NCBI GenBank assembly: GCA_048394785.1
Contig: DBFJGL010000056.1
Location: forward strand, 1 to 61,740
Direction of reading: 5' to 3'
From: Christensenellales bacterium
GTDB taxonomy: Bacteria; Bacillota; Clostridia; Christensenellales; CAG-917
Length of the DNA stretch: 61,740 bases
Below, piece after piece: positions 1 through 61,740 of this stretch. The position numbers and the translations under genes were made by a program. The notes below the pieces were generated by a model. The model was not told the DNA's origin. It saw nothing but the letters and a program-made list of their open reading frames with translations, and searched no databases. How positions within the stretch are numbered: the first letter of the stretch is position 1; each line of letters starts with the position of its first letter.

Positions 1-3
1 GTT

Positions 4-1317
4 ATGAAAAATGCTAACGGCTATGCCGAAAGTTTTGCGGAACTTATCAAATGTCCGACCGTTACCAACAGCGGCGCGGAATATTTTGCCAAGTTCAGAG
101 AGGTGCTTAAAAGGGAATTTCCTCTCGTTCACGAAAATTGCGAAATGACTGTTGTCAAGGGCGACGCAATCCTTTTCAAGTGGAAGGGAAAGGCGTCCTC
201 GCGTCCCGTGGTGCTTATGGCGCATCAGGACGTCGTGCCCGCAGTCGGCGGCGATTGGAAATATGCTCCTTTCTCGGGAGAAATCGCGGACGGAAAAGTT
301 TGGGGACGCGGAACTATGGACTGCAAAAATACGCTGTTCTGCACCATACAGGCGGTCGAAGAATTGATTGAGGAGGGGTTTGAACCCGAGCAGGATATAT
401 ACCTCAGTTACAGCGACAACGAGGAAACGTCGGGCGGCGGCGCGCCTGCCGCGCGCGATTGGTTTATCGCAAACGGCGTCAAGCCCGCGGTCGCAATCGA
501 CGAGGGCGGCGCGATTGTGGAAAACGCTTTCCCCGGAATGACGAAGCCGTACGCAATGGTCGGTATCGTGGAAAAGGGATACGCCGACATCAAGTTTATT
601 GCGAGAAGCAGCGGCGGTCACAGCTCGCAGCCGCCTAAGAATACGCCCATCGCGAGATTGTCCGCGTTTGTCAACAGATGCGAAAAACGCCCCGTTTTCA
701 AGAAAAGAATTACGGGCGAAGTGCTTGAAATGTTCAAAGAACTGTCCAACGGTCTTACGGGCGCGCTCAGACTGTTTACGAAATATATCGACCTCACCTG
801 CGGCATAGCGGCTAAGGTTATGCCCAAAATCACGCCCGTCGGCGGCGCGTTGTTCGGGACTACGATGACGTTTACGATGTCCGGCGGCGCGAGCGCACCC
901 AACGTCATTCCCCAAGAGGCGTTTGTGGTTGCCAATTTGCGCTTCGCTCCCGGCGACGATAAGGACAAGTGCATCAAAAAGCTGGAAAAAATCGCGGCAA
1001 AGTACGACCTCGAAACGGAGGTTATGGAGGCGCGCAACGCAAGCCCCACCGTCGATACCGAAAGCGCGGATTATAAGTATTTCGTAAAGACGATGAGCGA
1101 AACTTTCCCCGAAATCGGAGTTGCGCCTTATCTCATTTTCGGAGGTACCGATTGCAGGACTATGCAGGAAATAACCAAGTGCGCTCTGCGCTGTACTCCT
1201 TGCAGACTCAGCCCTCAGCAGCTTGCGAGTATGCACGCCTCAAACGAAAATATCGACATAGCGTCGCTGGACGGCGGCGTGGCGTTTTTCAAGAACTACA
1301 TCAAGGGCTATAAATAG
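4..1317 (+). CDS. M20/M25/M40 family metallopeptidase (carboxypeptidase/dipeptidase-like)
   Basis: 437-aa ORF with the metal-ligand block LMAHQDVVPA and GRGTMDCK near the N-terminus, plus a SGGHSS block. This pattern is typical of M20 peptidases. Family assigned from motifs only. Confidence 0.8.
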   Translation: MKNANGYAESFAELIKCPTVTNSGAEYFAKFREVLKREFPLVHENCEMTVVKGDAILFKWKGKASSRPVVLMAHQDVVPAVGGDWKYAPFSGEIADGKVWGRGTMDCKNTLFCTIQAVEELIEEGFEPEQDIYLSYSDNEETSGGGAPAARDWFIANGVKPAVAIDEGGAIVENAFPGMTKPYAMVGIVEKGYADIKFIARSSGGHSSQPPKNTPIARLSAFVNRCEKRPVFKKRITGEVLEMFKELSNGLTGALRLFTKYIDLTCGIAAKVMPKITPVGGALFGTTMTFTMSGGASAPNVIPQEAFVVANLRFAPGDDKDKCIKKLEKIAAKYDLETEVMEARNASPTVDTESADYKYFVKTMSETFPEIGVAPYLIFGGTDCRTMQEITKCALRCTPCRLSPQQLASMHASNENIDIASLDGGVAFFKNYIKGYK

Positions 1318-1337
1318 CCTTACAGGGAGAGATTGAT

Positions 1338-1892
1338 ATGAGCATTTGGCACGACATTGACGCTTCGAGAATTACTCCGACCGATTTTTTCGCGGTCATC
1401 GAGATTTCAAAGGGCAGTAAGAATAAGTACGAGTTGGATAAGGAAACGGGCTGTCTTATGCTTGACAGGGTGCTGTACACCGCAACCCACTATCCGGCGA
1501 ATTACGGGTTTATACCCCTGACTTATTCCGACGACAACGACCCGTTGGACGTTCTGGTACTCTGCTCCGAGCCCATCGTACCTATGACTATGGTGCGCTG
1601 TTACGCCATCGGCGTGGTTATGATGCAGGACAGCGGCAAGATGGATTATAAGATTATCGCCATTCCTTTTAAGGACCCGACTTGGAATATATACAAGGAA
1701 ATAGAGGATTTGCCGCCCCATATTATGGACGAAATCTCCCACTTTTTCAGAGTGTATAAACAGCTCGAAGATAAGGATACGACGGTGTTCAAGGTAAAGG
1801 ACAGAGCTTTTGCCGAGCTCATAATCAAGGATAATATCAAAGCTTACAAAGAAACTTTCGGTAAGGACAAAAACGGTAAGGATAAAAAATAG
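1338..1892 (+). CDS. ppa: inorganic pyrophosphatase, family I
   Basis: 184-aa ORF with the family I PPase signature region YPANYGFIP...DPLDVLVL and KIIA..D. RBS GGGAGAG lies upstream. It has a Lys-rich C-terminal tail. Confidence 0.9.
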   Translation: MSIWHDIDASRITPTDFFAVIEISKGSKNKYELDKETGCLMLDRVLYTATHYPANYGFIPLTYSDDNDPLDVLVLCSEPIVPMTMVRCYAIGVVMMQDSGKMDYKIIAIPFKDPTWNIYKEIEDLPPHIMDEISHFFRVYKQLEDKDTTVFKVKDRAFAELIIKDNIKAYKETFGKDKNGKDKK

Positions 1893-1899
1893 TTTTACT

Positions 1900-3330
1900 A
1901 TGTTTGACGTAATTGTTATAGGCGGCGGCGTCGTTGGCGCCGCCGTCGCCGACCGACTGTCGAGATTGAAACTGTCGGTCGCTCTTTTGGAAAAAGGCGA
2001 TGACGTCGCGGTGGGCGCAAGCCGCGCAAACAGCGGCATCGTTCACGCGGGGTACGACTGCGAACCGGGGACGCTCAAAGCGAAATTCAACGTCCGCGGA
2101 AATGAGCTTATGTGGGAGGACGCGCGGGAACTCGACGTGCCGTGCGTTAAGTGCGGCTCGTTGGTGGCGGCGGGCGCGGACGGTCTTTCCGCCCTTAAAG
2201 CGCTCAAAGTCAAGGCGGACAAAAACGGCGTAAACGCGCGCATTCTGGACAGAGCGCAAACGCTTGAAATCGAGCCCAACGTATCCGACAAAACCGAGTA
2301 TTCGCTGTACGCTCCCGAAGGGGGCGTCGTTTCGCCCTATCAGCTGACAATAGCGTATGCGGACAGAGCCGTCCTGAACGGCGCGGCGGTCTGTACCGAA
2401 ACGGAGGTCACGGATATAACGGACGCGGAGTTCGGGTATGAAATAAAAACTTCCAAGGGCGTTTTTGAAGCAAAGCTCGTCGTGAACTGCGCAGGCGCAA
2501 ACGCCGCCGCAATCAACGATTTGGCAGGAGCGGAGCATTTTGAAACTCAGTTCAGACGCGGAGATTATTTCGTAATAGACAACGCCGAGCGGAAAAACGT
2601 GTCCGCCGTAATTTTCCCTCTGCCTACCGCGGCGGGAAAGGGCATTCTGATTGCGCCGACCGCAGACGGAAACGTAATTTACGGTCCGACGTCCGTGCCC
2701 GAGGCAACTTGCGACACCGCAACCCACGCGGCGGCGTTTGACGAAATAAGAAAAAACGTGCCTCTCAACTATTCGCGCGCGGCTTTCAACAAGATTATAA
2801 GAACGTACGCTGGCGTACGGGCGGTTGTGGGCGACGATTTTATCGTGCGTCCGTCCGCGCTTAAAAAGAATTTTATTATGGCTGCGGGTATTTGTTCGCC
2901 CGGGCTCACTTCCGCGCCTGCGATTGCGGAATATATAAGCGGGGAAGTGCAAAAAGCATTCGGCTGCGATTTTAAGGAGAATTATATAGTATCTCCCGAG
3001 CGCAAACCTCGTTTTTGCGAGCTCGACGCGAACGAAATCAACGCGCTCGCAAAAGAGGACGAAAGATGGGGGCGTATCGTATGCCGTTGCGAAAAGGTGA
3101 CGGAGGCTGAAATCGTGGCGGCAATTCATTCGCCCGTGCCTGCCGTGACGGTGGACGCCGTCAAGCGCAGAGTGCGCGCCGGTATGGGCAGATGTCAGGG
3201 CGGTTTCTGCTCGGTCAGAGTTATGGAAATTCTGTCGCGCGAACTGTCGATTCCGCTGACGGAAGTCAGAAAGGGAGCCGTCGGCTCCGAAATTGCGGTG
3301 TGCGCGATAAAGGAGGTCGGGCGTGACTGA
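1900..3330 (+). CDS. FAD-dependent oxidoreductase, GlpA-like, with C-terminal BFD-like [2Fe-2S] domain
   Basis: N-terminal Rossmann motif VIVIGGGVVGAAVA...LLEKGDD. C-terminal CRCEKVTEAEI...GMGRCQGGFC is a BFD-like 2Fe-2S motif. It is the first gene of the three-gene set found for anaerobic glycerol-3-phosphate dehydrogenase-like enzymes in Firmicutes. Confidence 0.8.
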   Translation: MFDVIVIGGGVVGAAVADRLSRLKLSVALLEKGDDVAVGASRANSGIVHAGYDCEPGTLKAKFNVRGNELMWEDARELDVPCVKCGSLVAAGADGLSALKALKVKADKNGVNARILDRAQTLEIEPNVSDKTEYSLYAPEGGVVSPYQLTIAYADRAVLNGAAVCTETEVTDITDAEFGYEIKTSKGVFEAKLVVNCAGANAAAINDLAGAEHFETQFRRGDYFVIDNAERKNVSAVIFPLPTAAGKGILIAPTADGNVIYGPTSVPEATCDTATHAAAFDEIRKNVPLNYSRAAFNKIIRTYAGVRAVVGDDFIVRPSALKKNFIMAAGICSPGLTSAPAIAEYISGEVQKAFGCDFKENYIVSPERKPRFCELDANEINALAKEDERWGRIVCRCEKVTEAEIVAAIHSPVPAVTVDAVKRRVRAGMGRCQGGFCSVRVMEILSRELSIPLTEVRKGAVGSEIAVCAIKEVGRD

Positions 3331-4567
3331 TTTCGACGTAATTGTTATCGGAGGCGGACCTGCCGGTATGGCCGCCGCGCTTGCCGCAAGCGAGTCGGGT
3401 GCGTCCGTTTTGATTTTGGAGCGCGACGTAAGACTGGGCGGTATTCTCAACCAGTGCATTCACGCAGGGTTCGGTCTGCATTATTTCGGAGAGGAAATGA
3501 CCGGTCCCGAGTATGCGGACAGATTTGCAAAACGCGTCGAGCAAAGCAAAATCACGGTGTCGCTTGAAAGTATGTGCCTCTATATAGGCGACGATTGCAC
3601 GGTGGTTTACCTCTGCCCCGAAAAGGGTTCGGTTACCGTAAAAGGCGGCGCGGTGGTGCTGGCAATGGGGTGCCGCGAGCGTACGGCAGGCGCGATTTCT
3701 CTGCCCGGAAGCCGTCCGTCCGGCATTTATACCGCAGGTATGGCGCAGAAGCTCTGCAACGTAAAAGGTTATCTTGTGGGCAGACGCGTGGTCGTGCTCG
3801 GAAGCGGCGATATAGGTTTGATTATGGCGCGCAGAATGACTCTCGAAGGCGCAAAAGTTGAAGCCGTAATCGAGCTTATGCCTTATTCGAGCGGTCTTAA
3901 AAGAAATATTGTTCAGTGCCTCGACGACTTCGGTATTCCGCTTTATTACGCGCATACCGTGACGAGGGTGGAGGGCAGTCCGAGGCTCACCGCGCTGTAT
4001 TACGCTCCCGTGGACGAGAACAGACGCCCCGACCTGAGCCGCGAAAAAAAGATCGAATGCGATACGCTGCTGCTGTCCGTGGGGCTTATCCCCGAAAACG
4101 ATTTGCTTGCGGGAACCGCCGTAGAAATGAGCGGAGTGACGTCGGGAGCGGTTGTTGACGAGAACAGAATGACGAGCATTAAGGGCATTTTCTCCTGCGG
4201 AAACGTGCTTCACGTTCACGACCTTGTGGACAACGTGAGCAGAGAAGCGGAAATCGCGGGAGCGGCGGCTGCGGAATACGCTCTCGGAAAAGACGGCGAG
4301 CGCGCGGAAGGCAAGGAGTATTTCAACGTCGTCGCCAAGGACGGCGTGAGATATGCTCTGCCGCAGAAAATTTCGCGTACGGATAAGGAGATTAAGCTGT
4401 TTTTCAGAGTGGATAACGTCTATAAAGGAGCGCGTATCGTCGCAGAGTGCGCGGACAAAACGCTGTATTCCGCAAAACGTATGGTGCTTGCCCCCGGCGA
4501 GATGGAAAGCATAATAATAAAGGGTTCGGATATAGACGCGGACGTGACGCTGAGGTTGGTGAAATGA
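3323..4567 (+). CDS. FAD/NAD(P)-binding pyridine nucleotide-disulfide oxidoreductase (second subunit of the GlpA-like trio)
   Basis: Two dinucleotide-binding motifs: VIVIGGGPAGMAAA and VVVLGSGDIGLIMA. The start overlaps the stop of the upstream gene by 8 nt. Confidence 0.8.
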   Translation: MTDFDVIVIGGGPAGMAAALAASESGASVLILERDVRLGGILNQCIHAGFGLHYFGEEMTGPEYADRFAKRVEQSKITVSLESMCLYIGDDCTVVYLCPEKGSVTVKGGAVVLAMGCRERTAGAISLPGSRPSGIYTAGMAQKLCNVKGYLVGRRVVVLGSGDIGLIMARRMTLEGAKVEAVIELMPYSSGLKRNIVQCLDDFGIPLYYAHTVTRVEGSPRLTALYYAPVDENRRPDLSREKKIECDTLLLSVGLIPENDLLAGTAVEMSGVTSGAVVDENRMTSIKGIFSCGNVLHVHDLVDNVSREAEIAGAAAAEYALGKDGERAEGKEYFNVVAKDGVRYALPQKISRTDKEIKLFFRVDNVYKGARIVAECADKTLYSAKRMVLAPGEMESIIIKGSDIDADVTLRLVK

Positions 4568-4908
4568 ATACGATTTGCATAATGTGCCCTATGGGGTGTC
4601 CGTTGGAAATAGTCGAAAAGGACGGTCAGGTGATTGTGAGCGGCAACACCTGCAAGAGGGGTAAAGATTACGGCGTTGCCGAATATACCCGTCCTGTGCG
4701 CACGCTCACCTCGCTCGTGAAACGCGAGGGCGGAGGAGTGGCGTCCGTAAAGACAAGCGCGCCGTTTGATAAGTCAAGACTGCTCGACGCGGCGGAGGAA
4801 CTCAAAAAATTCGTCGCGCCCAAAGACTGCAAAATAGGCGACGTCATCGTAAAAAACCTGCTCGGGTTGGGGACGGACGTCGTGGTCACGGGCAATCTCG
4901 GAGAGTGA
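4564..4908 (+). CDS. DUF1667 domain protein (small Cys-rich third subunit)
   Basis: Internal ATG at 4564 overlaps the upstream TGA (ATGA), indicating translational coupling. Product starts MNTICIMCPMGCPLEI...GNTCKRG, typical of DUF1667. The longer track ORF from 4447 lies inside the upstream gene. Confidence 0.75.
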   Translation: MNTICIMCPMGCPLEIVEKDGQVIVSGNTCKRGKDYGVAEYTRPVRTLTSLVKREGGGVASVKTSAPFDKSRLLDAAEELKKFVAPKDCKIGDVIVKNLLGLGTDVVVTGNLGE

Positions 4909-4911
4909 GCG

Positions 4912-6696
4912 GTGCGGCGGACGAGGATATTTAACGTTCGCCACGTCTGTTTTTTCGCCCTGTCTTTGACGGCGGGAATTATAATTGCGGAGGCGATGAG
5001 CGCGTTGCCTTCGCTTTTTGTTTTGTGTCCGATGGGAGTGTGCGCCGCGGTTGCCGCGGTTGTAACCGCGTTTAAGAAAAGCAGAAAATTCTTTTATATT
5101 CCCGTTGCTGTCATTATAGGATTGATTTCGTTAACGGCATTTTATCATATTATTTCGGCATCTTCATCTCCCGATTACAGCGGTAAATTGCAGGCGGAAG
5201 TCGCAAGCGAAATCGTGATTGAAAACGATGACGCAACCTTTTATATAGATAATATAGTAATCGGCGGCGCGCGATATTCAGGACGGGCGAAGGTGCGCGC
5301 GCATCTTGGCGAAGCTCCGAGTTTCCGCGCAGGGGATATAATAGAGATTGACGGAAAACTGATAAATTACAACCGCGGGCCGTTTGACGGATATTACGCG
5401 TCCAAAGCGGCAAAAGGAGAGTACTATACCGTTTACGCGAGCGGCGTTCGCAAAATCGCGGACGGTGAGCCTTCATTTATCCTTAAAGTTCAGCTTAAAA
5501 TAAAAAGTATGTTGTTCGAGAATACCGACGCGCACACCGCCGCAATTTGTCAGGCGTTGTTTTTGGGCGACAAAAGCATACTCGACGACGGACTTTACGA
5601 CAATATAAAGGCTAGCGGACTTGCGCACGTTCTCGCGGTCAGCGGTCTGCACGTTTCGGCGTTGACGGCGGCTCTTTATTTTGTGCTCAAAAAACTGAAA
5701 GTCAACAAAAAAGCCGCGTTTGTGTTTGTCGGCGCGCTGAGTTTTTTATACGTTGCGCTGTGCTCGTTTTCGCCGTCTGCGCTGCGCGCGTTCATAATGT
5801 GCTCGGTGTTCGCTTTCGCGGACGCCGCCTCTTTCAAAAAGGACAATCTGAGCGCGCTGTCGCTTGCCGCGTCGCTGATAATGATATTCCGTCCCGTCGC
5901 GTTGATGGAGGCGGGCTTTTTATTGTCCGTATTTTCCGTGCTCGGCATATTCCTCTTTGCAAAGCCGATTAAAGAAGCGATTTTGAAACCTTTCGGCATA
6001 GCCGCGGAGGAGAATACGTTTATTATGCGCTATTCGGCGACAGCCATTATTCCCGCGGGCGCGACCGGCGGTGCGTATTCGTCCGGTTGCCCGAGCGGCG
6101 GAAAGGCGGAGGACGCGCTCGGAGCGAACGCATACGGGAAAAAGGAGCAATACGGACGGTACGGCGGTGTTTTCGACTCGGCGGCGGCAGATAATAATCG
6201 CGCAAAAGACGGGCGCATATCGCTCAAAGATAAAATCGGGCGCGGCAGAATAGCGGTAAAAATTTTATCGGGAGCGGCTGAGGGAGGCGCGGTTGCGCTT
6301 GCCGCGAATATTGCAACGTATCCGCTGACGGCATATTTTTTTCAAAGCATTCCCGTATTGTTTTTGTTGTCGAGCGTGGTCGTGCTTCCTTACATAATAG
6401 CCGTGTACGGCGTGCTCGCAGTGCTCGTTCTGTTTTCGCTGATAACGACTCTCGGCGGCGCGTTGAAAATTATGGATTTTCTGATATTTCCGTTTAAGGC
6501 TTATACCTCGGCGATAGGAAATTTATCATTTGCCGCGTTGCCCGTAAGCGCGTCGGTAGTGGGAATAGTAACTTACGCAGCGTGTATGCTGATTGCTTCG
6601 AGATTTGTGTTTTTGCAAAAGCGCACCAAAATCGCGCTTGTCGCGTCCCTTGCCGCGTGCGGCGCCGTCGGCAGCCTGCTTATAACGCTTTTGTGA
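4912..6696 (+). CDS. ComEC/Rec2-like competence membrane protein (no metallo-beta-lactamase domain visible)
   Basis: GTG start. Many TM helices and the competence-domain motif GLAHVLAVSGLHV. Contains a Gly/Ala/Lys-rich low-complexity insert. The ORF ends at 594 aa without HxHxDH. Confidence 0.7.
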   Translation: MRRTRIFNVRHVCFFALSLTAGIIIAEAMSALPSLFVLCPMGVCAAVAAVVTAFKKSRKFFYIPVAVIIGLISLTAFYHIISASSSPDYSGKLQAEVASEIVIENDDATFYIDNIVIGGARYSGRAKVRAHLGEAPSFRAGDIIEIDGKLINYNRGPFDGYYASKAAKGEYYTVYASGVRKIADGEPSFILKVQLKIKSMLFENTDAHTAAICQALFLGDKSILDDGLYDNIKASGLAHVLAVSGLHVSALTAALYFVLKKLKVNKKAAFVFVGALSFLYVALCSFSPSALRAFIMCSVFAFADAASFKKDNLSALSLAASLIMIFRPVALMEAGFLLSVFSVLGIFLFAKPIKEAILKPFGIAAEENTFIMRYSATAIIPAGATGGAYSSGCPSGGKAEDALGANAYGKKEQYGRYGGVFDSAAADNNRAKDGRISLKDKIGRGRIAVKILSGAAEGGAVALAANIATYPLTAYFFQSIPVLFLLSSVVVLPYIIAVYGVLAVLVLFSLITTLGGALKIMDFLIFPFKAYTSAIGNLSFAALPVSASVVGIVTYAACMLIASRFVFLQKRTKIALVASLAACGAVGSLLITLL

Positions 6697-6860
6697 CTGC
6701 TGCCGCATAAAGCGGAAGGCGCAAAATGAGATATGAGAAGAAGTCGTCTTAAATATTTATTTAAGGTATTGAAAATTCCTGCGCTATGTGATAAAATCGA
6801 AAAGGATACATATATAATTATATATCGATATTGTATCCGAATTGCGCTGCGAGGTATTTT

Positions 6861-7844
6861 ATGGGAATTTTTACAGGAGTTCAGGGCGGTCTTATTATTG
6901 CCGCGTTGGTATTGGCTGTGCTTGCCGGCATAGCGGTTTTGGTCATTACGTTGATTTACGGCAAAAAACATAAAGACGACAGAACGGAGAATATTTCGCC
7001 GGTCGTTGCGCCGCAGTCGGCAGACGGCGAACTTAAAGAAGAAGTTGCCGCCGACGTCGCAGAGGAAGCTGCCGCGCCCGTCGAGGAAGCCGTCGAACAG
7101 GTTGCGGAAGAACCTGCTCCCGAACCGGAACCCGTTATAGTTCCCGAACCGGCCGCAGAACCCGAACCCGTCGCCGAGCCCGAGCCGATTGTCGAGCCCG
7201 AACCCGTGGAGGAAGAGGTCCAAAAGAAACCGGTCAAACCCAAGAAGTCCAAGAAGGTCGTAAAGAAGAAAGAGGACGATTGGTCCAACTACGACGGCGA
7301 TTACGAGGGTTATTACTATGACCCCGAAGACGGCTGTTATTACGAGGGCGAAGCTCCCGAGGAGCTCAGAGATAAGATTGCCGCTCATCGCGCAAAGCTC
7401 GAAGAAGAGGAGAAAAAGACGGGCAAAAAGATTATCATTCAGAAAATCAAACCTCCGTTTGCGACTCTCGATACTCCCAAGCACCCCAGACAAAAGCCCG
7501 CCGCGGTGGACGGTTTTGACGAAGCCGTTATATACGGCAAGTTTGTTATCGAACACGTCGGCGACGAATATTTCTACACCCTTTACAATAACAAGGAAGT
7601 TCCGCTTTATCTCAGCGGCAACTACTCTACGTTGGAGTATTGCGAGAGAGCGGTAAAGCGATTCAAGACGCACGTTCTCGTGGGCGCGTTCCACATCGAC
7701 GAGGAGGACGGAAAATTCCGCTTTATCCTTTCGAGAAAGAGCTATTCGCATAAGGGTGATTTGCACGATACCCGTTTCGAGGCGGAAAAGCAGTTGGATG
7801 AAGCAAAGAGCTTTGCGACTACGGATATAATCAGAATTCAGTAA
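6861..7844 (+). CDS. membrane-anchored protein with acidic Pro/Glu-rich linker and two C-terminal YegP-like (DUF1508) modules
   Basis: ATG at 6861 is preceded by GAGG (6851-6854); the track ORF starts at a TTG at 6831. One N-terminal TM helix, then EPxPEPEP repeats and a KKxxKK stretch. Two modules follow of the type GKFVIEH..YFYTLY and GKFRFILSRKS. Confidence 0.6.
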   Translation: MGIFTGVQGGLIIAALVLAVLAGIAVLVITLIYGKKHKDDRTENISPVVAPQSADGELKEEVAADVAEEAAAPVEEAVEQVAEEPAPEPEPVIVPEPAAEPEPVAEPEPIVEPEPVEEEVQKKPVKPKKSKKVVKKKEDDWSNYDGDYEGYYYDPEDGCYYEGEAPEELRDKIAAHRAKLEEEEKKTGKKIIIQKIKPPFATLDTPKHPRQKPAAVDGFDEAVIYGKFVIEHVGDEYFYTLYNNKEVPLYLSGNYSTLEYCERAVKRFKTHVLVGAFHIDEEDGKFRFILSRKSYSHKGDLHDTRFEAEKQLDEAKSFATTDIIRIQ

Positions 7845-7866
7845 CGGTATATAAGTACATATCGGG

Positions 7867-7897
7867 AAAACGGAGGTTTGCGCCTCCGTTTTCGTTT
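7867..7897 (+). terminator. rho-independent terminator
   Basis: Stem CGGAGG (7871-7876) / CCTCCG (7883-7888), flanked by an A-run and followed by TTTT. Confidence 0.7.
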
Positions 7898-8102
7898 GGA
7901 GAGAATATACGCGCAATACGTTTATAAGGAATGTTTATATAACATAAATGCGCGATATTCATTCGGGCATACCGCGCGTATTGCGCGTTATTCTTGCACG
8001 GTGTTTACTCAAATAATCTTGTAACGGTTAATACAACGGTTCAAATGCACAATCGCCGCAAAGTTTTTATGACGGCATAATTAAAATTTTAGGCTTTTAT
8101 TG

Positions 8103-8131
8103 TCATATTGCGTATGCTTGCTCCATATATT
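8103..8131 (+). promoter_or_regulatory. candidate sigma-E type sporulation promoter upstream of spoIVA
   Basis: TCATATT (8103-8109), a 14-nt spacer, then CATATATT (8124-8131). This resembles the Bacillus sigma-E consensus (ATATT / CATACA-T). spoIVA is sigma-E dependent in Bacillus. Confidence 0.45.
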
Positions 8132-8156
8132 TTAGCAAACCGAAATGGAGGACAGT

Positions 8157-9635
8157 ATGGAGAAATTCGATTTATATCGGGATATTGCTACGCGTACGGG
8201 AGGCGACGTGTACGTCGGGGTTGTCGGACCTGTGAGAACGGGTAAGTCTACGCTGATAAAACAGTTTATGCAACAGCTGATGCTGGACGGCATAAACAAC
8301 GATGACGCGCGCAGTCGGGCGGTGGATGAAATGCCGCAGTCCGCCGACGGCAAAACCATTATGACTACTCAGCCCAAGTTTGTGCCCAACGAGGCGGTAA
8401 GAGTGACGCTAAGCGACAATCTCGCCGTGAATATGCGGCTTATCGATTGCGTCGGTTATATGGTGGACGGCGCGATGGGCGGAGAAGAAGACGGCAGGGA
8501 CAGAATGGTGACGACGCCTTGGTCTGAGGAGGAAATCCCGTTCAGACAAGCGGCGGAAATAGGCACGGATAAAGTCATAAGAGAACACAGTACCATCGCC
8601 GTTGCGGTGACTACCGACGGGAGTTTTACCGATATACCGCGCGCGGACTACGCCGAGGCGGAGGAGAGAGTGATAAACGAACTGAAAGCTTGCGGCAAGC
8701 CTTTTGCCGTGGTGCTCAACACCGTGAATCCAAACTCCGAAAACGCGTGCAAAATCAAAGCCGAACTCGAAGAAAAGTACGGCGTGGGCGTTATCTGCAA
8801 AAACGCCGTCAATATGACCGAACAGGATATTGCCGAAATTTTGGAGGTAATTCTGTTGGAGTTCAGCGTAAAACTCATAGATTTCGAACTGCCGCGTTGG
8901 GTGCAGGCACTCGATAAAGACAGCGAAGTCGTGGAGGAAATTATAGGCATTGTATCCGCTATGGGAGAGGATATAGCCAAAATGAAGGACTATGAAAAAA
9001 TCGACGGATATTTTGAAAAGTCCAAGTTCTGGCGGCTGCCCGAAAAGGTGGAACTCGACGCGGGGCGCGGCAGAGTCGCGGTCAAAGTAAGCCCGCAGGC
9101 AGGCGTGTTCTTCTCGGTGCTGAGCGCAGAGTGCGGTATGGAGATGTCCGACGATTTCGAGCTTCTCAAAAATATGAAAGAGCTGTGCCGCGGCAGACAA
9201 AAGACGGCTAAGCTTCTTGCGGCTATGGAGCAGGTAGACAGTCTCGGTTACGGCATAGTGCAGCCGACAATGGAAGAAATGGAGCTTAAAGAACCCGAAC
9301 TGATACGTCAGGGACAGCAATACGGCGTCCGTATCAAGGCGAGCGCACCGAGTTTGCACATTATGCGCGTGGACGTCGAAACGGAGGTAAGTCCCATTGT
9401 AGGCAGCGAACAGCAGAGCGAGGAAATGGTCAACAATATGCTTGCCGATTTCGCGGATAACAAGCAGGCAATTTGGGACACGAATATATTCGGGCGCACG
9501 CTCAGCTCGCTCATCGCCGACGGCATAAACGCAAAACTCAACAACGTGCCTTCTGAGGCGGAAAGCAAGCTGAGGAAAACTTTGGGGCGCATAGTCAACG
9601 AGGGCAAGGGCGGAGTTATCTGTATCCTCCTATAA
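8157..9635 (+). CDS. spoIVA: stage IV sporulation protein A (spore coat morphogenetic ATPase)
   Basis: MEKFDLYRDIATRTGGDVYVGVVGPVRTGKSTLIKQFM matches the conserved SpoIVA N-terminus and Walker A motif. GGAGG lies 5 nt upstream of ATG 8157. An alternative in-frame ATG is at 8145. Confidence 0.92.
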   Translation: MEKFDLYRDIATRTGGDVYVGVVGPVRTGKSTLIKQFMQQLMLDGINNDDARSRAVDEMPQSADGKTIMTTQPKFVPNEAVRVTLSDNLAVNMRLIDCVGYMVDGAMGGEEDGRDRMVTTPWSEEEIPFRQAAEIGTDKVIREHSTIAVAVTTDGSFTDIPRADYAEAEERVINELKACGKPFAVVLNTVNPNSENACKIKAELEEKYGVGVICKNAVNMTEQDIAEILEVILLEFSVKLIDFELPRWVQALDKDSEVVEEIIGIVSAMGEDIAKMKDYEKIDGYFEKSKFWRLPEKVELDAGRGRVAVKVSPQAGVFFSVLSAECGMEMSDDFELLKNMKELCRGRQKTAKLLAAMEQVDSLGYGIVQPTMEEMELKEPELIRQGQQYGVRIKASAPSLHIMRVDVETEVSPIVGSEQQSEEMVNNMLADFADNKQAIWDTNIFGRTLSSLIADGINAKLNNVPSEAESKLRKTLGRIVNEGKGGVICILL

Positions 9636-9662
9636 ACACCGTTTGCAAAAGAAAGCCCGCGA

Positions 9663-9685
9663 AGGCAGCCGCATTGCGGCTGCCT
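9663..9685 (+). terminator. GC-rich hairpin downstream of spoIVA (no U-tract)
   Basis: Perfect 10-bp stem AGGCAGCCGC / GCGGCTGCCT with a 3-nt loop. No T-run follows it. Confidence 0.35.
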
Positions 9686-9859
9686 GTCCGCAAATGTAGG
9701 TAAAATTTTGAATTAAACTAACATCGTTTTGCGGTAAGAGAGCGTTTATCCTGCGAATTTTCATAAAGTGCGCCCATTTTTTATATAAACGGCGCGAATA
9801 TGAAAAGTTTGTGTTATTATTATAAATAATACTATACGCCTCGGGCGCAAGGAGAACGT

Positions 9860-10126
9860 ATGAAAGCTATCGTTTCGGTAATCGGCAAGGACAGAACGGG
9901 TATTATCGCCAAGGTCGCCGGCGCACTCTATGAGATGAACGTCAACGTGGAGGATATTTCGCAGACCATTTTGCAGGACTGTTTCACTATGATTATGATG
10001 ATTAAGCTCCCCGAGGGCTGTACCGTGGACGCCGTGGACGGCGGTTTGCAGAAGGTCGCGGCGGAAATGGGCGTCGAAATTAACGTCAGACACGAAGATA
10101 TTTTCAATTCTATGCACAGAATTTGA
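9860..10126 (+). CDS. ACT domain protein, UPF0237 family
   Basis: 88 aa starting [36 protein letters not shown]. Paired with the UPF0210 gene immediately downstream, as is usual for this family. Confidence 0.85.
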
Positions 10127-10133
10127 GGTAACC

Positions 10134-11483
10134 ATGCTTAATAATTACGAGATTCTCGAAACAATCAGGATGATTAAGGAGCAAAACCTCGACATCCGTA
10201 CCATAACGATGCACCTCAGTCTGTTCGACTGCATTTCCGACGATGCGGACGTCACCGCCGAGAAGGTGTATAAAAAGCTTATCGACCGCGCAGGACGCAT
10301 AAAAGAGGTTGCGGACGGTATTCAGAGCAAATACGGCATTCCCATCGTAAACAAACGCCTGAGCGTAAGTCCCGTAAGTCTTATCGGCGCGGCAAGCGGC
10401 GGCTACGTCAAAATAGCAAAGATGATGGATAAGGCGGCGCACGAGGTCGGGGTCGATTTCATAGGCGGTTATACCGCGCTTGTGCAGAAGGCGATGACCA
10501 AAGAGGAAAGGGATTTTATCGATACCATTCCCGAGGTGCTTGCCTCTACCGAGCGCGTTTGCGCGTCCGTAAACGTGGGTTCCACTCGCGCGGGCATAAA
10601 TATGGACGCGGTCGGCGTTATGGGCGAGATTATCAAGCGTACCGCAAAACTCACTGCGTCGAGCGGCAGTATAGGCTGTGCCAAGCTGGTGGTTTTTGCG
10701 AATGCTGTGGAAGACAATCCGTTTATGGCAGGTTCGTTCAACGGAGTGAGCGAGGGCGACGCGATTATAAACGTAGGAATTTCGGGACCGGGAACGGTAA
10801 AAGCCGCGCTTGAAAATCACCGAGACGCGGACTGCGGAAAAATGTCCGAAGTCATCAAAAACACCGCTTTCAAAATTACGCGTATCGGCGAGTTGGTCGG
10901 ACGCGAGGCGGCGGCTATGCTCGGTTGCGAGTTCGGAATAGTGGACCTTTCGCTTGCGCCCACTCCGAAGCGCGGCGACAGCGTTGCGGAAGTTTTGGAG
11001 GAGATGGGTTTGAGCGTTGTGGGCACTCACGGCACGACAGCCTGTCTTGCTATGCTCAACGACGCGGTCAAAAAGGGCGGCACGATGGCAAGCAGTCATA
11101 TAGGCGGACTGTCGGGCGCGTTTATCCCCGTCAGCGAGGATATAGGTATGATCGAGGCGGTAAAGAGCGGCGCGCTGTCGCTGGATAAACTCGAAGCTAT
11201 GACGTCCGTTTGCAGCGTGGGACTCGATATGATTGCCGTGTCTGGCGATACGTCCGCCGCAACGATTTCCGCTATGATTGCGGACGAGGCGGCAATCGGT
11301 ATGATAAACGGCAAAACAACAGCCGTCAGAGTTATACCCGTTTACGGCAAGACGGAAGGGTTTGTGGACTTCGGCGGTTTGCTCGGGTTTGCGCCCATAA
11401 TGCAGACGGGTGAGGGCAATGCCGAAATATTTATCGGACGCGGAGGCAGAATACCCGCTCCCATTCACAGCTATAAGAACTGA
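10134..11483 (+). CDS. PFL-like UPF0210 (DUF711) family protein
   Basis: 449 aa. The N-terminus [24 protein letters not shown] is characteristic of UPF0210. It shows the conserved pairing with the ACT gene. Confidence 0.85.
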
Positions 11484-11703
11484 GCGGAAAGCTTTTTATA
11501 AAATAAGCGGAGCAGAATTATTACCGATTATCCGTTTCGGTATAAAGCGTTTTATAGGCGACGTATAAGCGCGCCGCGTGCCGAGCGAACACTGAATACC
11601 GTGTGCCGTGAAGCCTTGAACGGTGCGCGCGGATAAAATGCATAAGTTGCTTAAATAGGCGGTTCAGTTTATAAAAATGACGTTTAATCGCCTCTTTCGG
11701 TTG

Positions 11704-12894
11704 TCAGATCGACTCGGGAGAGGCTTTTTTGTTTTGCGGATTAGGCGTAATCGCGTCGAGAGTAAATACTATTATTATTAAAAGTCCTATCATTGCCGCG
11801 ACCGCTGCGGGCAGGGCTTCGAGCGAAGTGTTGTCCATTATTACGCCGGTCAGAGGGGAGAGAGAAAGCATACCTATGCACGCCGACGATACCTGATAGC
11901 CTACTACCTTTTTGGACGTTTCGATGTCAAAACGAGATTTTGTTTCGTGCATAAGGCAGGGATATACGGGAGCAAAACCTAAACCTATCATAGTTACCGC
12001 TACGTATGTCGCGGCTACGTTTTTGATAAACAGCAGTCCGCAACCCGTCATTGCCGCAATAAGTCCGATGGCGACGCAGCGGCGGTTGCCGAGTTTGTTG
12101 GAGAACAGTCCCGTTATTATTCGGCCTGCCATAATCGCGCCGAAGTATACGGATACGCACGTGCCGCCCGTCGACGTGTCGTAACCTCTGCCGTCTATGA
12201 GCATACTGTTAAGCCAATTTCCTATGGATACTTCCGCGCCGCAGTACACGAAAAACGAGAGAATGCAAAGCGTTATCGCGGCATATTTGCGTTTTGCCGC
12301 GCCGCCGCCGTCTTCCGCTACGGGCGGGGGGAGTTTTTTCGGGGCGTAAGGCTTGTTCCATATCGTGCAGGTTATAAGCAAAATCGCGGCGAATACGAGC
12401 TGTATGCCCGCAAGTATACGAAATCCCGTGCGCCAGGAGCCGTCCAGGTTCAGGGCGAGCGTTACGAGCAGAGGTCCCGCCATTGCGCCGAGCCCCCAGG
12501 CGGCGTGCACCCAATTCATAACCGACGAGCGATAGTGCTCCGAAACGTAATTGTTTATGGATACGTCCACGCCGCCGCCGGATATGCCGAGGGGAATTGC
12601 GAGGGCGCATATCAGATAATAATTGTCGGAAAAGGATACGGCGAGTATGCTTCCTCCCGTAAGAAATGAGCACGCGGCGAGGAGTACGCCGACGTTCGCC
12701 CGCTTCGATATTCTCGGCATTATCGCGGCGGACAGCGCGGAGAATACCGTCAGGATTATCGTAAAAATTCCCGCGACGGATAACGATATGCCGAGTTCCG
12801 CGCGAATAAACGGCAACGCCGTACCGTATGCGCTGTCGGGCAGTCCGAGGGTGATGTAAGACATAAAAATCAATATTATGAATACTGCCGCCAT
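11704..12894 (-). CDS. MFS transporter
   Basis: 396 aa with about 12 predicted hydrophobic helices and a central cytoplasmic loop. Substrate cannot be told from the sequence. Confidence 0.8.
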   Translation of the reverse strand: MAAVFIILIFMSYITLGLPDSAYGTALPFIRAELGISLSVAGIFTIILTVFSALSAAIMPRISKRANVGVLLAACSFLTGGSILAVSFSDNYYLICALAIPLGISGGGVDVSINNYVSEHYRSSVMNWVHAAWGLGAMAGPLLVTLALNLDGSWRTGFRILAGIQLVFAAILLITCTIWNKPYAPKKLPPPVAEDGGGAAKRKYAAITLCILSFFVYCGAEVSIGNWLNSMLIDGRGYDTSTGGTCVSVYFGAIMAGRIITGLFSNKLGNRRCVAIGLIAAMTGCGLLFIKNVAATYVAVTMIGLGFAPVYPCLMHETKSRFDIETSKKVVGYQVSSACIGMLSLSPLTGVIMDNTSLEALPAAVAAMIGLLIIIVFTLDAITPNPQNKKASPESI

Positions 12895-13108
12895 ATCGTA
12901 ATCCGTAAAGTTAAACCGCCTTGGGGCGGTTTTTAAGATATATTCTTTGTTCTATCCGACGTCAAAATATCAAGGAACGGCGGATAAGACGTTTTGTGAG
13001 CGCAAGCGCAATTTCAACCGCGCGAGCATATCGCTCGGCGTGACATTAGGCGCGATAAATTGAATTCTGCCGTGCAGATATAACCCGCACGTACGTTACG
13101 CTTAAAAT

Positions 13109-13609
13109 TCAGTTATCGCCGCCGACGGTGTTTGCGCCGCCGCAGTACGGGCATATCGCAACGTCGCCTTTATAGGTAAAGCTCGCTCCGCAATATTTGC
13201 AGTTTGCCGCGTTTTCTCTGTCGGCATATGCGACTTTTTTGTTCAGCTCCACGCCGTTTTCCGTGCGGATATAACCCACGAGATAGCATTTATCGAAACA
13301 GACGTCAAGTTGTCTTTTTATGTTTTTTTCCGATTTGGACAGCTGTTTTGACAACTCGGCTATGCTGTAACAATGCTCGTTTTCAATGGCGAACACTATG
13401 CGGCGCAGAGTGTTGATTTCCGAAAATCTCGTCCAGGCAATGGGTGCGCCGTAAAATCCTGCGACTATGCACGCGATGCCTATGCCGAGCAACGCCCAGA
13501 TTTGTTTTACGCCGCCGACTGCCGTAAGCGGAATGCCCAATATCAGCAACACGGAGAGCACAACAGCCGTTATGCGCGCTTTTTTAACTGCTTTCATTAA
13601 ATTTTCCAT
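13109..13609 (-). CDS. membrane protein with C-terminal zinc ribbon
   Basis: 166 aa with two N-terminal TM helices and a C-terminal CKYCG...CPYCGG motif. No family recognised. Confidence 0.55.
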   Translation of the reverse strand: MENLMKAVKKARITAVVLSVLLILGIPLTAVGGVKQIWALLGIGIACIVAGFYGAPIAWTRFSEINTLRRIVFAIENEHCYSIAELSKQLSKSEKNIKRQLDVCFDKCYLVGYIRTENGVELNKKVAYADRENAANCKYCGASFTYKGDVAICPYCGGANTVGGDN

Positions 13610-13856
13610 ACTTATATTGTATTTTCAAAGCGCACTTTTGTAAAGGCATTTAATAAAGATTATTCAAAGCTTAGCATATGTACGCATACGCGCGCGAAAA
13701 TGCGCGAAAAATGCCCGTCTGCGGTGCGTCGATAGGGGAAGCGGTTTAGAATAACGTTGCAGACAACTGCGATAAGTGGTAATATTAAGATATTCGATTG
13801 TGGAAATGTCCGGTATAAAATGCCGTGAGCGCGAATGAGTACATAATGAGGCGAGT

Positions 13857-14237
13857 ATGAAAAGCAGAAACGATATTATCGAATACGTGAGAAAACATTA
13901 CGGCGTCGACGCCGAATATTTGTTTGCGAAAAACCCCGATACCGCGGTGTTTCGGCACGTCGGAAGCAAAAAGTGGTTCGGTGTGCTGCTGCCTGTCGGC
14001 GCGGATAAGCTCGGTATAGGTTCGGCAGACGCAGTATATGATTTGCTGTTGCTTAAAAGCGAGCCTGCGCTCATATCCATTTTACTTTCGCAAGACGGAG
14101 TTTTGCCTGCGTACCATATGAATAAGACGCATTGGGTTTCCGTAATTATCGGCGGAGCATTTCCCGACGACGAAACTTATAAGCTGCTTGATCTGAGTTA
14201 TGAACTGACAATACAAAAACCGAAAAAGAAAAAGTAA
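13857..14237 (+). CDS. MmcQ/YjbR family DNA-binding protein
   Basis: 126 aa. PDTAVFRH..KKWFGVLL and YHMNKTHWVSV are typical of the YjbR/MmcQ fold family. Confidence 0.75.
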   Translation: MKSRNDIIEYVRKHYGVDAEYLFAKNPDTAVFRHVGSKKWFGVLLPVGADKLGIGSADAVYDLLLLKSEPALISILLSQDGVLPAYHMNKTHWVSVIIGGAFPDDETYKLLDLSYELTIQKPKKKK

Positions 14238-14543
14238 AACGCGTTTCGTGTCCAAAAACCAATAAATTATTGCAAATTACAGGGTTTTAGGTGCAGGTAT
14301 GACTGAATTGATTGAGTATAAAACACGAATTGAATACTAAAATTAGGTATGCGTTTCGTGCATATCGCCTTTTAGACTGCTTTTGCGTCTTATAAAAGCA
14401 ATATTGTGTTCCGAGACAATGTGACGGGAAGATGCTGACAACCGATACGGATAATAAGACGGTAGTCTATAAACTTCATAGACTTTCATTTATGGCTTCG
14501 GAGATAAAAGAAGAAACTCCCAACATTTCGGGAGTTTCGGTTA

Positions 14544-14588
14544 TGGAGCTGATAACCGGACTTGAACCGGTGACCTCTTCCTTACCAA
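14544..14588 (-). pseudogene. orphan 3' half of a disrupted host tRNA-Thr(GGU): anticodon loop through CCA
   Basis: Minus strand reads TTGGTAA-GGAAG-AGGTC-ACCGG-TTCAAGT-CCGGT-TATCAGC-T-CCA. The 3' acceptor and anticodon-stem strands pair perfectly with the 5' half at 57382-57419. Confidence 0.85.
14580..14588. repeat. attL core (CCTTACCAA), direct repeat of 57380-57388
   Basis: This 9-bp string is the only sequence shared by the two junctions. It corresponds to the anticodon loop plus 2 nt of the severed tRNA. Confidence 0.7.
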
Positions 14589-14700
14589 TCTCGAACCCTA
14601 CTTTTTTCCTAAGATGTGCCCTATACGATTACAGACTGTCAAAACCACAATATATTGTGCTTTTGACGGTCTTTTTTGCTTATCAGACACAATGGAAAAA

Positions 14701-14748
14701 TATTTGCAGACTTTTTGGAAAGTCAATCGTCTGCAATTGTCTGCAATT
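14701..14748. repeat. candidate arm-type integrase/Xis binding sites at the left element end
   Basis: Tandem GTCTGCAATT-GTCTGCAATT at 14729-14748 is identical to 57020-57039. An inverted copy TATTTGCAGAC lies at 14701-14711. Confidence 0.55.
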
Positions 14749-15018
14749 ATAGCGATTTAGGCAGAAATAGAGCGTATTAGAGCGTTAAAATTCTGCGTTT
14801 CTTTCGTAATGTATAATTATTCATTTCTGTCACGTTGCCTACCCAAGGACAAATGCACGAATTTCTGCACGTTTATTAGAATATCGGTTAGAACAAGAGA
14901 GGTTAGAATGATTGATAACGATTTTTGATTATTCTGTCTTTAAGATTTCGGATACGTATTTCTTTGTTGCGGCGAGACAGTGATAAACCGTTAAAAGTTG
15001 ATTTTAAGAGTCGCAGTC

Positions 15019-15048
15019 TTGACATTTTCTGCTTTTTTATGCTATAAT
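15019..15048 (+). promoter_or_regulatory. near-consensus sigma-A promoter for the cargo operon
   Basis: TTGACA (15019-15024), an 18-nt spacer ending in TGC (extended -10), then TATAAT (15043-15048). It lies 36 nt upstream of the XRE gene. Confidence 0.65.
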
Positions 15049-15083
15049 ATGCTTGAAAATGAAATGAACACAGCGAGGACTTT

Positions 15084-15332
15084 ATGATGACATTTGCGCA
15101 AAAGGTTAAATTCGTAAGAGCAAAAAAACAATTAAGTCAGGACGAGTTGGCTTCGGCAATCGGAGTATCCTACTCCACCGTCAGCCGCTGGGAGCGAGAA
15201 GACAGAACGCCGCAAATGAAGTCAATCGGTAAATTGATTGCTTATTGCGAAAAAAACGGGATTGACATTATCGGCGATGAATCGGGTGCTTTTGCAAGCA
15301 GCGAAAAATACGGAAACGGCTTGGGAGATTAA
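15084..15332 (+). CDS. XRE-family helix-turn-helix transcriptional regulator
   Basis: 82 aa. LSQDELASAIGVSYSTVSRWERED is a classic Cro/C1-type HTH. Confidence 0.85.
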   Translation: MMTFAQKVKFVRAKKQLSQDELASAIGVSYSTVSRWEREDRTPQMKSIGKLIAYCEKNGIDIIGDESGAFASSEKYGNGLGD

Positions 15333-15335
15333 ACT

Positions 15336-17702
15336 ATGCGAAAATTACGTTTCTATGCAATCTTGTGCATTGCCGCGGCGATGTTTTTTGCAACGGCGTT
15401 CATTCCCGTCAATCAGAGTTTCGCCGCCGAGGCAACTCAACCGAGTATCGTAACGACATCGGAAGGACTGTCTCTGGCGTTGTCGAAAGCCAAATCAGGC
15501 GAAACAATCTACGTCGGGGATATCGACTTTGAAGTCAAAGGAACCAACACCAATCCCATCGAGCGCAAAACGGTGATCACGGGCGTGAGAATCGTAAATG
15601 GCAAGTCGGACGGAACGAAAGCTGTATTTACGGGCGGCAGTTTTAATCTGATCGGCGACAACCGTTCGGGCATTACCACGGAGTTCGTTTTTGAGGGAAT
15701 CCGTTTTGACGGCGGCATTGATACGTCGGTTCTTACCCATTCCGACTGGGAACTTCCGACAAACAGTCAAGGCGAAACTCTTTTGGATCAGCCGTCGAAA
15801 GCGCAATACGCAATACGCATGGAAAGAAACGTCAAGGCGACTTTCCGAAACTGTGATTTTGAAAATTATATGTTTAATGCGGGCGGAGCAATCCGTGCCG
15901 ATTATTCCGACGGCTCCAACAGTCTGGAACTAAACCTATACGACTGCAATTTTGCAAAAAACGCGGCCTTTACCTGCGGCGGTGCTGTCGCCCTTTGGGG
16001 TGCCTACGGCACGGGCAACAACGTTTCCTTTCTTGCCGACGGCTGTCGGTTTGAGGGTAACTTTTGCGGTGGTGCTACTAAAATAACGGAAGACGGCGCT
16101 TCGAATTATATCCAAACGTCCTATGGCGGGGCGATATACTCCAAACACGTATCCGTTGAACTGCGCAATACCGTTTTAATCGGCAACACGGCCAATCACG
16201 AATATGCGAACGCGCCTGCCCTGTCGGGCAACTACGGCAAAACCGACGTAAGTTCGGGCGGCGGCATATACTGTTACTTTGCGCCGCTGACGATGAAAAA
16301 CTGCGTTGTGACGGAAAATAAGGCGTCTACCGGCGGCGGCATAAAGCTCAAACTGTCCTCGGCGGTTATCGACGGTTGCGTCGTTGCGAACAATCGCGCA
16401 CAAACTTTGGCGGAAAAGCCGAATTCCAAAAACGGTCTTAGCAGCGCTATGGGATTGGGCGGAGGAATTTATATCAATTACGACAACAGCGTGTATGCTA
16501 TAAAACTTATGAATACCAGCATATACGGCAATTATGCGCAGAACGCTTTGGGCGCAATAGGCGTACCTACTAACCCGAAAGAAAGGCTCGATTTGCGCTT
16601 CTTGTTTTGCACAGTGGAAAACAACACTTGCGAAACGGCACGGGAGGAGTATGAACACACCGATAATAACAACTGGTTATGGTACTGTCAGCCCGGTGAC
16701 TTCTGGGAACTTGACTGTGTAAAAAAGGTGGGTTGTGCGATTGCCGATGCGGAATACCCGAGGGAGCCGGTCGTACAAACTCCGTCCGAAGACAACGGTT
16801 ACAACAGCTTTTACGTTGCCGCCGTTTTTGATTCGACGGAGCCTAAGCACCTGTCTCCTACCGATTTTTCCGTGCCGACGGAATACGTGTCTACCGTTTG
16901 CGGCGGCGAATTTTCCCGTATCGAGGGTGCGTTTTACGTCGGCGACAATTACCGCGAATCCTTGCCTGTCGAACTGGACGGGAACGGAGTTGCCGTTGAA
17001 TACGACTTGACTTACGGCACAGCCGAATTGCCTGTTCCCGTGCGCAACGGATATATTTTCGAAGGCTGGGTAACGGAAAAGGGAGAAACCGTCGATCCCG
17101 ACCAAACGCTTTTTGCCTACGGCGAAACCCTTACGTTGTACGCAAAATGGACGGCGAGGCAGTTTCCCGTTCTCTTTATCGTGGGCGGAGCTGAGGAAAC
17201 GCGCACGCAAACCTACGACACGGCGTGGAATGTGCCGGATGCGCAAAAGAACGGTTACAAATTTTTAGGCTGGTACAATGCGGAAAGCGGCGGCGAGAAA
17301 GTCGATACGGCGTCCGCGTTTGCCTATGACGAAACGCTGACGCTTTACGCGCGATTCGAGAAGAAATCTCCGTTACTCGCGGTTGTGCTGTCGGTGAGCG
17401 GCGCGATAATCTTGATAGCAGGTAGCACTGTTGCCGTTGCATTGATTATGCGTCGCAAAAAAGCGGCGGTCGCAGCAGGAGTAACGCAAGCGCCTGCACC
17501 ACCTGACAAACCGACGCCGGATACAAGCGCGCTGTCCCCCAGAGAGCGGGAAGTATTGGATTTGCTGCTGTCCGGCAAGCGTCGGAGCGAGATAAGCGAA
17601 ATCCTCTATGTGGGAGAGGAAACGGTAAAATCCCACATTAAAAATATTTACGCGAAACTGGAAGTAAAAAGTATTCACGAGCTTTTTTCAAAGTTTAATT
17701 AA
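15336..17702 (+). CDS. single-pass membrane protein: signal peptide, extracellular PMP-like beta-helix, two Listeria-Bacteroides repeats, TM helix, cytoplasmic LuxR/GerE HTH
   Basis: - Signal peptide ends ...NQSFAAEA.
- Repeated GGAI/GGGIY motifs indicate a beta-helix.
- GYIFEGW...LTLYAKW and GYKFLGW...LTLYARF are Flg_new-type repeats.
- TM helix LLAVVLSVSGAIILIAGSTVAVALIM is followed by RRKK.
- C-terminus LSPREREVLDLLLSGKRRSEISEILYVGEETVKSHIKNIYAKLEV is a LuxR-type HTH. Confidence 0.8.
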   Translation: MRKLRFYAILCIAAAMFFATAFIPVNQSFAAEATQPSIVTTSEGLSLALSKAKSGETIYVGDIDFEVKGTNTNPIERKTVITGVRIVNGKSDGTKAVFTGGSFNLIGDNRSGITTEFVFEGIRFDGGIDTSVLTHSDWELPTNSQGETLLDQPSKAQYAIRMERNVKATFRNCDFENYMFNAGGAIRADYSDGSNSLELNLYDCNFAKNAAFTCGGAVALWGAYGTGNNVSFLADGCRFEGNFCGGATKITEDGASNYIQTSYGGAIYSKHVSVELRNTVLIGNTANHEYANAPALSGNYGKTDVSSGGGIYCYFAPLTMKNCVVTENKASTGGGIKLKLSSAVIDGCVVANNRAQTLAEKPNSKNGLSSAMGLGGGIYINYDNSVYAIKLMNTSIYGNYAQNALGAIGVPTNPKERLDLRFLFCTVENNTCETAREEYEHTDNNNWLWYCQPGDFWELDCVKKVGCAIADAEYPREPVVQTPSEDNGYNSFYVAAVFDSTEPKHLSPTDFSVPTEYVSTVCGGEFSRIEGAFYVGDNYRESLPVELDGNGVAVEYDLTYGTAELPVPVRNGYIFEGWVTEKGETVDPDQTLFAYGETLTLYAKWTARQFPVLFIVGGAEETRTQTYDTAWNVPDAQKNGYKFLGWYNAESGGEKVDTASAFAYDETLTLYARFEKKSPLLAVVLSVSGAIILIAGSTVAVALIMRRKKAAVAAGVTQAPAPPDKPTPDTSALSPREREVLDLLLSGKRRSEISEILYVGEETVKSHIKNIYAKLEVKSIHELFSKFN

Positions 17703-17728
17703 ACGATTTTCTTACATACAACAGTCTC

Positions 17729-17756
17729 AGCCCGACCGGCACGGTCGGGCTTTTAT
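17729..17756 (+). terminator. rho-independent terminator
   Basis: Stem AGCCCGACC (17729-17737) / GGTCGGGCT (17743-17751), followed by TTTT. Confidence 0.7.
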
Positions 17757-17919
17757 TATGCCTTGCGCCTAAAATAAAGATGTCTTGTTCAAAATCCCCC
17801 GAAATATCCCCCTGATGGGGGATGTACAAAAGCAAACCGTACCATTAAAATATAAATAACAAATGCAAGTATTCAGTCCAAAGTACAGTTGCAAAATAGA
17901 AACCAACCGGAGGTAAAAA

Positions 17920-19800
17920 ATGAAAGGAAAAATCAGACTGGTCGGCATATTGCTGCTTACCGTAATTCTCGCGGTAACACTTGCCGCCTGCAACGGCGGC
18001 AATGACGACAATGGCAACACTCCCAAAGCCCCTACGCAAAGCGATTGGTCGGCGGTGGGAATCGACGGCGGCTTTTCCGCCGAGGTTAAAGGCAATCTCG
18101 TCACTAATTTGGCGGTTGAAGGCGAAATTCAGATGAAGTGGACGGATTCGGACGAAACCAGCCTCGACAACACCATTGCTTGGTTGAAATCCAAGGGTTT
18201 TTCGTCCTACGGCGGCGCAACCGCGACAAAGGAGTCGTTGCAGGACGGCGCATTGCTATCATACACGGCGGAAAAATCGGTTTCCGCAGTCGCGCAATCG
18301 GCAAAAGCCGTTGCTTTCGCCGCCGCGGCAAGCGCGGGAAATACCGTCGTGGCGGAAACGCTTTACGTCGCGCGCGACGTTTCGCTTATGGGTATGAGCT
18401 ACAAGGCGGGCGAGCTGTATCTGTCAGTAGCTCCCGAAAATAGCGGAAGCACGCCTGCGCCCGGTCCGAGTACGGAATGGCCGGCGCAGACCATCGCTTC
18501 GATCATAGGCGACGGCGTACCCGTTTATACCGGCGCGGCGTCTTCTGTTACAACACAGTCTAACACGCTTGTTAAGCCCACCGTTACGGTCACGGTAGCG
18601 GGTGCAACCAACGCCGATTACGTCGCATACAGGACGGCGTTAACACAGTCGGGATTCAGCGACACGCCCGACGGGTTTGTCAAAACGAAAACCAACGGCG
18701 ACGTTATCACGGTAATTGTAACGGATATGACGACAAACGGCGGTATGATTTTGATAACCGTGACGCTGGAAAAGAACAGCGGAGCGCTTACAGAATATCC
18801 GTCCAACAGACTTACGGCGTTTAACGGCGCCAATCTCCCCGCGTATTCGGGTGGCACGAGTTTTGACTGCGAAGATATTCTGGCGACGTATTCCGCGGCA
18901 ATGAAAACGGGAATAGAGCAAGAAATTGCGAAATTGGAAGCCTTGGGCGCGAACCTTACCGCCGAACAGCGAACTCAGCTTGCGGAATATAAGGAAAAAC
19001 TTAAACTTATCGACAATATGCGTGCGTTTACGGTCACCGTCTACGGCACGACGGACGGCGAACGCAGCGCGTTTTGCGAAAGACTGACCGCAAACGAGTT
19101 TACCCTTAACGGCGGAACGTACGTCAAGGACTTTTCCAATCCGAATCAATATCACGCGCAGGTTGACGTAGGCGACGTAGAAAACGGAAAACTTTTACTT
19201 ACTCTTATCCGTATGCCGGCGGGGCTTTTGGACGACGAAGGCGGCGATCCCGTAAATCCGCCCGTAACGGACGAGTTGACCTTTGCGGATTTGCCGACGA
19301 ATATAAAAATAACTTTTGAGTATTTGGTCAACGGAACAAAGTTTACAGAAAGCACGGCTACTAAAATCGGTGATAATTGGCTGATAGAAAGCGCTTCGTA
19401 CGGTACTACAGTAAAAAGTTATCTTAAAAAGTCGGGCAACGTGTGGACGGAATACGCCGAGGCAAGCGGCGCGTGGACGGCGGGCAGCTCCTATACGGCG
19501 CTTTCCGACCACGACGTTTTGGACGTGCTGACGTTTATTTTTAATAACGACGTAACCGGCTTTACCAAAGGACAGCAAATAACCATTGCGGGGCAAGCTT
19601 GCGACGTCTATACGAAAACGAACGACAGCTTAGCCTCATACGGAATAACGACCGTCGATACCTTGTACGTAAACGCGGACGGCTTTGTTTTGTACAACGA
19701 CCATTCGAGCAATCAACAAGGACAAACCACAACACAAACCTATCAAATCACCTTGTGGGACACGACCGTTACGTCTTTCGGTGATATAACGCTGCCGTAA
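17920..19800 (+). CDS. lipoprotein of unknown function (626 aa)
   Basis: Signal peptide with lipobox LAAC-NGG. The C-terminal ~170 aa end in WDTTVTSFGDITLP and are paralogous to modules in the 20697-21890 product. Confidence 0.75.
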   Translation: MKGKIRLVGILLLTVILAVTLAACNGGNDDNGNTPKAPTQSDWSAVGIDGGFSAEVKGNLVTNLAVEGEIQMKWTDSDETSLDNTIAWLKSKGFSSYGGATATKESLQDGALLSYTAEKSVSAVAQSAKAVAFAAAASAGNTVVAETLYVARDVSLMGMSYKAGELYLSVAPENSGSTPAPGPSTEWPAQTIASIIGDGVPVYTGAASSVTTQSNTLVKPTVTVTVAGATNADYVAYRTALTQSGFSDTPDGFVKTKTNGDVITVIVTDMTTNGGMILITVTLEKNSGALTEYPSNRLTAFNGANLPAYSGGTSFDCEDILATYSAAMKTGIEQEIAKLEALGANLTAEQRTQLAEYKEKLKLIDNMRAFTVTVYGTTDGERSAFCERLTANEFTLNGGTYVKDFSNPNQYHAQVDVGDVENGKLLLTLIRMPAGLLDDEGGDPVNPPVTDELTFADLPTNIKITFEYLVNGTKFTESTATKIGDNWLIESASYGTTVKSYLKKSGNVWTEYAEASGAWTAGSSYTALSDHDVLDVLTFIFNNDVTGFTKGQQITIAGQACDVYTKTNDSLASYGITTVDTLYVNADGFVLYNDHSSNQQGQTTTQTYQITLWDTTVTSFGDITLP

Positions 19801-19814
19801 TCGAGGAGAAAATT

Positions 19815-20678
19815 ATGGGAATATTCAATAAAATCACCAAGGGTATCACGCGCGGAGTAGGAAACGCGGTGTCAAACGCAGTACAGCGAAAAACTACGGA
19901 AGCCCTGACGCCGCAGGTCGACAAACTGGCGGATAAAATCGTCAAGACAAATCCGCAATCCTCGACGAACGAAGGGCAAGCCGCGCAAAGCTCCGACCTT
20001 GCTGCGGCAACGGCGAGGCTCGCGGGCGCATACTCGGGCGCCGTGCAAAACTACGCAACCGAGGCGGCAAAGAATATCAAGGTCTGCCCCTCCTGCGGCA
20101 AGCCGACGAGCGCGGATAAAAAATTTTGTCCCGAGTGCGGCGCGGAAATGCCCCAAACCACGCTCGCGGACTGTGCGGTATGTCCCGCTTGCGGCAAGCA
20201 AAACGGCATAGGCGAAAAATTCTGCTCGGACTGCGGTACGAAGCTGCCCGCAGCAATCGAAGAAGATCGCCAAAGCGCGCAAGCCGACGAGAATACTATG
20301 GCGCGGTGGGACGAGTTTTTGTCCGCATATCCCAAATGGAATTGCGGCGGCAGCGGCTACAATCTCGAACGCTTCGACGGCGACCGCTATATGTTCGCCG
20401 CACGGTTTGCCGATTTCGACGCAGCAAAGCGGGCGGTAGAGCAATACCGCGCAAGTCTGCGGCAAAGCGGCTTTGCGCCCGCGGGGCAGTACCCGAGCGA
20501 GGAGCATCTTTACAAAAAGACGGACGGCGGTTGTTTTCACGTAGATACCGAGCATTGCTTCGAGGGCGATTCCGATTGCCCTACCGTCTATTTCAATACG
20601 GAAGAACCATACGGCGGCTTCGATTACAAAAAAGAAGAACCGAAAAAGAAAAAAGGCTTTTTCGATTTATTCGGTTAA
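19815..20678 (+). CDS. cytoplasmic double zinc-ribbon protein (287 aa)
   Basis: CPSCGK..x..FCPECGA and CPACGK..x..FCSDCGT form two consecutive zinc ribbons. No TM helix. The C-terminal domain is of unknown function. Confidence 0.7.
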   Translation: MGIFNKITKGITRGVGNAVSNAVQRKTTEALTPQVDKLADKIVKTNPQSSTNEGQAAQSSDLAAATARLAGAYSGAVQNYATEAAKNIKVCPSCGKPTSADKKFCPECGAEMPQTTLADCAVCPACGKQNGIGEKFCSDCGTKLPAAIEEDRQSAQADENTMARWDEFLSAYPKWNCGGSGYNLERFDGDRYMFAARFADFDAAKRAVEQYRASLRQSGFAPAGQYPSEEHLYKKTDGGCFHVDTEHCFEGDSDCPTVYFNTEEPYGGFDYKKEEPKKKKGFFDLFG

Positions 20679-20696
20679 TATAAAGGAGAAATTTCT

Positions 20697-21890
20697 ATGA
20701 AAAAGACGTTTATTATCATTTTAGCAGTGCTGACTATGTTTTCGATATGCTTACTTTCCGCTTGTGATTCGTCGGGCAACGAAAACGGAAACGGCGGCAG
20801 CGGCGGAGGCGGCGGGGGCGGCGGAGAAACGACTACCGGGTACACTCTCCCTACCAACGTAAAGGTCGTTTATGTCGATAACGATACAATCGGCTTCGAC
20901 GAAACTGTTACGGCTTACAAAATCGGGGATACATACGCGGCGTCCACGGTTACCGCCAACGGTACTGAGAGCGTATATTTCAAAAAGCAGGGAGATACTT
21001 GGAAATATTATAAAAACTCCGGTTGGGGCTGGGAGATCGAAGAAGAATCCTGCAACCGCAAGTCCGCCGAAATACTTACCTTCGGCTATATAGTTATAGA
21101 CTCATTGAAGTCATCGGCGGAAAAAGCGGGCGCCGAACAGATTGCGGGTATATCTACCGAAAAATATTCCTCTCAATACTCCACTTACGAGGAGCATTGG
21201 TGGGTAGCCGACGGGCTTATTATTAAGTATCACTACCAATCCAACGCCGTAACGCCCCATATTCAATTACGGGAAATCAGGTCATGGGATACCTCGGTAA
21301 CGGCAATGGGCAATGATGCGGACGTTCCCGGACTTCTTGCGGGAGAAGAAGGCACCCCGCCTACAAAGGACGCGGTATTGCCTCAGAACGTAAAAGCCGA
21401 ATGTACCACCGTTTCGGGCTCTACCACAACGAATAAACTTACCGTAAAAATCGGCAACGATTATTATTACAAAACAACAAGAACGTATGTAGACAGCACA
21501 ACGCAGGAAACGAATACCAGCGTAGACGAACGTTTTTACCGTTACAATTCCGCAGAGGAAAATTGGACGTCTTATTGGAAGAGATCGGACGGGAGCTGGG
21601 CGAGTTCGGAAGATCCTATCGAATATAAAGAGGACATTGAAAGCAATGCGTTCAATTCGTATCTAACCGACGGTTACGAAGGCGAGTTTGTAGAAACCGT
21701 TACGATTGCCGACGTGAGCGTACGGCATTTCAAAAAGGAGTCCCAAATGGACTTCGGAAGGGGCGATTATTGGGTAACCGACGGCGGATTGGTGCTAAAA
21801 TACGAATCGGGTTCGGGAACGTACGTATACACGTATTCGGTTTGGGACACTTCGGTCACAAGTTTTGCCGGTATCAACCTGCCGGAATAA
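20697..21890 (+). CDS. lipoprotein with two tandem copies of the WDTSVT-terminated module (397 aa)
   Basis: Lipobox LSAC-DSS, then a Gly-rich linker. The two modules end in SWDTSVTAMG and VWDTSVTSFAGINLPE. Confidence 0.75.
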   Translation: MKKTFIIILAVLTMFSICLLSACDSSGNENGNGGSGGGGGGGGETTTGYTLPTNVKVVYVDNDTIGFDETVTAYKIGDTYAASTVTANGTESVYFKKQGDTWKYYKNSGWGWEIEEESCNRKSAEILTFGYIVIDSLKSSAEKAGAEQIAGISTEKYSSQYSTYEEHWWVADGLIIKYHYQSNAVTPHIQLREIRSWDTSVTAMGNDADVPGLLAGEEGTPPTKDAVLPQNVKAECTTVSGSTTTNKLTVKIGNDYYYKTTRTYVDSTTQETNTSVDERFYRYNSAEENWTSYWKRSDGSWASSEDPIEYKEDIESNAFNSYLTDGYEGEFVETVTIADVSVRHFKKESQMDFGRGDYWVTDGGLVLKYESGSGTYVYTYSVWDTSVTSFAGINLPE

Positions 21891-21901
21891 GGAGATAACA
21901 A

Positions 21902-22606
21902 ATGAAAAACAAAATTTTATCAAATTTATCGTACGTGTTCTGCGCAGGACTGGGGTTATTGAATTTTATTCTGCTGGCAATCCCCTACGTCGCGTCCTTT
22001 TATAAATACGACTACGGCGAATGGGGCGGCAAAGGCTCGAACTCGGCGGGCATTTCCGGCTACAAGGTTATGAGCCTTTGGGAGGGCGGCTTCGGCGGCA
22101 TTATGAGCGCAATCTTCCAGATTTTTATTCTGATTTTAGGAATTGCACTGCTTGCCTACGGCGTTATGGGACTCTTAAAGGCATTCGGCGTGTTTGAAAA
22201 GTTCCCCGACAAACTCGGGAAATTCGAAACGAAGAAGCTCGGAGAATACGGACTGTTCGCTTATGCGGGACTGAACGTACTGCTTTTGATATTCCTGATT
22301 ATTTTGTGCGCAACCAATACGCGTAGCGAAAGCGAAATGGGTATTTCCGGTTCCGCCGGAATACGGTTTAGCGCAGGAATTTTTATTACTCTGATTTTTG
22401 CCGTAGGCTCCGTCGTCGCAATGAAATTTCTGCAAAAGAAGTTTCCCGCAAACGCGGATAACGGGCCGCAAATTTCTTATCTATGCGAAAATTGCGGCAA
22501 AAAGGCAAAAAAGACGGTCAAATTCTGTCCCGAATGCGGAGGAAAGGTCGTCGAAAAACAAACGGACTTACAGGAGGATACTACTCCGCCCGATAGTGAA
22601 AATTAA
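21902..22606 (+). CDS. four-TM membrane protein with C-terminal zinc ribbon (234 aa)
   Basis: Four hydrophobic helices, followed by CENCGKK..x..FCPECGG. Confidence 0.7.
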   Translation: MKNKILSNLSYVFCAGLGLLNFILLAIPYVASFYKYDYGEWGGKGSNSAGISGYKVMSLWEGGFGGIMSAIFQIFILILGIALLAYGVMGLLKAFGVFEKFPDKLGKFETKKLGEYGLFAYAGLNVLLLIFLIILCATNTRSESEMGISGSAGIRFSAGIFITLIFAVGSVVAMKFLQKKFPANADNGPQISYLCENCGKKAKKTVKFCPECGGKVVEKQTDLQEDTTPPDSEN

Positions 22607-22623
22607 AACGGAGGGAAATGAAA

Positions 22624-24042
22624 ATGAAATCGGTTTTTTCAAAAACAAAGGCGACGGCAATCGTATTGGCTCTGCTACTTGCTTTTTCCGTCTGCGCGTT
22701 TGCCGCGTGCAACCCAAGCGGTAACGAAGGCAGCGGAAACGGTAACGGAAATGGTAACGGGGGCGGAAACGGCGGCACGACTACGGACAAAACCGTCGTA
22801 CAGTTGATCGACGAGGCGCAGGTAATTTTCAACAAGGCGGGCAAAGCCCTTTCGAACGCGACGACGGGACTTGCGGGTAATTTGACCGAAAGCCAGCCAC
22901 AAGTGCAAACGCTGAGCGCAAAGTCAGCGCCGCGCATCGCTTTGCTGTCCGACGAAAAACCGAGCGACGGCGACGATATTCCTTCGGCACCCACCTTAGA
23001 CGACCTTGAAGGCTACGTACTGCTACGCAACCTGCAAGTAGCCATTAAATCGGTTTTCGGCGAAGTAGAGTACTACACGGCGGAAGATTTCGGCGGAAAC
23101 GAAAACGCACCGGGCATAGGCAAAGTCAAAAGCGAAGGGACGTACACACGGCTGGCACGCACCTTCAAAGAATTAGACGCTTTGCTGTCTGAAATGGGAG
23201 ATGGCGCAAAAGTGACGATTGAAAACAAGGACGTTCCCACGGCGCCGAGTTACGCCTTTAAGCGGGACGGAAATTACGTGGTTTCCGCTCCGGTACTACG
23301 TTGGCAAATCAACAACGAAGTTGACTCCGAAGGCAAACCGATTCTTTCCGAAGAAGAACAAATAGAGGTGGTCGCGCGCGGAGAAACGACGTATATAGCG
23401 CAGGGCAATACCCTCAACGTCACGGGTCCGAAGTACGTTCAAGAGGGCGACAAACAGTTGCCCGACAAACTTAAAGACGCGGGCGACGGCATCGACCCGC
23501 TCTATCGGGCAGACAACCTCAGCACTTTCCGCTCCTTTACGGTAAACGACAACGTCGCTTCGTCCCCTGCGCTGGAAGTCGTTTCTGCCGACGACGACGT
23601 GTACATGCGCTTTTACGGCATTGATATGACGTCTCTCCAAATGGGCTCTGAGGTTGATACCAACGAATTTTATCTCGACTTAAGCGTAAGATGGTTTGAA
23701 TACACGGAAAGAATGACTTTCGAAAGCCCCCAAGGACTGGAAAACAACTGGAATTTCCCCAACGAAGTTTACGGCGTGGCAAAATTCGCCCCCGACGGCA
23801 CCAGCGGTATGGTAAAACTTTTCCGCAATTACAGTCACGACGCGGGCGGGCCGAAGGACGCGGCGGGCAATCCGCAGTACGAACGCGGTACCTATCCTTT
23901 GCCCGAAAAATGGCTTACCTCGTTCAACGCCGAAACGGCTCTCGATATTTCCGGCTTGGAGGGCAACTGGCTGCAACACAAGCAGCGGTATCTGTGCACC
24001 TTCAACTTCACGGGGCTGCCTGCCGCGGAAGAAAAGAAATAA
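22624..24042 (+). CDS. lipoprotein of unknown function (472 aa)
   Basis: Lipobox FAAC-NPSG followed by a GNGNGNG linker. ATG 22624 is 8 nt from GGAGGG. The track start at 22618 is only 2 nt from the RBS. Confidence 0.7.
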   Translation: MKSVFSKTKATAIVLALLLAFSVCAFAACNPSGNEGSGNGNGNGNGGGNGGTTTDKTVVQLIDEAQVIFNKAGKALSNATTGLAGNLTESQPQVQTLSAKSAPRIALLSDEKPSDGDDIPSAPTLDDLEGYVLLRNLQVAIKSVFGEVEYYTAEDFGGNENAPGIGKVKSEGTYTRLARTFKELDALLSEMGDGAKVTIENKDVPTAPSYAFKRDGNYVVSAPVLRWQINNEVDSEGKPILSEEEQIEVVARGETTYIAQGNTLNVTGPKYVQEGDKQLPDKLKDAGDGIDPLYRADNLSTFRSFTVNDNVASSPALEVVSADDDVYMRFYGIDMTSLQMGSEVDTNEFYLDLSVRWFEYTERMTFESPQGLENNWNFPNEVYGVAKFAPDGTSGMVKLFRNYSHDAGGPKDAAGNPQYERGTYPLPEKWLTSFNAETALDISGLEGNWLQHKQRYLCTFNFTGLPAAEEKK

Positions 24043-24056
24043 GGCAAAAGCCGTAA

Positions 24057-24083
24057 GCGCCGCGTCTTTTTCGCGGCGTTTTC
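24057..24083 (+). terminator. rho-independent terminator
   Basis: Stem CGCCGCG (24058-24064) / CGCGGCG (24072-24078), followed by TTTT. Confidence 0.6.
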
Positions 24084-24212
24084 GGCATTTGGGGAGGACA
24101 AATTCTATGACGAAAAAATTACATAAAACGCTATTGCTTTTAAGACGAAATATAGCGTATTCCTTAGGCGGAGCAATCCCCAAGACAAATCACATAAGTG
24201 AGGTAAAGTAAG

Positions 24213-24869
24213 ATGAGTAAAACCAAAAAAAGTACGTTGTTTGTATTACTGCTCGCACTAATGCTTGCGGCGATTGCAGCGGTAAGCGTATCGGCGCTGC
24301 CCGCACAAACGGCGCACGCGGCAATCAATCAGTACGGAGTCATCGAGGCGGGCACGACGACCTTGAACGGTAACTTAAATCAGGGAAAGACGCTTGCTTG
24401 TAGTGTAACCGCGACGCTTAACGGAAACGGCTATACGATTTCACGCAATCTTGCAACAGATTATCCCGTAATTACCGTACGTAGCGGCGCCGTTTTGACC
24501 ATCAACAACGCAACCATCGACGGAGGATATACCTTTACGCAGAGCGGCGACTATTATATAAATACTTCCACCGCCTACCTTTCAAGCGCTCCTCTTATTT
24601 TGGTCAAGGACGGCGGAAGGCTTATTTTGAACAACTGCACCGTGCAAAACAACGTATCGTCGGAAAACGGCGGAGGGATTTATATCGAAAAGGACGGTGC
24701 GGTGGATATGTTCGATTCCACCGTGCAAAAGTGTCGGGTAACCGGCTCTTCTTCCGGCGGGGGTATTTACAATTTGGGTATCCTCGCCATGGTGGGCGGA
24801 AACGTTCGATACAACCAAGCCGGCGGCGCCGGCATTGTATATAAACAAAAAAGAAGGCTATACCGATAA
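24213..24869 (+). CDS. N-terminal fragment (signal peptide plus first beta-helix turns) of the giant surface protein
   Basis: The signal peptide ends ...AQTAHAAI. Beta-helix motifs NGGGIYIE and SGGGIYN are present. The frame ends 35 nt after the next ORF opens in the +1 frame. Confidence 0.6.
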   Translation: MSKTKKSTLFVLLLALMLAAIAAVSVSALPAQTAHAAINQYGVIEAGTTTLNGNLNQGKTLACSVTATLNGNGYTISRNLATDYPVITVRSGAVLTINNATIDGGYTFTQSGDYYINTSTAYLSSAPLILVKDGGRLILNNCTVQNNVSSENGGGIYIEKDGAVDMFDSTVQKCRVTGSSSGGGIYNLGILAMVGGNVRYNQAGGAGIVYKQKRRLYR

Positions 24870-27800
24870 AACCGTCAACGTAACGCGCAATCTCGCCGAT
24901 AGCGGTGCGGGACTGGCAATAATAGACGGCGACGCATGGATTTACGGCACTCAGTCGGCGCCTGTCAAAGTAGAGTCCAACGTGGCGTGTCAAGGGTACA
25001 ATTACATTGCTAATCCGGACGGCACCGGAGGCGGAGTATACGTCGGATTATACGCAAAAGCGCACATATATAACTTTGTTAGCATTCAATACAATTCCGC
25101 CGGCAACGGAGGCGGTATTTACACGGTCGGCAGTACTTGGCTCGGACGGGAAGGCACGACGTCCACCCGCATGGTGGTTGCCTACAACAGCGCGACAAAT
25201 TACGGCGGAGGCATTTGGTCGGGTGGCGGCGCCGGTACTTGGCTGGGAAAAATTACTGTTTTTGAAAATACCGCGCAATACGGCGGCGGAGCGTATATCC
25301 ACAGCGAAACGACTGCGGAAAAACCCTTTGCCGTTACGTCCACGTCGCTCGTAAGCTCTAACACAGCGAGCACGGCGGGCGGTGGAATTTACGCCGACGG
25401 CGTACTGACCTTGGAATACAAGCCGTATATCGGCCTTAACAAGGTAGGCTCGGCAAACAGCAACGTCTATTTGTCGGTAACAGACGGTAAAAACAGCAAA
25501 ATAAATATTGTCCAAAAACAGACGGACAACAAAGATTCGGGTACGCAGACGGTGCCTATCGGATTGAGTTCCGATATGACTTCCGCAACGAAAATCGTCA
25601 CGACAAACTATACGGTTACGAATTCGCTTGCTCTGTCGGACGTGTTTACAACCGACAATACCGATTATTACGGGCTGTCGCTTTCGGGCGGCGAAGTGCA
25701 AATGAACCGCTACGTCAAGGTCACATATTCGCCTTACAGTTGCACGGGAAGCGCAAAAACCGTCAAGGTCGGCTACAATCAGGCCACCCTCGTTTACAGC
25801 GCCGCACAAGCCGGTTTTTCCAAGACGGGTTACAGCCTTTCGGGGTGGAGCCTTGTAGCCGGCAATTCGGTTGCAACCTACGGCTTGACGCACCAGCCCG
25901 CATTTAAGGACGATATCACCCTGTATCCCGTTTGGTCGGTAAACAGATACACGCTTACCTATGACGGCAACGGCAACACCGGCGGAGGTATGAGTACAAG
26001 CGAGTTTACTTACGGTCAGACGGCCAATCTTCGCTTGAACGGCTTTACGAAGACGGGCTACAATTTTTTAGGCTGGTCGTTCGACCAAAATGCGACGACT
26101 CCGACCTATTTAGACGGAGCCTCTTTTACCTATAATTACACCTCGGACAAAACGCTGTACGCCGTATGGAAACCATTATATTCTTACACCGTAAAGCACT
26201 ATTTGCAAAACATAGCGGACGATGAGTATACCATTGACGTTACGGAAACCCTTTCCGGCACGGGTACTACGCAGGCGGTAGCGAAAGACTACGCCGGTTT
26301 TACCGCGCAAGCGTTCAGTCAAGCGACCATTGCCGCAGACGGCAGTACGGTGGTGGAAATTTTCTACAATCGCAACAGTTACACCCTTACCTTCAACGCC
26401 AAGGGCGGCAATATTTCGAGCGATACGCTTACCGCGAAATACGGTTCGCCGATTACCCTTCCCGTTGCAACGAGAAACGCCTATACCTTTGTCGGTTGGA
26501 GCGAAACGGACGGCGGCAGCACGGCGGTAAATTACACGACTATGCCGGCGGTAAACAAAACCCTTTATGCTGTTTGGAAAAACAGGGCGCTTGTAAGCAT
26601 TTCCGTTCCCGCCGAGTATCTAACCCAAACCTATTTCGTAAACGACGCTTTGAAAGCGTTTCAAATTAACTTAGTTTACGACAACGGCGATACGGAAAGC
26701 GTTGACGTAACTTCCGCTATGGTTTCGGGCTTTTCCACGGCAGCCGTGGCGTCAAACCAAACGGCGACAATATCTTACGGCGGCAAAACCGCAACCTTTA
26801 CTTATACCGTAACGCAGGGCTACGCCTACAAGGTTCTTCATCATTTTGAAGATATTGACGGCGAAGGGTACGGAACGGATACCGCTACCGTAAGCGAAAC
26901 TCTTTACGGCACGGGAACTACGCAGGCGGTGGCAAAAAAATACGACGGCTATACCGCACCCACTACCATAGAGCAGAAGGAGATTAACGCGGACGGAACT
27001 ACGCAAGTCGATATTTATTACACCCGAAATTCTTACACCGTCACCTTCGACGCGGGCGGCGGTGAATTTCCCGCAAACGCAACGACGACGCTTTCCGCAA
27101 AATACGGCGCAAACGTTTCGGTAGCGGGCATTACCGCGCCCGCAAAACTCGGCTTTGTGTTTACCGGTTGGAACACTTCGGCGGAAGGCACCGGCACGCC
27201 GGTTGACAAAAGCGGAAATTATACCGTGACTGCGGAAACAAACCAAACCCTTTACGCCGTTTATGAAGCCAAAGCGGTGACGAGACTGACCGGCAAGTCA
27301 GACAGCAAAAATGAGTGGTACGTGGGCGAGGCAATGGGCGAATATTACTTTACTGCGGAATACAACGACGGAACGACGGAAGATATATCCGTCGTTGCGA
27401 CAGGCGTAGAAGTTAAAAATTTCGACACTTCCACCGCTACCGGTACGGGAGAAAAAAGAACGGCGACCATTAAATACGGCGGTCAGCAGTACAGCTTCAA
27501 CTACACCGTAGTTGTCAGAACGTACAGCGTGACCTACTACGCAAACGGCGCGTCGGGTGAACTGCCCATAAATACGCCGATGCCAAGCGGTATGAGTTTA
27601 ACTGTCCAAGACGGCGATTCCCTTACCAAAACGGGCTATACCTTCACAGGCTGGCTGTACAGCGGCGACGGCAACGTGTACGAGTCGAACGATACGATAA
27701 CGATGCCCGCCCAAGACGTCACCTTTACCGCACAGTGGAGTTTGAAGTCGCCCGACCTTGATTTTGGCAATATTCTCGGAGGCGCCTCTCCGGATTTCAC

Positions 27801-30800
27801 CTATGACTTCTCATACGACGGCGAGGCTCATCAGGTAACGGTAACCGCCACACACGAATTGGTAGGGCAAGTTGATTATACCTACGCTTGGTACCGTTTG
27901 AAGGCGGGCGGGACTCCGATTCCCTCTATGTATCGTACGGAAGATATGCTAAATAGCAACTGCGATCAGGTAGGCGAAACGGATACCTATGGCTTTACCG
28001 AGATTGCCCACAGCGGAACCCATTACTGTCTGGTCAAGGCGACGTACGGCAGCGATACGAGTATCGCCGTGGTACAGATTTACGTGACCGTTTCCAAAGG
28101 CGAGCAAGCGGAGTTAACCTTCTCGCAAACCGAAATAACCTACGCCGGCGAGAATATCTATTTAAGCCTATACGTTTCGGGCGGTTCGGGCGACGGAGCG
28201 ATTACCTTCCCTTATTGCACCTTTGGCAATGACGTTTCCGGCAGTTTGAATTCTGCAACCGGTGTAATCAGCAATATAACAAAGGTAGGCGGAACTATAA
28301 AAGTTACGGTACGAAAAGCCGCAAGTAGCGACGGAAACTACAAGGCGACGGAAAAAGAGTTTACGCTCACCATAAATAAGGGCGTTCAAAATATTGTAAT
28401 AGGCGATATTCAAAGCCCCACGTTCGGCAATGCTTACGACCTGACGGCTACGGGCAACGTCGGCACGGTAGCCTTTGAAACTATCACGGGAGGCACGGCT
28501 ACGGGCAAAATAGAAAACGGAAAACTTTCCGTCAGCGACCGTGGAACGGACGGTACTATTACCGTAAAAGCCACCGCCGCCGAAACCGACCTATGGGCGC
28601 AAGGCACGGCGCAAAAAACCTTTACCTTTGCCAAGGCTTCCTACGACTCCGCACCCGAATTTTCGGGCAACATTCCGGCGCAAACCTATACCCTATGCGT
28701 AGGGCGCGCGCTTTCGGAAATAACGCTTCCTACTTATTGGTCGTGGCAGGACGGGCAAAGTTTGCCCAACCAAACCGGAACTTACGACCGGATGGCTATT
28801 TTCACCCCCGCAAGCCCCGACAACTACGAGGGAACCGAAGCGACTATTTCAATAACCGTCGCCGCCCATAACTCCGAAGGCGCGGCAACGAGCAATAACG
28901 ACGGCACGCACTCTCACACTTGCTCGGTTTGTTTTGAGATAATCACCGAAAACTGCACCTTTGGCGACTGGGTGACTACCGTTCAGCCGGGCGTAAATCA
29001 AGAAGGCAGTAAATACCGCGATTGTTCCGTGTGCGGTTACCGCGACACGCAAGTCATACCCGCAACGCATACCTGCGTGTACGATGCCGAGTTCACGGTA
29101 GATATTGCGCCTACCTGCACGACGGCGGGTGAAAAATCCCGACATTGCACGACGGCAGGTTGCGATGAGCGCGTCGGTATTACCGTAATCCCCGCCCTCG
29201 GTCACTCTTGGGGCGATTGGATTGTAACCACCCCCGCCACTTGCACAACGGACGGCGTAGAAACGAGGACTTGCGCCCACGATAGTAGTCATACCGAAAC
29301 GAGGGCTATTACTGCAATCGGTCACTCTTGGGGCGATTGGACGGTCAAAAAGGCTCCAACCGCACAAACGACGGGCGAACTTGAAAGAATTTGCGCCAAC
29401 GATTCCTCGCATACCGATAGTTTTGTATTGCCCGCGCTGAACAATAGCGACTACGTTTACAGCGTTGTGACCGCACCCGGCTGCGAAACTACGGGAACAG
29501 GCAAATACTCTTACACGAAAGATAATAAAACCTTCGATTTTACCGTTACTCTTGCTGTTGCGGGGCACACCTTAACGCCTCATGTGGCAAAAGCGGCGAC
29601 CTGCACCGAAGACGGAAATACCGAATATTGGACTTGCTCCGTTTGCGGAAAATATTTCAGCAATAGTGCGGGCACGAACGAAACGACGTTGAACGCCGTC
29701 AAAATTTCGGCAATAGGTCACTCTTGGGGAGAATGGATTGTGACCACCCCCGCTACTTGTACGGAAAACGGCGTAGAAACGAGAACTTGCACCCACGACA
29801 GTAATCATACGGAAACGAGGACTATTACTGCCAAAGGTCACGAGTGGGGCGGTTGGACTTCTAACAACAACGGCACGCACACCCACGCTTGCATGTACGA
29901 CGGCAGTCACACCGAAACGGAAAACTGCACATATGAGGATAGCGTAGTTGCCCCAACCTGTACGACAAAGGGCTATACGCGCCACACCTGCACCGTTTGC
30001 GGTTATCATTACGACGACACGCCTACGGACGAAATTGCTCATACCTTAACGGCACACGCCGCCGTTTCGCCCACGCATATTACGGCGGGCAATATCGCTT
30101 ATTGGACTTGTTCTGTTTGTAAAAAGTATTTTTCGGACGTAAACGGCGAAACGGAAATCAGCCTGAACGACACCGTACTGCAGGCTACCGGACACAGCCA
30201 TTCTTCCGAATGGAAAAGCGACGAGAGCGGACATTGGCACGAGTGCAGTTGCGGAGATAAGGCAGACGTGTCGGCGCATACCCCCGGGGCGGCGGCAACC
30301 GAAACCACGCCACAAACCTGTACGACGTGCGGATACGTAATTACGCCCGCTACCGGACACGCAACGCATACGCCCGATACTTCCAAGTGGCATTCCGACG
30401 GCACGAACCATTGGCACAAGTGCACCGGCTGTGAGGAAAAACTTGATGTTGCCCAACATAGCGGAGGCACGGCGGACTGCGAGCACAAGGCGGTTTGCGA
30501 AATTTGCGGCGCCGAATACGGCGAGCTTGCCGCGCACAGCTACGGCGAATGGACTCATTACAACGACACGCAGCACAAGCGGGTTTGCTCGGTTAATGCA
30601 GACCACGTCGAATACGTCGACCACGCTTGGAACGACGGAGTAATTACCACCGCGCCTACCCATACCGCGGCGGGCGTAAAAACCTATACCTGCGCGGATT
30701 GCGGACACACCAAAGCGGAAAGCATCCCCGCTACTGCCGAGCACTTTTACAATTTGGAAATTGCGGAGGCAAGGTTTTTGAAATCCGCCGCCACTTGTAC

Positions 30801-31542
30801 GCAAAAAGCGGTTTATTACAAGAGCTGCGCCTGCGGCGAACGCGGAACGGCAACCTTCGAGTACGGCGGTTATGCTGCGCACACATTGACCGCGCACGAG
30901 GCCGTAGCAGCCACCTGCACCCAAAACGGCAATATCGCTTATTGGAGTTGCTCGGTGTGTAATAAGTATTTCAGCGATAGCACGGGCGAAACCGAAATAA
31001 CGCAGGCGCAAACGGTAACAGCGGCGGGGCATAATTATGTGTTTACAAGGACGGTTGCGCCTAATCTCGAAGCGCAGACGGACGGTTACGACCTGTGGAC
31101 GTGCACCCGCGATGAAAGCCATACCGAACGGCGCAATATCGTGGAATGGGAAACATTGATTGCCGATAAGGTGACCGTCATGGTGTCGGGCGGCACGATA
31201 CAAGGCCAAAGCGGCTCGTCCATAATCGTCAATAAAAACGGAAACGTCACGGTTGTGGCAGACGAAATCGAAGGCAAAACCTTTGTCGGTTGGCGAAACG
31301 CAAACGGAGATATTGTCAGCGAAAACGCTACCTACACTTTCAGAGCAAGCGCGGATATGACGCTTACCGCCGTGTACGAGGACGTCACGTCCAAACCTAA
31401 GGGACTTTCAGGCGGCGCAATCGCGGGCATAGCGGTCGGAGGCGTGGCTATTGCAGGATTTGGTGGATTTGCAATATTCTGGTTTGCGGTCAAGAAAAAA
31501 TCTTTTGCCGATTTACTTGCAGCGGTCAAACGCAAAAAATAA
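24835..31542 (+). CDS. giant surface protein body (2235 aa): PMP-like beta-helix, Listeria-Bacteroides repeats, Ig-like domains, Cys/His-rich modules, C-terminal TM anchor
   Basis: No signal peptide of its own; the track start is a TTG. Domain evidence:
- GGGVY/GGGIY/GGGIW/GGGAY beta-helix repeats
- at least 6 repeats of the GY.F.GW...LYAVW type
- about 740 aa of CxxC/His modules
- TM helix IAGIAVGGVAIAGFGGFAIFWFAV followed by KKKSF. Confidence 0.75.
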   Translation: MYINKKEGYTDKTVNVTRNLADSGAGLAIIDGDAWIYGTQSAPVKVESNVACQGYNYIANPDGTGGGVYVGLYAKAHIYNFVSIQYNSAGNGGGIYTVGSTWLGREGTTSTRMVVAYNSATNYGGGIWSGGGAGTWLGKITVFENTAQYGGGAYIHSETTAEKPFAVTSTSLVSSNTASTAGGGIYADGVLTLEYKPYIGLNKVGSANSNVYLSVTDGKNSKINIVQKQTDNKDSGTQTVPIGLSSDMTSATKIVTTNYTVTNSLALSDVFTTDNTDYYGLSLSGGEVQMNRYVKVTYSPYSCTGSAKTVKVGYNQATLVYSAAQAGFSKTGYSLSGWSLVAGNSVATYGLTHQPAFKDDITLYPVWSVNRYTLTYDGNGNTGGGMSTSEFTYGQTANLRLNGFTKTGYNFLGWSFDQNATTPTYLDGASFTYNYTSDKTLYAVWKPLYSYTVKHYLQNIADDEYTIDVTETLSGTGTTQAVAKDYAGFTAQAFSQATIAADGSTVVEIFYNRNSYTLTFNAKGGNISSDTLTAKYGSPITLPVATRNAYTFVGWSETDGGSTAVNYTTMPAVNKTLYAVWKNRALVSISVPAEYLTQTYFVNDALKAFQINLVYDNGDTESVDVTSAMVSGFSTAAVASNQTATISYGGKTATFTYTVTQGYAYKVLHHFEDIDGEGYGTDTATVSETLYGTGTTQAVAKKYDGYTAPTTIEQKEINADGTTQVDIYYTRNSYTVTFDAGGGEFPANATTTLSAKYGANVSVAGITAPAKLGFVFTGWNTSAEGTGTPVDKSGNYTVTAETNQTLYAVYEAKAVTRLTGKSDSKNEWYVGEAMGEYYFTAEYNDGTTEDISVVATGVEVKNFDTSTATGTGEKRTATIKYGGQQYSFNYTVVVRTYSVTYYANGASGELPINTPMPSGMSLTVQDGDSLTKTGYTFTGWLYSGDGNVYESNDTITMPAQDVTFTAQWSLKSPDLDFGNILGGASPDFTYDFSYDGEAHQVTVTATHELVGQVDYTYAWYRLKAGGTPIPSMYRTEDMLNSNCDQVGETDTYGFTEIAHSGTHYCLVKATYGSDTSIAVVQIYVTVSKGEQAELTFSQTEITYAGENIYLSLYVSGGSGDGAITFPYCTFGNDVSGSLNSATGVISNITKVGGTIKVTVRKAASSDGNYKATEKEFTLTINKGVQNIVIGDIQSPTFGNAYDLTATGNVGTVAFETITGGTATGKIENGKLSVSDRGTDGTITVKATAAETDLWAQGTAQKTFTFAKASYDSAPEFSGNIPAQTYTLCVGRALSEITLPTYWSWQDGQSLPNQTGTYDRMAIFTPASPDNYEGTEATISITVAAHNSEGAATSNNDGTHSHTCSVCFEIITENCTFGDWVTTVQPGVNQEGSKYRDCSVCGYRDTQVIPATHTCVYDAEFTVDIAPTCTTAGEKSRHCTTAGCDERVGITVIPALGHSWGDWIVTTPATCTTDGVETRTCAHDSSHTETRAITAIGHSWGDWTVKKAPTAQTTGELERICANDSSHTDSFVLPALNNSDYVYSVVTAPGCETTGTGKYSYTKDNKTFDFTVTLAVAGHTLTPHVAKAATCTEDGNTEYWTCSVCGKYFSNSAGTNETTLNAVKISAIGHSWGEWIVTTPATCTENGVETRTCTHDSNHTETRTITAKGHEWGGWTSNNNGTHTHACMYDGSHTETENCTYEDSVVAPTCTTKGYTRHTCTVCGYHYDDTPTDEIAHTLTAHAAVSPTHITAGNIAYWTCSVCKKYFSDVNGETEISLNDTVLQATGHSHSSEWKSDESGHWHECSCGDKADVSAHTPGAAATETTPQTCTTCGYVITPATGHATHTPDTSKWHSDGTNHWHKCTGCEEKLDVAQHSGGTADCEHKAVCEICGAEYGELAAHSYGEWTHYNDTQHKRVCSVNADHVEYVDHAWNDGVITTAPTHTAAGVKTYTCADCGHTKAESIPATAEHFYNLEIAEARFLKSAATCTQKAVYYKSCACGERGTATFEYGGYAAHTLTAHEAVAATCTQNGNIAYWSCSVCNKYFSDSTGETEITQAQTVTAAGHNYVFTRTVAPNLEAQTDGYDLWTCTRDESHTERRNIVEWETLIADKVTVMVSGGTIQGQSGSSIIVNKNGNVTVVADEIEGKTFVGWRNANGDIVSENATYTFRASADMTLTAVYEDVTSKPKGLSGGAIAGIAVGGVAIAGFGGFAIFWFAVKKKSFADLLAAVKRKK

Positions 31543-31668
31543 AATTTGGGTTTTCTCGCCACTCTCTATCGGTTCGGCGCACATTTTGAACAAACGATTA
31601 CGGTCATCACGCATTGCTGAAAAACTTGAACGATAAGAGTCGGACAGCTTAAATATTGAGGTTAAAAT

Positions 31669-31848
31669 ATGAGACGATATGCGACATGTCCTGTTTGCGG
31701 ACATAAATTATTAAAAGGTCAAAACGGAACAAATGCGGAAGTGCTTTGTCCGAAATGCTCACAAAAAATTATTGTGACGATTATCAACTATCATGTGACG
31801 ACTGTCGAAAAAGAATATGCAACCGAAAAAGAAAATCCAACTGAATAA
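31669..31848 (+). CDS. small Com-like zinc-ribbon protein (59 aa, below the ORF-track cutoff)
   Basis: MRRYATCPVCGHKLLKGQNGTNAEVLCPKCSQKIIVTI... has the C-x2-C...C-x2-C spacing and KLL context of phage Mu Com-type zinc ribbons. GAGG lies 8 nt upstream. A terminator follows immediately. Confidence 0.55.
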   Translation: MRRYATCPVCGHKLLKGQNGTNAEVLCPKCSQKIIVTIINYHVTTVEKEYATEKENPTE

Positions 31849-31864
31849 AACACCTAAGTATGCG

Positions 31865-31900
31865 AAAAGCCCTCGATTTTATGGTCGAGGGCTTTTTGTT
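31865..31900 (+). terminator. rho-independent terminator
   Basis: Stem AGCCCTCGA (31868-31876) / TCGAGGGCT (31885-31893), followed by TTTT. Confidence 0.75.
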
Positions 31901-31989
31901 ATAAAATTCTACATACGCTGAAATTACAAGCAACCGCCGTTGAGAATATTCTACCTGCGTTGATGTAAACTATATGCAGAGGTAGAAAT

Positions 31990-32322
31990 ATGTTAAATTC
32001 CCGCGAATTATATGAGAAAATCGAATTTTTGCGTATTGAGAAAGGGTTAACTGCAAATAAATTGAGCGAACTTGCAGGAATTTCTCACAGTACGCTAAAT
32101 TCTTGGAAAATTCGAGGAACAATGCCAAAACTCGAAGTGTTAGATGGGTTATGCTATGCCTTGGGAACCACTCTCTCGGCGTTTTTAAGCGACATAGATG
32201 CAGACAAACTGACTGCGGAAGAAATCGAACTATTACAGCATTGGAATACTTTGGATAAAGGACAAAAGCAAGCATTTATGCAAATGATTAAATCGGTCAA
32301 AGGTGACCAAACAACAATTTAA
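31990..32322 (+). CDS. XRE-family HTH transcriptional regulator
   Basis: 110 aa. LTANKLSELAGISHSTLNSWK is a Cro/C1-type HTH. Confidence 0.8.
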   Translation: MLNSRELYEKIEFLRIEKGLTANKLSELAGISHSTLNSWKIRGTMPKLEVLDGLCYALGTTLSAFLSDIDADKLTAEEIELLQHWNTLDKGQKQAFMQMIKSVKGDQTTI

Positions 32323-32535
32323 TAATTTGTTGCAGAGAGCTGTATTCTTTATAAGAAGTCAAGAGCCTAACAAATAGAATTATCCTTTGGGATTTTTTCT
32401 GTTGCGTTAGGCTCTTTTTATATGTTTTAACGGGAATGCCCGATGGCGTAATTCGTACGCTGTCGGGCTTTTTCATTTTAGGTCTAAACCTCGCGTCCGG
32501 TAGTGATAAAAATTCGCTACGGAGAGTTTTTGGGA

Positions 32536-32955
32536 ATGGCCACTATCAACTACCGTTTTCATGACGGCCACTATGAAACGTTGGAGGTAACGGAAGAAAT
32601 TGCGGATACATTCAAAGAGTGTAACCGTGAAGATTGGCGTTTGCGAAAACGGCAGCAAAAATATGAAACAAAAATATCGCTTTCGCAGATGACGGAAGAT
32701 TGCGGGTTTGACGTTCCCGATAACAATCTTTCGCCCGAAGATCAAATAATAGATCAAGAAGAACGGGACAAGCTGTATCGCACTTTGAAACAAAGCATTT
32801 CCTGTTTATTGCCGCCGCAACGCTTATTGCTCCGACAGATTTACATAGAAAACAGATCATTAAAGCAAATTGCCGAAGAAACAGGCGTAAGCTATCAGGC
32901 AATTCAAAACCGATTGAAAAAAATTTTTGAGAAATTACGAAAATTTTTTGATTAA
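32536..32955 (+). CDS. sigma-70 region-4-like HTH protein (ICE regulator), paralog 1
   Basis: Starts MATINYRFHDGHYETLEV. C-terminus LPPQRLLLRQIYIENRSLKQIAEETGVSYQAIQNRLKKI is region 4-like. The track ORF begins 11 codons earlier. Confidence 0.7.
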   Translation: MATINYRFHDGHYETLEVTEEIADTFKECNREDWRLRKRQQKYETKISLSQMTEDCGFDVPDNNLSPEDQIIDQEERDKLYRTLKQSISCLLPPQRLLLRQIYIENRSLKQIAEETGVSYQAIQNRLKKIFEKLRKFFD

Positions 32956-32981
32956 GGGGGTTGTGCCCCCTTAATTTTTTT
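32952..32981 (+). terminator. rho-independent terminator overlapping the stop codon
   Basis: Stem TTAAGGGGG (32952-32960) / CCCCCTTAA (32966-32974), followed by a T7 run. Confidence 0.75.
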
Positions 32982-33031
32982 CCGAATAGGTGCAGGGCAA
33001 TCCCCTGACATCTATTCGGAGGTCATTCTAT

Positions 33032-33454
33032 ATGGCAACAATCAACTACAAATTTGCGGACGGACACACGGAAGAAATCGAGGTATCGGAAGACTTTGCG
33101 TTACAGTACGAGCTTATCGACGACCAATTTCGGCGCAACGAAAAACGAGCCGAAAAGCGCAATAAGAGAAAGCACGTTTCGTTGGAATACGCAATGGCAA
33201 ACGGTTGGGACAAAATCGACGAGAACGCGCTCGATCCGCTGGAAGCGCTGATTTGCAAAGAACAATCGGAAGAAATGACGGACATCATCGCGCTATCGGA
33301 TTTTCTGACCGACCGACAACGGCAGATTATGGGGCTGTACTATCAAGTCGGCTATACCAAAACGGAAATCGCACGGCTCTTAAACATCAGCCAAGCGGCC
33401 GTAAACCACCATTTAGGCGACTCTATTAAAAAAATTTTGAAGAAATTTTCCTAA
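33032..33454 (+). CDS. sigma-70 region-4-like HTH protein, paralog 2
   Basis: Starts MATINYKFADGHTEEIEV. C-terminus LTDRQRQIMGLYYQVGYTKTEIARLLNISQAAVNHHL. GGAGG lies 9 nt upstream of ATG 33032. Confidence 0.7.
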   Translation: MATINYKFADGHTEEIEVSEDFALQYELIDDQFRRNEKRAEKRNKRKHVSLEYAMANGWDKIDENALDPLEALICKEQSEEMTDIIALSDFLTDRQRQIMGLYYQVGYTKTEIARLLNISQAAVNHHLGDSIKKILKKFS

Positions 33455-33544
33455 AACGGCCAAAAGAGGTTAAGTTTTAACCCCCTCTCTGTCCTTATAA
33501 GTGGAGGGGTAAGAAAACTCTCACAAAAAAACACGGAGGTTTAC

Positions 33545-33787
33545 ATGATTGTAAAAGCAGAAAAACTGGCTCAATTTTTGGCGGCGAAGGATATGTCAAA
33601 CAACGCCTTTGCAAAAAAGTTGGGTGTTGAGGAAAGCGAGGTTGACAAAATGCTTTCGGGCGAGAACGTCGGTTTGGACACGTCGAGAAAATTCATCCGT
33701 TTTTTCAAAGCGGAAATTGCCCAGCGATATATAGACTGGGAAACGATGCAGATTAAAAACCCCTTGCAGGAGGAGGAAGAAGCATGA
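33545..33787 (+). CDS. small HTH DNA-binding protein
   Basis: 80 aa. MSNNAFAKKLGVEESEVDKMLSGE is HTH-like. Confidence 0.6.
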   Translation: MIVKAEKLAQFLAAKDMSNNAFAKKLGVEESEVDKMLSGENVGLDTSRKFIRFFKAEIAQRYIDWETMQIKNPLQEEEEA

Positions 33788-34251
33788 AAAATTTTGAAGT
33801 ACAGCACACCATCCGTCTCTACGATCCCGAACTCATTGCCGAAATCGGCAGAACTTACGACGCGCACAGAAACGAGTTCCGCAACAAGAACGAGTTTCTG
33901 ACCGAACTCTTGCGTCTGGGCGTAAAAGCAATGAATTTTGTCCCGCCCACTTCGCCCGCCGGCGCAGCGGTTCCGCCCGCCGCTGCGTTGGACAAGCTGT
34001 TTGACGAGGTAAAGAAAATCGAAGCGCTTGCCGAAGAAACGGGCAAGTTCGTGAATATGCAGGGGCGAAAAATGGAAGTACATATCGCCGTTATCGAGCG
34101 CCTGCTTTCTTCCGTTTACAATATGGAGCTGGGCGCGGCGAGCGGCGAACCCGTCGTCAAAAGAAAGGTCGAGGACGGTTTCTTCGACGACCTGCCCATG
34201 CGGTTTGAAAAACTCATTCTAACGCTCGAACAGCATTTCGGCGTGAAATGA
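33784..34251 (+). CDS. hypothetical protein, possible relaxosome accessory factor
   Basis: 155 aa. Translationally coupled to both neighbours (ATGA overlaps). Its position directly upstream of the relaxase is the only functional hint. Confidence 0.45.
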   Translation: MKNFEVQHTIRLYDPELIAEIGRTYDAHRNEFRNKNEFLTELLRLGVKAMNFVPPTSPAGAAVPPAAALDKLFDEVKKIEALAEETGKFVNMQGRKMEVHIAVIERLLSSVYNMELGAASGEPVVKRKVEDGFFDDLPMRFEKLILTLEQHFGVK

Positions 34252-35465
34252 GCGTCCCCTATGTGAATTGCAAGATACGCTACGTCAAGAGCGAGTATCC
34301 GGACAACTATGCAAACAAAGAGAAATACGAAAACAAGCGCAAGTTCTATTCGTGCAATCAGATACAGGATTACATGACATATATTGCCACGGGCGCGATG
34401 CGGAAACTGGACTATATCTCTTATTCGGACGACAAGGATAAAAGCACGGGCGTATTCGGGAAAAACGGGCTTTTGGACGCGAAAGAAAAACGCACGCTGC
34501 GCCAAAAACTGCGCGCGACGAAAAGCGTGATTTGGGACTGCCTTTTGACCTTTCAGCCAGAGTTCGGGCAGCGGTACTGCAACGACTATGAGCAAGCCTA
34601 CGAAATGCTGAAACGGGAAATGCCGCGTTTTCTCAAAGACGCGGGATTTAACCCGGACAATATCACTTGGTTTGCCGGACTGCACACCAACAAGAAGCAC
34701 AGGCATATCCATATCAGCTTTTTCGAGAACGAGCCGACGCGCCTAAAACAACGGTCGAAAGAACTGCAATTCTCGCACGGGAAAATCAATCAGGAATGTA
34801 TCCGCCGCTTTAAGGTGCACGTCGAACAGAACCTGACGGACATATCCGCGCAGCTTCGGATCGCGCGCAAGGAAGCGACGTCGTTCACAAAGGAAGTTCT
34901 GTTCTCGAAGTCAAGCCTTATCCGCTACAACAGAGCCTTTCAGGAACAGATTGCCGACCTTGCGTACAAACTGCCGACGAGCGGCCGCATCTCTTACGAC
35001 AGCGAGAATATGCGCCCCTTAAAGCCGCTTATCGACAGCATCGTGGATACGGCGATCAAGTCCAATCGCAAGTGGTATAAGGCGTTTGTCGGGTTTTGCG
35101 GCGAGGTCCGAAAGCACGACGAACGCACGCGGGAAATGCTCGTGCGCCAACAGATTCCCGAAGTGTTTTGGGACGGGTATTTGAAAGCCGACGCATATAT
35201 GGACGATCTGTATCGGCGTATGGGCAATCAACTATTGAACTACGTCCGCGTGTTCAAAAAGAAAGAGCCGACCGCCCAAAGCCGCCTTGCAAAAAAGCGC
35301 ATCCGCACCAAGACGACGGCAAGCGTTCTTGCCAAGGGACTGGAAATGCAAGCGGCAATGCAGGTGGACGCCATGTACTTTTTCGAGGAATACCTGAAAA
35401 AGCTCGAAGAAGCCCGCGAGGACGCGGCAAACTATGAGGAAACGGAAATGAATGAAATGGAATAA
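34248..35465 (+). CDS. putative relaxase (MobL-like mobilisation nuclease)
   Basis: 405 aa with N-terminal IRYV...YMTYIATGAMR and the histidine cluster HTNKKHRHIHISFFE. It sits directly upstream of the coupling protein. Confidence 0.6.
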   Translation: MSVPYVNCKIRYVKSEYPDNYANKEKYENKRKFYSCNQIQDYMTYIATGAMRKLDYISYSDDKDKSTGVFGKNGLLDAKEKRTLRQKLRATKSVIWDCLLTFQPEFGQRYCNDYEQAYEMLKREMPRFLKDAGFNPDNITWFAGLHTNKKHRHIHISFFENEPTRLKQRSKELQFSHGKINQECIRRFKVHVEQNLTDISAQLRIARKEATSFTKEVLFSKSSLIRYNRAFQEQIADLAYKLPTSGRISYDSENMRPLKPLIDSIVDTAIKSNRKWYKAFVGFCGEVRKHDERTREMLVRQQIPEVFWDGYLKADAYMDDLYRRMGNQLLNYVRVFKKKEPTAQSRLAKKRIRTKTTASVLAKGLEMQAAMQVDAMYFFEEYLKKLEEAREDAANYEETEMNEME

Positions 35466-37704
35466 ACTTTGGAAACGACTGAAAAAGCTGCTCGCAATCA
35501 TCGGTTGCGTATGGTTTGTATCGTGTATCGCGGGATTCTTTCTCAACTGCCTTTTTACCTACGAATTTGAGTTCCGCGCGGATATAAACCTGCTTGTGGA
35601 CGGAAAGACCTATCTCTACGCTTTCCTGCTTTCGGTTATCGCGCTGAACGTCGTTCTCGCCTATTACTATAAGCACTACTGGCTGAAAAACAGCAAAAAG
35701 ATCATACAGGGCGACGAGCGCGACAACGACGTAGCGGCAAACTTGGAACAGGCGCGTTTTCAGACACAGGAAGAAATCGACAGGAACTATACGCGCGTCG
35801 AGTATGGCGAGCTTGCCGGGCAGAACGTCGTCGGCATCCCCGTTATGGCGGTGGAACGCAGAGGCAAGTACGAAATCCACCTTGCGAAGAACGCGCACAC
35901 GATGATTATCGGCACGACGGGCAGCGGCAAGACCACGACGTTTATCAATCCCACGGTGCAGATACTCTCGCAGAGCGCGGCAAAGCCGTCTATGCTCATA
36001 TCCGATCCGAAGGGCGAACTCTACGCTCTGCACGCCAAGTCTTTGACGGACAAGGGCTACGAAACGAAAGTGCTGGACTTGCGAAACCCGTACAATTCCA
36101 CGCGCTGGAATCCGCTCGAACGCCCGTTTTTGAACTATCAGCGAATGCTACATATCGAGGACGAAGTGACGGCGGACGAGGAACGCGGCGGCTATGTGTT
36201 CGGGAACGAACTGTATCACAACCCCGAAGATTTGCAATCGGCATTACAAGTCAAACGGCAATGGCTGTTCGACCAAGTGTACGAGGACTTGCACGATATG
36301 ATCACCGTACTTTGCCCGATTACCAATAAGAACGAGCCGATCTGGGAAAGCGGGGCAAAGAACTTTATTCTCGCCATAGCGATTGCCATGCTGGAAGATT
36401 CCGCCAACCCCGAACTCGGCATGACGAAAGAAAAGTACAATTTCTACAACCTGATGAAAATCGCCACGAACACCGAAGACGACTGCGCGGAGCTCGTCAG
36501 ATACTTTCAGGGGCGCGGTCCGCTCTCGAAAGCGTTGTCCTTGTCCAAACAGGTGCTCGACAGCGCGGACAAAACGCGCGGCAGCTACCTTTCCACTATG
36601 TTCGACAAGCTCAATATCTTTGCGGACTTGTCGCTGTGTTCGTTGACCTGCGCCAATGAAATCACGTTTGCGGATATGGCGGAAAAGCCGATTGCGCTCT
36701 TTCTGCAAATCCCCGACGAGAAAGAAACGCGGCACACTCTGGCGGCAATGGTACTGCTGCAAGCCTACAAGGAGCTTGTGGCGAAAGCAAACACCTATCC
36801 CGACCTGACGCTGCCGCGCTCGGTGTATTTCCTTATGGACGAGTTCGGGAATCTTCCGCCCATCCACAAAATGGAGCAAATGGTCACGGTGGGGCGCTCG
36901 CGCAACCTTTGGCTTTGCCTTGTCATTCAGTCGTATGCGCAGCTTGCCAAAGTGTACGACGACAAGGTGGCGGATATTATCAAGTCCAACTGCAATATCC
37001 AGACGTTCATCGGCACGAGCGACTTTAAGACGGTAGAAGAATTTTCCAAGCGCTGCGGCAATTTCTCGGTGATTACCCGCAACGTCGGCTACAACACGGT
37101 CAAGGCGGACGATATAAATTCCAATGCGAGCATTAAGGAACGCCCGCTGATCTATCCGTCCGAACTATCCCAGCTCAACCGCCCCGGCGATATGGGCAAC
37201 GCCGTTATCACGGTGTTCGGGTTCCGGCCGATCCGGGCAAAGTTCACGCCGTCCTACGCCGCAACCGCGTACACGCTGGAAAAGACGGAGCAACGGCTTG
37301 CCGCAGGTCGGTACTTTGACGAAGAAAAGGTTTTCTACGATATGAAAAAGCGGAACGGCATCGTCGTGCCGCCTAAGCGTCCCTTATCCGGCAAACGGGC
37401 AAACGAAGCGGTAATACAGGCGCAGCTTTCGGCGTCGATTGAAAAGGCGAAAGCGGACGTTGACCGCCTTATTTCCTGCGAGATTTTGCAGGATACCAAG
37501 CAAATAGAACTCTTGCAGCTCATCGACAGGCATTGTTTCCGCCAAGCGCAGAGCCTTGTCGAAGAAGCGTCCCGGCACGCCGCCGCGCTGCAATACGAAC
37601 ACCTGATTGCGGATCTGGACGCGCTCTCGCACAGACTGTTTCAACTCTCGCGCTTGGCGGGTGAAACGCAACTCAAAAATGAAAGGAGGATTACCATTGA
37701 CTAA
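35452..37704 (+). CDS. type IV coupling protein (VirD4/TraG family)
   Basis: Two N-terminal TM helices, Walker A GTTGSGKTTTFINP, and Walker B region VYFLMDEFGNLP. Confidence 0.88.
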   Translation: MKWNKLWKRLKKLLAIIGCVWFVSCIAGFFLNCLFTYEFEFRADINLLVDGKTYLYAFLLSVIALNVVLAYYYKHYWLKNSKKIIQGDERDNDVAANLEQARFQTQEEIDRNYTRVEYGELAGQNVVGIPVMAVERRGKYEIHLAKNAHTMIIGTTGSGKTTTFINPTVQILSQSAAKPSMLISDPKGELYALHAKSLTDKGYETKVLDLRNPYNSTRWNPLERPFLNYQRMLHIEDEVTADEERGGYVFGNELYHNPEDLQSALQVKRQWLFDQVYEDLHDMITVLCPITNKNEPIWESGAKNFILAIAIAMLEDSANPELGMTKEKYNFYNLMKIATNTEDDCAELVRYFQGRGPLSKALSLSKQVLDSADKTRGSYLSTMFDKLNIFADLSLCSLTCANEITFADMAEKPIALFLQIPDEKETRHTLAAMVLLQAYKELVAKANTYPDLTLPRSVYFLMDEFGNLPPIHKMEQMVTVGRSRNLWLCLVIQSYAQLAKVYDDKVADIIKSNCNIQTFIGTSDFKTVEEFSKRCGNFSVITRNVGYNTVKADDINSNASIKERPLIYPSELSQLNRPGDMGNAVITVFGFRPIRAKFTPSYAATAYTLEKTEQRLAAGRYFDEEKVFYDMKKRNGIVVPPKRPLSGKRANEAVIQAQLSASIEKAKADVDRLISCEILQDTKQIELLQLIDRHCFRQAQSLVEEASRHAAALQYEHLIADLDALSHRLFQLSRLAGETQLKNERRITID

Positions 37705-40700
37705 AACCAAACGCAAAATTCTGTTTCCCGTGCTCATCCTGCTATTTGCGCTCGCCGTACTCGGCGCTATATTCGGCGCGGGAACAATGACGGCATCGGC
37801 TGCTACTTACACGACGCCGAAGTATAAGACCTACGGCACGACGACCGAAGGCACGTCCGCCACGAGCGGCAGTCCGAGCAATTTCTCGATCTATATGCAC
37901 GGTTCGTCTGCGAGCGGCACGGGTACGATGTACAACGACAGGCTCATCGATTGGAGCTATGTGTATATCAAAATCGAAGTGAGCGCGATGTCCGCCCACG
38001 AATCGTTCAAACTGACGAGAAACGGTTATTCGTATTCGAGCAAAACCTTATCGGGCAACGGCAATATGACGCTGTATTCGGGCGCGTTATCCGACGGCGA
38101 GTACGAATTGACCTACATCGGCAACTATAAGAAAAATCTCTTTACGGGACGCAGAACCTTTACATACAAATACCGTTTTGAAGTGGATAAGAGCGCGCCG
38201 ACCTACACCCTGAAAGCGGGCGGCAGTACCGTTTCGAGCGGCAGTTATACGAACAAGCAGATTGTATATACCGCGACGGATAAGAATTTCGATGCAATCC
38301 GTTACAAGCGTCCGACGTCGAGCAGTTACAGCACGACCTATGCGACAAGCTACACCGTTGCCGCAACGGACGGCAATAACGGCCGGTGGTATTTCTATGC
38401 CCGCGACGATATGAGTACTACCAACTCGACCGTGAGCGTGTATCTGGATACGGTGAAGCCCGTCGGAAAAGTGACGTCGAACGGCTCTACCGTTTCAAAC
38501 GGCGGTTACACCAATAAGCCGTTCTACTACACGGCGAGCGACACGGGCGGCGTGTTAAAATATGAGATCAAAAAAGCGGGTTCTTCCGCTTGGACGTCCT
38601 ACGCGTCCGGCACGAGCATTTCGGGAACGAACGGCTGGTATTATTTCAGAGCGACCGACAAAGCGGGCAATGTTTCGGACGAGTACAAGATTTGCTACGA
38701 TACCGTCATTCCGTCCGCATCGCTGTATTCGGGAACGAGTACGGTTCCGGGCGGCTCTTATTCGGGCGCGGACTATGTGAAGTTCGTCACGTCCGATTCG
38801 ATGTCGGGTATTTCCGCCGCATACGTCAAAATGCCGAACAGTTCCTACTACACGACCTATTCGAGCGGCAGTCAGTTGACCGCCGAAGGAACGTACACGT
38901 TCTATGCGGTAGACAAAGCCCGCAACACGACTTCGTACTACACGATTACTCTGGACAAGACGAAACCTACGGGAACGCTTTATGCGGGAACGAACGCCGT
39001 CACGAACGGTACGTTTACCAACGCGTCCTACGTCCGATTCGTGCCGTATGACGGGGTGTCCGGCGTATCGTCGATCTATGTGAAGAAGCCCGGTACAAGC
39101 GGATATATCGCCTACACGAGCGGAGCGTCGCTCTATGACGTCGGCAAGTACGAGTTCTACGCCCTTGACAAAAGCGGCAACCGCTCGGATACCTATACGG
39201 TCACAATCGACCGCAGTATCCCCGCCGCACAGCTCTATGCGGACGGCGAGCCCGTATCCAACAACAGCTACACAAACGGCGGGCATATCTATTTCGATTC
39301 GTCGGACACAAACCTGCGCGCCTGCTATGTGAAACTTCCGAACAGCGCGAGCTTTATCTCTTACACGGTCGGCACGGAGTTCTACAAGCCCGGCAAGTAC
39401 ACGTTCTATGCCGTTGACGAAGCGGGGCAGTCTACGGGCTACTATTCTATCGTCATCGACCGCACGAACAAGCCTTTGACGTTCAATAACGTCGTTGACG
39501 GACTGACCGACGGCAACGTCACGATCACTTGGACGAACGGCGACGCGGACGTGTTCGCGCCCGTTAAAAGCGTGACCGTGAACGGCGTGCCGTATGCGAA
39601 CGGCGCGGTTATCCGCACAATCGACACGGGCGAATATCACGTCGTCTGCACCGACGCCGCCGGCAACGTCTGGACGGGCGATTTTAAGGCAAACACGGTA
39701 AACGTCGCAACTCGGACCTTGCAGCAGGAATACTGGGAAGCGACCGACGGGAACGGCGAAGCCTTTGCGTTCGAGAACTACGACAACGCGTTCGCCTTTG
39801 CCTGCGAGCGTGAAAAGACCTATATCCGCACGGGCGAATGGAACAATACGGCTTGGGACACGGGCATCCCTATGGACGAGAAAGACGCGGCAAACGCCGC
39901 CAACGGCACGTATTTTATCTACAAGAAATCCGGCGATCCGAAAACCGAAGTTGCGTACTTTACGGAAGAACGTTTGAACGAAGTCATTGCGGAATATGCC
40001 AAGGTCGGTATCGAGAGCTATTTCTATTGGGAGAAAGTCCACGCCGCCGCCGGCGAGAACCAAAACCTGTACCGCTATTCAGACGGGAAAACCATTCTTG
40101 CAAATGCTGTCACGTTCAACGAAGGCGTGACCTTTACGGTTGACGGCGAAATCGTGAACGGGCTTGTCTACGACGTCGAAGGCGTACACGAACTGATCGT
40201 GTCCGACGCTTACGGCAACGAGTGCGTTTATTCCCTGATCGTGGTTCGCGACGTTCCCGAAATCGGGTACGCACTCGGCGAAGGCGGTAAGAACACGGTC
40301 GTGTTTGACCGCGAATATCGCTTTATCGGCAACGTGACCGTTTCGATTTACGACGAGTTCGACGAAATGGCAATGTTCTGCGTGTACGACGATGCGGAAA
40401 ATCTGCTCGCTACGCTGAAAAAGGACGAAACCTATCTCTTGGATAAGAGCGGCAAGTACACCGTTCAGGCGGTCAATCATGCGGGTAAATCCGAAGTGTT
40501 CGTGCTGTATATCTCTCTCGATGCGCCGAGCGTTTCCTTTACGGAGAACGCCGCAGACAAGACGTTGGAAATCGACGTTACGGACAGCGAGGATCAATAT
40601 TCCGCGTTGCAGACGATAGCCGTTCTCAAATCCACGGACAATGGCGAAACTTGGGTAACGCTCGAAAGCGACGATTACGGAAAAGCGATCTCGCCGGAAA

Positions 40701-41986
40701 CCCTTTCGTACCGATTCCGCACGAGCGGACTTTACAAGGTCGTGCTTACGGACGAGTTCAGAACGGGCATCGATTCGGTTATCGCGACTTTTGATTACGT
40801 CCAGCCCGAACCCGCCGGCACACTTACGGGCGCGGAAAACGGCGGCTACACCAACACCGACGTGAGCTTTGCTTGGGAGGACGAAGCGGTCGTAACGGTA
40901 ACGAAAGACGGCGAAGAAATCGCCTATCTTTCGGGGCAGAAACTGACCGAAAACGGCGCGTACACCATCACGTTCGAGAACTACGACGGCTATACCGCGA
41001 CCTATTCGTTTATCATTGACAAGACCGCGCCGGACGTTGCTTTGGGCGGTTGCGAGAACGGTGCCGCCACGAACGGCGCCGTGTCCGTAACGGTTTCCGA
41101 AAGCGATTTGAGCGTGCGGCTTTACAAGGACGGCGAACTCGTCGGGAACTATGAGCGCGGCGCCGACGTTACCGCCGAAGGAAGCTATCGCGTGATTGCG
41201 ACGGACAAAGCCGGCAACGTGACGGAGTTCCATTTCACGATTGACAAATCCGTGGATTTTACGGCGGACATTTACAACAATGCGATTGTCAATTCCATGA
41301 CCTTTACGGCGAACGAAAACTTGTCCGTGAGCGTCACGAAAGACGGCGAAAGCCTTGCCTATACGTTCGGCGATACACTGACCGAAGCGGGCAAATACAC
41401 CGTCGTTCTGACCGACGAACTGGGTAACGGCAAGGCGTTTGATTTTACCGTGACCGAACCGCTCGTGCAGAAATTCTTTCACAATTTCGACGGCATTTCG
41501 GGGCTTGAAAAAGTGAGCGTGAACGGCGAAGAAACGCGGCTCAACTACGGCGATTTGACGCTCGATAGAAGCGGCGTATATGAAATCGCCGTGAGAGTGA
41601 ACGGCAAGGATTATACCTTTACCGTAACCGTTGACAGCACCGCGCCGACCGCTGTATTACACGGCGTGGAAAACGGCGGGGCGACCAAAGGCGGCGTGAG
41701 CATTTCCGACCTGACCGAAGATGCAGTCGTCGAGGTCTATAAGGACAATGAGAAAATAGACTACAAGCTCGGCGACGAACTGATTGAAGTCGGCAAGTAC
41801 CGCGTGGTTCTGACGGACGAACTCGGCAACGCGAGCGAATACTCGTTCGAGATTTTGTACTCGGTCAACGGCGGCGCCATCGCATTGATCGTAATCGGAA
41901 TTCTCGTCCTTGTCGGCGGAACCGTAACGGTCGTGATTATGCGAAAGAAAGGCAAGTTCGGAAAGTCCAAAAGGGATAAAAACTGA
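37679..41986 (+). CDS. large surface protein with tandem Ig-like repeats and C-terminal TM anchor (~1435 aa)
   Basis: Signal/TM segment ILFPVLILLFALAVLGAIFGAGTMTASA. At least six repeats of about 78 aa of the type G.YTN....Y.A.D.AGN.S..Y.I..D...P, plus a second repeat type (VTKDGE..Y..G..LTE.G.Y.V.LTDELGN). C-terminal TM helix followed by MRKKGKFGKSKRDKN. Alternative TTG start at 37697. Confidence 0.75.
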   Translation: MKGGLPLTKTKRKILFPVLILLFALAVLGAIFGAGTMTASAATYTTPKYKTYGTTTEGTSATSGSPSNFSIYMHGSSASGTGTMYNDRLIDWSYVYIKIEVSAMSAHESFKLTRNGYSYSSKTLSGNGNMTLYSGALSDGEYELTYIGNYKKNLFTGRRTFTYKYRFEVDKSAPTYTLKAGGSTVSSGSYTNKQIVYTATDKNFDAIRYKRPTSSSYSTTYATSYTVAATDGNNGRWYFYARDDMSTTNSTVSVYLDTVKPVGKVTSNGSTVSNGGYTNKPFYYTASDTGGVLKYEIKKAGSSAWTSYASGTSISGTNGWYYFRATDKAGNVSDEYKICYDTVIPSASLYSGTSTVPGGSYSGADYVKFVTSDSMSGISAAYVKMPNSSYYTTYSSGSQLTAEGTYTFYAVDKARNTTSYYTITLDKTKPTGTLYAGTNAVTNGTFTNASYVRFVPYDGVSGVSSIYVKKPGTSGYIAYTSGASLYDVGKYEFYALDKSGNRSDTYTVTIDRSIPAAQLYADGEPVSNNSYTNGGHIYFDSSDTNLRACYVKLPNSASFISYTVGTEFYKPGKYTFYAVDEAGQSTGYYSIVIDRTNKPLTFNNVVDGLTDGNVTITWTNGDADVFAPVKSVTVNGVPYANGAVIRTIDTGEYHVVCTDAAGNVWTGDFKANTVNVATRTLQQEYWEATDGNGEAFAFENYDNAFAFACEREKTYIRTGEWNNTAWDTGIPMDEKDAANAANGTYFIYKKSGDPKTEVAYFTEERLNEVIAEYAKVGIESYFYWEKVHAAAGENQNLYRYSDGKTILANAVTFNEGVTFTVDGEIVNGLVYDVEGVHELIVSDAYGNECVYSLIVVRDVPEIGYALGEGGKNTVVFDREYRFIGNVTVSIYDEFDEMAMFCVYDDAENLLATLKKDETYLLDKSGKYTVQAVNHAGKSEVFVLYISLDAPSVSFTENAADKTLEIDVTDSEDQYSALQTIAVLKSTDNGETWVTLESDDYGKAISPETLSYRFRTSGLYKVVLTDEFRTGIDSVIATFDYVQPEPAGTLTGAENGGYTNTDVSFAWEDEAVVTVTKDGEEIAYLSGQKLTENGAYTITFENYDGYTATYSFIIDKTAPDVALGGCENGAATNGAVSVTVSESDLSVRLYKDGELVGNYERGADVTAEGSYRVIATDKAGNVTEFHFTIDKSVDFTADIYNNAIVNSMTFTANENLSVSVTKDGESLAYTFGDTLTEAGKYTVVLTDELGNGKAFDFTVTEPLVQKFFHNFDGISGLEKVSVNGEETRLNYGDLTLDRSGVYEIAVRVNGKDYTFTVTVDSTAPTAVLHGVENGGATKGGVSISDLTEDAVVEVYKDNEKIDYKLGDELIEVGKYRVVLTDELGNASEYSFEILYSVNGGAIALIVIGILVLVGGTVTVVIMRKKGKFGKSKRDKN

Positions 41987-42144
41987 ATCAAAAACAGAGA
42001 AAAAGACCTAATTTTTTGAACAGGATAAGGGGCGAGATTCACTTTACGGATCTCGCCCATCCTTTACGAGAAACGGGATACCCGTTTTCGTCTGCCACAG
42101 GGCGCAATCTTGCGCCTTTTCAAATCCATATAAGGAGGTAAACT

Positions 42145-42450
42145 ATGAACAATTCGGCGGTAAATTTACTTGCCGCAAAGGTCGATTTCGCGCCCATCAT
42201 CGCACCCGTTCTGGAAGTGCTGAACGCGCTCTTATGGCCATGCATAGCCATTGTCGGGGCTGTGGGGATGATCTACTGCATATTTCTCGGCATCAAGATT
42301 GCAAAGTCAGACGAGCAAAACAGCCGTGAGAAGGCGAAGAAAGACCTTATCGGCGCGATTATCGGGTTCCTTATAATCTTTGTCCTGATCGTCGCTTTGA
42401 AGATTGCAATGCCCATTCTGCAAGACTGGGTGCAGTCGCAAATAAAGTGA
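42145..42450 (+). CDS. small two-TM pilin-like (VirB2/TrbC-like) conjugal transfer protein
   Basis: 101 aa with two hydrophobic helices separated by a KSDEQNSREKAKKD loop. It is the first gene of a pilin-like / polytopic / ATPase trio. Confidence 0.55.
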   Translation: MNNSAVNLLAAKVDFAPIIAPVLEVLNALLWPCIAIVGAVGMIYCIFLGIKIAKSDEQNSREKAKKDLIGAIIGFLIIFVLIVALKIAMPILQDWVQSQIK

Positions 42451-42461
42451 GGTGATGAAAC

Positions 42462-44153
42462 TTGGGCGACTGGTTATTCGGCTGGGTGTACGATTTGCTT
42501 TACATCCTGCAAAAATCTATCTGCTATCTTTTGGACTTTATACGGGCAGTTTTCTGTAAACTCGCAGGAATCGAAACGGTCGCCATTGACGGTGAACAGA
42601 GCGAAATACTGACGCATTTCATCCTGTCGGACAGTATCCGAAACGCCTTTTTGGGCGTGTTTTTAATCGGCGTCATTCTGCTGTTCGTGTTCGTCATAAT
42701 CGCCATAATCAAGAGCGAAGCCGCCGATCCGCAGCACCAGAAAACAAAGGGACAGATCATTGCAAAAGCCTTGCAGAGCTTTGTCGTGTTCCTGCTCATT
42801 CCGTTTTTGCTCGTTGCGGGTATCATGCTCGCCAACGTCATCGTGGGCGCTATCCACGGGAGTATGACGGGCGCGATTTACGACGGGAACACGACGTCGC
42901 TGATCGGCGGTCAGATACTCGTCACGAGCGGCAGCGAAGCGTATATCGGTCCTGCCGGCAGCCGTGCGGAAATTGAGAGAATGTTCGTCACGGGACAGCT
43001 CGATTACAACAAACTTTCCGTCGTCAAGCAATACTACGATTTGGGCGATATGAACTTTTTTGTCGGCATTGCGGGCGGCTTGGCGATACTCGTCATGTTC
43101 GTGATGTCGGCGGTTATGTTCGTGCAGAGAATTTTCGATATTATTCTTCTCTACATTGTGTCGCCCGCGTCGGTGTCCACGATTCCGCTCGACGACGGCG
43201 GCAGGTTCCGCATCTGGCGGGAAATGCTCGTGTCGAAGGTACTCGGCGCCTACGGCATTATCTTGTCAATGAATATATTTTTCCTGATCATTCCGCAGGT
43301 CTCGAAAATCGCCTTTTTCGGGGATACGTTCAAGGACGGGGTAATTCAGCTCTTATTCATTCTCGGCGGCGCATTCTCTATCACGAAGGCGAATATGATC
43401 ATCGCCCAGCTCACGGGAACAAACGCCGGTATGCAGGAAATGCAGCAGATGATGAGCAACGTCCATTCGGGTATACACTTGGTGCGCACGGCCGGACACG
43501 TTGCGGCGGGAGCGGCCGGTATGATTATCGGCGGCACGGACTTTCTTTCCAACCGCAAGCACGGCGCGTCCTTATCCGAAAATCTTTCCGCTGCCATACA
43601 CTCGCAGCGCAATCAGCACATTGTAGAGAGCGACGATTCGGACGACGATCCGCCCGGCGGTTCCGGCGGAGGTTCGGGCGGCAATCCCACTGCAAACGAT
43701 TCCAATGTATCCGATACCGCAAGGCAAAGCGATACCGCACCGGACAACGGCACGGCGACATCGGAAAGCGCGGCGGAAACGGTAGCAAGCGCAAGCTCGG
43801 CGACCGACGAAGCGGTATCCGAAGCGGCAAGCGCAGACGTGCGGGCAACGGAAACGGAAGCGGACGAACCGACGGCGGCAAGACCGATGACCGAAGAAGG
43901 CGAAACCGCACAGTCCGCCAAGAAATCGAATGTAACGTTCGGTTCGGTGGTCAAAGGCACGACAAGGCTTGCCACCATGCCCGTCGGCGTACTCAAAGAC
44001 CTTATTCAGGGCGGCGTCATCGTTGCGGGCAAGAATTTCGGCGCGCGCGTGAAAAACGTACTCAAAGGAAATACCGTCATCAACCGCGCAGACGTGAAAA
44101 AGCCCGTAGAAAAAGCGGCGCAATCCGCATCGAAGGAGACCGATAAAAAATGA
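42462..44153 (+). CDS. polytopic membrane protein, VirB6/TrbL-like, with acidic Ser/Ala/Thr-rich C-terminal tail
   Basis: TTG start, 7 nt from GAGGTG. At least 6 TM helices. The C-terminal ~190 aa are low-complexity sequence. Confidence 0.6.
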   Translation: MGDWLFGWVYDLLYILQKSICYLLDFIRAVFCKLAGIETVAIDGEQSEILTHFILSDSIRNAFLGVFLIGVILLFVFVIIAIIKSEAADPQHQKTKGQIIAKALQSFVVFLLIPFLLVAGIMLANVIVGAIHGSMTGAIYDGNTTSLIGGQILVTSGSEAYIGPAGSRAEIERMFVTGQLDYNKLSVVKQYYDLGDMNFFVGIAGGLAILVMFVMSAVMFVQRIFDIILLYIVSPASVSTIPLDDGGRFRIWREMLVSKVLGAYGIILSMNIFFLIIPQVSKIAFFGDTFKDGVIQLLFILGGAFSITKANMIIAQLTGTNAGMQEMQQMMSNVHSGIHLVRTAGHVAAGAAGMIIGGTDFLSNRKHGASLSENLSAAIHSQRNQHIVESDDSDDDPPGGSGGGSGGNPTANDSNVSDTARQSDTAPDNGTATSESAAETVASASSATDEAVSEAASADVRATETEADEPTAARPMTEEGETAQSAKKSNVTFGSVVKGTTRLATMPVGVLKDLIQGGVIVAGKNFGARVKNVLKGNTVINRADVKKPVEKAAQSASKETDKK

Positions 44154-46729
44154 GATTGATACCACGAAACACAAAGGTCAAGACCAGCTTTTACAAGGGC
44201 GTGACCGTACTCGACATCGTTCTCGGCATTATTGCTTTGGGACTTGTCGCGCTCGCCCTTGCAAGCAACCTTGCCTACAAATACCTGATTGCGCTCGGCA
44301 TCGTCTGCGTATTCATTCCGCTGTTCATCCCCGTGGGCGAAGACCGCATTTACAAGTGCGCGCTCTATATGGCAAAACACCTTTTCAGCCGAAAGAAATA
44401 CAGAGCGGACGGCAAGGACGCGGCCAACATTCAAAGCATAATCCCCTACGAGAAAATAGACGGAAGCTGCATCGTACACAAGGACGGAAACCTGACGGGC
44501 GTAATCGAAATCAAGCCCATAGAGTTCCGTCTGCTCGGCGGAAGCAAACAGAACTACCTGATCGACGGCGTACTCACAAACGCGCTCACTTGCGTGGGCG
44601 TCGGGCAACAGGCAGCCATCGTCAAGCTCGAAAAACCGCTCGATTTCGACAAGCACATTCAGTCGGATCTCAACAAAATCGTCGCGCTTGCCGACGCGCA
44701 GGAACAGGGCGCGCTATCGCTCGAAGAATACCGGGCGAGAATCGACGTAATCGAAGACCGGCTCGCGCTTGTGGATACGCTCAACACAGATAGGCAAATC
44801 CATTACAGCTGCTACTACATAACCGTGACAGACAGGAACAAAACAAGCCTTATGGCTACGCTCTCGGTTATGCGCGGCACGCTCGTTTCGGGCAGCATTG
44901 AAGCGCGCATTCTCGAAGGCGAAAAGCTGAAAGATTTTATCGCTTTGAGCAAGAAACTCGAACCGTCGGACGCGCTCGCCGCCCCCAAAGAGGTTTCGTT
45001 CCGACTTACAAGCACGGTACAGGACGACTTGCAGCTCTCGCACTTTGTCATTGCCGGGTATCCCTTAAAGGTACCCAACGCTTGGGGCGAAGAACTGTTC
45101 GACTTGCCGAATACGAAGGTCGTTATGAAGCTGAAACCCGTCGAAAAGTCCAAAGCCTTGAAACGCATCGACAACGCCATTATGGAACTATCCACGCAAG
45201 CCAAAGGCAAAGCGAGCAAGATCATCGACAAGACCACGCACGTCGAAACGCTTTCCGGCCTGCTCGTGCGGTTGCAGAACGACAACGAGGTTCTGTTCGA
45301 CACGACCTTTATCATCACCGCCTACGACGGGAAGGGCAAGACGGACAACAAAAAGGCGGTCAAGCGTAAAATACGCGAACTCGGTTTTACGTCGGCGGAT
45401 ATGTTCGGGCGGCAGACGGACGCGTATCTGACGAGCGAACTGACCGACTACGATGCCGTGAAAATCTCGCGCGGGATACAATCTTCGTCCATTGCGGCGT
45501 GTTTCCCGTTCGTGTCCAACGCCATCGACGACAAGAACGGAATCCTGCTCGGCGAAAACAAACTGCCCGCGTTCGTGGACTTTTTCAAGCGGAACTCGGA
45601 ATACGTCAACTCGAATATGGTCGTTATCGGCAAGAGCGGCAGCGGCAAGTCCTATGCCGCCAAAACCTTGCTCACGCACTTTTCGACCTGCAACGCAAAA
45701 ATCTTCATTCTCGATCCCGAAGGCGAATATTTGAGCCTTGCGAAAAACCTGCACGGCAAAGTGTTGGACGTAGCGTCAAGCAAGCACGGCAAACTCAATC
45801 CGTTTCACATCATTGCGGCGCTCGACGACGAGAACGACGACGGCACGAAGAACAGCTTTTTTACGCACCTGCAATTTTTGGAAGAATTTTATCGCCTGAT
45901 CCTTTCGGGTATCAATGCGGACAGTCTGGAACTACTCAACAAGCTCACGGTCGAACTGTACGAACGAAAAGGCATTACGCCGCTGACCGACCTTTCGACA
46001 TTATCGCCGGACGATTATCCTATCTTCGACGATCTTGCGGGGCTGATCGAAGAAAAGCTCGCCCGCGCGAATGACGACTACAACCGCGCGTGTCTGAAAG
46101 TGATTGAGAACTACGTTGCAAAGTTTAAGTCGGGCGGCAGAAATTCCAACCTGTGGAACGGCGCGTCCGGCTTTGAAACGGACGAAAACTTTGTCTGTTT
46201 CGATTTTCAGAAACTGCTCGCCAACAAGAACGGGCAGATCGCCAATGCGCAAATGCTTTTGGTTTTGAAATATCTCGAAAACGAAGTCATCAAGAACCGC
46301 GACTACAATCTTCTGCACGGTGCCGACCGCAAAATCATTGTCGTTGTGGACGAGGCGCATTTGTTCATTGACGAGAAGTACCCGATTGCGCTCGATTTTA
46401 TGTATCAACTCGCCAAGCGTATCCGCAAGTACAACGGTATGGAAATCGTGATTACGCAGTCTATCAAGGACTTTGCGGGAACGCCCGACACGGCAAGAAA
46501 GTCTATGGCGATTATAAGCGTGTCGCAATACTCGCTTATCTTCCCGCTCTCGCCCGGCGATATGAACGATTTATGCGCGCTCTACGAAAAAGCGGGACAG
46601 ATCAACGAAGTCGAAGCGGACAATATCGTACACAACGAGCGCGGCTGTGCGTTCTTAATCAGTTCGCCCGAAAGCCGCACGAATATCCGCATTGTGGCGA
46701 CGCCGTACTTTGAAAAACTGTTCGGTTAA
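44150..46729 (+). CDS. VirB4-like conjugal transfer ATPase
   Basis: 859 aa with two N-terminal TM helices, Walker A VIGKSGSGKSYAAK and Walker B IIVVVDEAHLF. Confidence 0.88.
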   Translation: MRLIPRNTKVKTSFYKGVTVLDIVLGIIALGLVALALASNLAYKYLIALGIVCVFIPLFIPVGEDRIYKCALYMAKHLFSRKKYRADGKDAANIQSIIPYEKIDGSCIVHKDGNLTGVIEIKPIEFRLLGGSKQNYLIDGVLTNALTCVGVGQQAAIVKLEKPLDFDKHIQSDLNKIVALADAQEQGALSLEEYRARIDVIEDRLALVDTLNTDRQIHYSCYYITVTDRNKTSLMATLSVMRGTLVSGSIEARILEGEKLKDFIALSKKLEPSDALAAPKEVSFRLTSTVQDDLQLSHFVIAGYPLKVPNAWGEELFDLPNTKVVMKLKPVEKSKALKRIDNAIMELSTQAKGKASKIIDKTTHVETLSGLLVRLQNDNEVLFDTTFIITAYDGKGKTDNKKAVKRKIRELGFTSADMFGRQTDAYLTSELTDYDAVKISRGIQSSSIAACFPFVSNAIDDKNGILLGENKLPAFVDFFKRNSEYVNSNMVVIGKSGSGKSYAAKTLLTHFSTCNAKIFILDPEGEYLSLAKNLHGKVLDVASSKHGKLNPFHIIAALDDENDDGTKNSFFTHLQFLEEFYRLILSGINADSLELLNKLTVELYERKGITPLTDLSTLSPDDYPIFDDLAGLIEEKLARANDDYNRACLKVIENYVAKFKSGGRNSNLWNGASGFETDENFVCFDFQKLLANKNGQIANAQMLLVLKYLENEVIKNRDYNLLHGADRKIIVVVDEAHLFIDEKYPIALDFMYQLAKRIRKYNGMEIVITQSIKDFAGTPDTARKSMAIISVSQYSLIFPLSPGDMNDLCALYEKAGQINEVEADNIVHNERGCAFLISSPESRTNIRIVATPYFEKLFG

Positions 46730-46740
46730 GGAGGACGGCT

Positions 46741-46983
46741 ATGGAACGCAAAGTATTGGCATACCGCCACAGTCAAGAAGTGGACGGATGCAGAGCGGAA
46801 AAAGAAGAAGTAAGCATCGTGGACAGCCGAACGGAAAACGGCGTGACGACGTATATCGTCCGCACGCAGGACGGCATTGAGTGTACCGCTATTTATAATA
46901 TTTTTACGGGTGCTTTCTATGCGGACGACGTTTACGGCGTAATCGAACCAAACGCGCGCAAGAGCCGCGGCTTTGAAATGTAA
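46741..46983 (+). CDS. hypothetical protein
   Basis: 80-aa ORF in the operon frame pattern. No motif recognised. Confidence 0.5.
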   Translation: MERKVLAYRHSQEVDGCRAEKEEVSIVDSRTENGVTTYIVRTQDGIECTAIYNIFTGAFYADDVYGVIEPNARKSRGFEM

Positions 46984-47004
46984 AAAATAAAGGAGACTAA
47001 AAAA

Positions 47005-47994
47005 ATGGAACAGAAACTCAAATACAACCCCGAAGAAATGCTCGCTCAAGCGGACGAGGCGTTTGTCAAATGGATGAAAAACGAGCGTTATACCGACCTT
47101 ATGGAAGTCATGCCCACGCTCGGCAAATACTCTCTGCGCAATCAAATGCTCGTGATGATGCAGAACCCCGACGCCACCAACGTCAACAAAATGAACGGCT
47201 GGAACTACAAGCGCCGGCACGTTATCAAGGATTCCAAACCCATCCGCATCGTCGCGCCCAAGTTCGCCACGCAAGTTTCTACCGATAAGGACGGCAATAT
47301 CACGGAAAAGACGCTCGATACCGTTACCGGCTACGAGATAAGTTTCGTGTACGACATTGCCCAGACGGACGGCGAACCGGTCAAAGAAGTGTTTGCAGAC
47401 GAAGGTACCGCGCTCGAACACTACGATGTCGTGAAAGCCGCGCTCGAAGGCTCGGTCAAGGGCTTTGCGTTCAAAACCCACGAACCTGCGGAAGACGAAA
47501 GCTACGGCGTACTCGACACGCTCAACAACACCATCTCTCTGCGCGCCGACCTTTCCAAACAGGACGCTTTGCGCACGCTCGTCCAGCAGGTCGCAACCGC
47601 CAACGTTCTGATGCGCGGACAGTATTCCAAAGGACTTTCCCCCAGCGATATGGGCAATATCCGCAGCGTGGAAGCCAGCGCCGTGACATACGCCGTGTGC
47701 AAGCGGTTAAACTTGGGCGAAACGACGTATGCCGTTCCCGATTTCGACGGAATGAGCGATAAGAGCATTTCCAGATTTGCGGAAAATATCGGGACGATCC
47801 GTTCTATTTCCCAGCGCATTATCAACGCGGCGGAAGGCGCGGTATCCAAAGAACTGTACGAACAGGCGCAAAAGCTCGCAGAGAAAGAAAATGCGGAAGC
47901 CAAGCCCGAAGTGGCGGACGTTAAACAGACGGTGCAGCAATCGGTAAAACGTACCAAAGCGACGCAGAAAACCAAGACGGAGGTGGCAATGTGA
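47005..47994 (+). CDS. ArdC-like ssDNA-binding antirestriction protein (N-terminal domain only)
   Basis: KYSLRNQMLVMMQNPDATNVNKMNGWNYKRRHVIKDSKPIRIVAP matches the ArdC N-terminal (DUF1738) pattern. No HExxH protease motif is seen. Confidence 0.7.
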   Translation: MEQKLKYNPEEMLAQADEAFVKWMKNERYTDLMEVMPTLGKYSLRNQMLVMMQNPDATNVNKMNGWNYKRRHVIKDSKPIRIVAPKFATQVSTDKDGNITEKTLDTVTGYEISFVYDIAQTDGEPVKEVFADEGTALEHYDVVKAALEGSVKGFAFKTHEPAEDESYGVLDTLNNTISLRADLSKQDALRTLVQQVATANVLMRGQYSKGLSPSDMGNIRSVEASAVTYAVCKRLNLGETTYAVPDFDGMSDKSISRFAENIGTIRSISQRIINAAEGAVSKELYEQAQKLAEKENAEAKPEVADVKQTVQQSVKRTKATQKTKTEVAM

Positions 47995-48233
47995 TTTGCG
48001 GTGAAATCGTACCTATTATCGAAGTCGTTGATTTTAAGAGCAAAGACGAGCTCTTGAAGAAACTGCGCGAGATGCGCGACGCAACCGTCAAACTCTCGCC
48101 TGCGGACAGGCGGATCGTCAAGCAAATGCTCGGCATCGCCATTCAGGAAGTCTGCTATACGTCGGAATACGAACTGCTGCGCTTTAAGGGCTATACCGAC
48201 TACAAAAAACACAAGAACAAGGAGACCGTATGA
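47991..48233 (+). CDS. hypothetical protein
   Basis: 80 aa with a GTG start that overlaps the upstream stop. Confidence 0.45.
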   Translation: MICGEIVPIIEVVDFKSKDELLKKLREMRDATVKLSPADRRIVKQMLGIAIQEVCYTSEYELLRFKGYTDYKKHKNKETV

Positions 48234-48673
48234 ACAACGAACAACTCAATGAAATCTTTGAAGAAGCCGAACGCGACGGTAAACTCGTTGCGGTCGTAAA
48301 ACAGCCCTACAAAAATCCCGAAGCGGTCGCCATCGACAAAGGATATAAAGAGATACAAAAACTTGTCGGCGGCACGTTCGACGTTGCCGACTTGCCGGAC
48401 TTTGATGACATACACGGTTTCTGTAACGACGAAGGACTGCTGATCGGGTTGGAACCGAACTTTTATCGCCCCGAATGGAAAGACGCAATCGTCGGACCGG
48501 CCGTATTTCTCGGCGCGAGAAACGACGGCGAAAGCATCAGTCTTTCCCGCGAACAGGTCAAAAAGGTTACGGATTATCTCGACACGCACAGGGTAAACGA
48601 CTTCGGCGAATTTTATATGAACATTCAGACGGACTTTGCGCATTACAAGCCCAAAAAGCAAGCCGCAATGTGA
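48230..48673 (+). CDS. DUF3846 domain protein
   Basis: PYKNPEAVAIDKGYKEIQKLVGGTFDV...FCNDEGLLIGLEPN fits the DUF3846 pattern common on Firmicute ICEs and plasmids. Confidence 0.65.
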   Translation: MNNEQLNEIFEEAERDGKLVAVVKQPYKNPEAVAIDKGYKEIQKLVGGTFDVADLPDFDDIHGFCNDEGLLIGLEPNFYRPEWKDAIVGPAVFLGARNDGESISLSREQVKKVTDYLDTHRVNDFGEFYMNIQTDFAHYKPKKQAAM

Positions 48674-48682
48674 GGTAAGCCT

Positions 48683-49267
48683 ATGAACGTAAAACACGAC
48701 GGATTGACCTTGCACGTCGAACCCGACTACAATCCCCCGAACCCGCGCACACAAGACGACCATCTCGGCACGATGCTTTGCTGGCACAGGGATTACATAT
48801 TCGGCGACCACAACCGATATAAAACCCCCGAAGATTTCCATACCAGCGAGGAAGCGAAGCGTATCTACGTTTCTTTGCCCGTGTATATGCTCGACCATTC
48901 GGGGACGTTTCTTTCGACCAAAGGCTTTGCCGACGTCGATCCCGACCGTTGGGACTGGGGACAGCTCGGTCTTATTTACTGCACCGAAGAAGCCGCGAAA
49001 AAATGGTACGGCTATCTGCCGGATAAAGCGGAACTGTACCGCCAGCTAAGCAGCGAAGTCGAATGTTACAACGACTATCTCAACGGCTCGTGGTATGAGT
49101 TCTATATCGAAGGAAAGAACGGCGAAATAGAAGAATCGTGCGGCGGATTTTATCAGGACGAAGGCTTTACCGAGCTTCTCGGATATATGAAAGAATACGT
49201 CGAAAGCGACTACCATCCGCTGTTTGACAAGCTCGCCGCCAAAGCAGAAAAACAGGCGTATATGTGA
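48683..49267 (+). CDS. hypothetical protein
   Basis: 194-aa ORF with no recognisable motif. Confidence 0.55.
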   Translation: MNVKHDGLTLHVEPDYNPPNPRTQDDHLGTMLCWHRDYIFGDHNRYKTPEDFHTSEEAKRIYVSLPVYMLDHSGTFLSTKGFADVDPDRWDWGQLGLIYCTEEAAKKWYGYLPDKAELYRQLSSEVECYNDYLNGSWYEFYIEGKNGEIEESCGGFYQDEGFTELLGYMKEYVESDYHPLFDKLAAKAEKQAYM

Positions 49268-49275
49268 GGTCAACA

Positions 49276-49596
49276 ATGACGGAAAAACAATATCTTTTGA
49301 CCGAGCGTATGGAAGACGAATACACGGATTACATTGACAGCTTGCTCGGCGAACACAAGCAGATCATTATCTCAATGAGCGACAAGACGACGTTTTTTGC
49401 GAATATGCTTGCGCATATCAAGGAGCGCGAACTGCCGCTCTCGCAAATCAATGCGCTTTGCGAAACGGATACACCGCTGAACGACTTGTATCTCTGTTTT
49501 ATGAACAACAACGAGGATTACTTGCAGCGAGCGAATACGGCGGTCAAGGTGCTTTATCAGTTTGCCAAAGAGCAAAGAACACAAAATCAAATGTAA
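49276..49596 (+). CDS. hypothetical protein
   Basis: ATG 49276 is preceded by GAGG. The track ORF begins at GTG 49264. Confidence 0.5.
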   Translation: MTEKQYLLTERMEDEYTDYIDSLLGEHKQIIISMSDKTTFFANMLAHIKERELPLSQINALCETDTPLNDLYLCFMNNNEDYLQRANTAVKVLYQFAKEQRTQNQM

Positions 49597-49610
49597 CGGG
49601 AGGAAAAAGT

Positions 49611-50393
49611 ATGCCGAATTGGATATGCAATCATTTAACCATCGAAGGCGAAAACGCCCTCGAAGTATTCCGCTCTCTGCTCGTCGAAAACGAGGACAGC
49701 GACTACGGATACGACCTTGATTTTAACAAGATCACGCCTATGCCCGAAGAACTGAATATTGTGAGCGGAAGCATAACAAGGAGCTGCGCCGGACTTTACA
49801 TAAACGCTATGCAGGAGGGCTGCGACGCTTACAAAAAGTATGCCGCGCTGTATGTTCAGTCTTTTGGGAAAGACCTTGCTATGAGTGAAAGCGAACAAGC
49901 GAAAACAATGGAATCCGCCCTATCCCATAAGGACTTTGAAACGAAACAGCCTATGTTCAGAACCAAAGCCGACGTGTACGCCTACGGCAAAAAGGCTTTG
50001 GATAACTACGAAAAGCACGGCGCGAAAGATTGGTATGACTGGTGCTGGGAGCATTGGGGTACGAAATGGAACGCCTGCGATACGCAAATCAACGACATCG
50101 ATAAGGCGAACGTCTATTTCAATACCGCTTGGAGTCCGCCGATTCCTGTTCTCGATACCCTTTCCAAACGGTATCCGAAACTGACTTTTGAATATGAGTT
50201 TGCGGACGAGGATACGAGCTATCACACGGGCGATATGACGATCCGAAACGGTGAAATCATTGCGGGCGGTTTTCTCGAAGACGGCAGCAAAGAAGCCTAC
50301 GAAACTTATTTCCGGCTTTGGGGCGGCGAAACCGATTATCGCTTTAATACAAAGACGGGTAAATACGAATCCATCGATGAGGAGGTTATGTAA
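49611..50393 (+). CDS. DUF1281-like (Api92-like ferredoxin-fold) protein
   Basis: Starts MPNWICNHLTIEGENA, with WGTKWNACDT and FNTAWSPP blocks. The ATG is preceded by GGGAGG. The upstream part of the track ORF (49458-) overlaps the preceding gene. Confidence 0.45.
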   Translation: MPNWICNHLTIEGENALEVFRSLLVENEDSDYGYDLDFNKITPMPEELNIVSGSITRSCAGLYINAMQEGCDAYKKYAALYVQSFGKDLAMSESEQAKTMESALSHKDFETKQPMFRTKADVYAYGKKALDNYEKHGAKDWYDWCWEHWGTKWNACDTQINDIDKANVYFNTAWSPPIPVLDTLSKRYPKLTFEYEFADEDTSYHTGDMTIRNGEIIAGGFLEDGSKEAYETYFRLWGGETDYRFNTKTGKYESIDEEVM

Positions 50394-50933
50394 ATGAGTA
50401 CAAGAAGTTTTATCTGCGTAGAACAGGACGACGGCAGCTATAAAGGCGTGTATTGCCACAGCGACGGGTATCTTACCTATAACGGCGCAATGCTCATAGA
50501 CCATTACAACAGCCGTGAAAAAGCCAACGAAATCCTTGCGCTCGGCGATTTGTCATTGCTTTGCGAAAAGCTCTACCCCGATCCCGACAAGCCGCACTCT
50601 TTCGATTTCGACCAGCGTCAGCATGACGTAACCGTTGCCTACGGCAGAGACCGCGGCGAAAAAGACACGGAAGCAAGAACGGTTACGCCCGAATCGGCTT
50701 TGAAATCGTGGGGCGAATATCTGTACGTTTTCGGTAAAGACGGGAAATGGAGCTATTACGATTTATGTGCGGACAACCCCGAACTGCGGGACGTGCAGGA
50801 AGATTTGGACGCCGAATACAAAAGTATGGAAATTGAACGGCCGCAAGACTTTTACGGCTACTTTTCGCAAGCGGCCATAGATCGGATCAAAGCCGAACAA
50901 GCGCAAATGAAAAAAAGCGAGGTCGTGATGTGA
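50394..50933 (+). CDS. hypothetical protein
   Basis: 179 aa. The ATG directly abuts the upstream TAA. Confidence 0.55.
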   Translation: MSTRSFICVEQDDGSYKGVYCHSDGYLTYNGAMLIDHYNSREKANEILALGDLSLLCEKLYPDPDKPHSFDFDQRQHDVTVAYGRDRGEKDTEARTVTPESALKSWGEYLYVFGKDGKWSYYDLCADNPELRDVQEDLDAEYKSMEIERPQDFYGYFSQAAIDRIKAEQAQMKKSEVVM

Positions 50934-51265
50934 TGAAGTCGTATAAAGAGCAATTTCTCGGCAATCTCGACGCCGAGATAACCGAGTTTCGGGAACAATC
51001 GCTCAAACAATCGCCCAAAGCAATTTACGACGACGCAAACCGTATCTGTTTCTACGAGTTTATGGACGACTACTTGCGGTGGGAAAATTTCAAAACCCAA
51101 GAGTACAGATTGTTTCTGCAATCGGATACGAATTTTATCTATAACCTGTGGCGGGAATCGCTGAAATGGGACGATTTCAACAACGGTAGCGTGACGGACG
51201 CGTCCTGCCTTGTGGATACCTATATTCGGGATTGCACGGCGAACCCCGTTCCGCATTGTATGTGA
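50930..51265 (+). CDS. hypothetical protein
   Basis: 111 aa with a GTG/ATG start overlapping the upstream stop. Confidence 0.5.
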   Translation: MMKSYKEQFLGNLDAEITEFREQSLKQSPKAIYDDANRICFYEFMDDYLRWENFKTQEYRLFLQSDTNFIYNLWRESLKWDDFNNGSVTDASCLVDTYIRDCTANPVPHCM

Positions 51266-51271
51266 GGCGTT

Positions 51272-52021
51272 ATGCTGAAAGTCAATCACATTTATCAGAT
51301 GAACTGCCTGCTCGGTATTCAGAAAATGCTCGAACAGAATATGCAGGTCGATTTAATCGTTACCGATCCGCCGTATTTCATCAAGTCCACGAAAGCGGGC
51401 GGAAAAAGCGAGCTTGCCCGAAGCATCCAGCCGATGAACGACGAACTTTCCCAAAACAAGCTGACCGGCGGTATCGAGGACGTCTATCTCAAAGCGATGT
51501 GGGACGTAATGAAAGTGCCGAACATTTACATTTGGTGCAACGGCGCGCAAATCCCGCAGTACATAGATTTCTTCGTCAGACAACGCAAGTGCAAAATGGA
51601 CATCATCGTCTGGCGCAAGACCAACGCTACGCCGCTGTTCTGCAACAAGTATCTTTCGGACAAAGAATATTGCCTGTACTTTCGGCGCGGCGCGTACTGC
51701 CAGCCGCCCACCTACGAGCAAGCCAAAACCGTGTACGAGCTGCCTATCAATATCAAGGACAAGCGGTTATACGGACACCCGACAGTTAAGCCTTTGCCCA
51801 TCGTCCGCAATCTCGTGGAAAACAGCTCGAAGGTAGACAATCTCGTATTCGATCCCTTTATGGGCAGCGGTACCACGGCGGTTGCCTGTAAGGAACTCGG
51901 AAGAAACTTTATAGGGTTTGAAATCAACCCGGACTATCATGCGGCGAGCCTAAAAAGGCTCGCCGCTACCATTCCCACGGAGGTGAACAATGAAATATCT
52001 TATCAAAGGCGAGCTGTATGA
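51272..52021 (+). CDS. DNA methyltransferase, N6-adenine/N4-cytosine beta-class
   Basis: The catalytic motif IVTDPPYF is N-terminal and the SAM motif FDPFMGSGTT is C-terminal. This is the beta-class motif order. Confidence 0.85.
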   Translation: MLKVNHIYQMNCLLGIQKMLEQNMQVDLIVTDPPYFIKSTKAGGKSELARSIQPMNDELSQNKLTGGIEDVYLKAMWDVMKVPNIYIWCNGAQIPQYIDFFVRQRKCKMDIIVWRKTNATPLFCNKYLSDKEYCLYFRRGAYCQPPTYEQAKTVYELPINIKDKRLYGHPTVKPLPIVRNLVENSSKVDNLVFDPFMGSGTTAVACKELGRNFIGFEINPDYHAASLKRLAATIPTEVNNEISYQRRAV

Positions 52022-52478
52022 TCCCGTCAAAGTCGGCGATCCCGGCGATTGGGGTTACGGCCATCCGGACGAACATTGCCATGATTGCGGAAGCACATAC
52101 GGCGAAAAACACTTGGACGGCTGCGACGTAGAGCGTTGTCCCGCTTGCGGCACACAGATGTTGTCCTGCGACTGCGGCCCCATATATTCGGTGGAAGACG
52201 ATATTGACGAGCAGACTTTGGAAGAACTGAAAATCGCGCAGCAAAAAGAGCAACTGCGTTGGGACGCTGTTGTTGAGTTCGACCGCAATGCGCCGAACGG
52301 CAATATCTACGCAATCTTGGGCGCGGCGCAAAGGGCTATGCGAAAACAACAACGCATTGCCGATTACAACGAAATGTGGGAGCGCGTACAACTTGCGGAA
52401 AGCTATAACGCTGCGCTGCGCATTATCGACGAATACGTTGCGCTGATAGATACGACCGAACCCCGCAGTCAAATGTAA
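51990..52478 (+). CDS. Cys/His-rich hypothetical protein
   Basis: 162 aa. HCHDCG...HLDGCDVERCPACGTQMLSCDCG suggests metal binding. Overlaps the methyltransferase gene by 32 nt. Confidence 0.5.
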   Translation: MKYLIKGELYDPVKVGDPGDWGYGHPDEHCHDCGSTYGEKHLDGCDVERCPACGTQMLSCDCGPIYSVEDDIDEQTLEELKIAQQKEQLRWDAVVEFDRNAPNGNIYAILGAAQRAMRKQQRIADYNEMWERVQLAESYNAALRIIDEYVALIDTTEPRSQM

Positions 52479-52486
52479 GGTGGGCT

Positions 52487-53368
52487 ATGAATTTCAAGAA
52501 CATTCCCGAAGAACTGCGCGTCTTGCCGAATTGGGCTTGTTATAAGAGCTATCAGGCGAAAGACAGCAAGTACAAGAAAATCATCATCAGCCCGAAGGAC
52601 GGCAAATTCGCAAAAAGCAATGAACCGAATACTTGGGCGGACTTTGAAACGGCAAAGCGGTACTGCCTGCGCTATCGCTATGCCGGGCTTACTTTTGCGC
52701 TCACGAAAGGCATTACCTTTATCGACATCGACCACGCCATCGACAAAGCCACGGGCGAAATCGTATCCCCCGAAGGGCGGCAGCTTTTATCGCTTTTGTC
52801 CGACACCTTTGCCGAGCGCTCGGTCAGCGGTACGGGAATCCATATCCTTGTCAAAGGCAGCCTGCCCGAAAACGCCTTAAAGCGTAACGACGCCAAGGGC
52901 TTGGAAATGTACGATTCTTACCGTTTTATCTGCATGACGGGCGACCTTATTTCTTCCACCGTGCAGCTCAAAGACTGTTCGGACACAATCAAGGAAATCA
53001 ACTACAAATTTATCGGGAAACGAAAGGAATACGCCTCGACATACATACAAGCCACAAAGTCGGACAGCGAACTGCTGGACGCAATCCTGAACTCGCGGCA
53101 AGGCGAGAAATTCCGCCGGCTATACGACGGCGGAATCAACGAGTATCCGTCCCACAGTAACGCGGACTTTGCGCTCTGTTCGATCCTTGCTTGGTGGACG
53201 AGCGACGCGTCGCAGATCGACCGCCTGTTCAGAAACAGCGGACTTTACCGCGACAAGTGGGACAGACATCTCGGCGGATCGACCTACGGTATGATTACCA
53301 TTGAAAACGCTTTACGGTCACAGCCGCCGAGAGTGTTCCGCTTTTCAGGCAATGCCGCGCAAATGTGA
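52487..53368 (+). CDS. archaeo-eukaryotic primase-like (prim-pol) domain protein
   Basis: GITFIDIDHAID is DxD-like and SVSGTGIHILVKG is sGxGxH-like. Both are hallmark AEP prim-pol motifs. No helicase domain is attached. Confidence 0.65.
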   Translation: MNFKNIPEELRVLPNWACYKSYQAKDSKYKKIIISPKDGKFAKSNEPNTWADFETAKRYCLRYRYAGLTFALTKGITFIDIDHAIDKATGEIVSPEGRQLLSLLSDTFAERSVSGTGIHILVKGSLPENALKRNDAKGLEMYDSYRFICMTGDLISSTVQLKDCSDTIKEINYKFIGKRKEYASTYIQATKSDSELLDAILNSRQGEKFRRLYDGGINEYPSHSNADFALCSILAWWTSDASQIDRLFRNSGLYRDKWDRHLGGSTYGMITIENALRSQPPRVFRFSGNAAQM

Positions 53369-53380
53369 CAAGGAGGTTTT

Positions 53381-54487
53381 ATGCTGCGACTTGCAACCGT
53401 CTGCACGGGCATAGGCGCACCCGAAAAGGCGCTCTCTTTGCTCGGCATCCCATACGAGCTGGTGTTTTTCAGCGAGATAGACAACGCCGCCATTCGTTCC
53501 TACTGCGCCATTCACGGCATTGACCGGGCGAAGAACTTGGGCGATTTATCCGCTATCGACTATGCAAAACTGCCTGCGGGTATTGACCTTATTGTGGGCG
53601 GTACGCCGTGTCAGGACTTTTCCGTAGCAGGGCTCGGTAAAGGCGGCGAAGAAGGCTCCGGCACCCGTTCCAGCCTTATGTGGTACTACGTCAGGCTCAT
53701 TGCGCACATCAAGCCGAAGGTCGTTATCTGGGAAAACGTCGCCGCCGTATTGAACAGCAAGCATATTCGGACGTATCGTAAATTCTACTATGCACTCAAC
53801 GGGCTGGGCTACAAAATTCAGGTCGGCGTGCTCAACGCGAAATTCTTTAACCTGCCGCAGAACCGCGTGCGCGTATTCGTGGTAGCCGTCCGAAAGGACG
53901 TGGATTTGCCGTTTGCTTTTCCGCACGGCTACGATTCGGGGATACGGATAAAGCACCTTTTGCAAGACGACGTGCCGGACGCTTTCTTTACGATGTCGTT
54001 CGACGATATGGACGTATACAAACGGCAGTTTCTCTCTACCCATCATATCATGTCGCTCGGACGGATCAAGAACAAAAAGTTCAAGCAAACCAACGAAGTG
54101 CTTTCGATAGACGGTATTTTTGATTGCCTGACCACAAAGCAAGGCAACTACATTGTGGACGACCGATTGCCGAGAGAAAAGCCGATACGTCGGCTCACAC
54201 CCTGCGAAGCATTCCGCTTTATGGGCTTTGAGGACGAGGATTTCCAAAAGTGCAGATACCGCTACGAGCAGTCCGGCGATACAGTACGGCGTTTCAATTA
54301 TGTCTGCGACGGAGATATATTCGCGCAAGCGGGCAACAGCATCGCCGTCAACGTGCTTATGGCGCTGTTCGGCGAACTGTACGGCGTGGAATGGCAACAC
54401 AAGGTGTTCAAAGAACGCTACAAAACCGAAGAACAACTTTTATATGAATTGCCGCTCTTTTCCTATATGCGGGACAATGCGGCGTAG
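53381..54487 (+). CDS. DNA (cytosine-5)-methyltransferase
   Basis: Motif I CTGIGAPE, motif IV GGTPCQDFSVAG, motif VI VIWENV, motif VIII QNRVRVFVVA. Confidence 0.9.
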   Translation: MLRLATVCTGIGAPEKALSLLGIPYELVFFSEIDNAAIRSYCAIHGIDRAKNLGDLSAIDYAKLPAGIDLIVGGTPCQDFSVAGLGKGGEEGSGTRSSLMWYYVRLIAHIKPKVVIWENVAAVLNSKHIRTYRKFYYALNGLGYKIQVGVLNAKFFNLPQNRVRVFVVAVRKDVDLPFAFPHGYDSGIRIKHLLQDDVPDAFFTMSFDDMDVYKRQFLSTHHIMSLGRIKNKKFKQTNEVLSIDGIFDCLTTKQGNYIVDDRLPREKPIRRLTPCEAFRFMGFEDEDFQKCRYRYEQSGDTVRRFNYVCDGDIFAQAGNSIAVNVLMALFGELYGVEWQHKVFKERYKTEEQLLYELPLFSYMRDNAA

Positions 54488-54498
54488 GAGGTGAAAAC

Positions 54499-55281
54499 AT
54501 GACGCGAGGACAAATCGCTATTATTACGCCCGAAGGAAAGATATTGACGTCAATAGAGTTCAACGGCGATATGTACTATTCGGGATACGGACAGGAAGTG
54601 TTCGAGGGACTGGAACTTGCGGAAAACATAGACGAATACAAGGAACTCGTCGAAGATTTCAATCACGAACATTTCGGATATAAAGAAGAACTCTTTTACG
54701 AATGTCCCGACAGTTTTCTCGATATGTCCGACGACTATTTCGGCAAGTGGTTTTCCGATTACGTCTATATCAAAAATCTTTCGGACAAGACCGTCATCTT
54801 TACGGATGCGGAAAAACAGAAAGTCGCTCTCGAACCCGAAGCGACGCTCGCGTTTTATTACGGAAGATTTTATGCAAGCGATACCGAAGACTTTGAAAAC
54901 AGAGAGTTTATAGAGGAACTCGAAACCCTGCGCCGAAAGCTATGCGATCACAGCGCAAGCGAAAACTACTCGAATATCTGGAACGCCTGTGCCGACTTCG
55001 ATAACGGACATCGTGGGTTCTACTTAACCGACCGTATTCAGGAGCAGGACTTTGTAACCGAAGATGTTTTAGAGTACATTGTCAAAAAGAATGCAACCGA
55101 ACTTTCGCGTTTACGTTGCTTTATAAACGATACTTATGAAGATGACATTTACAGATTGGACGGATACGGCAATCTTGCCAACGTCAACGATTCCGATTTT
55201 GAGGATTTACTCGATTTGCTCGTCGAAGAAGTAGACGGACAAATTACACCGCCGATAGCAATGGAGGCCGCTTGCTTATGA
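54499..55281 (+). CDS. hypothetical protein
   Basis: Acidic 260-aa ORF. No motif recognised. Confidence 0.55.
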   Translation: MTRGQIAIITPEGKILTSIEFNGDMYYSGYGQEVFEGLELAENIDEYKELVEDFNHEHFGYKEELFYECPDSFLDMSDDYFGKWFSDYVYIKNLSDKTVIFTDAEKQKVALEPEATLAFYYGRFYASDTEDFENREFIEELETLRRKLCDHSASENYSNIWNACADFDNGHRGFYLTDRIQEQDFVTEDVLEYIVKKNATELSRLRCFINDTYEDDIYRLDGYGNLANVNDSDFEDLLDLLVEEVDGQITPPIAMEAACL

Positions 55282-55544
55282 GAATGTACCGCGACGAAAC
55301 GATGAACATTGAAGCGCTTATTACAGCCGAAGTAAAGCGTTTGTCCGAAAAATACGGCAAATCCTATCTCGACTGCGAAGAACTGGTTGAAATGACCGGA
55401 CTGGGGCGCGATAATGTCCGCGCCCTTATGGGCAGCGCAAATTTTCCCGTAACCTGCGTAGGCAATCGCAAAGTTGTCAGTATCCTTGCTTTTGTCACTT
55501 GGCAGATGCGCGGTTTTGACAAGGGAGGTAACTATGCCGCGTAA
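55272..55544 (+). CDS. excisionase-type HTH DNA-binding protein
   Basis: 90 aa. LDCEELVEMTGLGRDNVRALMGSANFPV is Xis/MerR-like. It overlaps the integrase start. Confidence 0.6.
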   Translation: MLMRMYRDETMNIEALITAEVKRLSEKYGKSYLDCEELVEMTGLGRDNVRALMGSANFPVTCVGNRKVVSILAFVTWQMRGFDKGGNYAA

Positions 55545-56985
55545 AAAAACCGCCACTCGGCGCGGAAACGGCGAAGGCTCTATCTATCAACGCAAAGACG
55601 GCCTTTGGATTTCGCAAATCACAATAGGCTTAAAACCGAACGGTAAGCCTGACAGAAAGACGTTTACGGGCAAAACCCGCGCGGAAGTCGCCACGAAAAT
55701 GATACCGTACTTAAATCAGGACACGGGCAAAGTTCACGTCGCCCGCGAGGACGTGTCCATTGAAAAACACATGATGTTCTGGCTGATGAACTATAAAATC
55801 ACGACCGTAGCGCCGCGCACGTTTGAATCGCAGGTACGAAATGCCAAGCGGCATATCTTTCCCGTGTTCGGGAATTTTCGTCCGCAGGATTTGAACATAG
55901 ACAATCTGCAACCGTTTTTCAAGGGACTGCTCAACTGCTTTGAACTCGACACGGTGAAGAAAATCAAATATCTGTTTTCGGACTATCTCGAATACTGTAC
56001 GGACAGAGGTTTGATTGACGGCAACCCGATTACGCGTATCAAGTTCAAGTCCATTGAACGCAAGGCAAAGTCCAATCCCGAAGGCATCGAAGAAAAGGCT
56101 ATGCCCGAAGAATTGCGGGAACCGTTTCTGAAAGCGCTCAACACCGACCGACTGTTCAAGGCATTTTGCCTGACGGCTATGTTTGCAGGTTTACGTCCGG
56201 GCGAAGTCATCGGATTGAAATGGCGGGATGTAGATTTCAAGAACGGTACATTGTCTGTGGTGCGGGCAATGACCGTAGAGCCCGAATTTGACGACGAAGG
56301 AAATGTCGTCAAGCGAAATACGATCATCGGAAAAACAAAAACTGCGGGCAGCGTGCGGACAAATCCTATTCCCAAACTGCTTTTGGACGCATTGCAGGAA
56401 TGGAAAGAATACCGCACCGCCCAGCAACGGGAAACAGGCTATCCGCTTGCAGGAATCAACGATTTCGTATTCGGTACGGACAAGGGCGCTTTGCGTTCCT
56501 ATTCGGGTATCAAGCACATGTTCGACCGCTTTCTCAAACGTAACGGTCTGGATGATAAAGGCATCCATTTCTATGAGTTGCGCCACACCTTTTCCAATAC
56601 TTTGTTTGAACAGAATACCAATCCGCGCGTTGTACAATCCCTTATGGGACACCGCAAGATTGAAACGACTATGATATATAATACTGTAAGGGACAACAAG
56701 TATTTGGAAGGTGCGGTCGGCGTTTTCGACAGCCGATACGAAACAGCGGCGGAAGCCGTGGAAGAAAGCGAAGAACGAAAAAAATATTATAGACCGCCCA
56801 AGAATACAAGCGAAGACCGCACTGCTGCGACGCCAAAGAAACAACCGGCGCCCGATGGCGGTACAACTAAAACAGACGACCTTACGCAGAAAGTGGCGGC
56901 GTTTATGGCGGAAAACGGGATAGAAGATTTGGAAGAATTTTTGTCGGGTATCAAGAAAAAACAAAAAAACTTTCAAATGGACTAA
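55534..56985 (+). CDS. int: tyrosine-type site-specific integrase
   Basis: ATG 55534 lies after GGGAGG. N-terminus RRGNGEGSIYQRKDGLW is an SAM-like arm-binding region. Catalytic region GLRPGE...ELRHTFSN...LMGHRKIETTMIY corresponds to R..HxxR..Y. Confidence 0.9.
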   Translation: MPRKKTATRRGNGEGSIYQRKDGLWISQITIGLKPNGKPDRKTFTGKTRAEVATKMIPYLNQDTGKVHVAREDVSIEKHMMFWLMNYKITTVAPRTFESQVRNAKRHIFPVFGNFRPQDLNIDNLQPFFKGLLNCFELDTVKKIKYLFSDYLEYCTDRGLIDGNPITRIKFKSIERKAKSNPEGIEEKAMPEELREPFLKALNTDRLFKAFCLTAMFAGLRPGEVIGLKWRDVDFKNGTLSVVRAMTVEPEFDDEGNVVKRNTIIGKTKTAGSVRTNPIPKLLLDALQEWKEYRTAQQRETGYPLAGINDFVFGTDKGALRSYSGIKHMFDRFLKRNGLDDKGIHFYELRHTFSNTLFEQNTNPRVVQSLMGHRKIETTMIYNTVRDNKYLEGAVGVFDSRYETAAEAVEESEERKKYYRPPKNTSEDRTAATPKKQPAPDGGTTKTDDLTQKVAAFMAENGIEDLEEFLSGIKKKQKNFQMD

Positions 56986-57019
56986 AAGGGATGTGCCCTA
57001 CCTATAAGAAAAAAGGGAC

Positions 57020-57039
57020 GTCTGCAATTGTCTGCAATT
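57020..57039. repeat. candidate arm-type sites at the right element end
   Basis: GTCTGCAATTGTCTGCAATT, a 20/20 match to 14729-14748. Confidence 0.55.
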
Positions 57040-57131
57040 AGGGCAGTTTTAGGGCGTTTCGGGCAGAATTAGAACGACGGCGATTAGGGAGAAGGTCAAC
57101 CTTGCTAATCGCCGTATTTTTTACGCAAAAT

Positions 57132-57152
57132 CGTCTGCAATTCGTCTGCAAT
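57132..57152. repeat. candidate arm-type sites, second right-end pair
   Basis: CGTCTGCAATTCGTCTGCAAT carries two further copies of the GTCTGCAAT motif. Confidence 0.5.
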
Positions 57153-57212
57153 AGCACTTTTTCGTTTTTTCGGAGTTTTCGCTAAAACCCCATATTTAGT
57201 ATCAATATAACG

Positions 57213-57239
57213 AAAAAACCACCATATTTGGTGGTTTTT
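57213..57239 (-). terminator. rho-independent terminator directly after the element-borne tRNA
   Basis: Stem CCACCA (57219-57224) / TGGTGG (57229-57234), flanked by an A6 run and a T5 run. On the minus strand the T-run follows the stem. Confidence 0.65.
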
Positions 57240-57242
57240 CTT

Positions 57243-57318
<76 letters not shown>

Positions 57319-57379
57319 GTATATAGTTTTTTGCCGATTTTGTAGGGTTTCGGCAACCCTTGTTTTTGCGGCTGGCACA

Positions 57380-57388
57380 CCTTACCAA
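57380..57388. repeat. attR core (CCTTACCAA)
   Basis: Direct repeat of 14580-14588. The sequence to the right continues as the host tRNA 5' half. The sequence to the left is not tRNA-like. Confidence 0.7.
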
Positions 57389-57419
57389 GGAAGTGCTCTA
57401 CCTGCTGAGCTATATCAGC
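57382..57419 (-). pseudogene. 5' half of the disrupted host tRNA-Thr(GGU): acceptor through anticodon loop
   Basis: Minus strand reads GCTGATA-TA-GCTC-AGCAGGTA-GAGC-A-CTTCC-TTGGTAA, then GGTGTGCCAGCC... with no matching anticodon-stem strand or T-arm. Confidence 0.85.
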
Positions 57420-57427
57420 GAATACTG

Positions 57428-57456
57428 CTTATACTGTTGCTTGTCCGTCAGGTCGA
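57428..57456 (-). promoter_or_regulatory. possible host tRNA promoter
   Basis: On the minus strand: TCGACC (57456-57451), a 17-nt spacer, then TATAAG (57433-57428), ending 8 nt before the tRNA 5' end. The match to consensus is weak. Confidence 0.3.
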
Positions 57457-57741
57457 TTATGGCTCGATTTCGACCGCCGCGGCGTGGTTGCCGAAGCTTA
57501 ACAAGCTATTCAATTATAAGTAAAGACGAAATTTTTGTCAATTAAAATAATGCCAAAATGCAAATATTTGTTGCGGGAGGTCGGAATATATTTTGAGATT
57601 GATAAAGCAGGGGAAAAATGAAATGAAAAACATAAGAAAAGTGGGTTGAAGCGTGAAAACGCGCGAATAAAACAGACTTTTGTTTGACTGTATGGTTTTT
57701 TGTGATAGAATGAAATCGATAAATGATTATAGGGGGAATTT

Positions 57742-59001
57742 ATGGATTTATACCACTGTTTTACGCAGTCGCTTAAAAAGGAGCTGATACCGGCTTTGGG
57801 CTGTACCGAGCCGATTGCCATTGCCTATACCGCGGCGATAGCGCGCGATACGCTGGGGTGCGAGCCCGAGCGCGCCGAGCTTAAAGTGAGCGGTAACGTT
57901 CTCAAAAACGTAAAGAGCGTGTCCGTGCCGAACACGGAGGGAATGAAGGGCGTGGATTCGGCTTGTGTGGTCGGCATGGTCGGCGGCGACGCGTCGCTGG
58001 GGCTGGAAGTTTTGCAGAAGGTGAACGCGGAACATATCGTCAAGGCGCGCAAACTGCTTGCAGACGGTTTTTGCGCGGTGGAACACCTTGTGTCCGACGA
58101 GCCGCTGCACATCATAGTCGCGGTTTATTGCGGCGATAAGAGTGCGGAAGCCGAGTTGAAGGGCGGTCACACGCGTATCGTAAGAAAAGCAGTGAACGGC
58201 GAAACGGTGTTCGAACTTGACGAAAAACAGGAAGAAGAAGCAAGGGTACATTGCGAATTAAAGGATATTTACGATTTTGCAAACAGCGTCAATCTGGACG
58301 ACGTGCGCGAAGTTATCGAGCGGCAAATCAGATATAACAGCACGATTTGCAGAGAAGGTCTTAAAAACGATTACGGACAAAACATCGGAAAAACATTGCT
58401 CAGCGTGTATGGCAACGATGCAAAAATCAGCGCACGCGCGCTTGCGGCGGCGGGCTCGGACGCGAGAATGAGCGGTTGCAGTCTGCCCGTGGTCATAAAC
58501 AGCGGCAGCGGCAATCAGGGAATTACCGTATCAATACCCGTAATCGAGTTTGCAAGAGAACTCGGCGTAAGCGAGGATAGGCTCTATCGCGCGTTGGTGC
58601 TGTCCAACCTTGTCGCAATACATTTGAAGCAGGGTATGGGCAAACTGTCCGCTTTCTGCGGAGTGGTGAGCGCAAGCTGCGGCGCAGGCGCGGGTATAAC
58701 GTATTTGCACGTCAACGATTACGATATGATTGCTAAAACGATAACGAACACCATTGCGAACGTATCGGGTATCGTGTGCGACGGCGCAAAAGGTTCGTGC
58801 GCGGCGAAAATAGCGTCGAGCGTGGACGCGTGCATTTTGGGACACTATCTTACGATGTCCGACAACACTTTCAGAAGCGGCGACGGTATTGTGCGCGACA
58901 GCGTAGACCAAACCCTTGACGGCGTTATGCGCATAGGTAAGGACGCAATGAAGGAAACGGATAACGAAATACTCAACATAATGTTCGAGCAATACAAATA
59001 A
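57742..59001 (+). CDS. UPF0597 / serine dehydratase alpha-like family protein (L-cysteine desulfidase-like)
   Basis: 419 aa. LKKELIPALGCTEPIAIAYTAA and SGNQG...GIVCDGAKGSCAAK are typical of the UPF0597 (YhaM-like) family. Confidence 0.8.
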   Translation: MDLYHCFTQSLKKELIPALGCTEPIAIAYTAAIARDTLGCEPERAELKVSGNVLKNVKSVSVPNTEGMKGVDSACVVGMVGGDASLGLEVLQKVNAEHIVKARKLLADGFCAVEHLVSDEPLHIIVAVYCGDKSAEAELKGGHTRIVRKAVNGETVFELDEKQEEEARVHCELKDIYDFANSVNLDDVREVIERQIRYNSTICREGLKNDYGQNIGKTLLSVYGNDAKISARALAAAGSDARMSGCSLPVVINSGSGNQGITVSIPVIEFARELGVSEDRLYRALVLSNLVAIHLKQGMGKLSAFCGVVSASCGAGAGITYLHVNDYDMIAKTITNTIANVSGIVCDGAKGSCAAKIASSVDACILGHYLTMSDNTFRSGDGIVRDSVDQTLDGVMRIGKDAMKETDNEILNIMFEQYK

Positions 59002-59074
59002 ATTGTGCGCGGATTGTCATTAAATTCGGCGCGCGAAGATAAAATTATAAAAATACATAAAGAGGGAGTAAATT

Positions 59075-59572
59075 ATGTCTAACATCACAAATGAACCCAA
59101 AAACAAGCTGAAACTGTTGCAGACCATTAGAGGTCAGCTGGAACAGAGAGCCATATGGCTCGCACTGCTGTCGCAGGAAGCCGAAAAGAAAGGCGTGGAT
59201 ATCACCACTTTCGGGCAGGAAGCAATCAATCAATGCGGCGTTATGCAGGGCAAGGACCTCGCGCAGGGCAGCACCGATTTGCGCGACCTTAAAAAACGCC
59301 TGTTCAGCAAGGGCGCGAGAATGGTTTTTGAAATGGAACTGCTCGAAAGCACCGAAGACAAGCTTTCGCTCGATTTCCATTATTGCCCGTTGGTAAAAGG
59401 CTGGCAGAAAATGGGGCTGAGCGACGAGGAAATAGCAAGACTTTGCGACACCGCGATGTGCGGCGACCACGCCATTGCAAGACAGTTCGGCGCGGAACTG
59501 CACCTCGGCGACGTTATCGCAAAGGGCGCGCCTATATGCCAATTGCGCTTTGTCAAGGATAAGAAAGACTGA
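59075..59572 (+). CDS. L-2-amino-thiazoline-4-carboxylic acid hydrolase-like protein
   Basis: 165 aa. RAIWLALL...FHYCPLVKGWQKMGL..EEIARLCD.AMCGD resembles the ATC-hydrolase family. Assigned from memory of the pattern. Confidence 0.5.
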   Translation: MSNITNEPKNKLKLLQTIRGQLEQRAIWLALLSQEAEKKGVDITTFGQEAINQCGVMQGKDLAQGSTDLRDLKKRLFSKGARMVFEMELLESTEDKLSLDFHYCPLVKGWQKMGLSDEEIARLCDTAMCGDHAIARQFGAELHLGDVIAKGAPICQLRFVKDKKD

Positions 59573-59615
59573 TAAACGAAAGGCAACAATATGCCGATAG
59601 ACAGTTTTAATATGC

Positions 59616-59650
59616 AAAACCGCACGATAAAGTGCGGTTTTGCTATTTTT
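59616..59650 (+). terminator. rho-independent terminator
   Basis: Stem AAAACCGCAC (59616-59625) / GTGCGGTTTT (59632-59641), followed by GCTATTTTT. Confidence 0.75.
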
Positions 59651-59722
59651 ATAACGGTGATAATGCATTTCGTAAAGACGGGTGCGGGATTAGTGTGCGT
59701 TCCTATTTAGGGGATTGCCGCG

Positions 59723-59872
59723 CGCTCGAAAATTGTTTCGCTCGCATTATTGTGACGGTTGTCGCAATTTAACTCGCTCCTGAAATTTTCTCGCATTCCG
59801 CGTGCGTTATGTTGCGCACTGCGTGCTTCACGCTTAATCGCACGCGGGTTCCTGTGTATAAGTTATAGTCGC
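59723..59872 (+). repeat. 150-bp repeat module, copy 1
   Basis: CGCTCGAAAATTG...AGTTATAGTCGC, nearly identical to copies 2-4. Contains the hairpin ATTGTGAC-GGTT-GTCGCAAT and the 50-nt hairpin at 59798-59847. Confidence 0.9.
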
Positions 59873-60056
59873 TTACTTAGGGGATTGCCGCGCGTTGCTC
59901 GCAATGACAGGTTATATATAGTGTCACTGCGAACGGAGTGAATGTAATGAACGGAGTGCGGCAGTCCCATATACAGAAACTTTATGTACGGGAATAAGTT
60001 ATCGTCGTTTATTTAGGGGATTGCTTCGTCACTCTTTTATCGTTCCTCGCAATGAC

Positions 60057-60206
60057 CGCTCGAAAATTGTTTCGCTCGCATTATTGTGACGGTTGTCACA
60101 ATGCAACTCGCTCCTGAAATTTTCTCGCATTCCGCGTGCGTTATGTTGCGCACTGCGTGCTTCACGCTTAATCGCACGCGGGTTCCTGTGTATAAGTTAT
60201 AGTCGC
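60057..60206 (+). repeat. 150-bp repeat module, copy 2
   Basis: Same module with a few substitutions. Its 50-nt hairpin is at 60132-60181. Confidence 0.9.
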
Positions 60207-60242
60207 CTGTTTAGGGGATTGCCGCGCGTTGCTCGCAATGAC

Positions 60243-60392
60243 CGCTCGAAAATTGTTACGCTCATATTATTGTGACGGTTGTCACAATTTAACTCGCTCC
60301 TGAAATTTTCTCGCATTCCGCGTGCGTTATGTTGCGCACTGCGTGCTATACGCTTAATCGCACGCGGGTTCCTGTGTATAAGTTATAGTCGC
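60243..60392 (+). repeat. 150-bp repeat module, copy 3
   Basis: Same module. Its 50-nt hairpin is at 60318-60367. Confidence 0.9.
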
Positions 60393-60440
60393 CTGTTTAG
60401 GGGATTGCTTCGTCACTCTTTTATCGTTCCTCGCAATGAC

Positions 60441-60590
60441 CGCTCGAAAATTGTTTCGCTCGCATTATTATGACGGTTGTCACAATTTAACTCGCTCCTG
60501 AAATTTTCTCGCATTCCGCGTGCGTTATGTTGCGCACTGCGTGCTTCACGCTTAATCGCACGCGGGTTCCTGTGTATAAGTTATAGTCGC
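60441..60590 (+). repeat. 150-bp repeat module, copy 4
   Basis: Same module. Its 50-nt hairpin is at 60516-60565. Confidence 0.9.
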
Positions 60591-61107
60591 TTACTTAGGG
60601 GATTGCCACGCTACGCTCGCAATGACAGGGTAATATAAACGATTCAATCGGATAAATCGAAAACGCAATGATAGTCCTCCTCCCGTGTCACTGCGAATGG
60701 AACGAACGTAGTGAGTGAAATGTGGCAGTCCCCTATGTAGAGGAGAATGCTGTGCGGATGGTGATTAGTGAGCGTTTCTATGTAGAGGAATATGCTTGTG
60801 TTTCGGAGAAAATACCTTATCCCATCGTGTCATTGCGAATGAAACGAGCGTAGCGAGTGAAATGCGGCAATCCCCGATGTAGAGGAATACAGTAGATATT
60901 ACAGATAATAGGGTCTTCGTTCCTATTTAGGGGATTGCCACGGGGCATTGCGCAAAGCACAACACCCCTCGCAATGACAGTATAAACATGGTCGCAAACG
61001 GATAAATATACTTGTAGCAACGACCGCATATACAAAGCGTCACTGCGAGGAACGGAGTGACGCGGCAGTCCCCTATGCAGAGATGTACGCTGTGAGTTAC
61101 CGCCCCA

Positions 61108-61157
61108 CCGCGTGTGCGGTAGCGTGTAGCACGCAGTGCGGAACATAACACACGCGG
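61108..61157 (-). repeat. diverged inverted copy of the 50-nt hairpin from the 150-bp module
   Basis: The reverse complement aligns position for position with the forward hairpin. The stem is CCGCGTGTG/CACACGCGG here against CCGCGTGCG/CGCACGCGG in the forward copies, a compensatory pair change. Confidence 0.75.
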
Positions 61158-61160
61158 AAT

Positions 61161-61190
61161 AAAAAAATAGCAAATAATATTGCTATTTTT
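61161..61190 (-). terminator. bidirectional-looking terminator hairpin after the AT-rich gene
   Basis: An A7 run, stem ATAGCAA (61167-61173) / TTGCTAT (61180-61186), then a T-run. Confidence 0.55.
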
Positions 61191-61195
61191 CTCTA

Positions 61196-61732
61196 TTAAC
61201 AAAAATAATTATCATAACCATTTTCAGAATGTAGAGTTTTCCCTTTTAACTGTAAATTGCTCTCAGAAGGCAAATTAACGATGAAACTTGTTTCTTTGGC
61301 TTCTTCTTTAACTTCTAATTCTTCAAATGTTATTGGCTGACTAATTTCAACTTTTTCAAGATATCCATCTTTCATCTTGTTTAAATATTCTTCTTGATTT
61401 GAAAGGAAACCAGTTCTACCTGACAAGTTTATAGTAAAAATACTATTTGCAGAAGCTAAAACAACTGATGTTTGTAAAAACCCTCCAGAAACACCCTCAA
61501 ATTCAGTTGCATTTAAAATTTCAAGTTTATTTGGGTCTATGTTATTTTGTGAAAAGTAATCTTTAACCTCTTGTTGTTCATATGCAAATGCTGCAATATC
61601 GTTTGCTAATTGTTGTTCTTGAACTGATTGTTCAATTTGATTAAAATCTGAAAAAGTAGTTTTATCTAAAGATTTATATAGGCTTTCAAACTTATCGACA
61701 TTTGACATATCTGCGGATTGAAGAGACATCAA
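61196..61732 (-). CDS. hypothetical protein encoded by a strongly AT-rich gene (possibly 5'-truncated by the window edge)
   Basis: 178-aa ORF. There is no in-frame stop between the first ATG and the window end. The composition is visibly far more AT-rich than every other gene in the window. No motif recognised. Confidence 0.6.
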   Translation of the reverse strand: MMSLQSADMSNVDKFESLYKSLDKTTFSDFNQIEQSVQEQQLANDIAAFAYEQQEVKDYFSQNNIDPNKLEILNATEFEGVSGGFLQTSVVLASANSIFTINLSGRTGFLSNQEEYLNKMKDGYLEKVEISQPITFEELEVKEEAKETSFIVNLPSESNLQLKGKTLHSENGYDNYFC

Positions 61733-61740
61733 ACCCTTAC

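Follow-up and report, generated by a model that had tools for sequence, protein, structure and literature searches.

An integrative conjugative element of gut Clostridia that appears to split a host tRNA-Thr(GGU) gene in its anticodon loop and to bring a replacement

The window, by which we mean the whole analysed stretch of 61,740 nucleotides from a Christensenellales bacterium, contains an insert of 42,800 bp (14589..57388, + strand, one core copy counted), in which every long gene lies on the + strand. The insert is flanked by ordinary chromosome, with SpoIVA, an MFS transporter and a YjbR-family gene on the left side and SDH_alpha-family and ATC_hydrolase genes on the right; the presence of SpoIVA in the flank suggests that the host is a sporulating Firmicute. 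Further out, the host flank at 59660-61160 is repeat-rich and non-coding, and in it a unit of ~186-198 bp occurs four to eight times, the copies being 88-94% alike. The unit holds a 53-nt GC-rich segment, one inverted copy of which lies at 61108-61160, and spurious ORFs (MSQFNSLLKFSRIPRALCC...) arise from these repeats, which probably represent a host intergenic repeat or MITE-like family.

The conjugation module of the insert (34248..46729, +) encodes a MobL relaxase (34248-35465, +; MobL, 1.2e-27), a type IV coupling protein (T4CP; 35452-37704, +; T4SS-DNA_transf, 4.2e-43), a T4SS pilin-like protein (42145-42450, +) and a VirB4-like ATPase (44150-46729, +; TraG P-loop/AAA_10). A tyrosine integrase of 483 aa (55534..56985, +) matched PF00589 (1.4e-26) and PF14659 in a search on 55474-56985. 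The start of its gene is overlapped by an 88-aa ORF (55278..55544, +), which is made a candidate excisionase/RDF (Xis) by its position; this ORF had no match in a Pfam search and is kept upstream of the integrase gene in relatives. The first gene inside the left end encodes an 82-aa Xre/cI-type HTH protein (15084..15332, +), and further cargo includes an ArdC-like protein, N6/N4 and C5 DNA methylases, a primase-polymerase and HTH/sigma-like regulators. A relaxase, a coupling protein, a VirB4-family ATPase and an integrase thus lie within one insert bounded by two cores, the combination by which an integrative conjugative element (ICE) is recognised, and the insert is such an element. A prophage reading was dropped, as no phage structural or lysis families were matched, whereas the relaxase, T4CP, VirB4-like ATPase and pilin are present. 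The element also encodes very large surface-type proteins of 2235 and 1459 aa (24835-31542 and 37607-41986) with Listeria-Bacteroides repeats, and a 788-aa protein (15336-17702) in which such repeats are oddly paired with a C-terminal LuxR/GerE HTH domain.

The two copies of the 9-bp core, at 14580..14588 and 57380..57388, are spaced by 42,800 bp; both read CCTTACCAA on the + strand, which in the tRNA direction is TTGGTAAGG, and each lies within one half of a severed host tRNA-Thr(GGU) gene. The 5' half, which forms the attL junction (57380..57419, minus strand; tRNA positions 1-40), reads GCTGATA TA GCTC AGCAGGTA GAGC A CTTCC TTGGTAA on the minus strand from 57419 to 57382, and past 57382 continues with GG and then with DNA unlike tRNA (TGTGCCAGCC...); an identical sequence begins the intact gene found in 14 genomes. 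The 3' half, which forms the attR junction (14544..14588, minus strand; positions 32-76, encoded CCA included), reads TTGGTAA GGAAG AGGTC ACCGG TTCAAGT CCGGT TATCAGC T CCA from 14588 to 14544, and is preceded in the tRNA direction by DNA unlike tRNA (...GTAGGGTTCGAGA). The overlap of both halves is the core itself, composed of the 7-nt anticodon loop and 2 nt; the anticodon loop is reportedly one of the recognised sublocations of crossover. The host terminator of the original gene is still found beyond the 3' half (14513..14538, minus strand). An almost certainly spurious ORF of 106 aa (14432-14752, +) crosses the attR junction and the orphan half, and could be annotated by a gene caller.

Joining of the halves gave a 76-mer that ARAGORN calls tRNA-Thr(GGT), with fully paired acceptor and anticodon stems, and exactly these 76 nt occur without interruption as a gene in 14 species-representative genomes, all from uncultured Clostridia labelled Ruminococcaceae, Acutalibacteraceae or Eubacteriales. 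In the whole window, ARAGORN and Rfam (73.5 bits) call a single tRNA, a tRNA-Thr(GGT) at 57243-57318 (minus strand), so neither junction is a tRNA gene. The sequence-only reading of this DNA had assigned the orphan 3' half to the severed 5' half and not to this intact gene, and had expected the rebuilt sequence to score as a tRNA. Both proposals are borne out, by the ARAGORN call and the 14 intact genes as well as by the perfect stems, against mismatches at 5:68 and 28:42 in both chimeras of an orphan half with the other half of the intact gene. Its statement that the intact gene differs at exactly the stem positions, in a compensatory way, needs correction: the changes at pairs 5/68 and 28/42 are compensatory, but seven positions differ in all (5, 9, 16, 28, 42, 59, 68). 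That reading made no mention of an ICE, of the intact tRNA as its replacement gene or of the phage precedent (PMC10865867).

These mismatches bear on a conventional explanation of the locus, in which the ICE would extend from 14589 to 57280, the intact tRNA would be the regenerated target, and the 5' half with its spacer would be an unrelated leftover. Most tRNA-targeting islands work in this manner, as outlined in the Islander description (PMC4383910). At this locus, however, the 5' part of the intact gene combined with the orphan 3' half yields C:U and G:A mismatches in two stems, whereas the supposed leftover fits the orphan perfectly, and the resulting 76-mer is a real gene in 14 species. 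We therefore regard this explanation as highly improbable, and further evidence on both of its sides is provided by other copies and relatives of the element, as described below.

The complete tRNA-Thr(GGU) (57243..57318, minus strand), termed X type after its stems (GCTGCTA/TAGCAGC and CGTCC/GGACG), is the presumed replacement of the split host gene; it sits 61 nt inside attL and is oriented like the severed gene. The 61-nt spacer between the core and this tRNA (57319..57379, minus strand), which is identical in the contig L060, contains a hairpin at 57344-57360 that is terminator-like on the + strand only, against transcription leaving the element, and the tRNA is followed by an intrinsic terminator (57213..57240, minus strand). 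No recognisable promoter was found in the spacer or for the element tRNA itself. A host sigma-70-type promoter (57513..57541, minus strand) with TTGACA, 17 nt and TATAAT, a 12/12 match, lies ~90 nt upstream of the severed 5' half and is the sole consensus promoter reading toward the element tRNA. In the predicted read-through RNA, composed of the 5' half, the spacer and the tRNA, the element tRNA folds as a clean cloverleaf, and the 5' half and spacer fold separately from it. Because only the host promoter reads toward the tRNA and the cloverleaf forms in the read-through RNA, we propose that the replacement is under the control of the host promoter.

When the two flank proteins were looked up exactly, all contigs found either contained the element or broke close to it. 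Among the copies of this host locus that could be retrieved, none lacks the element, and no same-species attB was recovered. The 14 genomes with the identical intact tRNA have neither DNA flanks nor flank proteins in common with the window, so they confirm that the reconstructed gene exists without serving as empty sites. With a strict pattern (12 nt of flank, the 76 nt and 12 nt of flank), no match was obtained in the metagenome collection, and the nearest SDH_alpha relative (P0123, 76% identical) has no tRNA at that locus. Similarly, the circular attP junction was not found in the collections searched, and patterns for attP and for the core plus spacer gave 0 matches in viral contigs. Since neither a same-species attB nor an attP junction was retrieved, we infer the excision competence of the element and the pre-insertion state of the locus from the integrated copies.

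As no empty site was found, other copies of the element were sought, with the 82-aa HTH protein as a handle; an identical sequence of this protein is present on 15 contigs. Those contigs that reach the left junction carry a near-identical arm up to ...GTAGGGTTCGAGA followed by TTGGTAAGG, after which three different tRNA-Thr 3' halves appear. Host A (the window and L062) has GGAAG...TATCAGC and the YjbR flank, host B (L061, L063, L066) has GGATG...ACCAGTTCAAGTCTGGT-CATCAGC and an LRR_5 flank, and host C (L064, L065) has GGACG...TAGCAGC, an APH flank and a different terminator. Homology between the copies ends at the tRNA 3' end, and the downstream DNA is unrelated. The same junction nucleotide is therefore used in three hosts, in agreement with the earlier placement of the insertion point in the anticodon loop and with a core of 9 bp.

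Contigs of 44.2-44.5 kb from other samples (L066/L074, L068) begin at or near the left att region. Among them only ERR13267233_79 (44.5 kb) was read at both ends, and both ends lie inside tRNA-Thr sequence: one (L066) is the orphan half of host B, the other (L074) the 3' portion of an X-type tRNA. The L074 end is 99.9% identical to the right end of the window and stops inside the X-type tRNA; a search for the host-B right junction via the 88-aa and a 260-aa protein yielded only contigs that end inside the element tRNA. The X-type tRNA is identical in the host-A copy, the host-C copy (L060, L072) and L073, and for host B, where the contig ends inside the gene (L074), the identity covers the 3' portion that was read. 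Thus the halves vary by host while the arm, the spacer and the full tRNA are constant, a pattern characteristic of site-specific integration at this nucleotide by an element that carries the intact tRNA as cargo. This constancy also weighs against the idea of a regenerated target beside a relic, in that the same spacer and X-type tRNA accompany the ICE in hosts A and C and the X-type 3' portion accompanies it in host B. The ~96-99% identity of the copies in three hosts may be taken as indirect evidence of transfer.

The replicated use of one nucleotide also speaks to the suggestion that a transposase created the 9-bp direct repeat by duplicating its target site, so that the repeat would be no recombination core. 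Nine bp is a common duplication length, and a single locus would read alike either way; yet the insertions in three hosts, and those of relatives, all fall on one nucleotide of this tRNA. Searches detected neither a transposase nor terminal inverted repeats, the element end is occupied by a tyrosine integrase and a candidate Xis, and the arm beside the core resembles the tRNA 5' anticodon-arm region, as expected of core-type binding sites. We attach almost no probability to this suggestion.

In addition, four contigs (L067, L068, L070 and L069) encode the 82-aa HTH protein unchanged and match over the first ~250 bp, but their distal arm is a different one. The replaced arm abuts fragments of other tRNAs, which in L067 and L070 is a T-arm (GGTCAGGGGTTCGAATCCC) and in L069 the 3' end of a tRNA in reverse orientation; L068 has the same replaced arm, and the contig stops short of any sequence resembling a tRNA. 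The ICE backbone thus seems to swap integration modules and targets.

The host-C copy L060, whose integrase is 100% identical to that of the window, adds a further variation. Here X-type severed 5' halves, which match the X-type 3' half of L065 from the same sample, precede the same spacer, and positions 11740-12002 (= L072; ENA ERZ13448236 NODE_686) contain at least two perfect tandem units of 101 bp before the full tRNA. Each unit consists of a tRNA-Thr 5' half ending TTGGTAAGG and the 61-nt spacer, and the contig ends inside a further spacer. Since the assembly stops within the repeat, the exact number of units is not certain. An assembly loop was considered and rejected as the source of these units, as a single unit would give a shared repeat of only 40 nt, and the presence of at least two is probably real; the unit number accordingly varies between copies of the element.

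Such variation would be accommodated by a composite origin in two steps, in which the 5' half, core and spacer, together with the 5' part of the X-type tRNA, are the scar of an earlier cycle of integration and alternative excision, and the present ICE, with a classical attP (arm, core and X-type 3' half), entered the tRNA of that scar. Three co-oriented cores per locus would permit alternative excision products, and the remnants L044 and L045 described below resemble the classical form. On the other hand, the unrelated hosts A and C would each have needed an identical spacer scar before the ICE arrived, the single unit of the window directly carries the host-specific 5' half, and the maker of the scar must belong to the same element family, which would leave splitting and replacement in its life cycle. 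This origin is in our judgement improbable, and direct splitting of the host gene with replacement by an element-borne tRNA is the reading that we carry forward.

Both ends of the element carry repeated motifs consistent with attachment arms. The integrase-proximal arm (P' side; 56986..57212, minus strand) contains two pairs of TTGCAGAC repeats, at 57020-57037 and 57133-57151, is conserved in relatives, and has a degenerate motif resembling a tRNA 5' arm, TAGGTAGGGCACATCC, adjoining the integrase stop. The distal arm (P side; 14589..14760, minus strand) contains TTGCAGAC repeats at 14704-14711 (+) and 14729-14746 (minus strand) as well as TGCAAATATTTTTC, and two degenerate motifs of the tRNA-5'-arm type abut its core, at 14625-14608 (TATAGGGCACATCTTAGG) and 14601-14589 (GTAGGGTTCGAGA). 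The pattern TTGCARAC has 16 matches in the window against 5.2 expected, and 7/16 fall at the element ends (14704-14746 and 57020-57151); paired TTGCAGAC repeats recur in relatives. Judged from their sequence and arrangement, the TTGCAGAC repeats are candidate arm-type integrase sites, and the degenerate copies of the D-stem and anticodon stem beside the core are plausibly core-type sites or decayed junction scars.

Homologues of the integrase with 65-89% identity are common in gut metagenomes, where they lie beside tRNA-Thr sites, and their modules follow the order primase-polymerase, C5 methylase, 259-aa ORF, 88/89-aa ORF and integrase. A layout like that of the window is found in L028 (integrase 67% identical) and L018-21 (77%), with a host promoter or tRNA-Val followed by a 5' half ending TTGGTAAGG, a spacer of 51-61 nt, a full tRNA-Thr and a terminator. 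The L028 spacer is homologous to that of the window, and this similarity ends at the 5' end of the severed half, beyond which the chromosomal context is another one; that a homologous spacer accompanies a relative is a further argument against an unrelated leftover. Another set of relatives (L036, L039, L040, L042 and L024/25/27) presents the integrase gene, then a homologue of the distal arm, TTGGTAA and a tRNA-Thr 3' half. Near-identical arms are joined at TTGGTAA to different 3' halves in L039, L040 and L042, and L024 and L026, which have the same integrase, are 100% identical to exactly TTGGTAA and unrelated after it. From the junctions of L024/L026, L039/L040/L042, L028 and L018-21, the heptamer of the anticodon loop is therefore the recombination breakpoint of the family. 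L024 was also considered as a simple inversion of L026 and rejected, since its 3' half is only 87% identical to the L026 tRNA and the downstream DNA differs.

Remnants of the lineage of the window element were observed in L044 and L045 (5001-5852), which retain only integrase residues 309-483 (the C-terminal 175), 87-89% identical, plus the arm. Their tRNA-Thr is identical to the element tRNA of the window; a DNA identity of 92% ends at the tRNA, and upstream lies an ordinary promoter region without a severed 5' half. Classical-looking junctions therefore also occur in this lineage, and the presence of this tRNA and its downstream arm behind an ordinary host upstream region is what the regenerated-target explanation would lead one to expect. 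We nevertheless retain splitting and replacement as the reading of the window for the reasons given above.

Several relatives carry an inverted copy of the far-left arm of the window between the integrase or cargo genes and the element tRNA (L018, 8940-9140; L026 and L024, 9375-9560; L037, 1900-2095). The inverted arm ends with TTGGTAA followed by AGT(C/T)..., and together with the junction core it brackets a tRNA cassette of ~480 bp between inverted cores; in L024 the same arm has recombined with a tRNA 3' half. This arrangement may represent an alternative att site or an invertible cassette, and it is left unexplained by the model set out next.

We propose, with a probability of roughly 0.82, that an ICE of sporulating gut Clostridia integrated into the anticodon loop of a host tRNA-Thr(GGU) gene, splitting it and bringing its own replacement. 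The exact fit of the halves, the ICE genes, the use of one junction nucleotide in three hosts, the constant element tRNA and the promoter layout are direct observations around which the following steps are arranged. Integration was likely catalysed by the tyrosine integrase of the element, with strand exchange inside the loop; if this enzyme behaves like other integrases that act on anticodon loops, the overlap region would be the 7 nt of the loop. The predicted attP has the order arm, TTGGTAAGG, spacer, full tRNA, terminator, arm and integrase gene. As this attP would be common to attB over 9 bp only, neither junction would be a tRNA, and dead 5' and 3' halves would be left 42.8 kb apart. Integration would at the same time place the element tRNA behind the host tRNA promoter, giving a read-through transcript of 5' half, spacer and tRNA from which the mature element tRNA would be released by normal tRNA end-processing, and this tRNA would then functionally replace the split host gene. 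Precise excision would rebuild the host gene. More speculatively, excision via the loop of the element tRNA itself would leave a unit of 5' half plus spacer and a classical attP, which could account for the L044/L045 remnants and the tandem 101-bp units of L060.

A broader picture, which we consider possible but doubtful, is that of a family of gut-Clostridia ICEs with a mobile tRNA-replacement cassette that hijacks promoters, switches between forms, leaves units as scars and is invertible in some lineages. The cassette may comprise the core, spacer, full tRNA-Thr, terminator and arm sites. The three co-oriented cores of each integrated copy (the junction, the anticodon loop of the element tRNA and the far junction) could allow a switch between the split-and-replace and classical forms, and units of 5' half plus spacer could be left or accumulated as scars, as in L060. 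In some lineages the cassette may lie between inverted cores, which would suit an invertible segment (L018, L026 and L037 versus L024), and the arms look as though they were built from decayed 5'-half units.

If the main proposal is true, the principle "break the tRNA and bring your own", described so far for temperate phages that infect Actinobacteria, extends to gut Firmicutes and their conjugative elements, in a more economical version with the replacement gene in cis behind the promoter of the host, and the carrier decodes ACC/ACU with an element-encoded tRNA. This tRNA may make the fitness of the host dependent on the element and lessen the requirement for extended identity between attP and attB, and the latter effect could help one element to enter hosts with differing tRNA-Thr genes, as in the three hosts described here. 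Island finders that expect a regenerated tRNA and a single displaced 3' fragment would set the boundary wrong by ~100 bp and would label the tRNA of the element a host gene. In addition, cassettes of integrase gene, attP and tRNA could serve as integration vectors for Clostridia that are hard to engineer.

Three groups of known systems can be compared with the element. With ICEs of the Firmicutes MobL type it shares the relaxase, coupling protein, VirB4-like ATPase, pilin-like protein and integrase, as well as anti-restriction and methylase genes and large surface proteins; in our library search, which covers part of the literature, no Firmicutes-type ICE was described as splitting a tRNA and supplying a replacement. 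With classical islands that target tRNA or tmRNA genes (Reiter 1989; Williams 2002; Islander) it shares a tyrosine integrase at one end, a tRNA target, a crossover in the anticodon loop and a displaced 3' fragment at the far end (14544-14588, minus strand). In classical islands, as the Islander description presents them, island sequence restores the split gene and an intact hybrid tRNA results at one junction (PMC4383910). In contrast, the integrase-proximal junction described here has 57419-57380 followed by the spacer TGTGCCAGCC... in place of a regenerated hybrid tRNA; both halves are dead fragments, and combining a host half with an element half gives mismatches in the stems.

The closest parallel is tRNA-dependent lysogeny, described for the actinobacteriophages Fionnbharth, LeBron, Gaia and others (Guerrero-Bustamante & Hatfull, mBio 2024, PMC10865867). 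In that system a tyrosine integrase acts at a core of 8-17 bp in a tRNA gene, no tRNA is reconstructed, and a phage-encoded cognate tRNA is required for viable lysogens, while the closely related phages Boilgate and Ximenita use the classical mode (PMC10865867). The Lactobacillus johnsonii prophage Lj965 was an earlier hint of a possible case outside Actinobacteria (cited in PMC10865867; also PMC3714127). By title and abstract, none of the papers in our non-exhaustive library that use the term "tRNA-dependent lysogeny" concerns ICEs. Four defining features of that system are present in this element: a tyrosine-family integrase, with catalysis predicted from its sequence; an attB overlapping a host tRNA gene; a short core (9 bp, against a criterion of ~10 bp) with no functional tRNA at attL or attR; and a complete tRNA-Thr(GGT) that travels with the element. 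Relatives with classical junctions also coexist in both systems, namely Boilgate and Ximenita there and the L044/L045 type here. The differences are that this is an ICE of Clostridia and not a temperate actinobacteriophage, that its core is the anticodon loop itself, and that the tRNA is demonstrably needed for viability there and may be needed here. Furthermore, the Fionnbharth tRNA lies elsewhere in the genome with its own demonstrated promoter (PMC10865867), whereas the replacement described here lies 61 nt from the crossover in the orientation of the severed gene, has no detected promoter of its own and appears to borrow that of the host. The principle was thus already published for phages (PMC10865867); what is new is its occurrence in an ICE, in gut Clostridia, and with the replacement in cis behind a host promoter.

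Follow-up and report, generated by a model that had tools for sequence, protein, structure and literature searches.

BguR of marine Bacteroidota is laid out as a signal peptide, an ectodomain, a transmembrane (TM) segment and a GerE domain, and SusR alone was named as comparable (bioRxiv 10.64898/2026.01.10.698779). In the stretch of DNA analysed here (61,740 nucleotides, hereafter the window), a LuxR-type protein shows the same order of parts as SusR (Bacteroides thetaiotaomicron) and BguR, likewise lacks phosphorelay domains and is encoded next to its presumed target genes. The BguR sensor is a beta-propeller/Y_Y_Y, whereas the protein described here carries a parallel beta-helix and two Flg_new repeats, has a conserved XRE protein as partner and, its host being a Gram-positive Clostridium, would be a cell-surface rather than a periplasmic sensor. 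Its neighbours encode lipoproteins and zinc-ribbon proteins instead of SusC/D and CAZymes, and sequence homology with SusR and BguR is limited to the helix-turn-helix (HTH) domain. Judged from sequence comparison, the surrounding genes make up a genuine module that is conserved in uncultured gut Clostridia and has so far gone undescribed; in this genome it is carried by a conjugative element and has its giant surface-protein gene broken. We favour, at a probability of roughly 0.5, the reading that this conserved Clostridia module combines a sensor-regulator unit, which switches an envelope effector unit, with a variable surface protein.

The gene block and its conjugative element

The borders of the conjugative element (ICE) are as follows.

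14547-14592, minus strand: attL, 46 bp, repeats the 3' end of tRNA-Thr in direct orientation with 3 mismatches; left end of the ICE
57243-57318: tRNA-Thr, right border of the ICE

The ICE spans about 14547-57318 (42,772 bp in total) with tRNA-Thr as integration site, and the integrase, MobL relaxase, T4CP and VirB4-like genes lie within its borders. The attL site was found by aligning against tRNA-Thr, and from 14538 onwards the window is homologous to the sister loci L002 and L003. The block (15019-31542) takes up 16,524 of the 42,772 bp (38.6%; the initial annotation gave 40 percent), and all that this annotation had listed (nine genes, a perfect promoter, three lipoboxes, zinc ribbons and a split surface protein of about 2,400 aa) was found in place. 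Pfam and NCBIfam searches of the block proteins gave no enzyme family, as had been claimed, and in these and other searches none of them matches a characterised family, so the products were rightly called uncharacterised.

The block is flanked by attL on one side and the transfer genes on the other and is found in every contig with the backbone regulator of this ICE, which would suit a conjugation accessory, with the giant protein as a mating adhesin of the aggregation-substance type and the lipoproteins mediating surface or entry exclusion, all of it controlled by the ICE. Several related modules also occur on mobile DNA (L092/L093, with relaxase and serine recombinases), and the twelve type B loci, which we counted as one lineage, share 97-99% identity between MAGs of different species. 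We nevertheless consider such a role unlikely: orthologous modules are seen with no transfer genes nearby (for example L007, L012, L089 and L091), one of them (L089) on a 776-kb contig among housekeeping neighbours, and the left flank of the L095 module consists of housekeeping genes and tRNA-Asn. L094 and L095 are homologous to the window from 14993 onwards, 26 nt upstream of the block's first promoter, and not from the att site. Domain searches found no LPXTG anchor and no PrgB-, PrgA- or TraT-type domain, the ICE encodes a 1459-aa surface protein of its own within the transfer operon, and the ICE persists while 4 of 9 variants have the supposed adhesin gene disrupted. The block had been described as cargo of the ICE; it is not specific to this element, because relatives sit in chromosomal islands and other mobile elements and because homology of L094 and L095 starts near the promoter.

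Regulator unit, transcription units and candidate operator

The features of the regulator unit and of the sites that delimit transcription are listed below.

15019-15048, plus strand: consensus sigma-70 promoter of the regulator unit (TTGACA-18-TGcTATAAT, 12/12, extended -10)
15084-15332, plus strand: XRE-family HTH protein, 82 aa (HTH_3, E 6e-11)
15336-17702, plus strand: LuxR transmembrane one-component regulator, 788 aa (GerE at 732-784, E 1e-15)
17729-17751, plus strand: intrinsic terminator hairpin 3' of the LuxR gene (10 bp, 8 GC, then TTTTATTAT; -17 kcal/mol)
17794-17823, plus strand: candidate operator for LuxR (ATCCCCC heptamers, two direct and one inverted)
17823-17851, plus strand: weak promoter-like site, candidate for the lipoprotein/zinc-ribbon unit (TGTACA-17-TAAAAT, 9/12)
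24058-24078, plus strand: terminator-like hairpin 3' of lipoprotein 3 (7 GC-rich pairs, then TTTTCGG)

The promoter is the sole perfect match within 20 kb and is kept in L094 and L095. The XRE stop codon lies 3 nt upstream of the LuxR start codon, and the XRE protein is 57-66% identical in loci where LuxR is only 35-37% identical. The LuxR protein starts with a signal peptide, followed by the parallel beta-helix and two Flg_new repeats of the ectodomain, a single TM segment (residues ~676-703) with RRKK behind it, a linker of roughly 28 aa and a cytoplasmic GerE/LuxR HTH, to which GerE, VraR, DesR and NarL are closest. No HisKA, HATPase or REC domain was found in it by Pfam/NCBIfam searches; its homologues also match Beta_helix and Chlam_PMP.

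As a fold, the beta-helix is typical of carbohydrate binding, which fits the idea of a Gram-positive counterpart to polysaccharide utilisation loci, with the sensor detecting a polysaccharide and the lipoproteins binding glycan. SusR and BguR, of the same architecture, control glycan utilisation (bioRxiv 10.64898/2026.01.10.698779), and L089 and L092 pair an alternative GerE regulator with a sugar-type SBP lipoprotein. We hold a utilisation locus to be quite unlikely, as CAZyme, transporter and sugar-metabolism genes are absent from all modules examined and the zinc-ribbon proteins that make up the conserved core, cytoplasmic and membrane-bound, are out of place in such a locus. Under the sensor-regulator reading, the regulator unit, with a consensus promoter and a terminator of its own, would provide the small XRE protein and the membrane LuxR/GerE regulator, whose exported beta-helix/Flg_new ectodomain may respond to a signal from outside the cell, with a glycan or some other polymer of the cell surface as the most plausible candidate.

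The consensus promoter had been taken to drive all nine genes as one operon. This is probably not the case: strong terminator hairpins with T-runs follow the LuxR gene and lipoprotein 3, and the block is therefore likely to form three transcription units (XRE-LuxR; lipoprotein 1 to lipoprotein 3; surface gene). The hairpin with its T-run behind the LuxR gene occupies the same position in seven divergent loci (L007, L009, L012/L006, L017, L040, L091).

HTH proteins of the NarL/GerE family bind heptamer inverted repeats, and the NarL operator consists of TACYYMT heptamers in a 7-2-7 arrangement. The candidate operator is alike in combining a palindrome of C-rich heptamers with a further direct copy, and differs in its predicted ATCCCCC half-site and 4-nt spacer; LuxR itself is without a receiver domain. 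The palindrome ATCCCCCTGATGGGGGAT lies at 17806-17823, 5' of lipoprotein 1, where the -35 box would be expected. Three of the five ATCCCCC copies in the window cluster at 17794-17823, and the heptamer palindrome occurs nowhere else in the window (chance expectation 0.07). The array is kept in L002, L003, L094 and L095, a conservation that could merely reflect the roughly 90% relatedness of these sister elements, and other subfamilies have C-rich palindromes with different half-sites, 19-25 nt upstream of a -10 box. The promoter-like site at 17823-17851 starts at the palindrome's final base and may serve the lipoprotein/zinc-ribbon unit. We infer that LuxR binds the heptamers and activates: its membrane-tethered cytoplasmic HTH would engage the ATCCCCC palindrome that replaces the -35 box before lipoprotein 1, and binding would turn on the effector unit (lipoproteins 1-3, the double-zinc-ribbon protein and the 4-TM zinc-ribbon protein).

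Effector proteins and the giant surface protein

The effector and surface-protein genes follow in this order.

17920-19800, plus strand: lipoprotein 1, 626 aa (lipobox LAAC, Cys24)
19815-20678, plus strand: cytoplasmic double-zinc-ribbon (DZR) protein, 287 aa (DZR, E 9e-14)
20697-21890, plus strand: lipoprotein 2, 397 aa (lipobox LSAC, Cys23)
21902-22606, plus strand: 4-TM membrane protein, 234 aa, with cytoplasmic C-terminal zinc ribbon (hydropathy, CxxC...CxxC)
22618-24042, plus strand: lipoprotein 3, 474 aa (lipobox FAAC, Cys31)
24213-24869, plus strand: 5' fragment of the surface-protein gene (signal peptide, beta-helix start; out of frame past 24822)
24822-24823, plus strand: site of a 35-bp deletion between GCGGC microrepeats; frameshift
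24823-31542 (ORF 24835-31542), plus strand: 3' part of the surface-protein gene, without signal peptide

In the AF2 model of lipoprotein 1, only residues 458-626 reach a pLDDT of 80-90, and they are predicted to form a domain of roughly 170 aa, an 11-strand half-barrel with one helix. LprG, LprF and LolA rank first for this C-terminal domain in Foldseek (E 5e-5 to 9e-4, TM-score ~0.35), a match that rests on a 7-sequence alignment and in which likeness of fold does not prove lipid binding. Lipoprotein 2 consists of two tandem copies of the same domain (BLASTP E 7e-9 and 3e-5) with the motif WDTSVTSF..LP; the repeated domain is predicted, at a low TM-score, to have a LolA/LprG-like fold. Like LprG and GerS, the proteins with this domain are lipoproteins, but the domain has no sequence similarity to LolA/LprG/LppX, and the block contains neither a partner transporter (as in LprG-Rv1410) nor an amidase such as the one that the LolA-like GerS of C. 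difficile activates, an example of this fold in a role other than lipid binding. Orthologues of lipoprotein 1 occur in L008, L012, L039, L040 and the type B loci, lipoprotein 2 has only 7 relatives among 5.8 billion proteins, and lipoprotein 3 is a near-orphan (11 representatives among 1.84 billion).

Among the effector genes of the module, the one for the DZR protein is the best conserved (928 full-length relatives, 48-57% identical). The C-terminal domain of the protein is modelled by AF2 with pLDDT >90 and found no fold match in a PDB search. The ribbon of the 4-TM protein scores under the curated Pfam cut-off, with clear ribbons in orthologues, and the protein is 55-65% identical in L007, L012 and L040. 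TcaA-type and other membrane proteins of Firmicutes also have PF13240/PF12773 ribbons fused to TM segments, and TcaA gave a weak NCBIfam match far under cut-off; the architectures here differ (4-TM with C-terminal ribbon; soluble DZR with a novel C-terminal domain). We propose that the effectors jointly form or remodel an envelope-associated assembly, with the LolA/LprG-like lipoprotein domains outside the membrane and the zinc ribbons at its cytoplasmic face.

The 3' part of the surface protein comprises a beta-helix/POMP repeat, 4 Flg_new repeats, Big_3, a Cys-rich region (44 of 50 Cys lie past residue 1300) and a C-terminal TM anchor. It resembles PrgB/aggregation substance and internalin-type proteins in its great size, its export and its repeats, with Flg_new (InlB B-repeat) and Ig-like domains, and like PrgB is carried by a conjugative element. 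It differs in its C-terminal TM anchor, in having no LPXTG, PrgB adhesin domain or LRR, and, from conjugative adhesins, in lying outside the transfer operon and being often inactivated. Alignment to the intact L002 gene (2554 aa) revealed the 35-bp deletion, which recurs identically in contigs of two other samples (L185, L193), and sister elements have the gene disrupted in three other independent ways. Both ORFs named in the initial annotation are present, but as read from these alignments the protein is a variable add-on to the block and a pseudogene in the window. In the favoured reading this giant beta-helix/Flg_new/Cys-rich protein would be a variable, adhesin-like accessory partner, inactivated here by the deletion.

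Lipoprotein 3 is 67% identical to its L002 counterpart, whereas neighbouring genes reach 95-100%, and it is missing from L094; by these comparisons it is hypervariable and dispensable. This variability, shared by the surface protein (~63-67% for the two), the repeated loss of the latter, itself a possible phage receptor, and the link to mobile elements and variable islands could point to an anti-phage or superinfection-exclusion module whose lipoproteins and surface proteins would hide or change receptors in the manner of the Ltp-type lipoproteins of prophages. Such a module appears improbable, given that PADLOC matched only generic HTH domains in the block, a plasmid search gave no match, domain and other searches did not link the block proteins to known exclusion proteins, and 2.9 million viral contigs held one full-length DZR relative only, standing alone.

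Co-conservation across lineages

Full-length LuxR orthologues of 32-37% identity are followed by the same kinds of genes in L007, L008, L012, L039/L040, L091 and the type B loci, where the DZR protein (47-57% identical) and the 4-TM zinc-ribbon protein (55-65%) both exceed the identity of the regulator. In three further lineages the DZR gene adjoins 1-5 lipoproteins, zinc-ribbon membrane proteins and a GerE regulator. The kinds kept together, in about ten lineages of uncultured Clostridia and at many loci outside conjugative elements, are the XRE protein, the transmembrane LuxR, small Cys4 proteins, the DZR protein, 1-5 lipoproteins and membrane zinc-ribbon proteins. Loss of co-conservation in other genomes had been set as a possible refutation, and the opposite was found; the alternation of lipoproteins and zinc-ribbon proteins, described as organised rather than random, recurs beside orthologous membrane regulators in distant genomes. 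That unrelated hypothetical genes were merely gathered as ICE cargo, with no joint function, is thereby largely refuted and highly improbable: the order and kinds of genes are kept in about ten lineages at 32-57% protein identity, and the genes from lipoprotein 1 to lipoprotein 3 are tightly packed (gaps of 11-18 nt), even if lipoprotein 3 and the surface protein are dispensable or variable and the small Cys4 gene, kept by the closest relatives, has been lost in the window. The DZR gene is not strictly tied to the module, because that of the distant L096 stands alone. Relatives with named records belong to Oscillospiraceae and uncultured Eubacteriales.

Gene content and predicted transcription units

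The proposal that the block at 15019-31542 is an undescribed organised surface system is supported in its core, with four corrections. The block probably comprises several transcription units, the module is not specific to the integrative conjugative element (ICE) that carries it here, its adhesin is broken and variable, and lipoprotein 3 is dispensable. The nine consecutive ORFs were all recovered on the plus strand at the positions first assigned to them, and the consensus promoter in front of them is a perfect sigma-70 match with an extended -10 at 15019-15048, the sole 12/12 match in a 20-kb scan. Direct reading and a hydropathy script bore out the three lipoproteins, whose lipoboxes LAAC, LSAC and FAAC at Cys24, Cys23 and Cys31, respectively, close their signal peptides, and the script likewise returned four TM segments followed by a C-terminal CxxC...CxxC in the 234-aa 4-TM zinc-ribbon protein. 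Pfam and NCBIfam gave zero enzyme-family matches among the block proteins, in line with the absence of enzymatic motifs noted earlier.

Features of the block and of its ICE
14547-14592, attL-type repeat, a 46-bp copy of the tRNA-Thr 3' end
15084-15332, plus strand, XRE HTH protein (Pfam/NCBIfam)
15336-17702, plus strand, 788-aa protein, Flg_new repeats (two) and, at the C-terminus, GerE/LuxR HTH (Pfam/NCBIfam), here LuxR
19815-20678, plus strand, double zinc ribbon protein (Pfam/NCBIfam), here DZR
57243-57318, tRNA-Thr

The element shows the features by which an ICE is recognised, namely att repeats at a tRNA, a tyrosine integrase adjoining tRNA-Thr, a MobL relaxase, a coupling protein and a VirB4-like ATPase. 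The block takes up 16,524 of its 42,772 bp (38.6%, against an initial estimate of 40 percent). The chromosome is that of a spore-forming Clostridium, since the ICE is flanked by SpoIVA, ComEC and DUF711 on the left and by a serine dehydratase on the right.

Transcription of the whole block from the 15019 promoter, as first supposed, is made improbable, unless read-through occurs, by two terminator-type hairpins that interrupt it. The first (17729-17751; 10 bp, GC-rich, with a T-run, -17 kcal/mol) lies 3' of the LuxR stop codon, and a hairpin with a T-run was found again directly 3' of the LuxR gene in seven divergent relatives; the second (24058-24078) lies 3' of lipoprotein 3. Together with intergenic gaps of 11-18 nt from lipoprotein 1 to lipoprotein 3, these hairpins argue that the block probably consists of three predicted transcription units instead of one operon: XRE-LuxR, lipoprotein 1 to lipoprotein 3, and the surface gene. 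An Rfam search for riboswitches or leader RNAs in the intergenic regions gave 0 matches at E<=1 over 13500-32500.

Recurrence of the module in gut Clostridia

A lack of co-conservation in other genomes had been named beforehand as refuting the proposal; instead, the same gene kinds recur beside full-length LuxR relatives of 32-37% identity. A scan of species-representative genomes yielded about 27 full-length or near-full-length LuxR loci, all of them in MAGs of uncultured Eubacteriales or Clostridia from animal and human guts. Clustering of the ORFs around the LuxR relatives gave two types of locus.

Locus types around LuxR relatives
Type A: XRE, LuxR, a 107-aa 4xCxxC protein, a lipoprotein-1 orthologue and an orthologue of the 4-TM zinc-ribbon protein (55-65% identical)
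Type B, first part: LuxR, a 115-aa Cys4 protein, a DZR orthologue (47-48% identical) and a 5TM protein with a C-terminal ribbon
Type B, remainder: two lipoproteins (one the lipoprotein-1 orthologue), a 2-TM double-ribbon protein, and a ribbon joined to a DUF4870 membrane domain
Near-identical type B loci: L014, L017-L021, L025, L031-L033, L036, L041, L044

Some type A loci also hold a Big_2 lipoprotein of about 1200 aa. Twelve type B loci, from MAGs each of a different species, share 97-99% DNA identity over up to 15 kb each and were counted as one lineage; this near-identity suggests either recent horizontal spread or the mis-binning of one mobile element, and the loci are probably mobile. 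In another three DZR loci the arrangement is similar, a GerE regulator being followed in turn by DZR, 1-5 lipoproteins and ribbon-membrane proteins, with the regulator being either a beta-helix LuxR with XRE or a 2-TM GerE protein with an SBP lipoprotein, and one of the three lies inside a mobilisable element. In the related loci L094 and L095 (LuxR 87-89% identical) the homology to the window starts at 14993, 26 nt upstream of the -35 box, and the L095 module adjoins tRNA-Asn; therefore the module moves as its own cassette. The L094 copy is without lipoprotein 3 and has a 100-aa Cys4 gene that was lost from the window.

A known defence system was considered and rejected, as PADLOC matches were limited to generic HTH domains. 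A full-text literature search found no paper on the module, and literature searches gave nothing relevant on DUF6591 or on zinc ribbons combined with lipoproteins in Oscillospiraceae.

A transmembrane LuxR regulator and its candidate operator

The LuxR protein begins with a hydrophobic segment whose end, SFA|AE, marks a signal peptide, and continues with an exported sensor (two Flg_new repeats in the window protein, Beta_helix/Chlam_PMP in orthologues), a single TM at ~676-703, RRKK and, on the cytoplasmic side, a C-terminal GerE domain at 732-784 (E 1e-15). Its HTH is closest to GerE, VraR, DesR and NarL, and neither HisKA, HATPase_c nor receiver domains were found in the protein with Pfam or NCBIfam. 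The order of signal peptide, sensor, TM, linker and GerE, with phosphorelay domains absent, is common to this protein, SusR of Bacteroides thetaiotaomicron and BguR; for BguR this layout was described as comparable to SusR only, and both regulators belong to Bacteroidota (bioRxiv 10.64898/2026.01.10.698779). The sensors differ, that of the window protein being beta-helix and Flg_new whereas that of BguR is beta-propeller and Y_Y_Y. Judged by its predicted domains, the window LuxR is of the SusR/BguR type by architecture alone, the sensor not being homologous. A regulator of this design in Gram-positives, fitted with a sensor of beta-helix type, would broaden the SusR/BguR signalling principle. 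Kinship of the LuxR ectodomain with the surface protein was rejected, the alignment being limited to Flg_new repeats.

Between the LuxR terminator and lipoprotein 1, the stretch 17794-17823 carries ATCCCCC heptamers, two direct and one inverted, which are three of the five copies of this heptamer in the window. The palindrome ATCCCCCTGATGGGGGAT occurs a single time in the window against 0.07 expected by chance, is kept in sister elements and ends 22 nt before a TAAAAT box. Other subfamilies have C-rich palindromes with the half-sites TACCCG, ACCCT and TACCTACC placed 19-25 nt upstream of a -10 box. We infer that the location of the palindrome would fit an activator taking over the -35 contact, and the candidate operator and the conserved neighbourhood make LuxR a candidate ligand-dependent regulator of the neighbouring genes. 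At type B loci (L017:4731-4765 and others), the post-LuxR hairpin is itself built from C-rich half-sites (GTACCTACCGC...GCGGTAGGTAC) and stands 19-20 nt upstream of a TATAAT box, so that this sequence may be terminator and operator in one.

Zinc-ribbon, lipoprotein and surface components

Human and ruminant guts are rich in Oscillospiraceae and related uncultured Clostridia, but to our knowledge almost nothing is known of the surface biology of these bacteria. The module offers an experimental handle through its candidate operator, an expressible sensor domain and the DZR family, which comprises 928 clusters at E<=1e-5, including no fewer than 120 full-length ones. Remote homology and structure prediction, proposed initially for each product, left DZR without a fold match in the PDB and led from lipoprotein 1 to LolA/LprG at low TM only. 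The DZR model (43 sequences) has a mean pLDDT of 80, and >90 in the C-terminal domain; despite this confident model no fold analogue was found in the PDB at E<0.04, and the sequence profile retrieved generic ribbons only from the PDB. Profile scanning of metagenomes gave generic zinc-ribbon matches only and no usable loci, a plasmid search gave zero matches, and viral contigs contained one distant DZR gene, standing alone. Homology of the DZR C-terminal domain to the alpha/beta modules of lipoprotein 1 was not supported, at a hhalign probability of 0.8%, although a short common motif, YR..L.QSGF, had suggested it.

The lipoproteins are rare, with only 7 relatives of lipoprotein 2 among 5.8 billion proteins and 11 representatives of lipoprotein 3 among 1.84 billion. 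The lipoprotein 1 model is confident at residues 458-626 only, and its N-terminal two-thirds (pLDDT <50 for 309 residues) were left out of the structural reading. The 458-626 domain, of which lipoprotein 1 has one copy and lipoprotein 2 has two, retrieved LprG, LprF, LolA, VioE and EPDR1 in Foldseek at E 5e-5 to 9e-4 and a TM of about 0.35; the LolA/LprG match has a probability of 1.0 and E 5e-5, at an rmsd of about 8 A and with a model from 7 sequences. As GerS illustrates, a clostridial protein with a LolA-like fold is not necessarily a lipid carrier. A BFVD fold search with lipoprotein 1 returned unnamed viral proteins only, and a relationship of lipoprotein 1 to lipoprotein 3 was discarded for lack of any similarity.

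We tentatively propose, with a probability of roughly one in four, that gut Clostridia possess in this module a new kind of envelope system, inducible by a signal and often found on mobile elements. In it, cytoplasmic and membrane zinc-ribbon proteins would cooperate across the membrane with lipoproteins of LolA/LprG-like fold, perhaps handling a lipid-linked surface molecule or building a coat that alters recognition by phages, conjugation partners or the host, and a transmembrane LuxR, the first counterpart of SusR/BguR in Gram-positives, would turn the system on.

In the window the surface gene is broken. Compared with the intact 2554-aa gene of the sister element L002, the window gene lacks 35 bp between GCGGC microrepeats (24822/24823), which shifts the frame, and this deletion recurs in L185 and L193, contigs of two further samples. 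The gene is intact, at 2434-2554 aa, in L002, L186, L187, L192 and L094. A look-up with the regulator that belongs to the ICE itself (31990-32322) gave 15 contigs, with cargo of the same kind upstream of it in 10/10 among the matches listed.

Lesions of the surface gene
Lesion 1, 35-bp deletion: window
Lesion 2, TAC>TAG nonsense: L188
Lesion 3, single T lost outside a homopolymer run: L189, L190
Lesion 4, IS1595 and an aminoglycoside nucleotidyltransferase gene in its place: L003

Phase variation was rejected: none of the four lesions is a frameshift at a simple-sequence repeat that slippage could reverse, and the pattern is therefore one of recurrent loss. Such independent destructions beside intact neighbours point to strong, fluctuating selection on exposed mobile-element proteins. 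At L003:13887-15442, the surface gene ends after about 116 codons, its place being taken by an IS1595-family transposase and a 164-aa gene of aminoglycoside nucleotidyltransferase type (PF10706); the cargo has thus acquired a resistance gene.

Lipoprotein 3 and the surface protein of the window share only 63-67% identity with their L002 counterparts, against 95-100% for the remaining genes. Lipoprotein 3 (22618-24042) and the surface protein (24213-31542) are mosaic relative to L002, with stretches free of detectable DNA similarity at 23121-23749, 26169-26793 and 27739-28097 in surroundings of 87-99% identity, a pattern that looks like recombinational cassette exchange. The surface protein ends in a TM followed by KKKSF...KRKK. 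Unlike the PrgB-type sortase-anchored conjugative adhesins, it carries neither an LPXTG anchor nor PrgB-type domains, and the domains that Pfam and NCBIfam detected in the large ORF are limited to Flg_new, Big_3 and POMP repeats. Its Cys-rich repeat of about 40 aa (28800-31000; pattern H-x-W..W.V....C...G...R.C) is found on its own too, in a 156-aa lipoprotein at L004:3804-4274 (minus strand) that adjoins a lipoprotein-2 relative, and may be an undescribed extracellular Cys-repeat domain.

Directly 3' of the coupling protein, the transfer operon encodes a second giant protein (37607-41986; 1459 aa) with a weak BiPBP_C match only and counterparts of 1429-1620 aa in sister elements. As a candidate for the mating adhesin of the ICE, this protein is likelier than the cargo surface protein.

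Further zinc-ribbon proteins lie close to the block. A small zinc ribbon, encoded by an ORF of 59 aa with two CxxC pairs, stands between the surface gene and the ICE HTH regulator (31669-31848), a position kept in the contig L194. Just beyond the ICE, the chromosome encodes a further membrane zinc-ribbon protein of 166 aa (13109-13609, minus strand), which has two TM segments at its N-terminus and a CxxC...CxxC ribbon at its C-terminus; outside the ribbon its sequence is unrelated. The ICE additionally encodes two orphan-looking DNA methyltransferases, of N6/N4 type and C-5 type (51272-52021 and 53381-54487), and a protein with an NrS-1 polymerase-like primase domain (52487-53368).

Follow-up and report, generated by a model that had tools for sequence, protein, structure and literature searches.

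The gene at positions 15336 to 17702 of the window (the whole 61.7-kb stretch of DNA analysed here) encodes a protein that is probably a type I single-pass transmembrane one-component transcription regulator, with a beta-helix sensor outside the membrane and a LuxR/GerE helix-turn-helix (HTH) domain at its extreme C-terminus. Comparison across genomes indicates that it is a real conserved gene of uncultured gut Clostridia. We favour, with moderate confidence, the proposal that this tethered regulator binds through its GerE domain to a repeat cluster at 17794-17823 and controls the adjacent operon. The features on which this proposal rests are collected in Table 1.

Table 1. Features of the regulator module and of the element that carries it, in window coordinates.
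Feature	Position	Strand	Evidence or description
Distal att repeat, 45-nt copy of the tRNA-Thr 3' end	14544..14588	-	93% identical to 57243-57287
Promoter of the XRE-regulator operon	15019..15048	+	TTGACA, 18 nt, TATAAT with TG extension; 12/12 consensus match
Small XRE/Cro-type HTH protein, 82 aa	15084..15332	+	Pfam HTH_3, E 6e-11
Signal-peptide-like N-terminus (predicted)	15336..15425	+	aa 1-30: MRKLR, hydrophobic core, NQSFA|AE; hydropathy peak at residues 4-27
Ectodomain, PMP-type right-handed beta-helix	15426..16970	+	aa about 31-545; AlphaFold2 model, GGA[ILV]/GGGI/FxxN motifs
Two Listeria-Bacteroides (Flg_new / InlB B-repeat) domains	16971..17366	+	aa 546-677; Pfam PF09479, Foldseek
Single transmembrane helix, then RRKK	17367..17453	+	aa 678-706; hydropathy, model
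Disordered Pro-rich linker (predicted cytoplasmic)	17454..17528	+	aa 707-731; pLDDT below 50
C-terminal LuxR/GerE HTH domain and stop codon	17529..17702	+	aa 732-788; PF00196
Intrinsic terminator of the XRE-regulator operon	17729..17751	+	10-bp stem with 8 GC pairs, 3-nt loop, then TTTTATT
Predicted operator of the GerE domain	17794..17823	+	ATCCCCC gaaat ATCCCCC tgat GGGGGAT
Promoter-like site of the downstream operon	17823..17851	+	weak -35 TGTACA, -10 TAAAAT at 17846-17851; 9/12 consensus match
Predicted regulated operon, five ORFs	17920..24042	+	ORFs 11-18 nt apart; gene order common to L061
Giant PMP-like/Flg_new surface-protein gene, disrupted	24213..31542	+	218-aa fragment and 2235-aa ORF in overlapping frames; Flg_new x4
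Tyrosine integrase	55474-56985	+	Phage_integrase, E 1.4e-26
Intact tRNA-Thr, proximal element end (with integrase: 55474..57318)	57243-57318	-	ARAGORN

The open reading frame runs on the plus strand from an ATG at 15336 to a stop codon at 17700-17702, and the five-part anatomy that a sequence-only reading had given its 788-aa product is borne out by Pfam, hydropathy, an AlphaFold2 model and Foldseek. Pfam places Flg_new (PF09479) in two stretches (E 3.9e-17) and GerE (PF00196) at residues 732-784, where it scores 57.3 bits (cutoff 23.5). Only two segments of the protein are hydrophobic, residues 4-27 and residues 678-706, the latter being the top hydropathy peak (2.33) and including Gly, Ser and Pro residues. 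The AlphaFold2 model, built from a 15-sequence alignment, recovers a beta-helix (approximately residues 40-430, pLDDT mostly 80-95), beta-domains at 553-676, the membrane helix at 679-706, disorder at 707-734 (the linker has 5 Pro per 28 residues) and a four-helix HTH at 735-787, with helices at 735-745, 750-757, 761-774 and 780-787. In Foldseek comparisons, the Flg_new region resembles the InlB B-repeat 2y5p (TMt 0.83) and the HTH domain matches 1je8 (NarL-DNA complex), 1fse (GerE) and 1yio (StyR), with TMt values of 0.73-0.82 and an rmsd of 0.7-1.3 A. The HTH also aligns without gaps to B. subtilis GerE (1fse, E 6.5e-8), TVKxHI included. The regulators of the NarL/GerE/LuxR group share this four-helix HTH and the TVK recognition helix, but they are soluble and governed by phosphorylation or ligand-binding domains, unlike the window protein, in which the phosphorelay modules HisKA, HATPase_c and Response_reg have no match at E<=1. 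With a DNA-binding domain (GerE) and a transmembrane segment (678-706) in one polypeptide, the protein has the composition of a transmembrane one-component regulator (TTR). A cytoplasmic C-terminus and an outside ectodomain fit the signal-like N-terminus, the single transmembrane helix and the basic residues after it, all of which are conserved in the family, and the N-out/C-in topology proposed at the outset is consistent with them.

The same layout recurs in 58 species-level Clostridia genomes and in at least 37 clusters at 50% identity among the best 150 profile-search matches, a number that is a lower bound on family size because giant Flg_new-repeat proteins crowded the top matches. One internal transmembrane helix followed by K/R is found in all 37 cluster representatives, a Pfam GerE domain in 36, an N-terminal hydrophobic segment in 30 and a Beta_helix match in 7, with small residues at -3 and -1 of the predicted signal peptide throughout the family alignment. 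The Flg_new domains are missing from one subfamily and are therefore dispensable as a spacer, and the linker differs in length and sequence between subfamilies. A search for homologues of the C-terminal part only returned just generic NarL/FixJ HTH proteins and no other architectures. The sequence-only reading had allowed that a sequencing error might have fused two genes, and the same window does hold one broken gene, the giant surface-protein gene with its 35-bp deletion. That an assembly or sequencing artefact joined a surface-protein gene to a separate LuxR gene is nonetheless a negligible prospect: the regulator frame is continuous, without a frameshift; close relatives are colinear across the junction, without indels; and many species and sources have yielded independent assemblies with this very architecture, which is kept down to ~30% identity. 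Furthermore, the gene has a dN/dS of 0.25-0.29, with purifying selection in every domain.

With respect to the ectodomain, which the earlier description called a PMP-like beta-helix, a beta-helix is modelled and 3 GGA[ILV], 3 GGGI and 2 FxxN motifs are counted; Chlam_PMP (PF02415) has no match in the window protein even at E<=1, against matches in 25 of the 37 family representatives. Chlamydial Pmp proteins (PF02415; PMC11166332) form their beta-helix from repeated GGA(I,L,V) and FxxN motifs and have a C-terminal autotransporter beta-barrel, whereas the window protein ends in a transmembrane helix and GerE. Most of the invariant residues in the ectodomain occupy structural repeat positions, and whole-chain Foldseek matches of the beta-helix (to polysaccharide lyases, pectate lyases and tailspikes) are generic and too weak to assign an enzymatic or binding function. 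A fold like that of lyases and tailspikes, in an ectodomain resembling thousands of Clostridia PMP/Flg_new surface proteins, would suit a protein whose main role is that of a surface adhesin or a glycan-processing enzyme, with an HTH tail that is vestigial or a minor feedback device. We consider this very unlikely, given that no part of the protein is under tighter constraint than GerE (dN/dS 0-0.16), which has a canonical recognition helix in the 36 clusters that keep it; the regulator also lacks a wall-sorting signal, and at ~650 aa its membrane-proximal ectodomain would make a short adhesin.

The regulator does not stand alone. The stop codon of the XRE gene lies 3 nt before the ATG of the regulator, an XRE homologue (57-72% identity) is found directly upstream of the regulator in 31 related loci, and an XRE-family gene adjoins it in ~45 loci. 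Judged by the perfect promoter at 15019 and the terminator at 17729, the two genes are co-transcribed. Homology to two close relatives, L061 and L062, begins at 14994; the -10 region of the promoter is conserved in relatives, and the terminator in L061 and L062. A palindrome, TAATATGnCATATTA, that lies upstream of the XRE gene in 16 relatives is absent from the window even at 2 mismatches, and autoregulation of the operon by the XRE protein is a speculative idea. An Rfam scan of 13.5-18.5 kb gave no matches, and PADLOC and PHROGs scans of the module gave generic HTH matches only; the module is therefore no known defence system or phage module.

The ATCCCCC cluster downstream of the terminator is the sole such cluster in the window, and its repeat cores are invariant in L061 and L062. 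It stands at the -35 position of the next promoter, with 23 nt between the proximal repeat core and the -10. We observe the same plan in all clades, a set of direct copies and then an inverted one, at 22-24 nt from the -10, with a motif that is specific to each clade; the -35 hexamers at these sites are weak, unlike the consensus promoter of the regulator operon. The predicted site, made up of short C-rich repeats with an inverted pair overlapping the -35, recalls the NarL heptamers, TACYYMT in a 7-2-7 array, and the position of the lux box. The operator motif appears to covary with the GerE recognition helix and not with the XRE helix. The window and type A1 loci have an identical XRE helix (GVSYSTVSRWERE), whereas their GerE helices (KSHIKN and KKNISS) and their motifs (ATCCCCC and TACCCG, respectively) differ; in addition, the motif TACCTAC pairs with the GerE helix TVKD(N/Y)AGR in loci with a membrane-anchored and in loci with a soluble XRE partner alike. 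This covariation is suggestive rather than statistical, because it rests on ~five clades. Since the motif tracks the GerE helix, the regulator probably controls the adjacent lipoprotein/zinc-ribbon operon at 17920-24042.

Alternatively, the cluster could be bound by the XRE protein or an unlinked factor, or be an RNA or terminator element, with the GerE target lying elsewhere or the regulator being autoregulatory only. The near-constant presence of an adjacent XRE-family gene speaks for such a reading, as does the proximal repeat pair of type B and type C loci, which is a hairpin followed by T residues; the type B inverted repeat with its T-run could be the regulator's own terminator. This alternative seems to us rather unlikely, however, in view of the different motifs that go with one and the same XRE helix, the retention of a single motif across two XRE partner types, and the separate canonical terminator upstream of the cluster in the window and in type A loci, and the constant spacing to the -10 argues for a DNA-level promoter element. 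Two downstream gene products were rejected as binders of the motif: c1 is absent from the window, L059 and L062, where the motif is still kept, and DZR287 is absent from type A loci. A search for an operator shared by the promoters at 15019 and 17823 and the one preceding 24213 found no such motif.

The predicted target operon encodes, in order, a lipoprotein (626 aa), a double-zinc-ribbon protein (287 aa; DZR287), a lipoprotein (397 aa), a transmembrane protein with a zinc ribbon (234 aa) and a lipoprotein (474 aa), with Pfam DZR and Zn_Ribbon matches and lipobox-like N-termini. In 12-13 loci DZR287 is retained on the downstream side of the regulator, and the operon of relatives also has a small CxxC protein and large surface proteins. 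The c1 zinc-finger gene, which is conserved behind the regulator in 23 loci, lacks a homologue in the window because of a ~290-bp deletion relative to L061. The sequence-only reading had paired the regulator, as sensor, with the giant surface protein encoded further downstream as effector, and this proposal receives some support from relatives, in which the predicted regulated promoter leads into large surface-protein genes (directly in L059, and in the same gene run in L004 and L061). In the window itself the pairing fares less well: a specific similarity between the two proteins was rejected, as BLAST aligns only generic Flg_new repeats (E 3e-4); the predicted operator is absent upstream of the giant gene; and that gene is broken here, relative to an intact L061 homologue, by the 35-bp deletion and not by slippage at an A6 run.

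In the mechanism that we propose, Sec export would place the beta-helix and the two InlB-type spacer domains outside the membrane, one helix would span it, and a flexible linker of 25 residues would hold the GerE HTH on the cytoplasmic face, the strong promoter making the regulator together with the small XRE repressor-type protein. At the membrane, the GerE domain would bind the repeat cluster as a dimer or a higher oligomer and, from the -35 position, control and most likely activate the lipoprotein/zinc-ribbon operon, although a site overlapping the -35 could equally mean repression. More speculatively, an extracellular cue (a glycan, a wall polymer or surface contact) may alter the oligomeric state of the ectodomain and hence DNA binding.

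The same protein could act on the same target through regulated proteolysis, the ectodomain being cut at site 1 or shed and intramembrane cleavage then freeing a soluble GerE domain to bind DNA, as in RsgI/RseA or Notch. A disordered linker of just ~25 residues and the Gly, Ser and Pro within the membrane helix would be compatible with cleavage, and single-pass anti-sigma factors of Clostridia and Bacilli take this route (PMC10556640). The RsgI-type anti-sigma factors, single-pass sensors found in Clostridia, govern surface or cellulosome genes and have carbohydrate-binding or surface-type domains outside the cell, but they have the opposite polarity (an N-terminal cytoplasmic anti-sigma domain) and work with a separate sigma factor and proteolysis. 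Proteolytic release appears improbable here: no neighbourhood examined has a conserved protease gene, the juxtamembrane position is occupied by Flg_new or empty rather than by a SEAL-like or autoproteolytic domain, and the precedents of the same topology, SusR and BguR, are described as acting from the membrane. A further, doubtful elaboration is a transferable 'touch-and-respond' receptor of Gram-positive gut bacteria, in which the adhesin-type beta-helix would engage a specific surface glycan or a partner cell, and clustering driven by the ligand or force-dependent cleavage would directly switch on a surface-remodelling operon for lipoproteins, zinc-ribbon membrane proteins and giant adhesins. 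An operator code private to each clade would keep paralogues within a genome from cross-talk, and the whole cassette would travel here on a conjugative element.

As far as topology is concerned, the view that no such architecture has been described cannot be upheld. A reverse-ToxR topology with a C-terminal GerE domain is already described in Bacteroidota (SusR, BguR), and GerE ranks third in frequency among the DNA-binding domains of the transmembrane regulators in one survey, with 4,943 TTRs (9.8%; PMC10269533 supplement). BguR of Formosa agariphila is a genetically proven activator with GerE output that regulates a nearby gene cluster, and its authors name SusR as the only comparable case (bioRxiv 10.64898/2026.01.10.698779). 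The window protein shares with both the order of signal peptide, outside sensor, single transmembrane helix and C-terminal HTH, and with BguR also the large size of the extracytoplasmic sensor, the linker, the GerE family (PF00196) and the lack of a phosphorelay. The sensors differ, that of BguR being a tandem beta-propeller with Y_Y_Y and that of the window protein a PMP-type beta-helix with Flg_new (Pfam finds neither beta-propeller nor Y_Y_Y in the regulator), and there is no sequence relationship beyond the GerE domain. BguR acts in Gram-negative Bacteroidota in a PUL context, with no XRE partner reported, whereas the window protein lies outside any SusC/D PUL context, near lipoprotein, zinc-ribbon and surface-protein genes of a Gram-positive-type member of the Clostridia. 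In SusR the sensor lies in the periplasm and the C-terminal HTH in the cytoplasm, and the protein activates adjacent operons on an extracellular or periplasmic glycan (PMC3878776). Its DNA-binding domain is reported to be dissimilar to known families, whereas the window protein has GerE; the direct repeats predicted to be its sites are spaced 67-77 bp apart, and its family has been called unique to Bacteroidetes (PMC3878776).

ToxR, CadC and TcpP are also one-component, membrane-tethered regulators that bind DNA while anchored, sensing outside with the output inside. Their polarity is opposite, as the sequence-only reading rightly held: they lack a signal peptide, have an N-terminal cytoplasmic winged helix (Trans_reg_C), end in a periplasmic sensor and bind DNA through another fold, whereas the window protein has its HTH at the extreme C-terminus and no Pfam match to Trans_reg_C. 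The membrane LuxR-type regulators of Eggerthella and Gordonibacter are likewise from gut Gram-positive bacteria and have a C-terminal LuxR-type HTH joined to a membrane sensor; they regulate adjacent genes according to specific substrates, but these are small aromatic compounds and the proteins have 10-12 transmembrane helices (PMC11585353), against one helix and a folded ectodomain of ~650 aa here. What appears to be new to the literature is the beta-helix sensor, the Clostridia host and the XRE partner.

A 42.7-kb conjugative element that has integrated into tRNA-Thr carries the module and also encodes a MobL relaxase, a VirD4-type coupling protein and a VirB4-like ATPase; with a tRNA-adjacent integrase and att repeats in addition, this is the feature set of an integrative conjugative element. 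The host is a spore-forming member of the Clostridia (SpoIVA is present).

Among membrane one-component regulators, the design of an outside N-terminal sensor joined to a C-terminal GerE domain has working examples only from Bacteroidota (SusR, BguR), and the family described here would extend it to uncultured gut Clostridia, with an entirely different, adhesin-like sensor. The locus offers a predicted complete circuit, in which a strong promoter drives the XRE partner and the regulator, and a clade-specific operator takes the -35 position of a surface-protein operon. The pairs of operator and recognition helix would constitute a natural specificity code for GerE domains, and they could provide synthetic biology with membrane sensors that are possibly orthogonal. 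Finally, the carriage of the module by a conjugative element suggests that programmes for surface remodelling travel between gut bacteria together with their own sensor.

The regulator had been described from sequence alone as a signal peptide, a β-helix ectodomain, two Listeria-Bacteroides repeats, a single transmembrane (TM) helix and a C-terminal GerE helix-turn-helix (HTH) in one polypeptide, and Pfam, hydropathy, AlphaFold2 and Foldseek agree in confirming this anatomy, the signal peptide as a signal-like N-terminus. Pfam reports two Flg_new (Listeria-Bacteroides) repeats and GerE at residues 732-784, far over threshold, with NCBIfam agreeing on domain content. The only two hydrophobic segments are residues 4-27 (ending ...NQSFA/AE) and 678-706 (followed by RRKK). 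Structure prediction, proposed as a check, recovers the β-helix, the TM-region helix and the HTH tail: the AlphaFold2 model, from a 15-sequence alignment, has a confident right-handed β-helix at approximately residues 40-430, β-domains at 553-676, a helix at 679-706, disorder at 707-734 and four helices at 735-787. In Foldseek searches the spacer domains match the InlB B-repeat, the tail matches NarL, GerE and StyR, and the β-helix gives only weak hits, to polysaccharide lyases, pectate lyases and tailspikes; the HTH aligns with Bacillus subtilis GerE without gaps, TVKxHI recognition helix included. For the β-helix, PMP is a fair but not firm designation: we observe three GGA[ILV], three GGGI and two FxxN motifs, and no Pfam match to Chlam_PMP in the window regulator itself, with 25 of 37 relatives matching that family.

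A fusion artefact is ruled out, the regulator belonging to a conserved family with a shared layout across species. A word-indexed search recovered three close relatives (87-98% identity) and approximately 15 full-length ones at 32-37% identity with matching Pfam content. Every member of the family alignment has a signal sequence, β-helix repeats, TM helix, basic anchor and HTH, with the Flg_new pair missing from one subfamily. An exhaustive profile search yielded at least 37 clusters at 50% identity (656-885 aa), with one internal TM helix 110-130 aa before the C-terminus, then K/R, in all 37 representatives, GerE in 36 of 37 clusters and a strict HTH motif 45-70 aa past the TM helix in at least 29 of the 37 representatives. 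The gene shows a dN/dS of 0.25-0.29 against its two close relatives; by domain, in both comparisons, the β-helix is under the least constraint (0.30-0.33) and GerE under far stronger constraint (0-0.16). Scanning one genome per species, we found 58 regulator loci, all in uncultured gut Clostridia MAGs (Eubacteriales, Christensenellaceae, Ca. Scatosoma, Acutalibacteraceae, Saccharofermentans, Lachnospiraceae and Oscillospiraceae), several with two paralogues per genome. Many of these contigs (L001-L058) are very short, ending inside or beside the regulator gene, which together with the paralogue pairs suggests that assemblies broke where surface-protein regions are repeated or variable.

Features of the regulator module and its surroundings (window coordinates)
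Feature	Position	Strand	Remarks
Att repeat	14544-14588		45-nt copy of tRNA-Thr 3' end, 93% identical, same orientation as tRNA-Thr
Promoter, XRE-regulator operon	15019-15048		12/12 consensus, TG extension
XRE-type HTH gene	15084-15332		82 aa; 3 nt between XRE and regulator genes
Regulator ORF	15336 (ATG)-17702 (stop)	+	788 aa
Terminator, XRE-regulator operon	17729-17751		10-bp, GC-rich
Repeat cluster, window and close relatives L061 and L062	17794-17823		ATCCCCC gaaat ATCCCCC tgat GGGGGAT
Repeat cluster, type A1			GTACCCG / TACCCG / GTACCCG aa CGGGTA
Repeat cluster, type B relatives			TACCTACC copies and GTAGGTA
Repeat cluster, type C			TACCCTACC x2 and GGTAGG
Predicted regulated unit	17920-24042		tightly packed: three lipoproteins, double-zinc-ribbon protein, TM and zinc-ribbon protein
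Hairpin	24045-24091		20-nt arms; 3' of the predicted unit
MobL relaxase	34248-35465
VirD4-type coupling protein	35452-37704
VirB4-like ATPase	44150-46729
Tyrosine integrase	55474-56985		adjoins tRNA-Thr
tRNA-Thr	57243-57318

An XRE homologue lies directly 5' of the regulator in 31 related loci (57-72% identity) and is far better conserved than the regulator. In a further 14 loci (type B, e.g., L011:694-1083, minus strand) the XRE-HTH protein is transcribed divergently and has TM helices at its C-terminus, making it a membrane-anchored HTH protein too; downstream, these loci encode several zinc-ribbon membrane proteins in a row and a protein of ~1,100 aa. Sixteen relatives have a perfect 7-1-7 palindrome, TAATATGnCATATTA, once per locus (e.g., L004:9749-9763 and L059:9761-9775), positioned across -10/+1 of the XRE-regulator promoter; it is likely an XRE autoregulatory operator, and was not found in the window, despite an identical XRE recognition helix. 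The small CxxC zinc-finger gene c1 (weak Prok-RING_2 match) follows the regulator in 23 loci and is present in L061, and its loss from the window and L062 corresponds to a ~290-bp deletion relative to L061 (window 17885/17896 junction; L061:3116-3418). The double-zinc-ribbon protein of window 19815-20678 (DZR287, 287 aa) has homologues downstream of the regulator in 12-13 related loci.

Every clade carries a short-repeat cluster between the terminator and the next gene, in a constant layout of at least two direct copies and then an inverted one. The cores are invariant in close relatives while intervening bases vary, and the window 7-mer clusters nowhere else in the 61.7 kb. The promoter-proximal core sits 22-24 nt upstream of the -10 hexamer in every clade tested, a constant distance indicating that the cluster occupies the -35 position; the -35 element itself is weak at these promoters. 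Across the only approximately five clades that this covariation spans, the motif tracks the GerE recognition helix and not the XRE helix. That something other than the GerE domain binds the repeats is improbable: the window and type A1 have one XRE helix, GVSYSTVSRWERE, yet unlike motifs, with GerE helices TVKSHIKNIY and TVKKNISSIY, respectively, and TACCTAC pairs with TVKD(N/Y)AGR for both membrane-form and soluble XRE partners. Neither c1 nor DZR287 can be the binder, since each is absent from loci that keep the motif. From this covariation and the exclusion of other binders, we infer from sequence that the GerE domain binds the repeats at 17794-17823 and regulates, probably as an activator, the promoter at 17823-17851. 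In type B loci a T-run follows the inverted repeat pair, which may double as a terminator.

We favor, with moderate confidence, a type I single-pass one-component regulator that would remain anchored in the membrane while its GerE domain acts on the adjacent operon. Signaling by proteolytic release, which with a different repeat binder makes up its main rivals, we consider unlikely.

With respect to the predicted regulon, the sequence-only reading had paired the regulator with the giant PMP-like/Flg_new surface protein (gene at 24213-31542) as sensor and effector of the same domain grammar. The shared grammar does not stand, with BLAST similarity between ectodomain and giant protein confined to the Flg_new repeats, and no copy of the operator motif lies upstream of the giant gene in the window. 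A looser link to surface proteins is supported, as the predicted regulated promoter of relatives leads to large ones: in L061 the giant gene lies ~100 nt beyond the operon, the gene run of L004 closes with a 1,226-aa Big_2 protein, operator and promoter directly precede a 1,171-aa Big_2 protein in L059, and type B loci end in a ~1,100-aa protein. In L060 an LRR/dockerin protein of 3,717 aa is encoded upstream. In the window strain an insertion relative to L061, which lacks it (22581-24093; a 474-aa lipoprotein gene plus the hairpin), separates the giant gene from the operon. A 35-bp deletion at ~24826, seen against the intact homologue of L061, splits the giant gene into a fragment of 218 aa and an ORF of 2235 aa; this reflects either a pseudogene or an error of assembly, and not slippage at a homopolymer. 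The 626-aa (17920-19800) and 397-aa (20697-21890) lipoproteins apparently have a C-terminal domain in common, both ending ...WDT(T/S)VTSF(G/A).I.LP and matching the same L004 region, and no Pfam family covers it.

The regulator module is the distal 18-kb cargo of a ~42.7-kb integrative conjugative element (~14589-57242) inserted in tRNA-Thr, with its ends marked by the 45-nt att repeat; the element also encodes an ArdC-like protein, two DNA methylases and a primase-polymerase, and its host is a spore former (SpoIVA). Repeats of 22-24 nt (CTGCAATTGTCTGCAATT...) lie just inside both ends (14728-14749 versus 57019-57040 and 57129-57152) and are possible arm-type sites for a recombinase. A low-GC stretch immediately before the relaxase gene encodes two neighboring small proteins of 150 aa (32503-32955) and 154 aa (32990-33454) with sigma-70 region 4/GerE-like C-termini; these probably regulate the element itself and are reminiscent of the small regulators found in Tn916-type elements. 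The same module lies next to housekeeping genes in L062, where homology starts at window 14994, and in distant relatives no conjugation genes occur within 10 kb of it, indicating that the module is not intrinsically an ICE function. It matched no known defense system or phage family.

The polarity is indeed the reverse of ToxR/CadC, as had been noted, but at the level of topology the architecture cannot be called undescribed. In SusR the sensor is periplasmic and the HTH is cytoplasmic and C-terminal (PMC3878776), BguR of Formosa agariphila shares the topology and a GerE output and is an activator on genetic evidence (bioRxiv 10.64898/2026.01.10.698779), and GerE ranks as the third commonest DNA-binding domain in a transmembrane-regulator census (4,943 proteins; PMC10269533); gut Actinobacteria carry LuxR-type regulators with 10-12 TM helices (PMC11585353). 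In the literature searched, we found no description of a PMP-type β-helix/Flg_new sensor on such a regulator, of such regulators in Clostridia, or of the XRE and c1 partners and clade-specific operator. The regulator differs from SusR and BguR in the sensor domain and genomic context that define them; its mode of action is plausibly similar.

Follow-up and report, generated by a model that had tools for sequence, protein, structure and literature searches.

The closest described counterparts of the repeats considered here are the NTS, or 'Ssn-related motifs' (SRM), which were described as ssDNA targets of the Ssn (GIY-YIG) nucleases by Chenal et al. (Nat Commun 2025; PMC11893778). The Ssn proteins are single-domain enzymes of about 94 aa (CDD family cd10448), and their genes are often flanked by SRM on both sides, the repeats being clustered beside particular genes (PMC11893778). 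The cognate Ssn binds the hairpin in ssDNA, on one strand only, and cuts just upstream of it, and SsnA binds ssDNA only, not RNA or dsDNA; strand-specific ssDNA binding and cleavage are known for the Neisseria and Wolbachia enzymes only, and in Neisseria the action of Ssn lowers the integration of incoming transforming DNA bearing the repeats (PMC11893778). A second counterpart is the NIME, which, in the account of Parkhill 2000 given by Bentley 2007 (PMC1797815), consists of dRS3 hairpins flanking RS repeats of 50-150 bp. Neisseria carries more than 100 RS families dispersed genome-wide, and such arrays had not been seen outside this genus (Bentley 2007, PMC1797815).

In the window (the whole 61.7-kb stretch of DNA that was analyzed), a pile-up of repeats fills positions 59707-61160, a gap of about 1.45 kb between two genes, and comprises 11 short elements (10 intact and one truncated), four modules of 154 nt and an inverted partial module. 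This region is likely to be a mosaic array of the NIME type, built of 10 intact and one truncated SRM hairpins of the ATTGC type, four tandemly duplicated, lineage-private RS-like modules and smaller repeat fragments, and as such would add a new example to an already known kind of array rather than be unprecedented. This reading follows from the oriented frame shared with the NTS, the spread of the element over more than 12 phyla, its position beside GIY-YIG genes in other genomes and the covariation of its distal stem. The features are, from left to right:

59707-59722, minus strand: truncated SRM-type element, the half CGCGGCAATCCCCTAA only (NTS orientation), fused directly to module 1; the junction is also present in L001 and L002
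59723-59876, plus strand: module copy 1 (154 nt, RS-like spacer repeat)
59877-59908, minus strand: SRM-type hairpin, short form GTCATTGCGAGCAACGCGCGGCAATCCCCTAA
59923-59970, plus strand: SRM-type hairpin with ACTGC/GCAGT stem, facing the 59877 copy across a 14-nt spacer
60013-60056, minus strand: SRM-type hairpin, long form GTCATTGCGAGGAACGATAAAAGAGTGACGAAGCAATCCCCTAA
60057-60210, plus strand: module copy 2, with a perfect TGTGA-N6-TCACA palindrome at 60085-60100
60211-60242, minus strand: SRM-type hairpin, short form, same sequence as at 59877
60243-60396, plus strand: module copy 3
60397-60440, minus strand: SRM-type hairpin, long form, same sequence as at 60013
60441-60594, plus strand: module copy 4
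60595-60626, minus strand: SRM-type hairpin, short form GTCATTGCGAGCGTAGCGTGGCAATCCCCTAA
60687-60736, plus strand: SRM-type hairpin with ACTGC/GCAGT stem, then the extension motif TATGTAGAGGAGAATGCTGTG at 60734-60754
60779-60798, plus strand: solo extension motif TATGTAGAGGAATATGCTTG, without a hairpin
60829-60878, plus strand: SRM-type hairpin with ATTGC/GCAAT stem, extension motif at 60876-60896
60927-60978, minus strand: SRM-type hairpin whose long distal stem is intact (-11.7 kcal/mol as DNA, z = -3.1)
61039-61076, plus strand: SRM-type hairpin with ACTGC/GCAGT stem, extension motif at 61074-61094
61108-61160, minus strand: inverted partial module core, 85% identical, at the right edge of the array

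An earlier note on this DNA had described two interleaved repeat families, one of them a short element in seven forward and four reverse copies with a long variant, and the other a module in four near-identical copies with start-to-start spacings of 334, 186 and 198; all of this was borne out. The forward copies, on the minus strand in the list above, start at 59707 (cut off after TTAGGGGATTGCCGCG), 59877, 60013, 60211, 60397, 60595 and 60927, and the reverse copies lie at 59923-59970, 60687-60736, 60829-60878 and 61039-61076; on its other strand the element reads GTCA(T/C)TGCGA...(variable)...GCA(A/G)TCCCCTAA. The complementary ATTGC/GCAAT ends were likewise confirmed, with three of the reverse copies having ACTGC/GCAGT instead, changed on both sides. 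The inverted partial copy of the module core, as well as a third short motif (TATGTAGAGGA..) that comes after the reverse copies, were absent from the earlier note. Facing forward and reverse pairs are real (59877/59923, 60595/60687 and 60927/61039), and the suggestion that these doublets could form long cruciforms or delimit tiny MITE-like units is plausible. As in MITEs and REPIN doublets, the facing copies bound units of about 90-150 nt, but no terminal inverted repeats were recognized in the window beyond the hairpins themselves. The copies at 60829 and 60927 make up an NTS+/NTS- doublet of the same layout as found around GIY-YIG genes elsewhere. With up to two mismatches allowed, TTAGGGGATTGC is matched 15 times in the window, with 11 matches falling inside the array (shuffle mean 3.85; none of 100 shuffles reaches 15), and at the matches inspected outside the array (21977 and 32997) the second half of the element is absent. 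Neither the short element with both its halves nor the module was found elsewhere in the 61.7-kb window.

The array resembles CRISPR arrays in its short repeats, regular spacing and dyad symmetry. However, a CRISPR needs identical direct repeats and unique spacers, whereas the repeats here point both ways and are of several lengths and the 'spacers' are near-identical versions of a single module, so that the earlier rejection of a CRISPR stands. An integron attC array was also rejected, as the element ends (GTCAT../..AATCC) are not R''/R' core sites (RYYYAAC / GTTRRRY), the modules are without a supported ORF and the nearby integrase is not intI. The integrase near the array is a phage-type enzyme adjoining tRNA-Thr, and a search of the phage collection returned no match to the prophage. 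The location of the array between core genes and a compositionally foreign gene, as had been noted, was confirmed: SDH_alpha and ATC_hydrolase lie upstream, and the downstream gene has about 30% GC vs 50% for the window. A look-up with either start of this low-GC gene returned no other contig encoding it. Among plasmid records, the best that SDH_alpha reached was 46-48% identity, to Subdoligranulum and Vescimonas, which points weakly to Oscillospirales.

All 10 intact copies read GTC-A(T/C)TGC...GCA(A/G)T-CCC with a 5-bp basal stem, and the element can be described as an oriented hairpin, GTC + A(T/C)TGC ... GCA(A/G)T + CCCCTAA, whose asymmetric internal loop is conserved and whose distal stem varies; its interior is 12-32 nt and the whole element 32-52 nt long in the array. 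In this arrangement (GTC, then 5 nt of stem with A in first place, the complement of the stem, and C) the same copies align with the Neisseria NTS CGTCATTCCCGCGMAVGCGGGAATCYRG, the NTS frame used for comparison being CGTCATTCCCGCG..GCGGGAATCYRG. The earlier statement that no described function was known for such an arrangement is outdated, the short element belonging to the class of hairpin repeats described in 2025 as NTS/SRM (PMC11893778) and the composite layout having long been familiar from Neisseria as NIME (PMC1797815). The likeness extends to the orientation of the hairpin and its frame (GTC + stem beginning AT... / ...AT + C), to its size (20-50 nt as published), to its nearly always intergenic, multicopy and clustered occurrence across phyla, and to inverted copies around a single-domain GIY-YIG gene of about 100 aa, which for this element are found in other genomes. 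On the other hand, the stem is ATTGC/GCAAT rather than ATTCCC/GGGAAT, the internal loop (YWC[GTC] / [TCC]TC) is conserved, a variable distal stem-loop is inserted, and the 3' tail is CCCCTAA. Moreover, the Ssn hosts described so far are mostly Gram-negative, while the present one is probably a Gram-positive clostridium of the gut. The published SRM pattern HGTCWYN(0-2)YYVSBRHN(0-5)WNVSBRGN(0-2)RNCYNB, which does find the canonical NTS as a positive control, has no match among the 11 array copies; their stem has TTGC instead of YYVS, and their interior exceeds the permitted length.

Most array copies fold weakly as isolated ssDNA (z between -1 and +1), and many of them may therefore be decayed. 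Only two have a notable predicted fold, at 60927-60978 and 61039-61076 (z = -2.6 for the latter), and that of 61039-61076 is an alternative pairing of GTCACT with an interior AGTGAC, not the canonical basal stem; 60927-60978 is the sole copy whose fold is significantly stable.

A database-wide search for both repeat families, as suggested in the earlier note, gave divergent outcomes, the short element being widespread and the module being found in this array alone among the data searched. The element with identical ends is intergenic in more than 12 phyla, and more than 115 stretches contain the exact ends TTAGGGGATTGC..CTCGCAATGAC, their lineages including Chloroflexota, Bacteroidota, Ignavibacteria/Kapaibacteria, KSB1, Oscillospiraceae/Faecousia and Neisseriaceae, as well as δ- and γ-proteobacteria, Zixibacteria, Nitrospirae and Melainabacteria. 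Nearly all copies (146 of 157) are intergenic, and their orientation relative to genes is not fixed. Clusters of at least three hairpins within 1.5 kb were found in 32 of 115 other loci, and tandem units of hairpin plus module in L007 and L031. In 31 distinct 44-nt copies from other genomes the distal stem covaries, with 91.4% of cells paired vs 80% in shuffles (none of 500 reaching the observed value) and 26-44% with slid partners, and five of its seven pairs have changes on both sides. Literature searches by element sequence or by pseudo-peptide strings returned nothing useful. A sister family of the element in L079 is similar to the Neisseria dRS3 (GTCATTCCC..GGGAATCC). In a KSB1 genome, hairpin doublets were seen inside a high-copy element bounded by terminal inverted repeats (TAGTGTCCGTCCGA...), which breaks contigs.

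The covarying distal stem could also be expected of an RNA, and the hairpins, the modules or both might act as RNA, whether as a set of small RNA genes or as stabilizers or terminators in 3'-UTRs. UNCG-type tetraloops are present on the TTAGGGG-strand only (15 vs 0 for the reverse-complement class), and the module carries two local stems, both of which would suit such a role. However, the module folds no better than its shuffles (z = -1.4 and -1.7), searches against Rfam gave nothing relevant at the gathering threshold and no match even at E <= 10, no convincing promoter/terminator pairing was seen in the array, and the elements are of mixed orientation relative to flanking genes. The characterized partner protein of this hairpin class is moreover restricted to ssDNA, binding neither RNA nor dsDNA (PMC11893778), and an RNA role appears unlikely.

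The SRM reading is strengthened by the genes that accompany the element elsewhere. In four loci selected by the element, a GIY-YIG gene of about 100 aa with PF01541 as its only domain is directly flanked by it, and in L066 hairpin doublets are present on both sides of the gene. Among 80 GIY-YIG loci fetched independently, by protein similarity to GIY-YIG, 74 carry such a hairpin at no more than 400 nt from the gene and 54 carry one on each side; hairpins number 4.9 per kb close to the gene vs 0.47 per kb further off, an approximately 10-fold difference, and near the genes the GTC head gives 276 matches vs 4-14 for control heads. The four main stem types near these genes are ATTCC (71), ATTCT (68), ATCCT (33) and ATTGC (25), and copies of the ATTGC type flank GIY-YIG genes in L066, L073, L058 and L118-L127, the last being gut-metagenome loci with GTCATTGCGAG..CGTGGCAATC as in the window. 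Similarity among the GIY-YIG proteins tracks the stem type (none of 2000 permutations reaches the observed difference), and the nearest protein neighbor has the same stem type in 36 of 67 cases. The flanked proteins are single-domain, with PF01541 over residues ~3-80 of 98-109 aa, and had no specific match in NCBIfam or PDB. In the dominant layout the upstream copy is on the same strand as the gene and the downstream copy on the opposite strand, forming an IS-like inverted pair. The earlier note had regarded a known IS or MITE family with a transposase partner as evidence against its reading; what was found agrees with this in spirit, with inverted element copies and an IS-like layout, although the partner is a small GIY-YIG nuclease gene.

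It was also considered whether the array is of the REP/BIME type, with the hairpins as REPs mobilized by RAYT, an IS200/IS605-like Y1 transposase, and the modules as BIME linkers. The REP/BIME and RAYT systems of E. coli and Pseudomonas are similar in style: their intergenic imperfect palindromes form inverted doublets and mosaic clusters that include other motifs, one domesticated enzyme gene is flanked by the repeats belonging to it, and the repeats are recognized as ssDNA hairpins. Furthermore, the element forms REPIN-like units of about 130 nt in Kapaibacterium, and a GTAG-headed hairpin occurs together with it in L031. Nevertheless, the element is without a GTAG/GTGG head, and its sequence frame is common to many phyla, whereas REPs are normally lineage-specific. 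The 669 ORFs of at least 110 aa from 115 flanking loci include no transposase-like family that is found again in different genomes, clustering at this cut-off, below which the ~100-aa GIY-YIG genes fall, having given housekeeping families only; it is the small GIY-YIG gene, not an HUH/Y1 transposase, that is element-flanked in several phyla. The REP/BIME explanation is thus disfavored and quite improbable.

Unlike the hairpins, the modules appear to be private to this array. The four copies are at least 96% identical, differing at a handful of positions, and no match to the module was found elsewhere in the window, by blastn in 197 loci or in exact-pattern scans of viral and metagenome contigs, nor did a protein search with its pseudo-ORF return a homologue. 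The module may be a lineage-private spacer repeat, an explanation drawn solely by analogy to the RS elements. Alternatively, the modules could constitute an array of regulatory binding sites with a CRP/FNR- or Rex-like palindrome, TGTGA-N6-TCACA, in each. With up to one mismatch, TGTGANNNNNNTCACA has five matches in the window, four of them in the modules and two of these perfect, against a shuffle mean of 0.72, but this enrichment follows from the duplication of a single module; since the palindrome is already mutated in two of the four modules and no regulated gene or promoter is placed after them, this alternative is very improbable.

In its overall build the array resembles NIME in several respects: hairpin-module-hairpin units of 186 and 198 nt are formed around a 154-nt module, short hairpins flank and alternate with repeats of ~50-150 bp over long intergenic stretches, copy number is dynamic, variable or foreign-looking genes adjoin, and the short-form hairpins are more G+C-rich than the spacers (0.56-0.63 vs 0.46-0.49). 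It differs in that the hairpin, with its ATTGC/GCAAT stem and longer interior, is not dRS3 (ATTCCC-N8-GGGAAT), in having a single spacer family, found in this array alone among the data searched, and in a host other than Neisseria. That the array is an assembly artefact, a collapsed or chimeric repeat region, is very improbable: although the array interrupts short-read assemblies of this locus and was recovered in no other contig, the odd left junction recurs base for base in two independent short-read contigs from other samples (L001 and L002, which end ~10 nt inside the module), so that the left boundary is not a chimera, and the copies carry specific substitutions, short and long hairpins alternate in order, and the right half is made of non-identical units.

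Under the NIME-type reading, the following course of events can be envisaged. The host, probably a member of Oscillospirales, would encode, or would once have encoded, a cognate Ssn outside the window, within whose 61.7 kb no GIY-YIG gene or ORF was found, and hairpin copies would have arrived in a permissive intergenic spot via the mechanism by which SRM spread. Subsequent growth by unequal recombination or slippage between hairpins 186 or 198 nt apart would explain why short and long hairpins alternate and why the modules are nearly identical. Since copies are present in both orientations (four on the plus and six intact on the minus strand), either strand of the locus, once single-stranded, would present cleavable sites, and the locus would thereby modulate recombination, as a boundary that separates the core genes from the low-GC gene.

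More tentatively, it is possible that the ATTGC type constitutes a distinct SRM subfamily, with a conserved internal loop and an expandable distal stem, missed by the published pattern, and served by its own Ssn clade in gut Clostridia and many other phyla, and that Ssn-linked hairpins build NIME-like arrays beyond Neisseria at boundaries between core and acquired genes. If so, 'hairpin plus spacer' arrays would be a general Ssn-dependent device of genome plasticity rather than a peculiarity of Neisseria. The array itself suggests that the NIME-style alternation of hairpins and spacer repeats is not confined to that genus, and it bears on how such arrays form and whether recombination beside acquired genes is modulated. 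The Ssn/SRM system would likewise be extended to a hairpin type outside the published pattern and to probable Gram-positive gut bacteria. Ssn nucleases are under development as site-specific ssDNA cutters, and the new hairpin type with its flanking GIY-YIG gene (e.g. in L126, L125, L118 and L066) represents a candidate enzyme/site pair of new specificity. For genome annotation, the spurious ...ARNDR and ...SLR peptides that the earlier note had predicted from translation of the elements were found in ORFs of the window, and ORFs of other loci have similar peptides fused to them; the ...LAMT / ...ARND / ...SLRG pseudo-peptides, a very common nuisance, can thereby be traced to GGGATTGC...GCAATGAC repeats in many phyla.

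The region from the ATC_hydrolase terminator (hairpin at 59614-59643) to a low-GC gene (61196 onward) is non-coding and dense in repeats. The array that it holds is real and unusually large, and is accounted for by an element class described in 2025 together with an array type known since 2000; its hairpin variant and host lineage extend this known kind of array, and no new category is required. The 11 short elements, seven forward and four reverse, and the four near-identical modules interleaved with them that the earlier note had described were all located:

Repeats of the array and neighbouring features (window coordinates)
55474-56985: phage-type tyrosine integrase (PF00589 and a SAM-like N-terminal domain)
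57243-57318, minus strand: tRNA-Thr(GGT), adjoining the integrase
59707, 59877, 60013, 60211, 60397, 60595, 60927, plus strand: short element, TTAGGGGATTGC...CTCGCAATGAC, 7 copies, that at 59707 incomplete (ending after 16 nt)
59923, 60687, 60829, 61039: short element in reverse complement, 4 copies
59723, 60057, 60243, 60441 (starts): module of 154 nt, 4 copies differing at a handful of positions
60734-60754, 60779-60798, 60876-60896, 61074-61094: third short repeat, TATGTAGAGGA(G)AAT..
61108-61160: inverted fragment of the module core, 85% identical, at the right end of the array
61196-61740, minus strand: low-GC gene, 3' end toward the array, about 30% GC against 50% for the window

Allowing at most two mismatches, TTAGGGGATTGC has 15 sites in the 61.7 kb, 11 of them inside the array, against a shuffle mean of 3.85 and with no shuffle reaching 15. 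Under a structural definition of the hairpin (GTC, 5 nt beginning with A, 5-75 nt, the complement and C) there are 10 copies in the array, and elsewhere in the window only two chance-level matches, both in coding sequence. The third repeat is the 3' extension of the reverse copies (hairpins of the plus strand), with one solo occurrence at 60779. Array units alternate between 186 nt (module and 32-nt hairpin) and 198 nt (module and 44-nt hairpin), and one right-hand junction is common to modules 1 and 4, another to modules 2 and 3. This pattern, with module identity of at least 96% among the four copies, indicates that the units arose by recent tandem duplication, via unequal exchange or slippage between hairpins.

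Of the two repeat families, for which the earlier note had proposed a database-wide search, the short element alone was recovered elsewhere: the module had no match in the remaining window, the comparison loci or viral and metagenome contigs, and no protein homologue. It folds no better than shuffles and is treated, by analogy, as a spacer of RS-like kind. Every module also contains a CRP/FNR- or Rex-like palindrome, TGTGA-N6-TCACA (59751-59766, 60085-60100, 60271-60286 and 60469-60484), perfect in two copies and with one mismatch in two, where shuffles average 0.72 matches over the window.

The short element is widespread. One genome per species was scanned with the pattern TTAGGGGATTGC-N(5-35)-CTCGCAATGAC, giving at least 115 stretches, and the matches listed come from Chloroflexota, Bacteroidota, Ignavibacteria/Kapaibacteria, KSB1, Oscillospiraceae/Faecousia/Dysosmobacter, rumen Neisseriaceae, delta- and gamma-proteobacteria, Zixibacteria, Nitrospiraceae and Melainabacteria. 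They share one architecture: the basal stem is ATTGC/GCAAT, the internal loop is asymmetric and conserved (YWC or YWCGTC opposite TC or TCCTC), and the distal stem-loop varies in both length and sequence. The distal helix covaries: among 31 distinct 44-nt copies, 85% of cells pair and five of seven pairs have changes on both sides. For the whole hairpin 91.4% of cells pair, compared with 80% in shuffles (none of 500 as high) and 26-44% when the partners are slid. Among the matches listed, 146 of 157 copies are intergenic, in mixed orientation to the adjoining genes. Inverted doublets are frequent, as in the self-complementary units of about 130 nt in Kapaibacterium, and copies are also clustered or arrayed in tandem, separated by sequence particular to the lineage, for example in the comparison loci L007 (229-nt unit, twice), L031 (222-nt unit, twice) and L079. 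At least three hairpins within 1.5 kb were found in 32 of the 115 loci among the matches listed, with a maximum of six; the window array holds 10 in 1.4 kb, more than any of them.

L079 also carries a sister family, GTCATTCCGA...GGAATCC, which we take to resemble the Neisseria dRS3 repeat. Through this likeness, the literature on dRS3 leads to the Ssn nucleases and their hairpin targets, the NTS of Neisseria and the Ssn-related motifs (SRMs) (PMC11893778). About half of the dRS3 copies represent a longer oriented motif, NTS CGTCATTCCCGCGMAVGCGGGAATCYRG (Chenal et al. 2025, PMC11893778), and in many phyla the NTS-like SRMs flank homologues of SsnA, a GIY-YIG protein of 94 aa with a single domain (CDD cd10448) (PMC11893778). 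SsnA binds the hairpin as ssDNA only and on one strand only, cuts upstream of it, and has no action on dsDNA or RNA; in N. meningitidis this activity reduces how much repeat-carrying transforming DNA is integrated (PMC11893778). Read on the other strand, the window element is (N)GTCA(T/C)TGCGA...CG(Y)GGCA(A/G)TCCCCTAA, and has the GTC-AT...AT-C frame in common with NTS. The published degenerate SRM pattern, which does match the canonical NTS, matches none of the 11 window copies, so that by the operational definition the window element is not an SRM; we conclude that it is an SRM-class hairpin whose stem type lies outside the published pattern. The ATTGC type being missed entirely, the class is probably larger than SRM counts made with that pattern indicate.

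With phmmer, six-frame ORFs of 50 aa or more yielded GIY-YIG proteins in four of the 115 element-selected loci (among the matches listed) and no GIY-YIG ORF in the window. The four proteins have 98-109 aa and a single PF01541 domain, and each of their genes has copies of the element or of its sister types immediately alongside:

Element copies at the four GIY-YIG loci
L066 (Anaerolineales): hairpin doublets on either side of the gene
L073 (Bacteroidota): two copies upstream of the gene
L058 (Faecousia): truncated pseudogene bracketed by three ATTGC-type copies
L033 (Oscillospiraceae): flanking copies of ATCCT, ATTCC and ATTCT types

At L058 (5100-5460) the N-terminal half of the gene is missing, the break coinciding exactly with the start of an ATTGC-type hairpin, and two further copies lie on the opposite side; this Ssn-like pseudogene has been either disrupted at its own repeat or replaced by it. 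The association was also present in an independent sample of 80 metagenome loci fetched by GIY-YIG protein similarity, where a GTC-X5...rcX5-C hairpin lies within 400 nt of the gene in 74 loci and on both sides in 54. There are 4.9 hairpins per kb close to the gene and 0.47 per kb further off, and six other trinucleotide heads, as a control, give 4-14 matches against 276 for GTC. The nearby stem types are ATTCC (71), ATTCT (68), ATCCT (33) and ATTGC (25), and the human-gut loci nearest the Oscillospiraceae protein carry GTCATTGCGAG..CGTGGCAATC, like the window. In the prevailing layout, an IS-like arrangement also noted by Chenal et al. (PMC11893778), the upstream copy is on the gene's strand and the downstream copy on the opposite one. 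Protein identity is 61.6% within stem types and 58.1% between them, a difference that none of 2000 permutations reached, and in 36 of 67 cases a protein's nearest neighbour has the same stem type; cognate enzyme/site pairs would be expected to behave in this way.

The alternation of short hairpins with repeats of about 150 nt agrees with the definition of Neisserial intergenic mosaic element (NIME) arrays, in which dRS3 flanks RS elements of 50-150 bp; these arrays are dynamic, adjoin variable genes, and were stated in 2007 as not observed outside Neisseria (PMC1797815). As the long hairpins (G+C 0.45) are not richer than the modules (0.46-0.49), with only the short hairpins reaching 0.56-0.63, the NIME "GC wave" is seen in part only. 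The array draws attention to Ssn/site pairs yet to be characterised and to arrays of NIME type beyond Neisseria.

A REP/RAYT-type array is disfavoured, as the window element has no GTAG head, no transposase-like family recurs in the flanking ORFs of at least 110 aa in the listed loci, and the partner that was found is a GIY-YIG gene. An assembly artefact is unlikely: an identical ATC_hydrolase is encoded on two short-read contigs from other samples (flank identity 100% and 94%), and both reproduce the odd left junction, an incomplete element fused to a module, so the array is real at least at its left edge. Both contigs then end about 10 nt into the module, which implies that the array defeats short-read assembly. 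An RNA role of the hairpins or modules might be read from UNCG-type loops on one strand only, but is improbable, with no Rfam match and no promoter/terminator or orientation support. A CRISPR, already denied in the earlier note, and an integron attC fail on their defining features.

If the SRM-class hairpins of the window behave like those of Neisseria, for which ssDNA-specific, strand-specific cleavage upstream of the hairpin and an effect on recombination of incoming DNA are described (PMC11893778), a cognate Ssn would be present in the host genome and the window copies would act as its substrates; with four copies on the plus strand and six intact on the minus strand, either strand would be cut. 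The array could then mark or modulate a recombination boundary next to the foreign-looking gene. Several window copies may be decayed relics, in view of their weak folding and missing distal stem: when folded as isolated ssDNA, 60927-60978 (z = -3.1) and 61039-61076 (z = -2.6) are the only copies significantly more stable than shuffles, and most local copies are without the distal stem seen in other loci. For two ACTGC copies, 60687-60736 and 61039-61076, an alternative structure is predicted, in which the 5' end (GTCACT...) pairs with interior sequence.

To the left, the stretch of about 55 kb before the integrase looks like an integrated prophage, with no megablast match in the phage collection; the integrase by tRNA-Thr(GGT) is followed by SDH_alpha, whose closest plasmid-database records are from Subdoligranulum and Vescimonas (46-48% identity), a slight indication of Oscillospirales, and then by ATC_hydrolase. 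To the right, the low-GC gene, adjoined by a terminator-like AT-rich hairpin (61160-61195), lacks both a Pfam domain and an exact record in the assembly index, and may form the border of an acquired island.

Mosaic or tandem arrays mixing several hairpin families occur in other phyla (L079 1157-1920, L031 5930-6370, L007 2464-2940), combining ATTCC, TTTGC and ATTGC types with units of 222-229 nt that have internal palindromes; such arrays include a GTAG-headed hairpin, GTAGGGTGGGTTTCCAACCCACC, in Neisseriaceae. In the KSB1 MAG JAFGMA01 (loci L010, L024, L026, L049, L078, L085, L103, L106 and L110), hairpin doublets lie within a high-copy element of about 170 nt bounded by inverted repeats (TAGTGTCCGTCCGA...), at which many contigs of the MAG terminate; it is apparently a MITE into which the hairpins were captured. 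Long ORFs cross hairpin copies in three further comparison loci (L016 5839-7563, L052 6295-7023, L060 2038-4857) and gain ...LLAMT.., ..CLAMT.. or ..SLRGGRSPTWQSP.. stretches, a route by which these repeats contaminate predicted proteomes.
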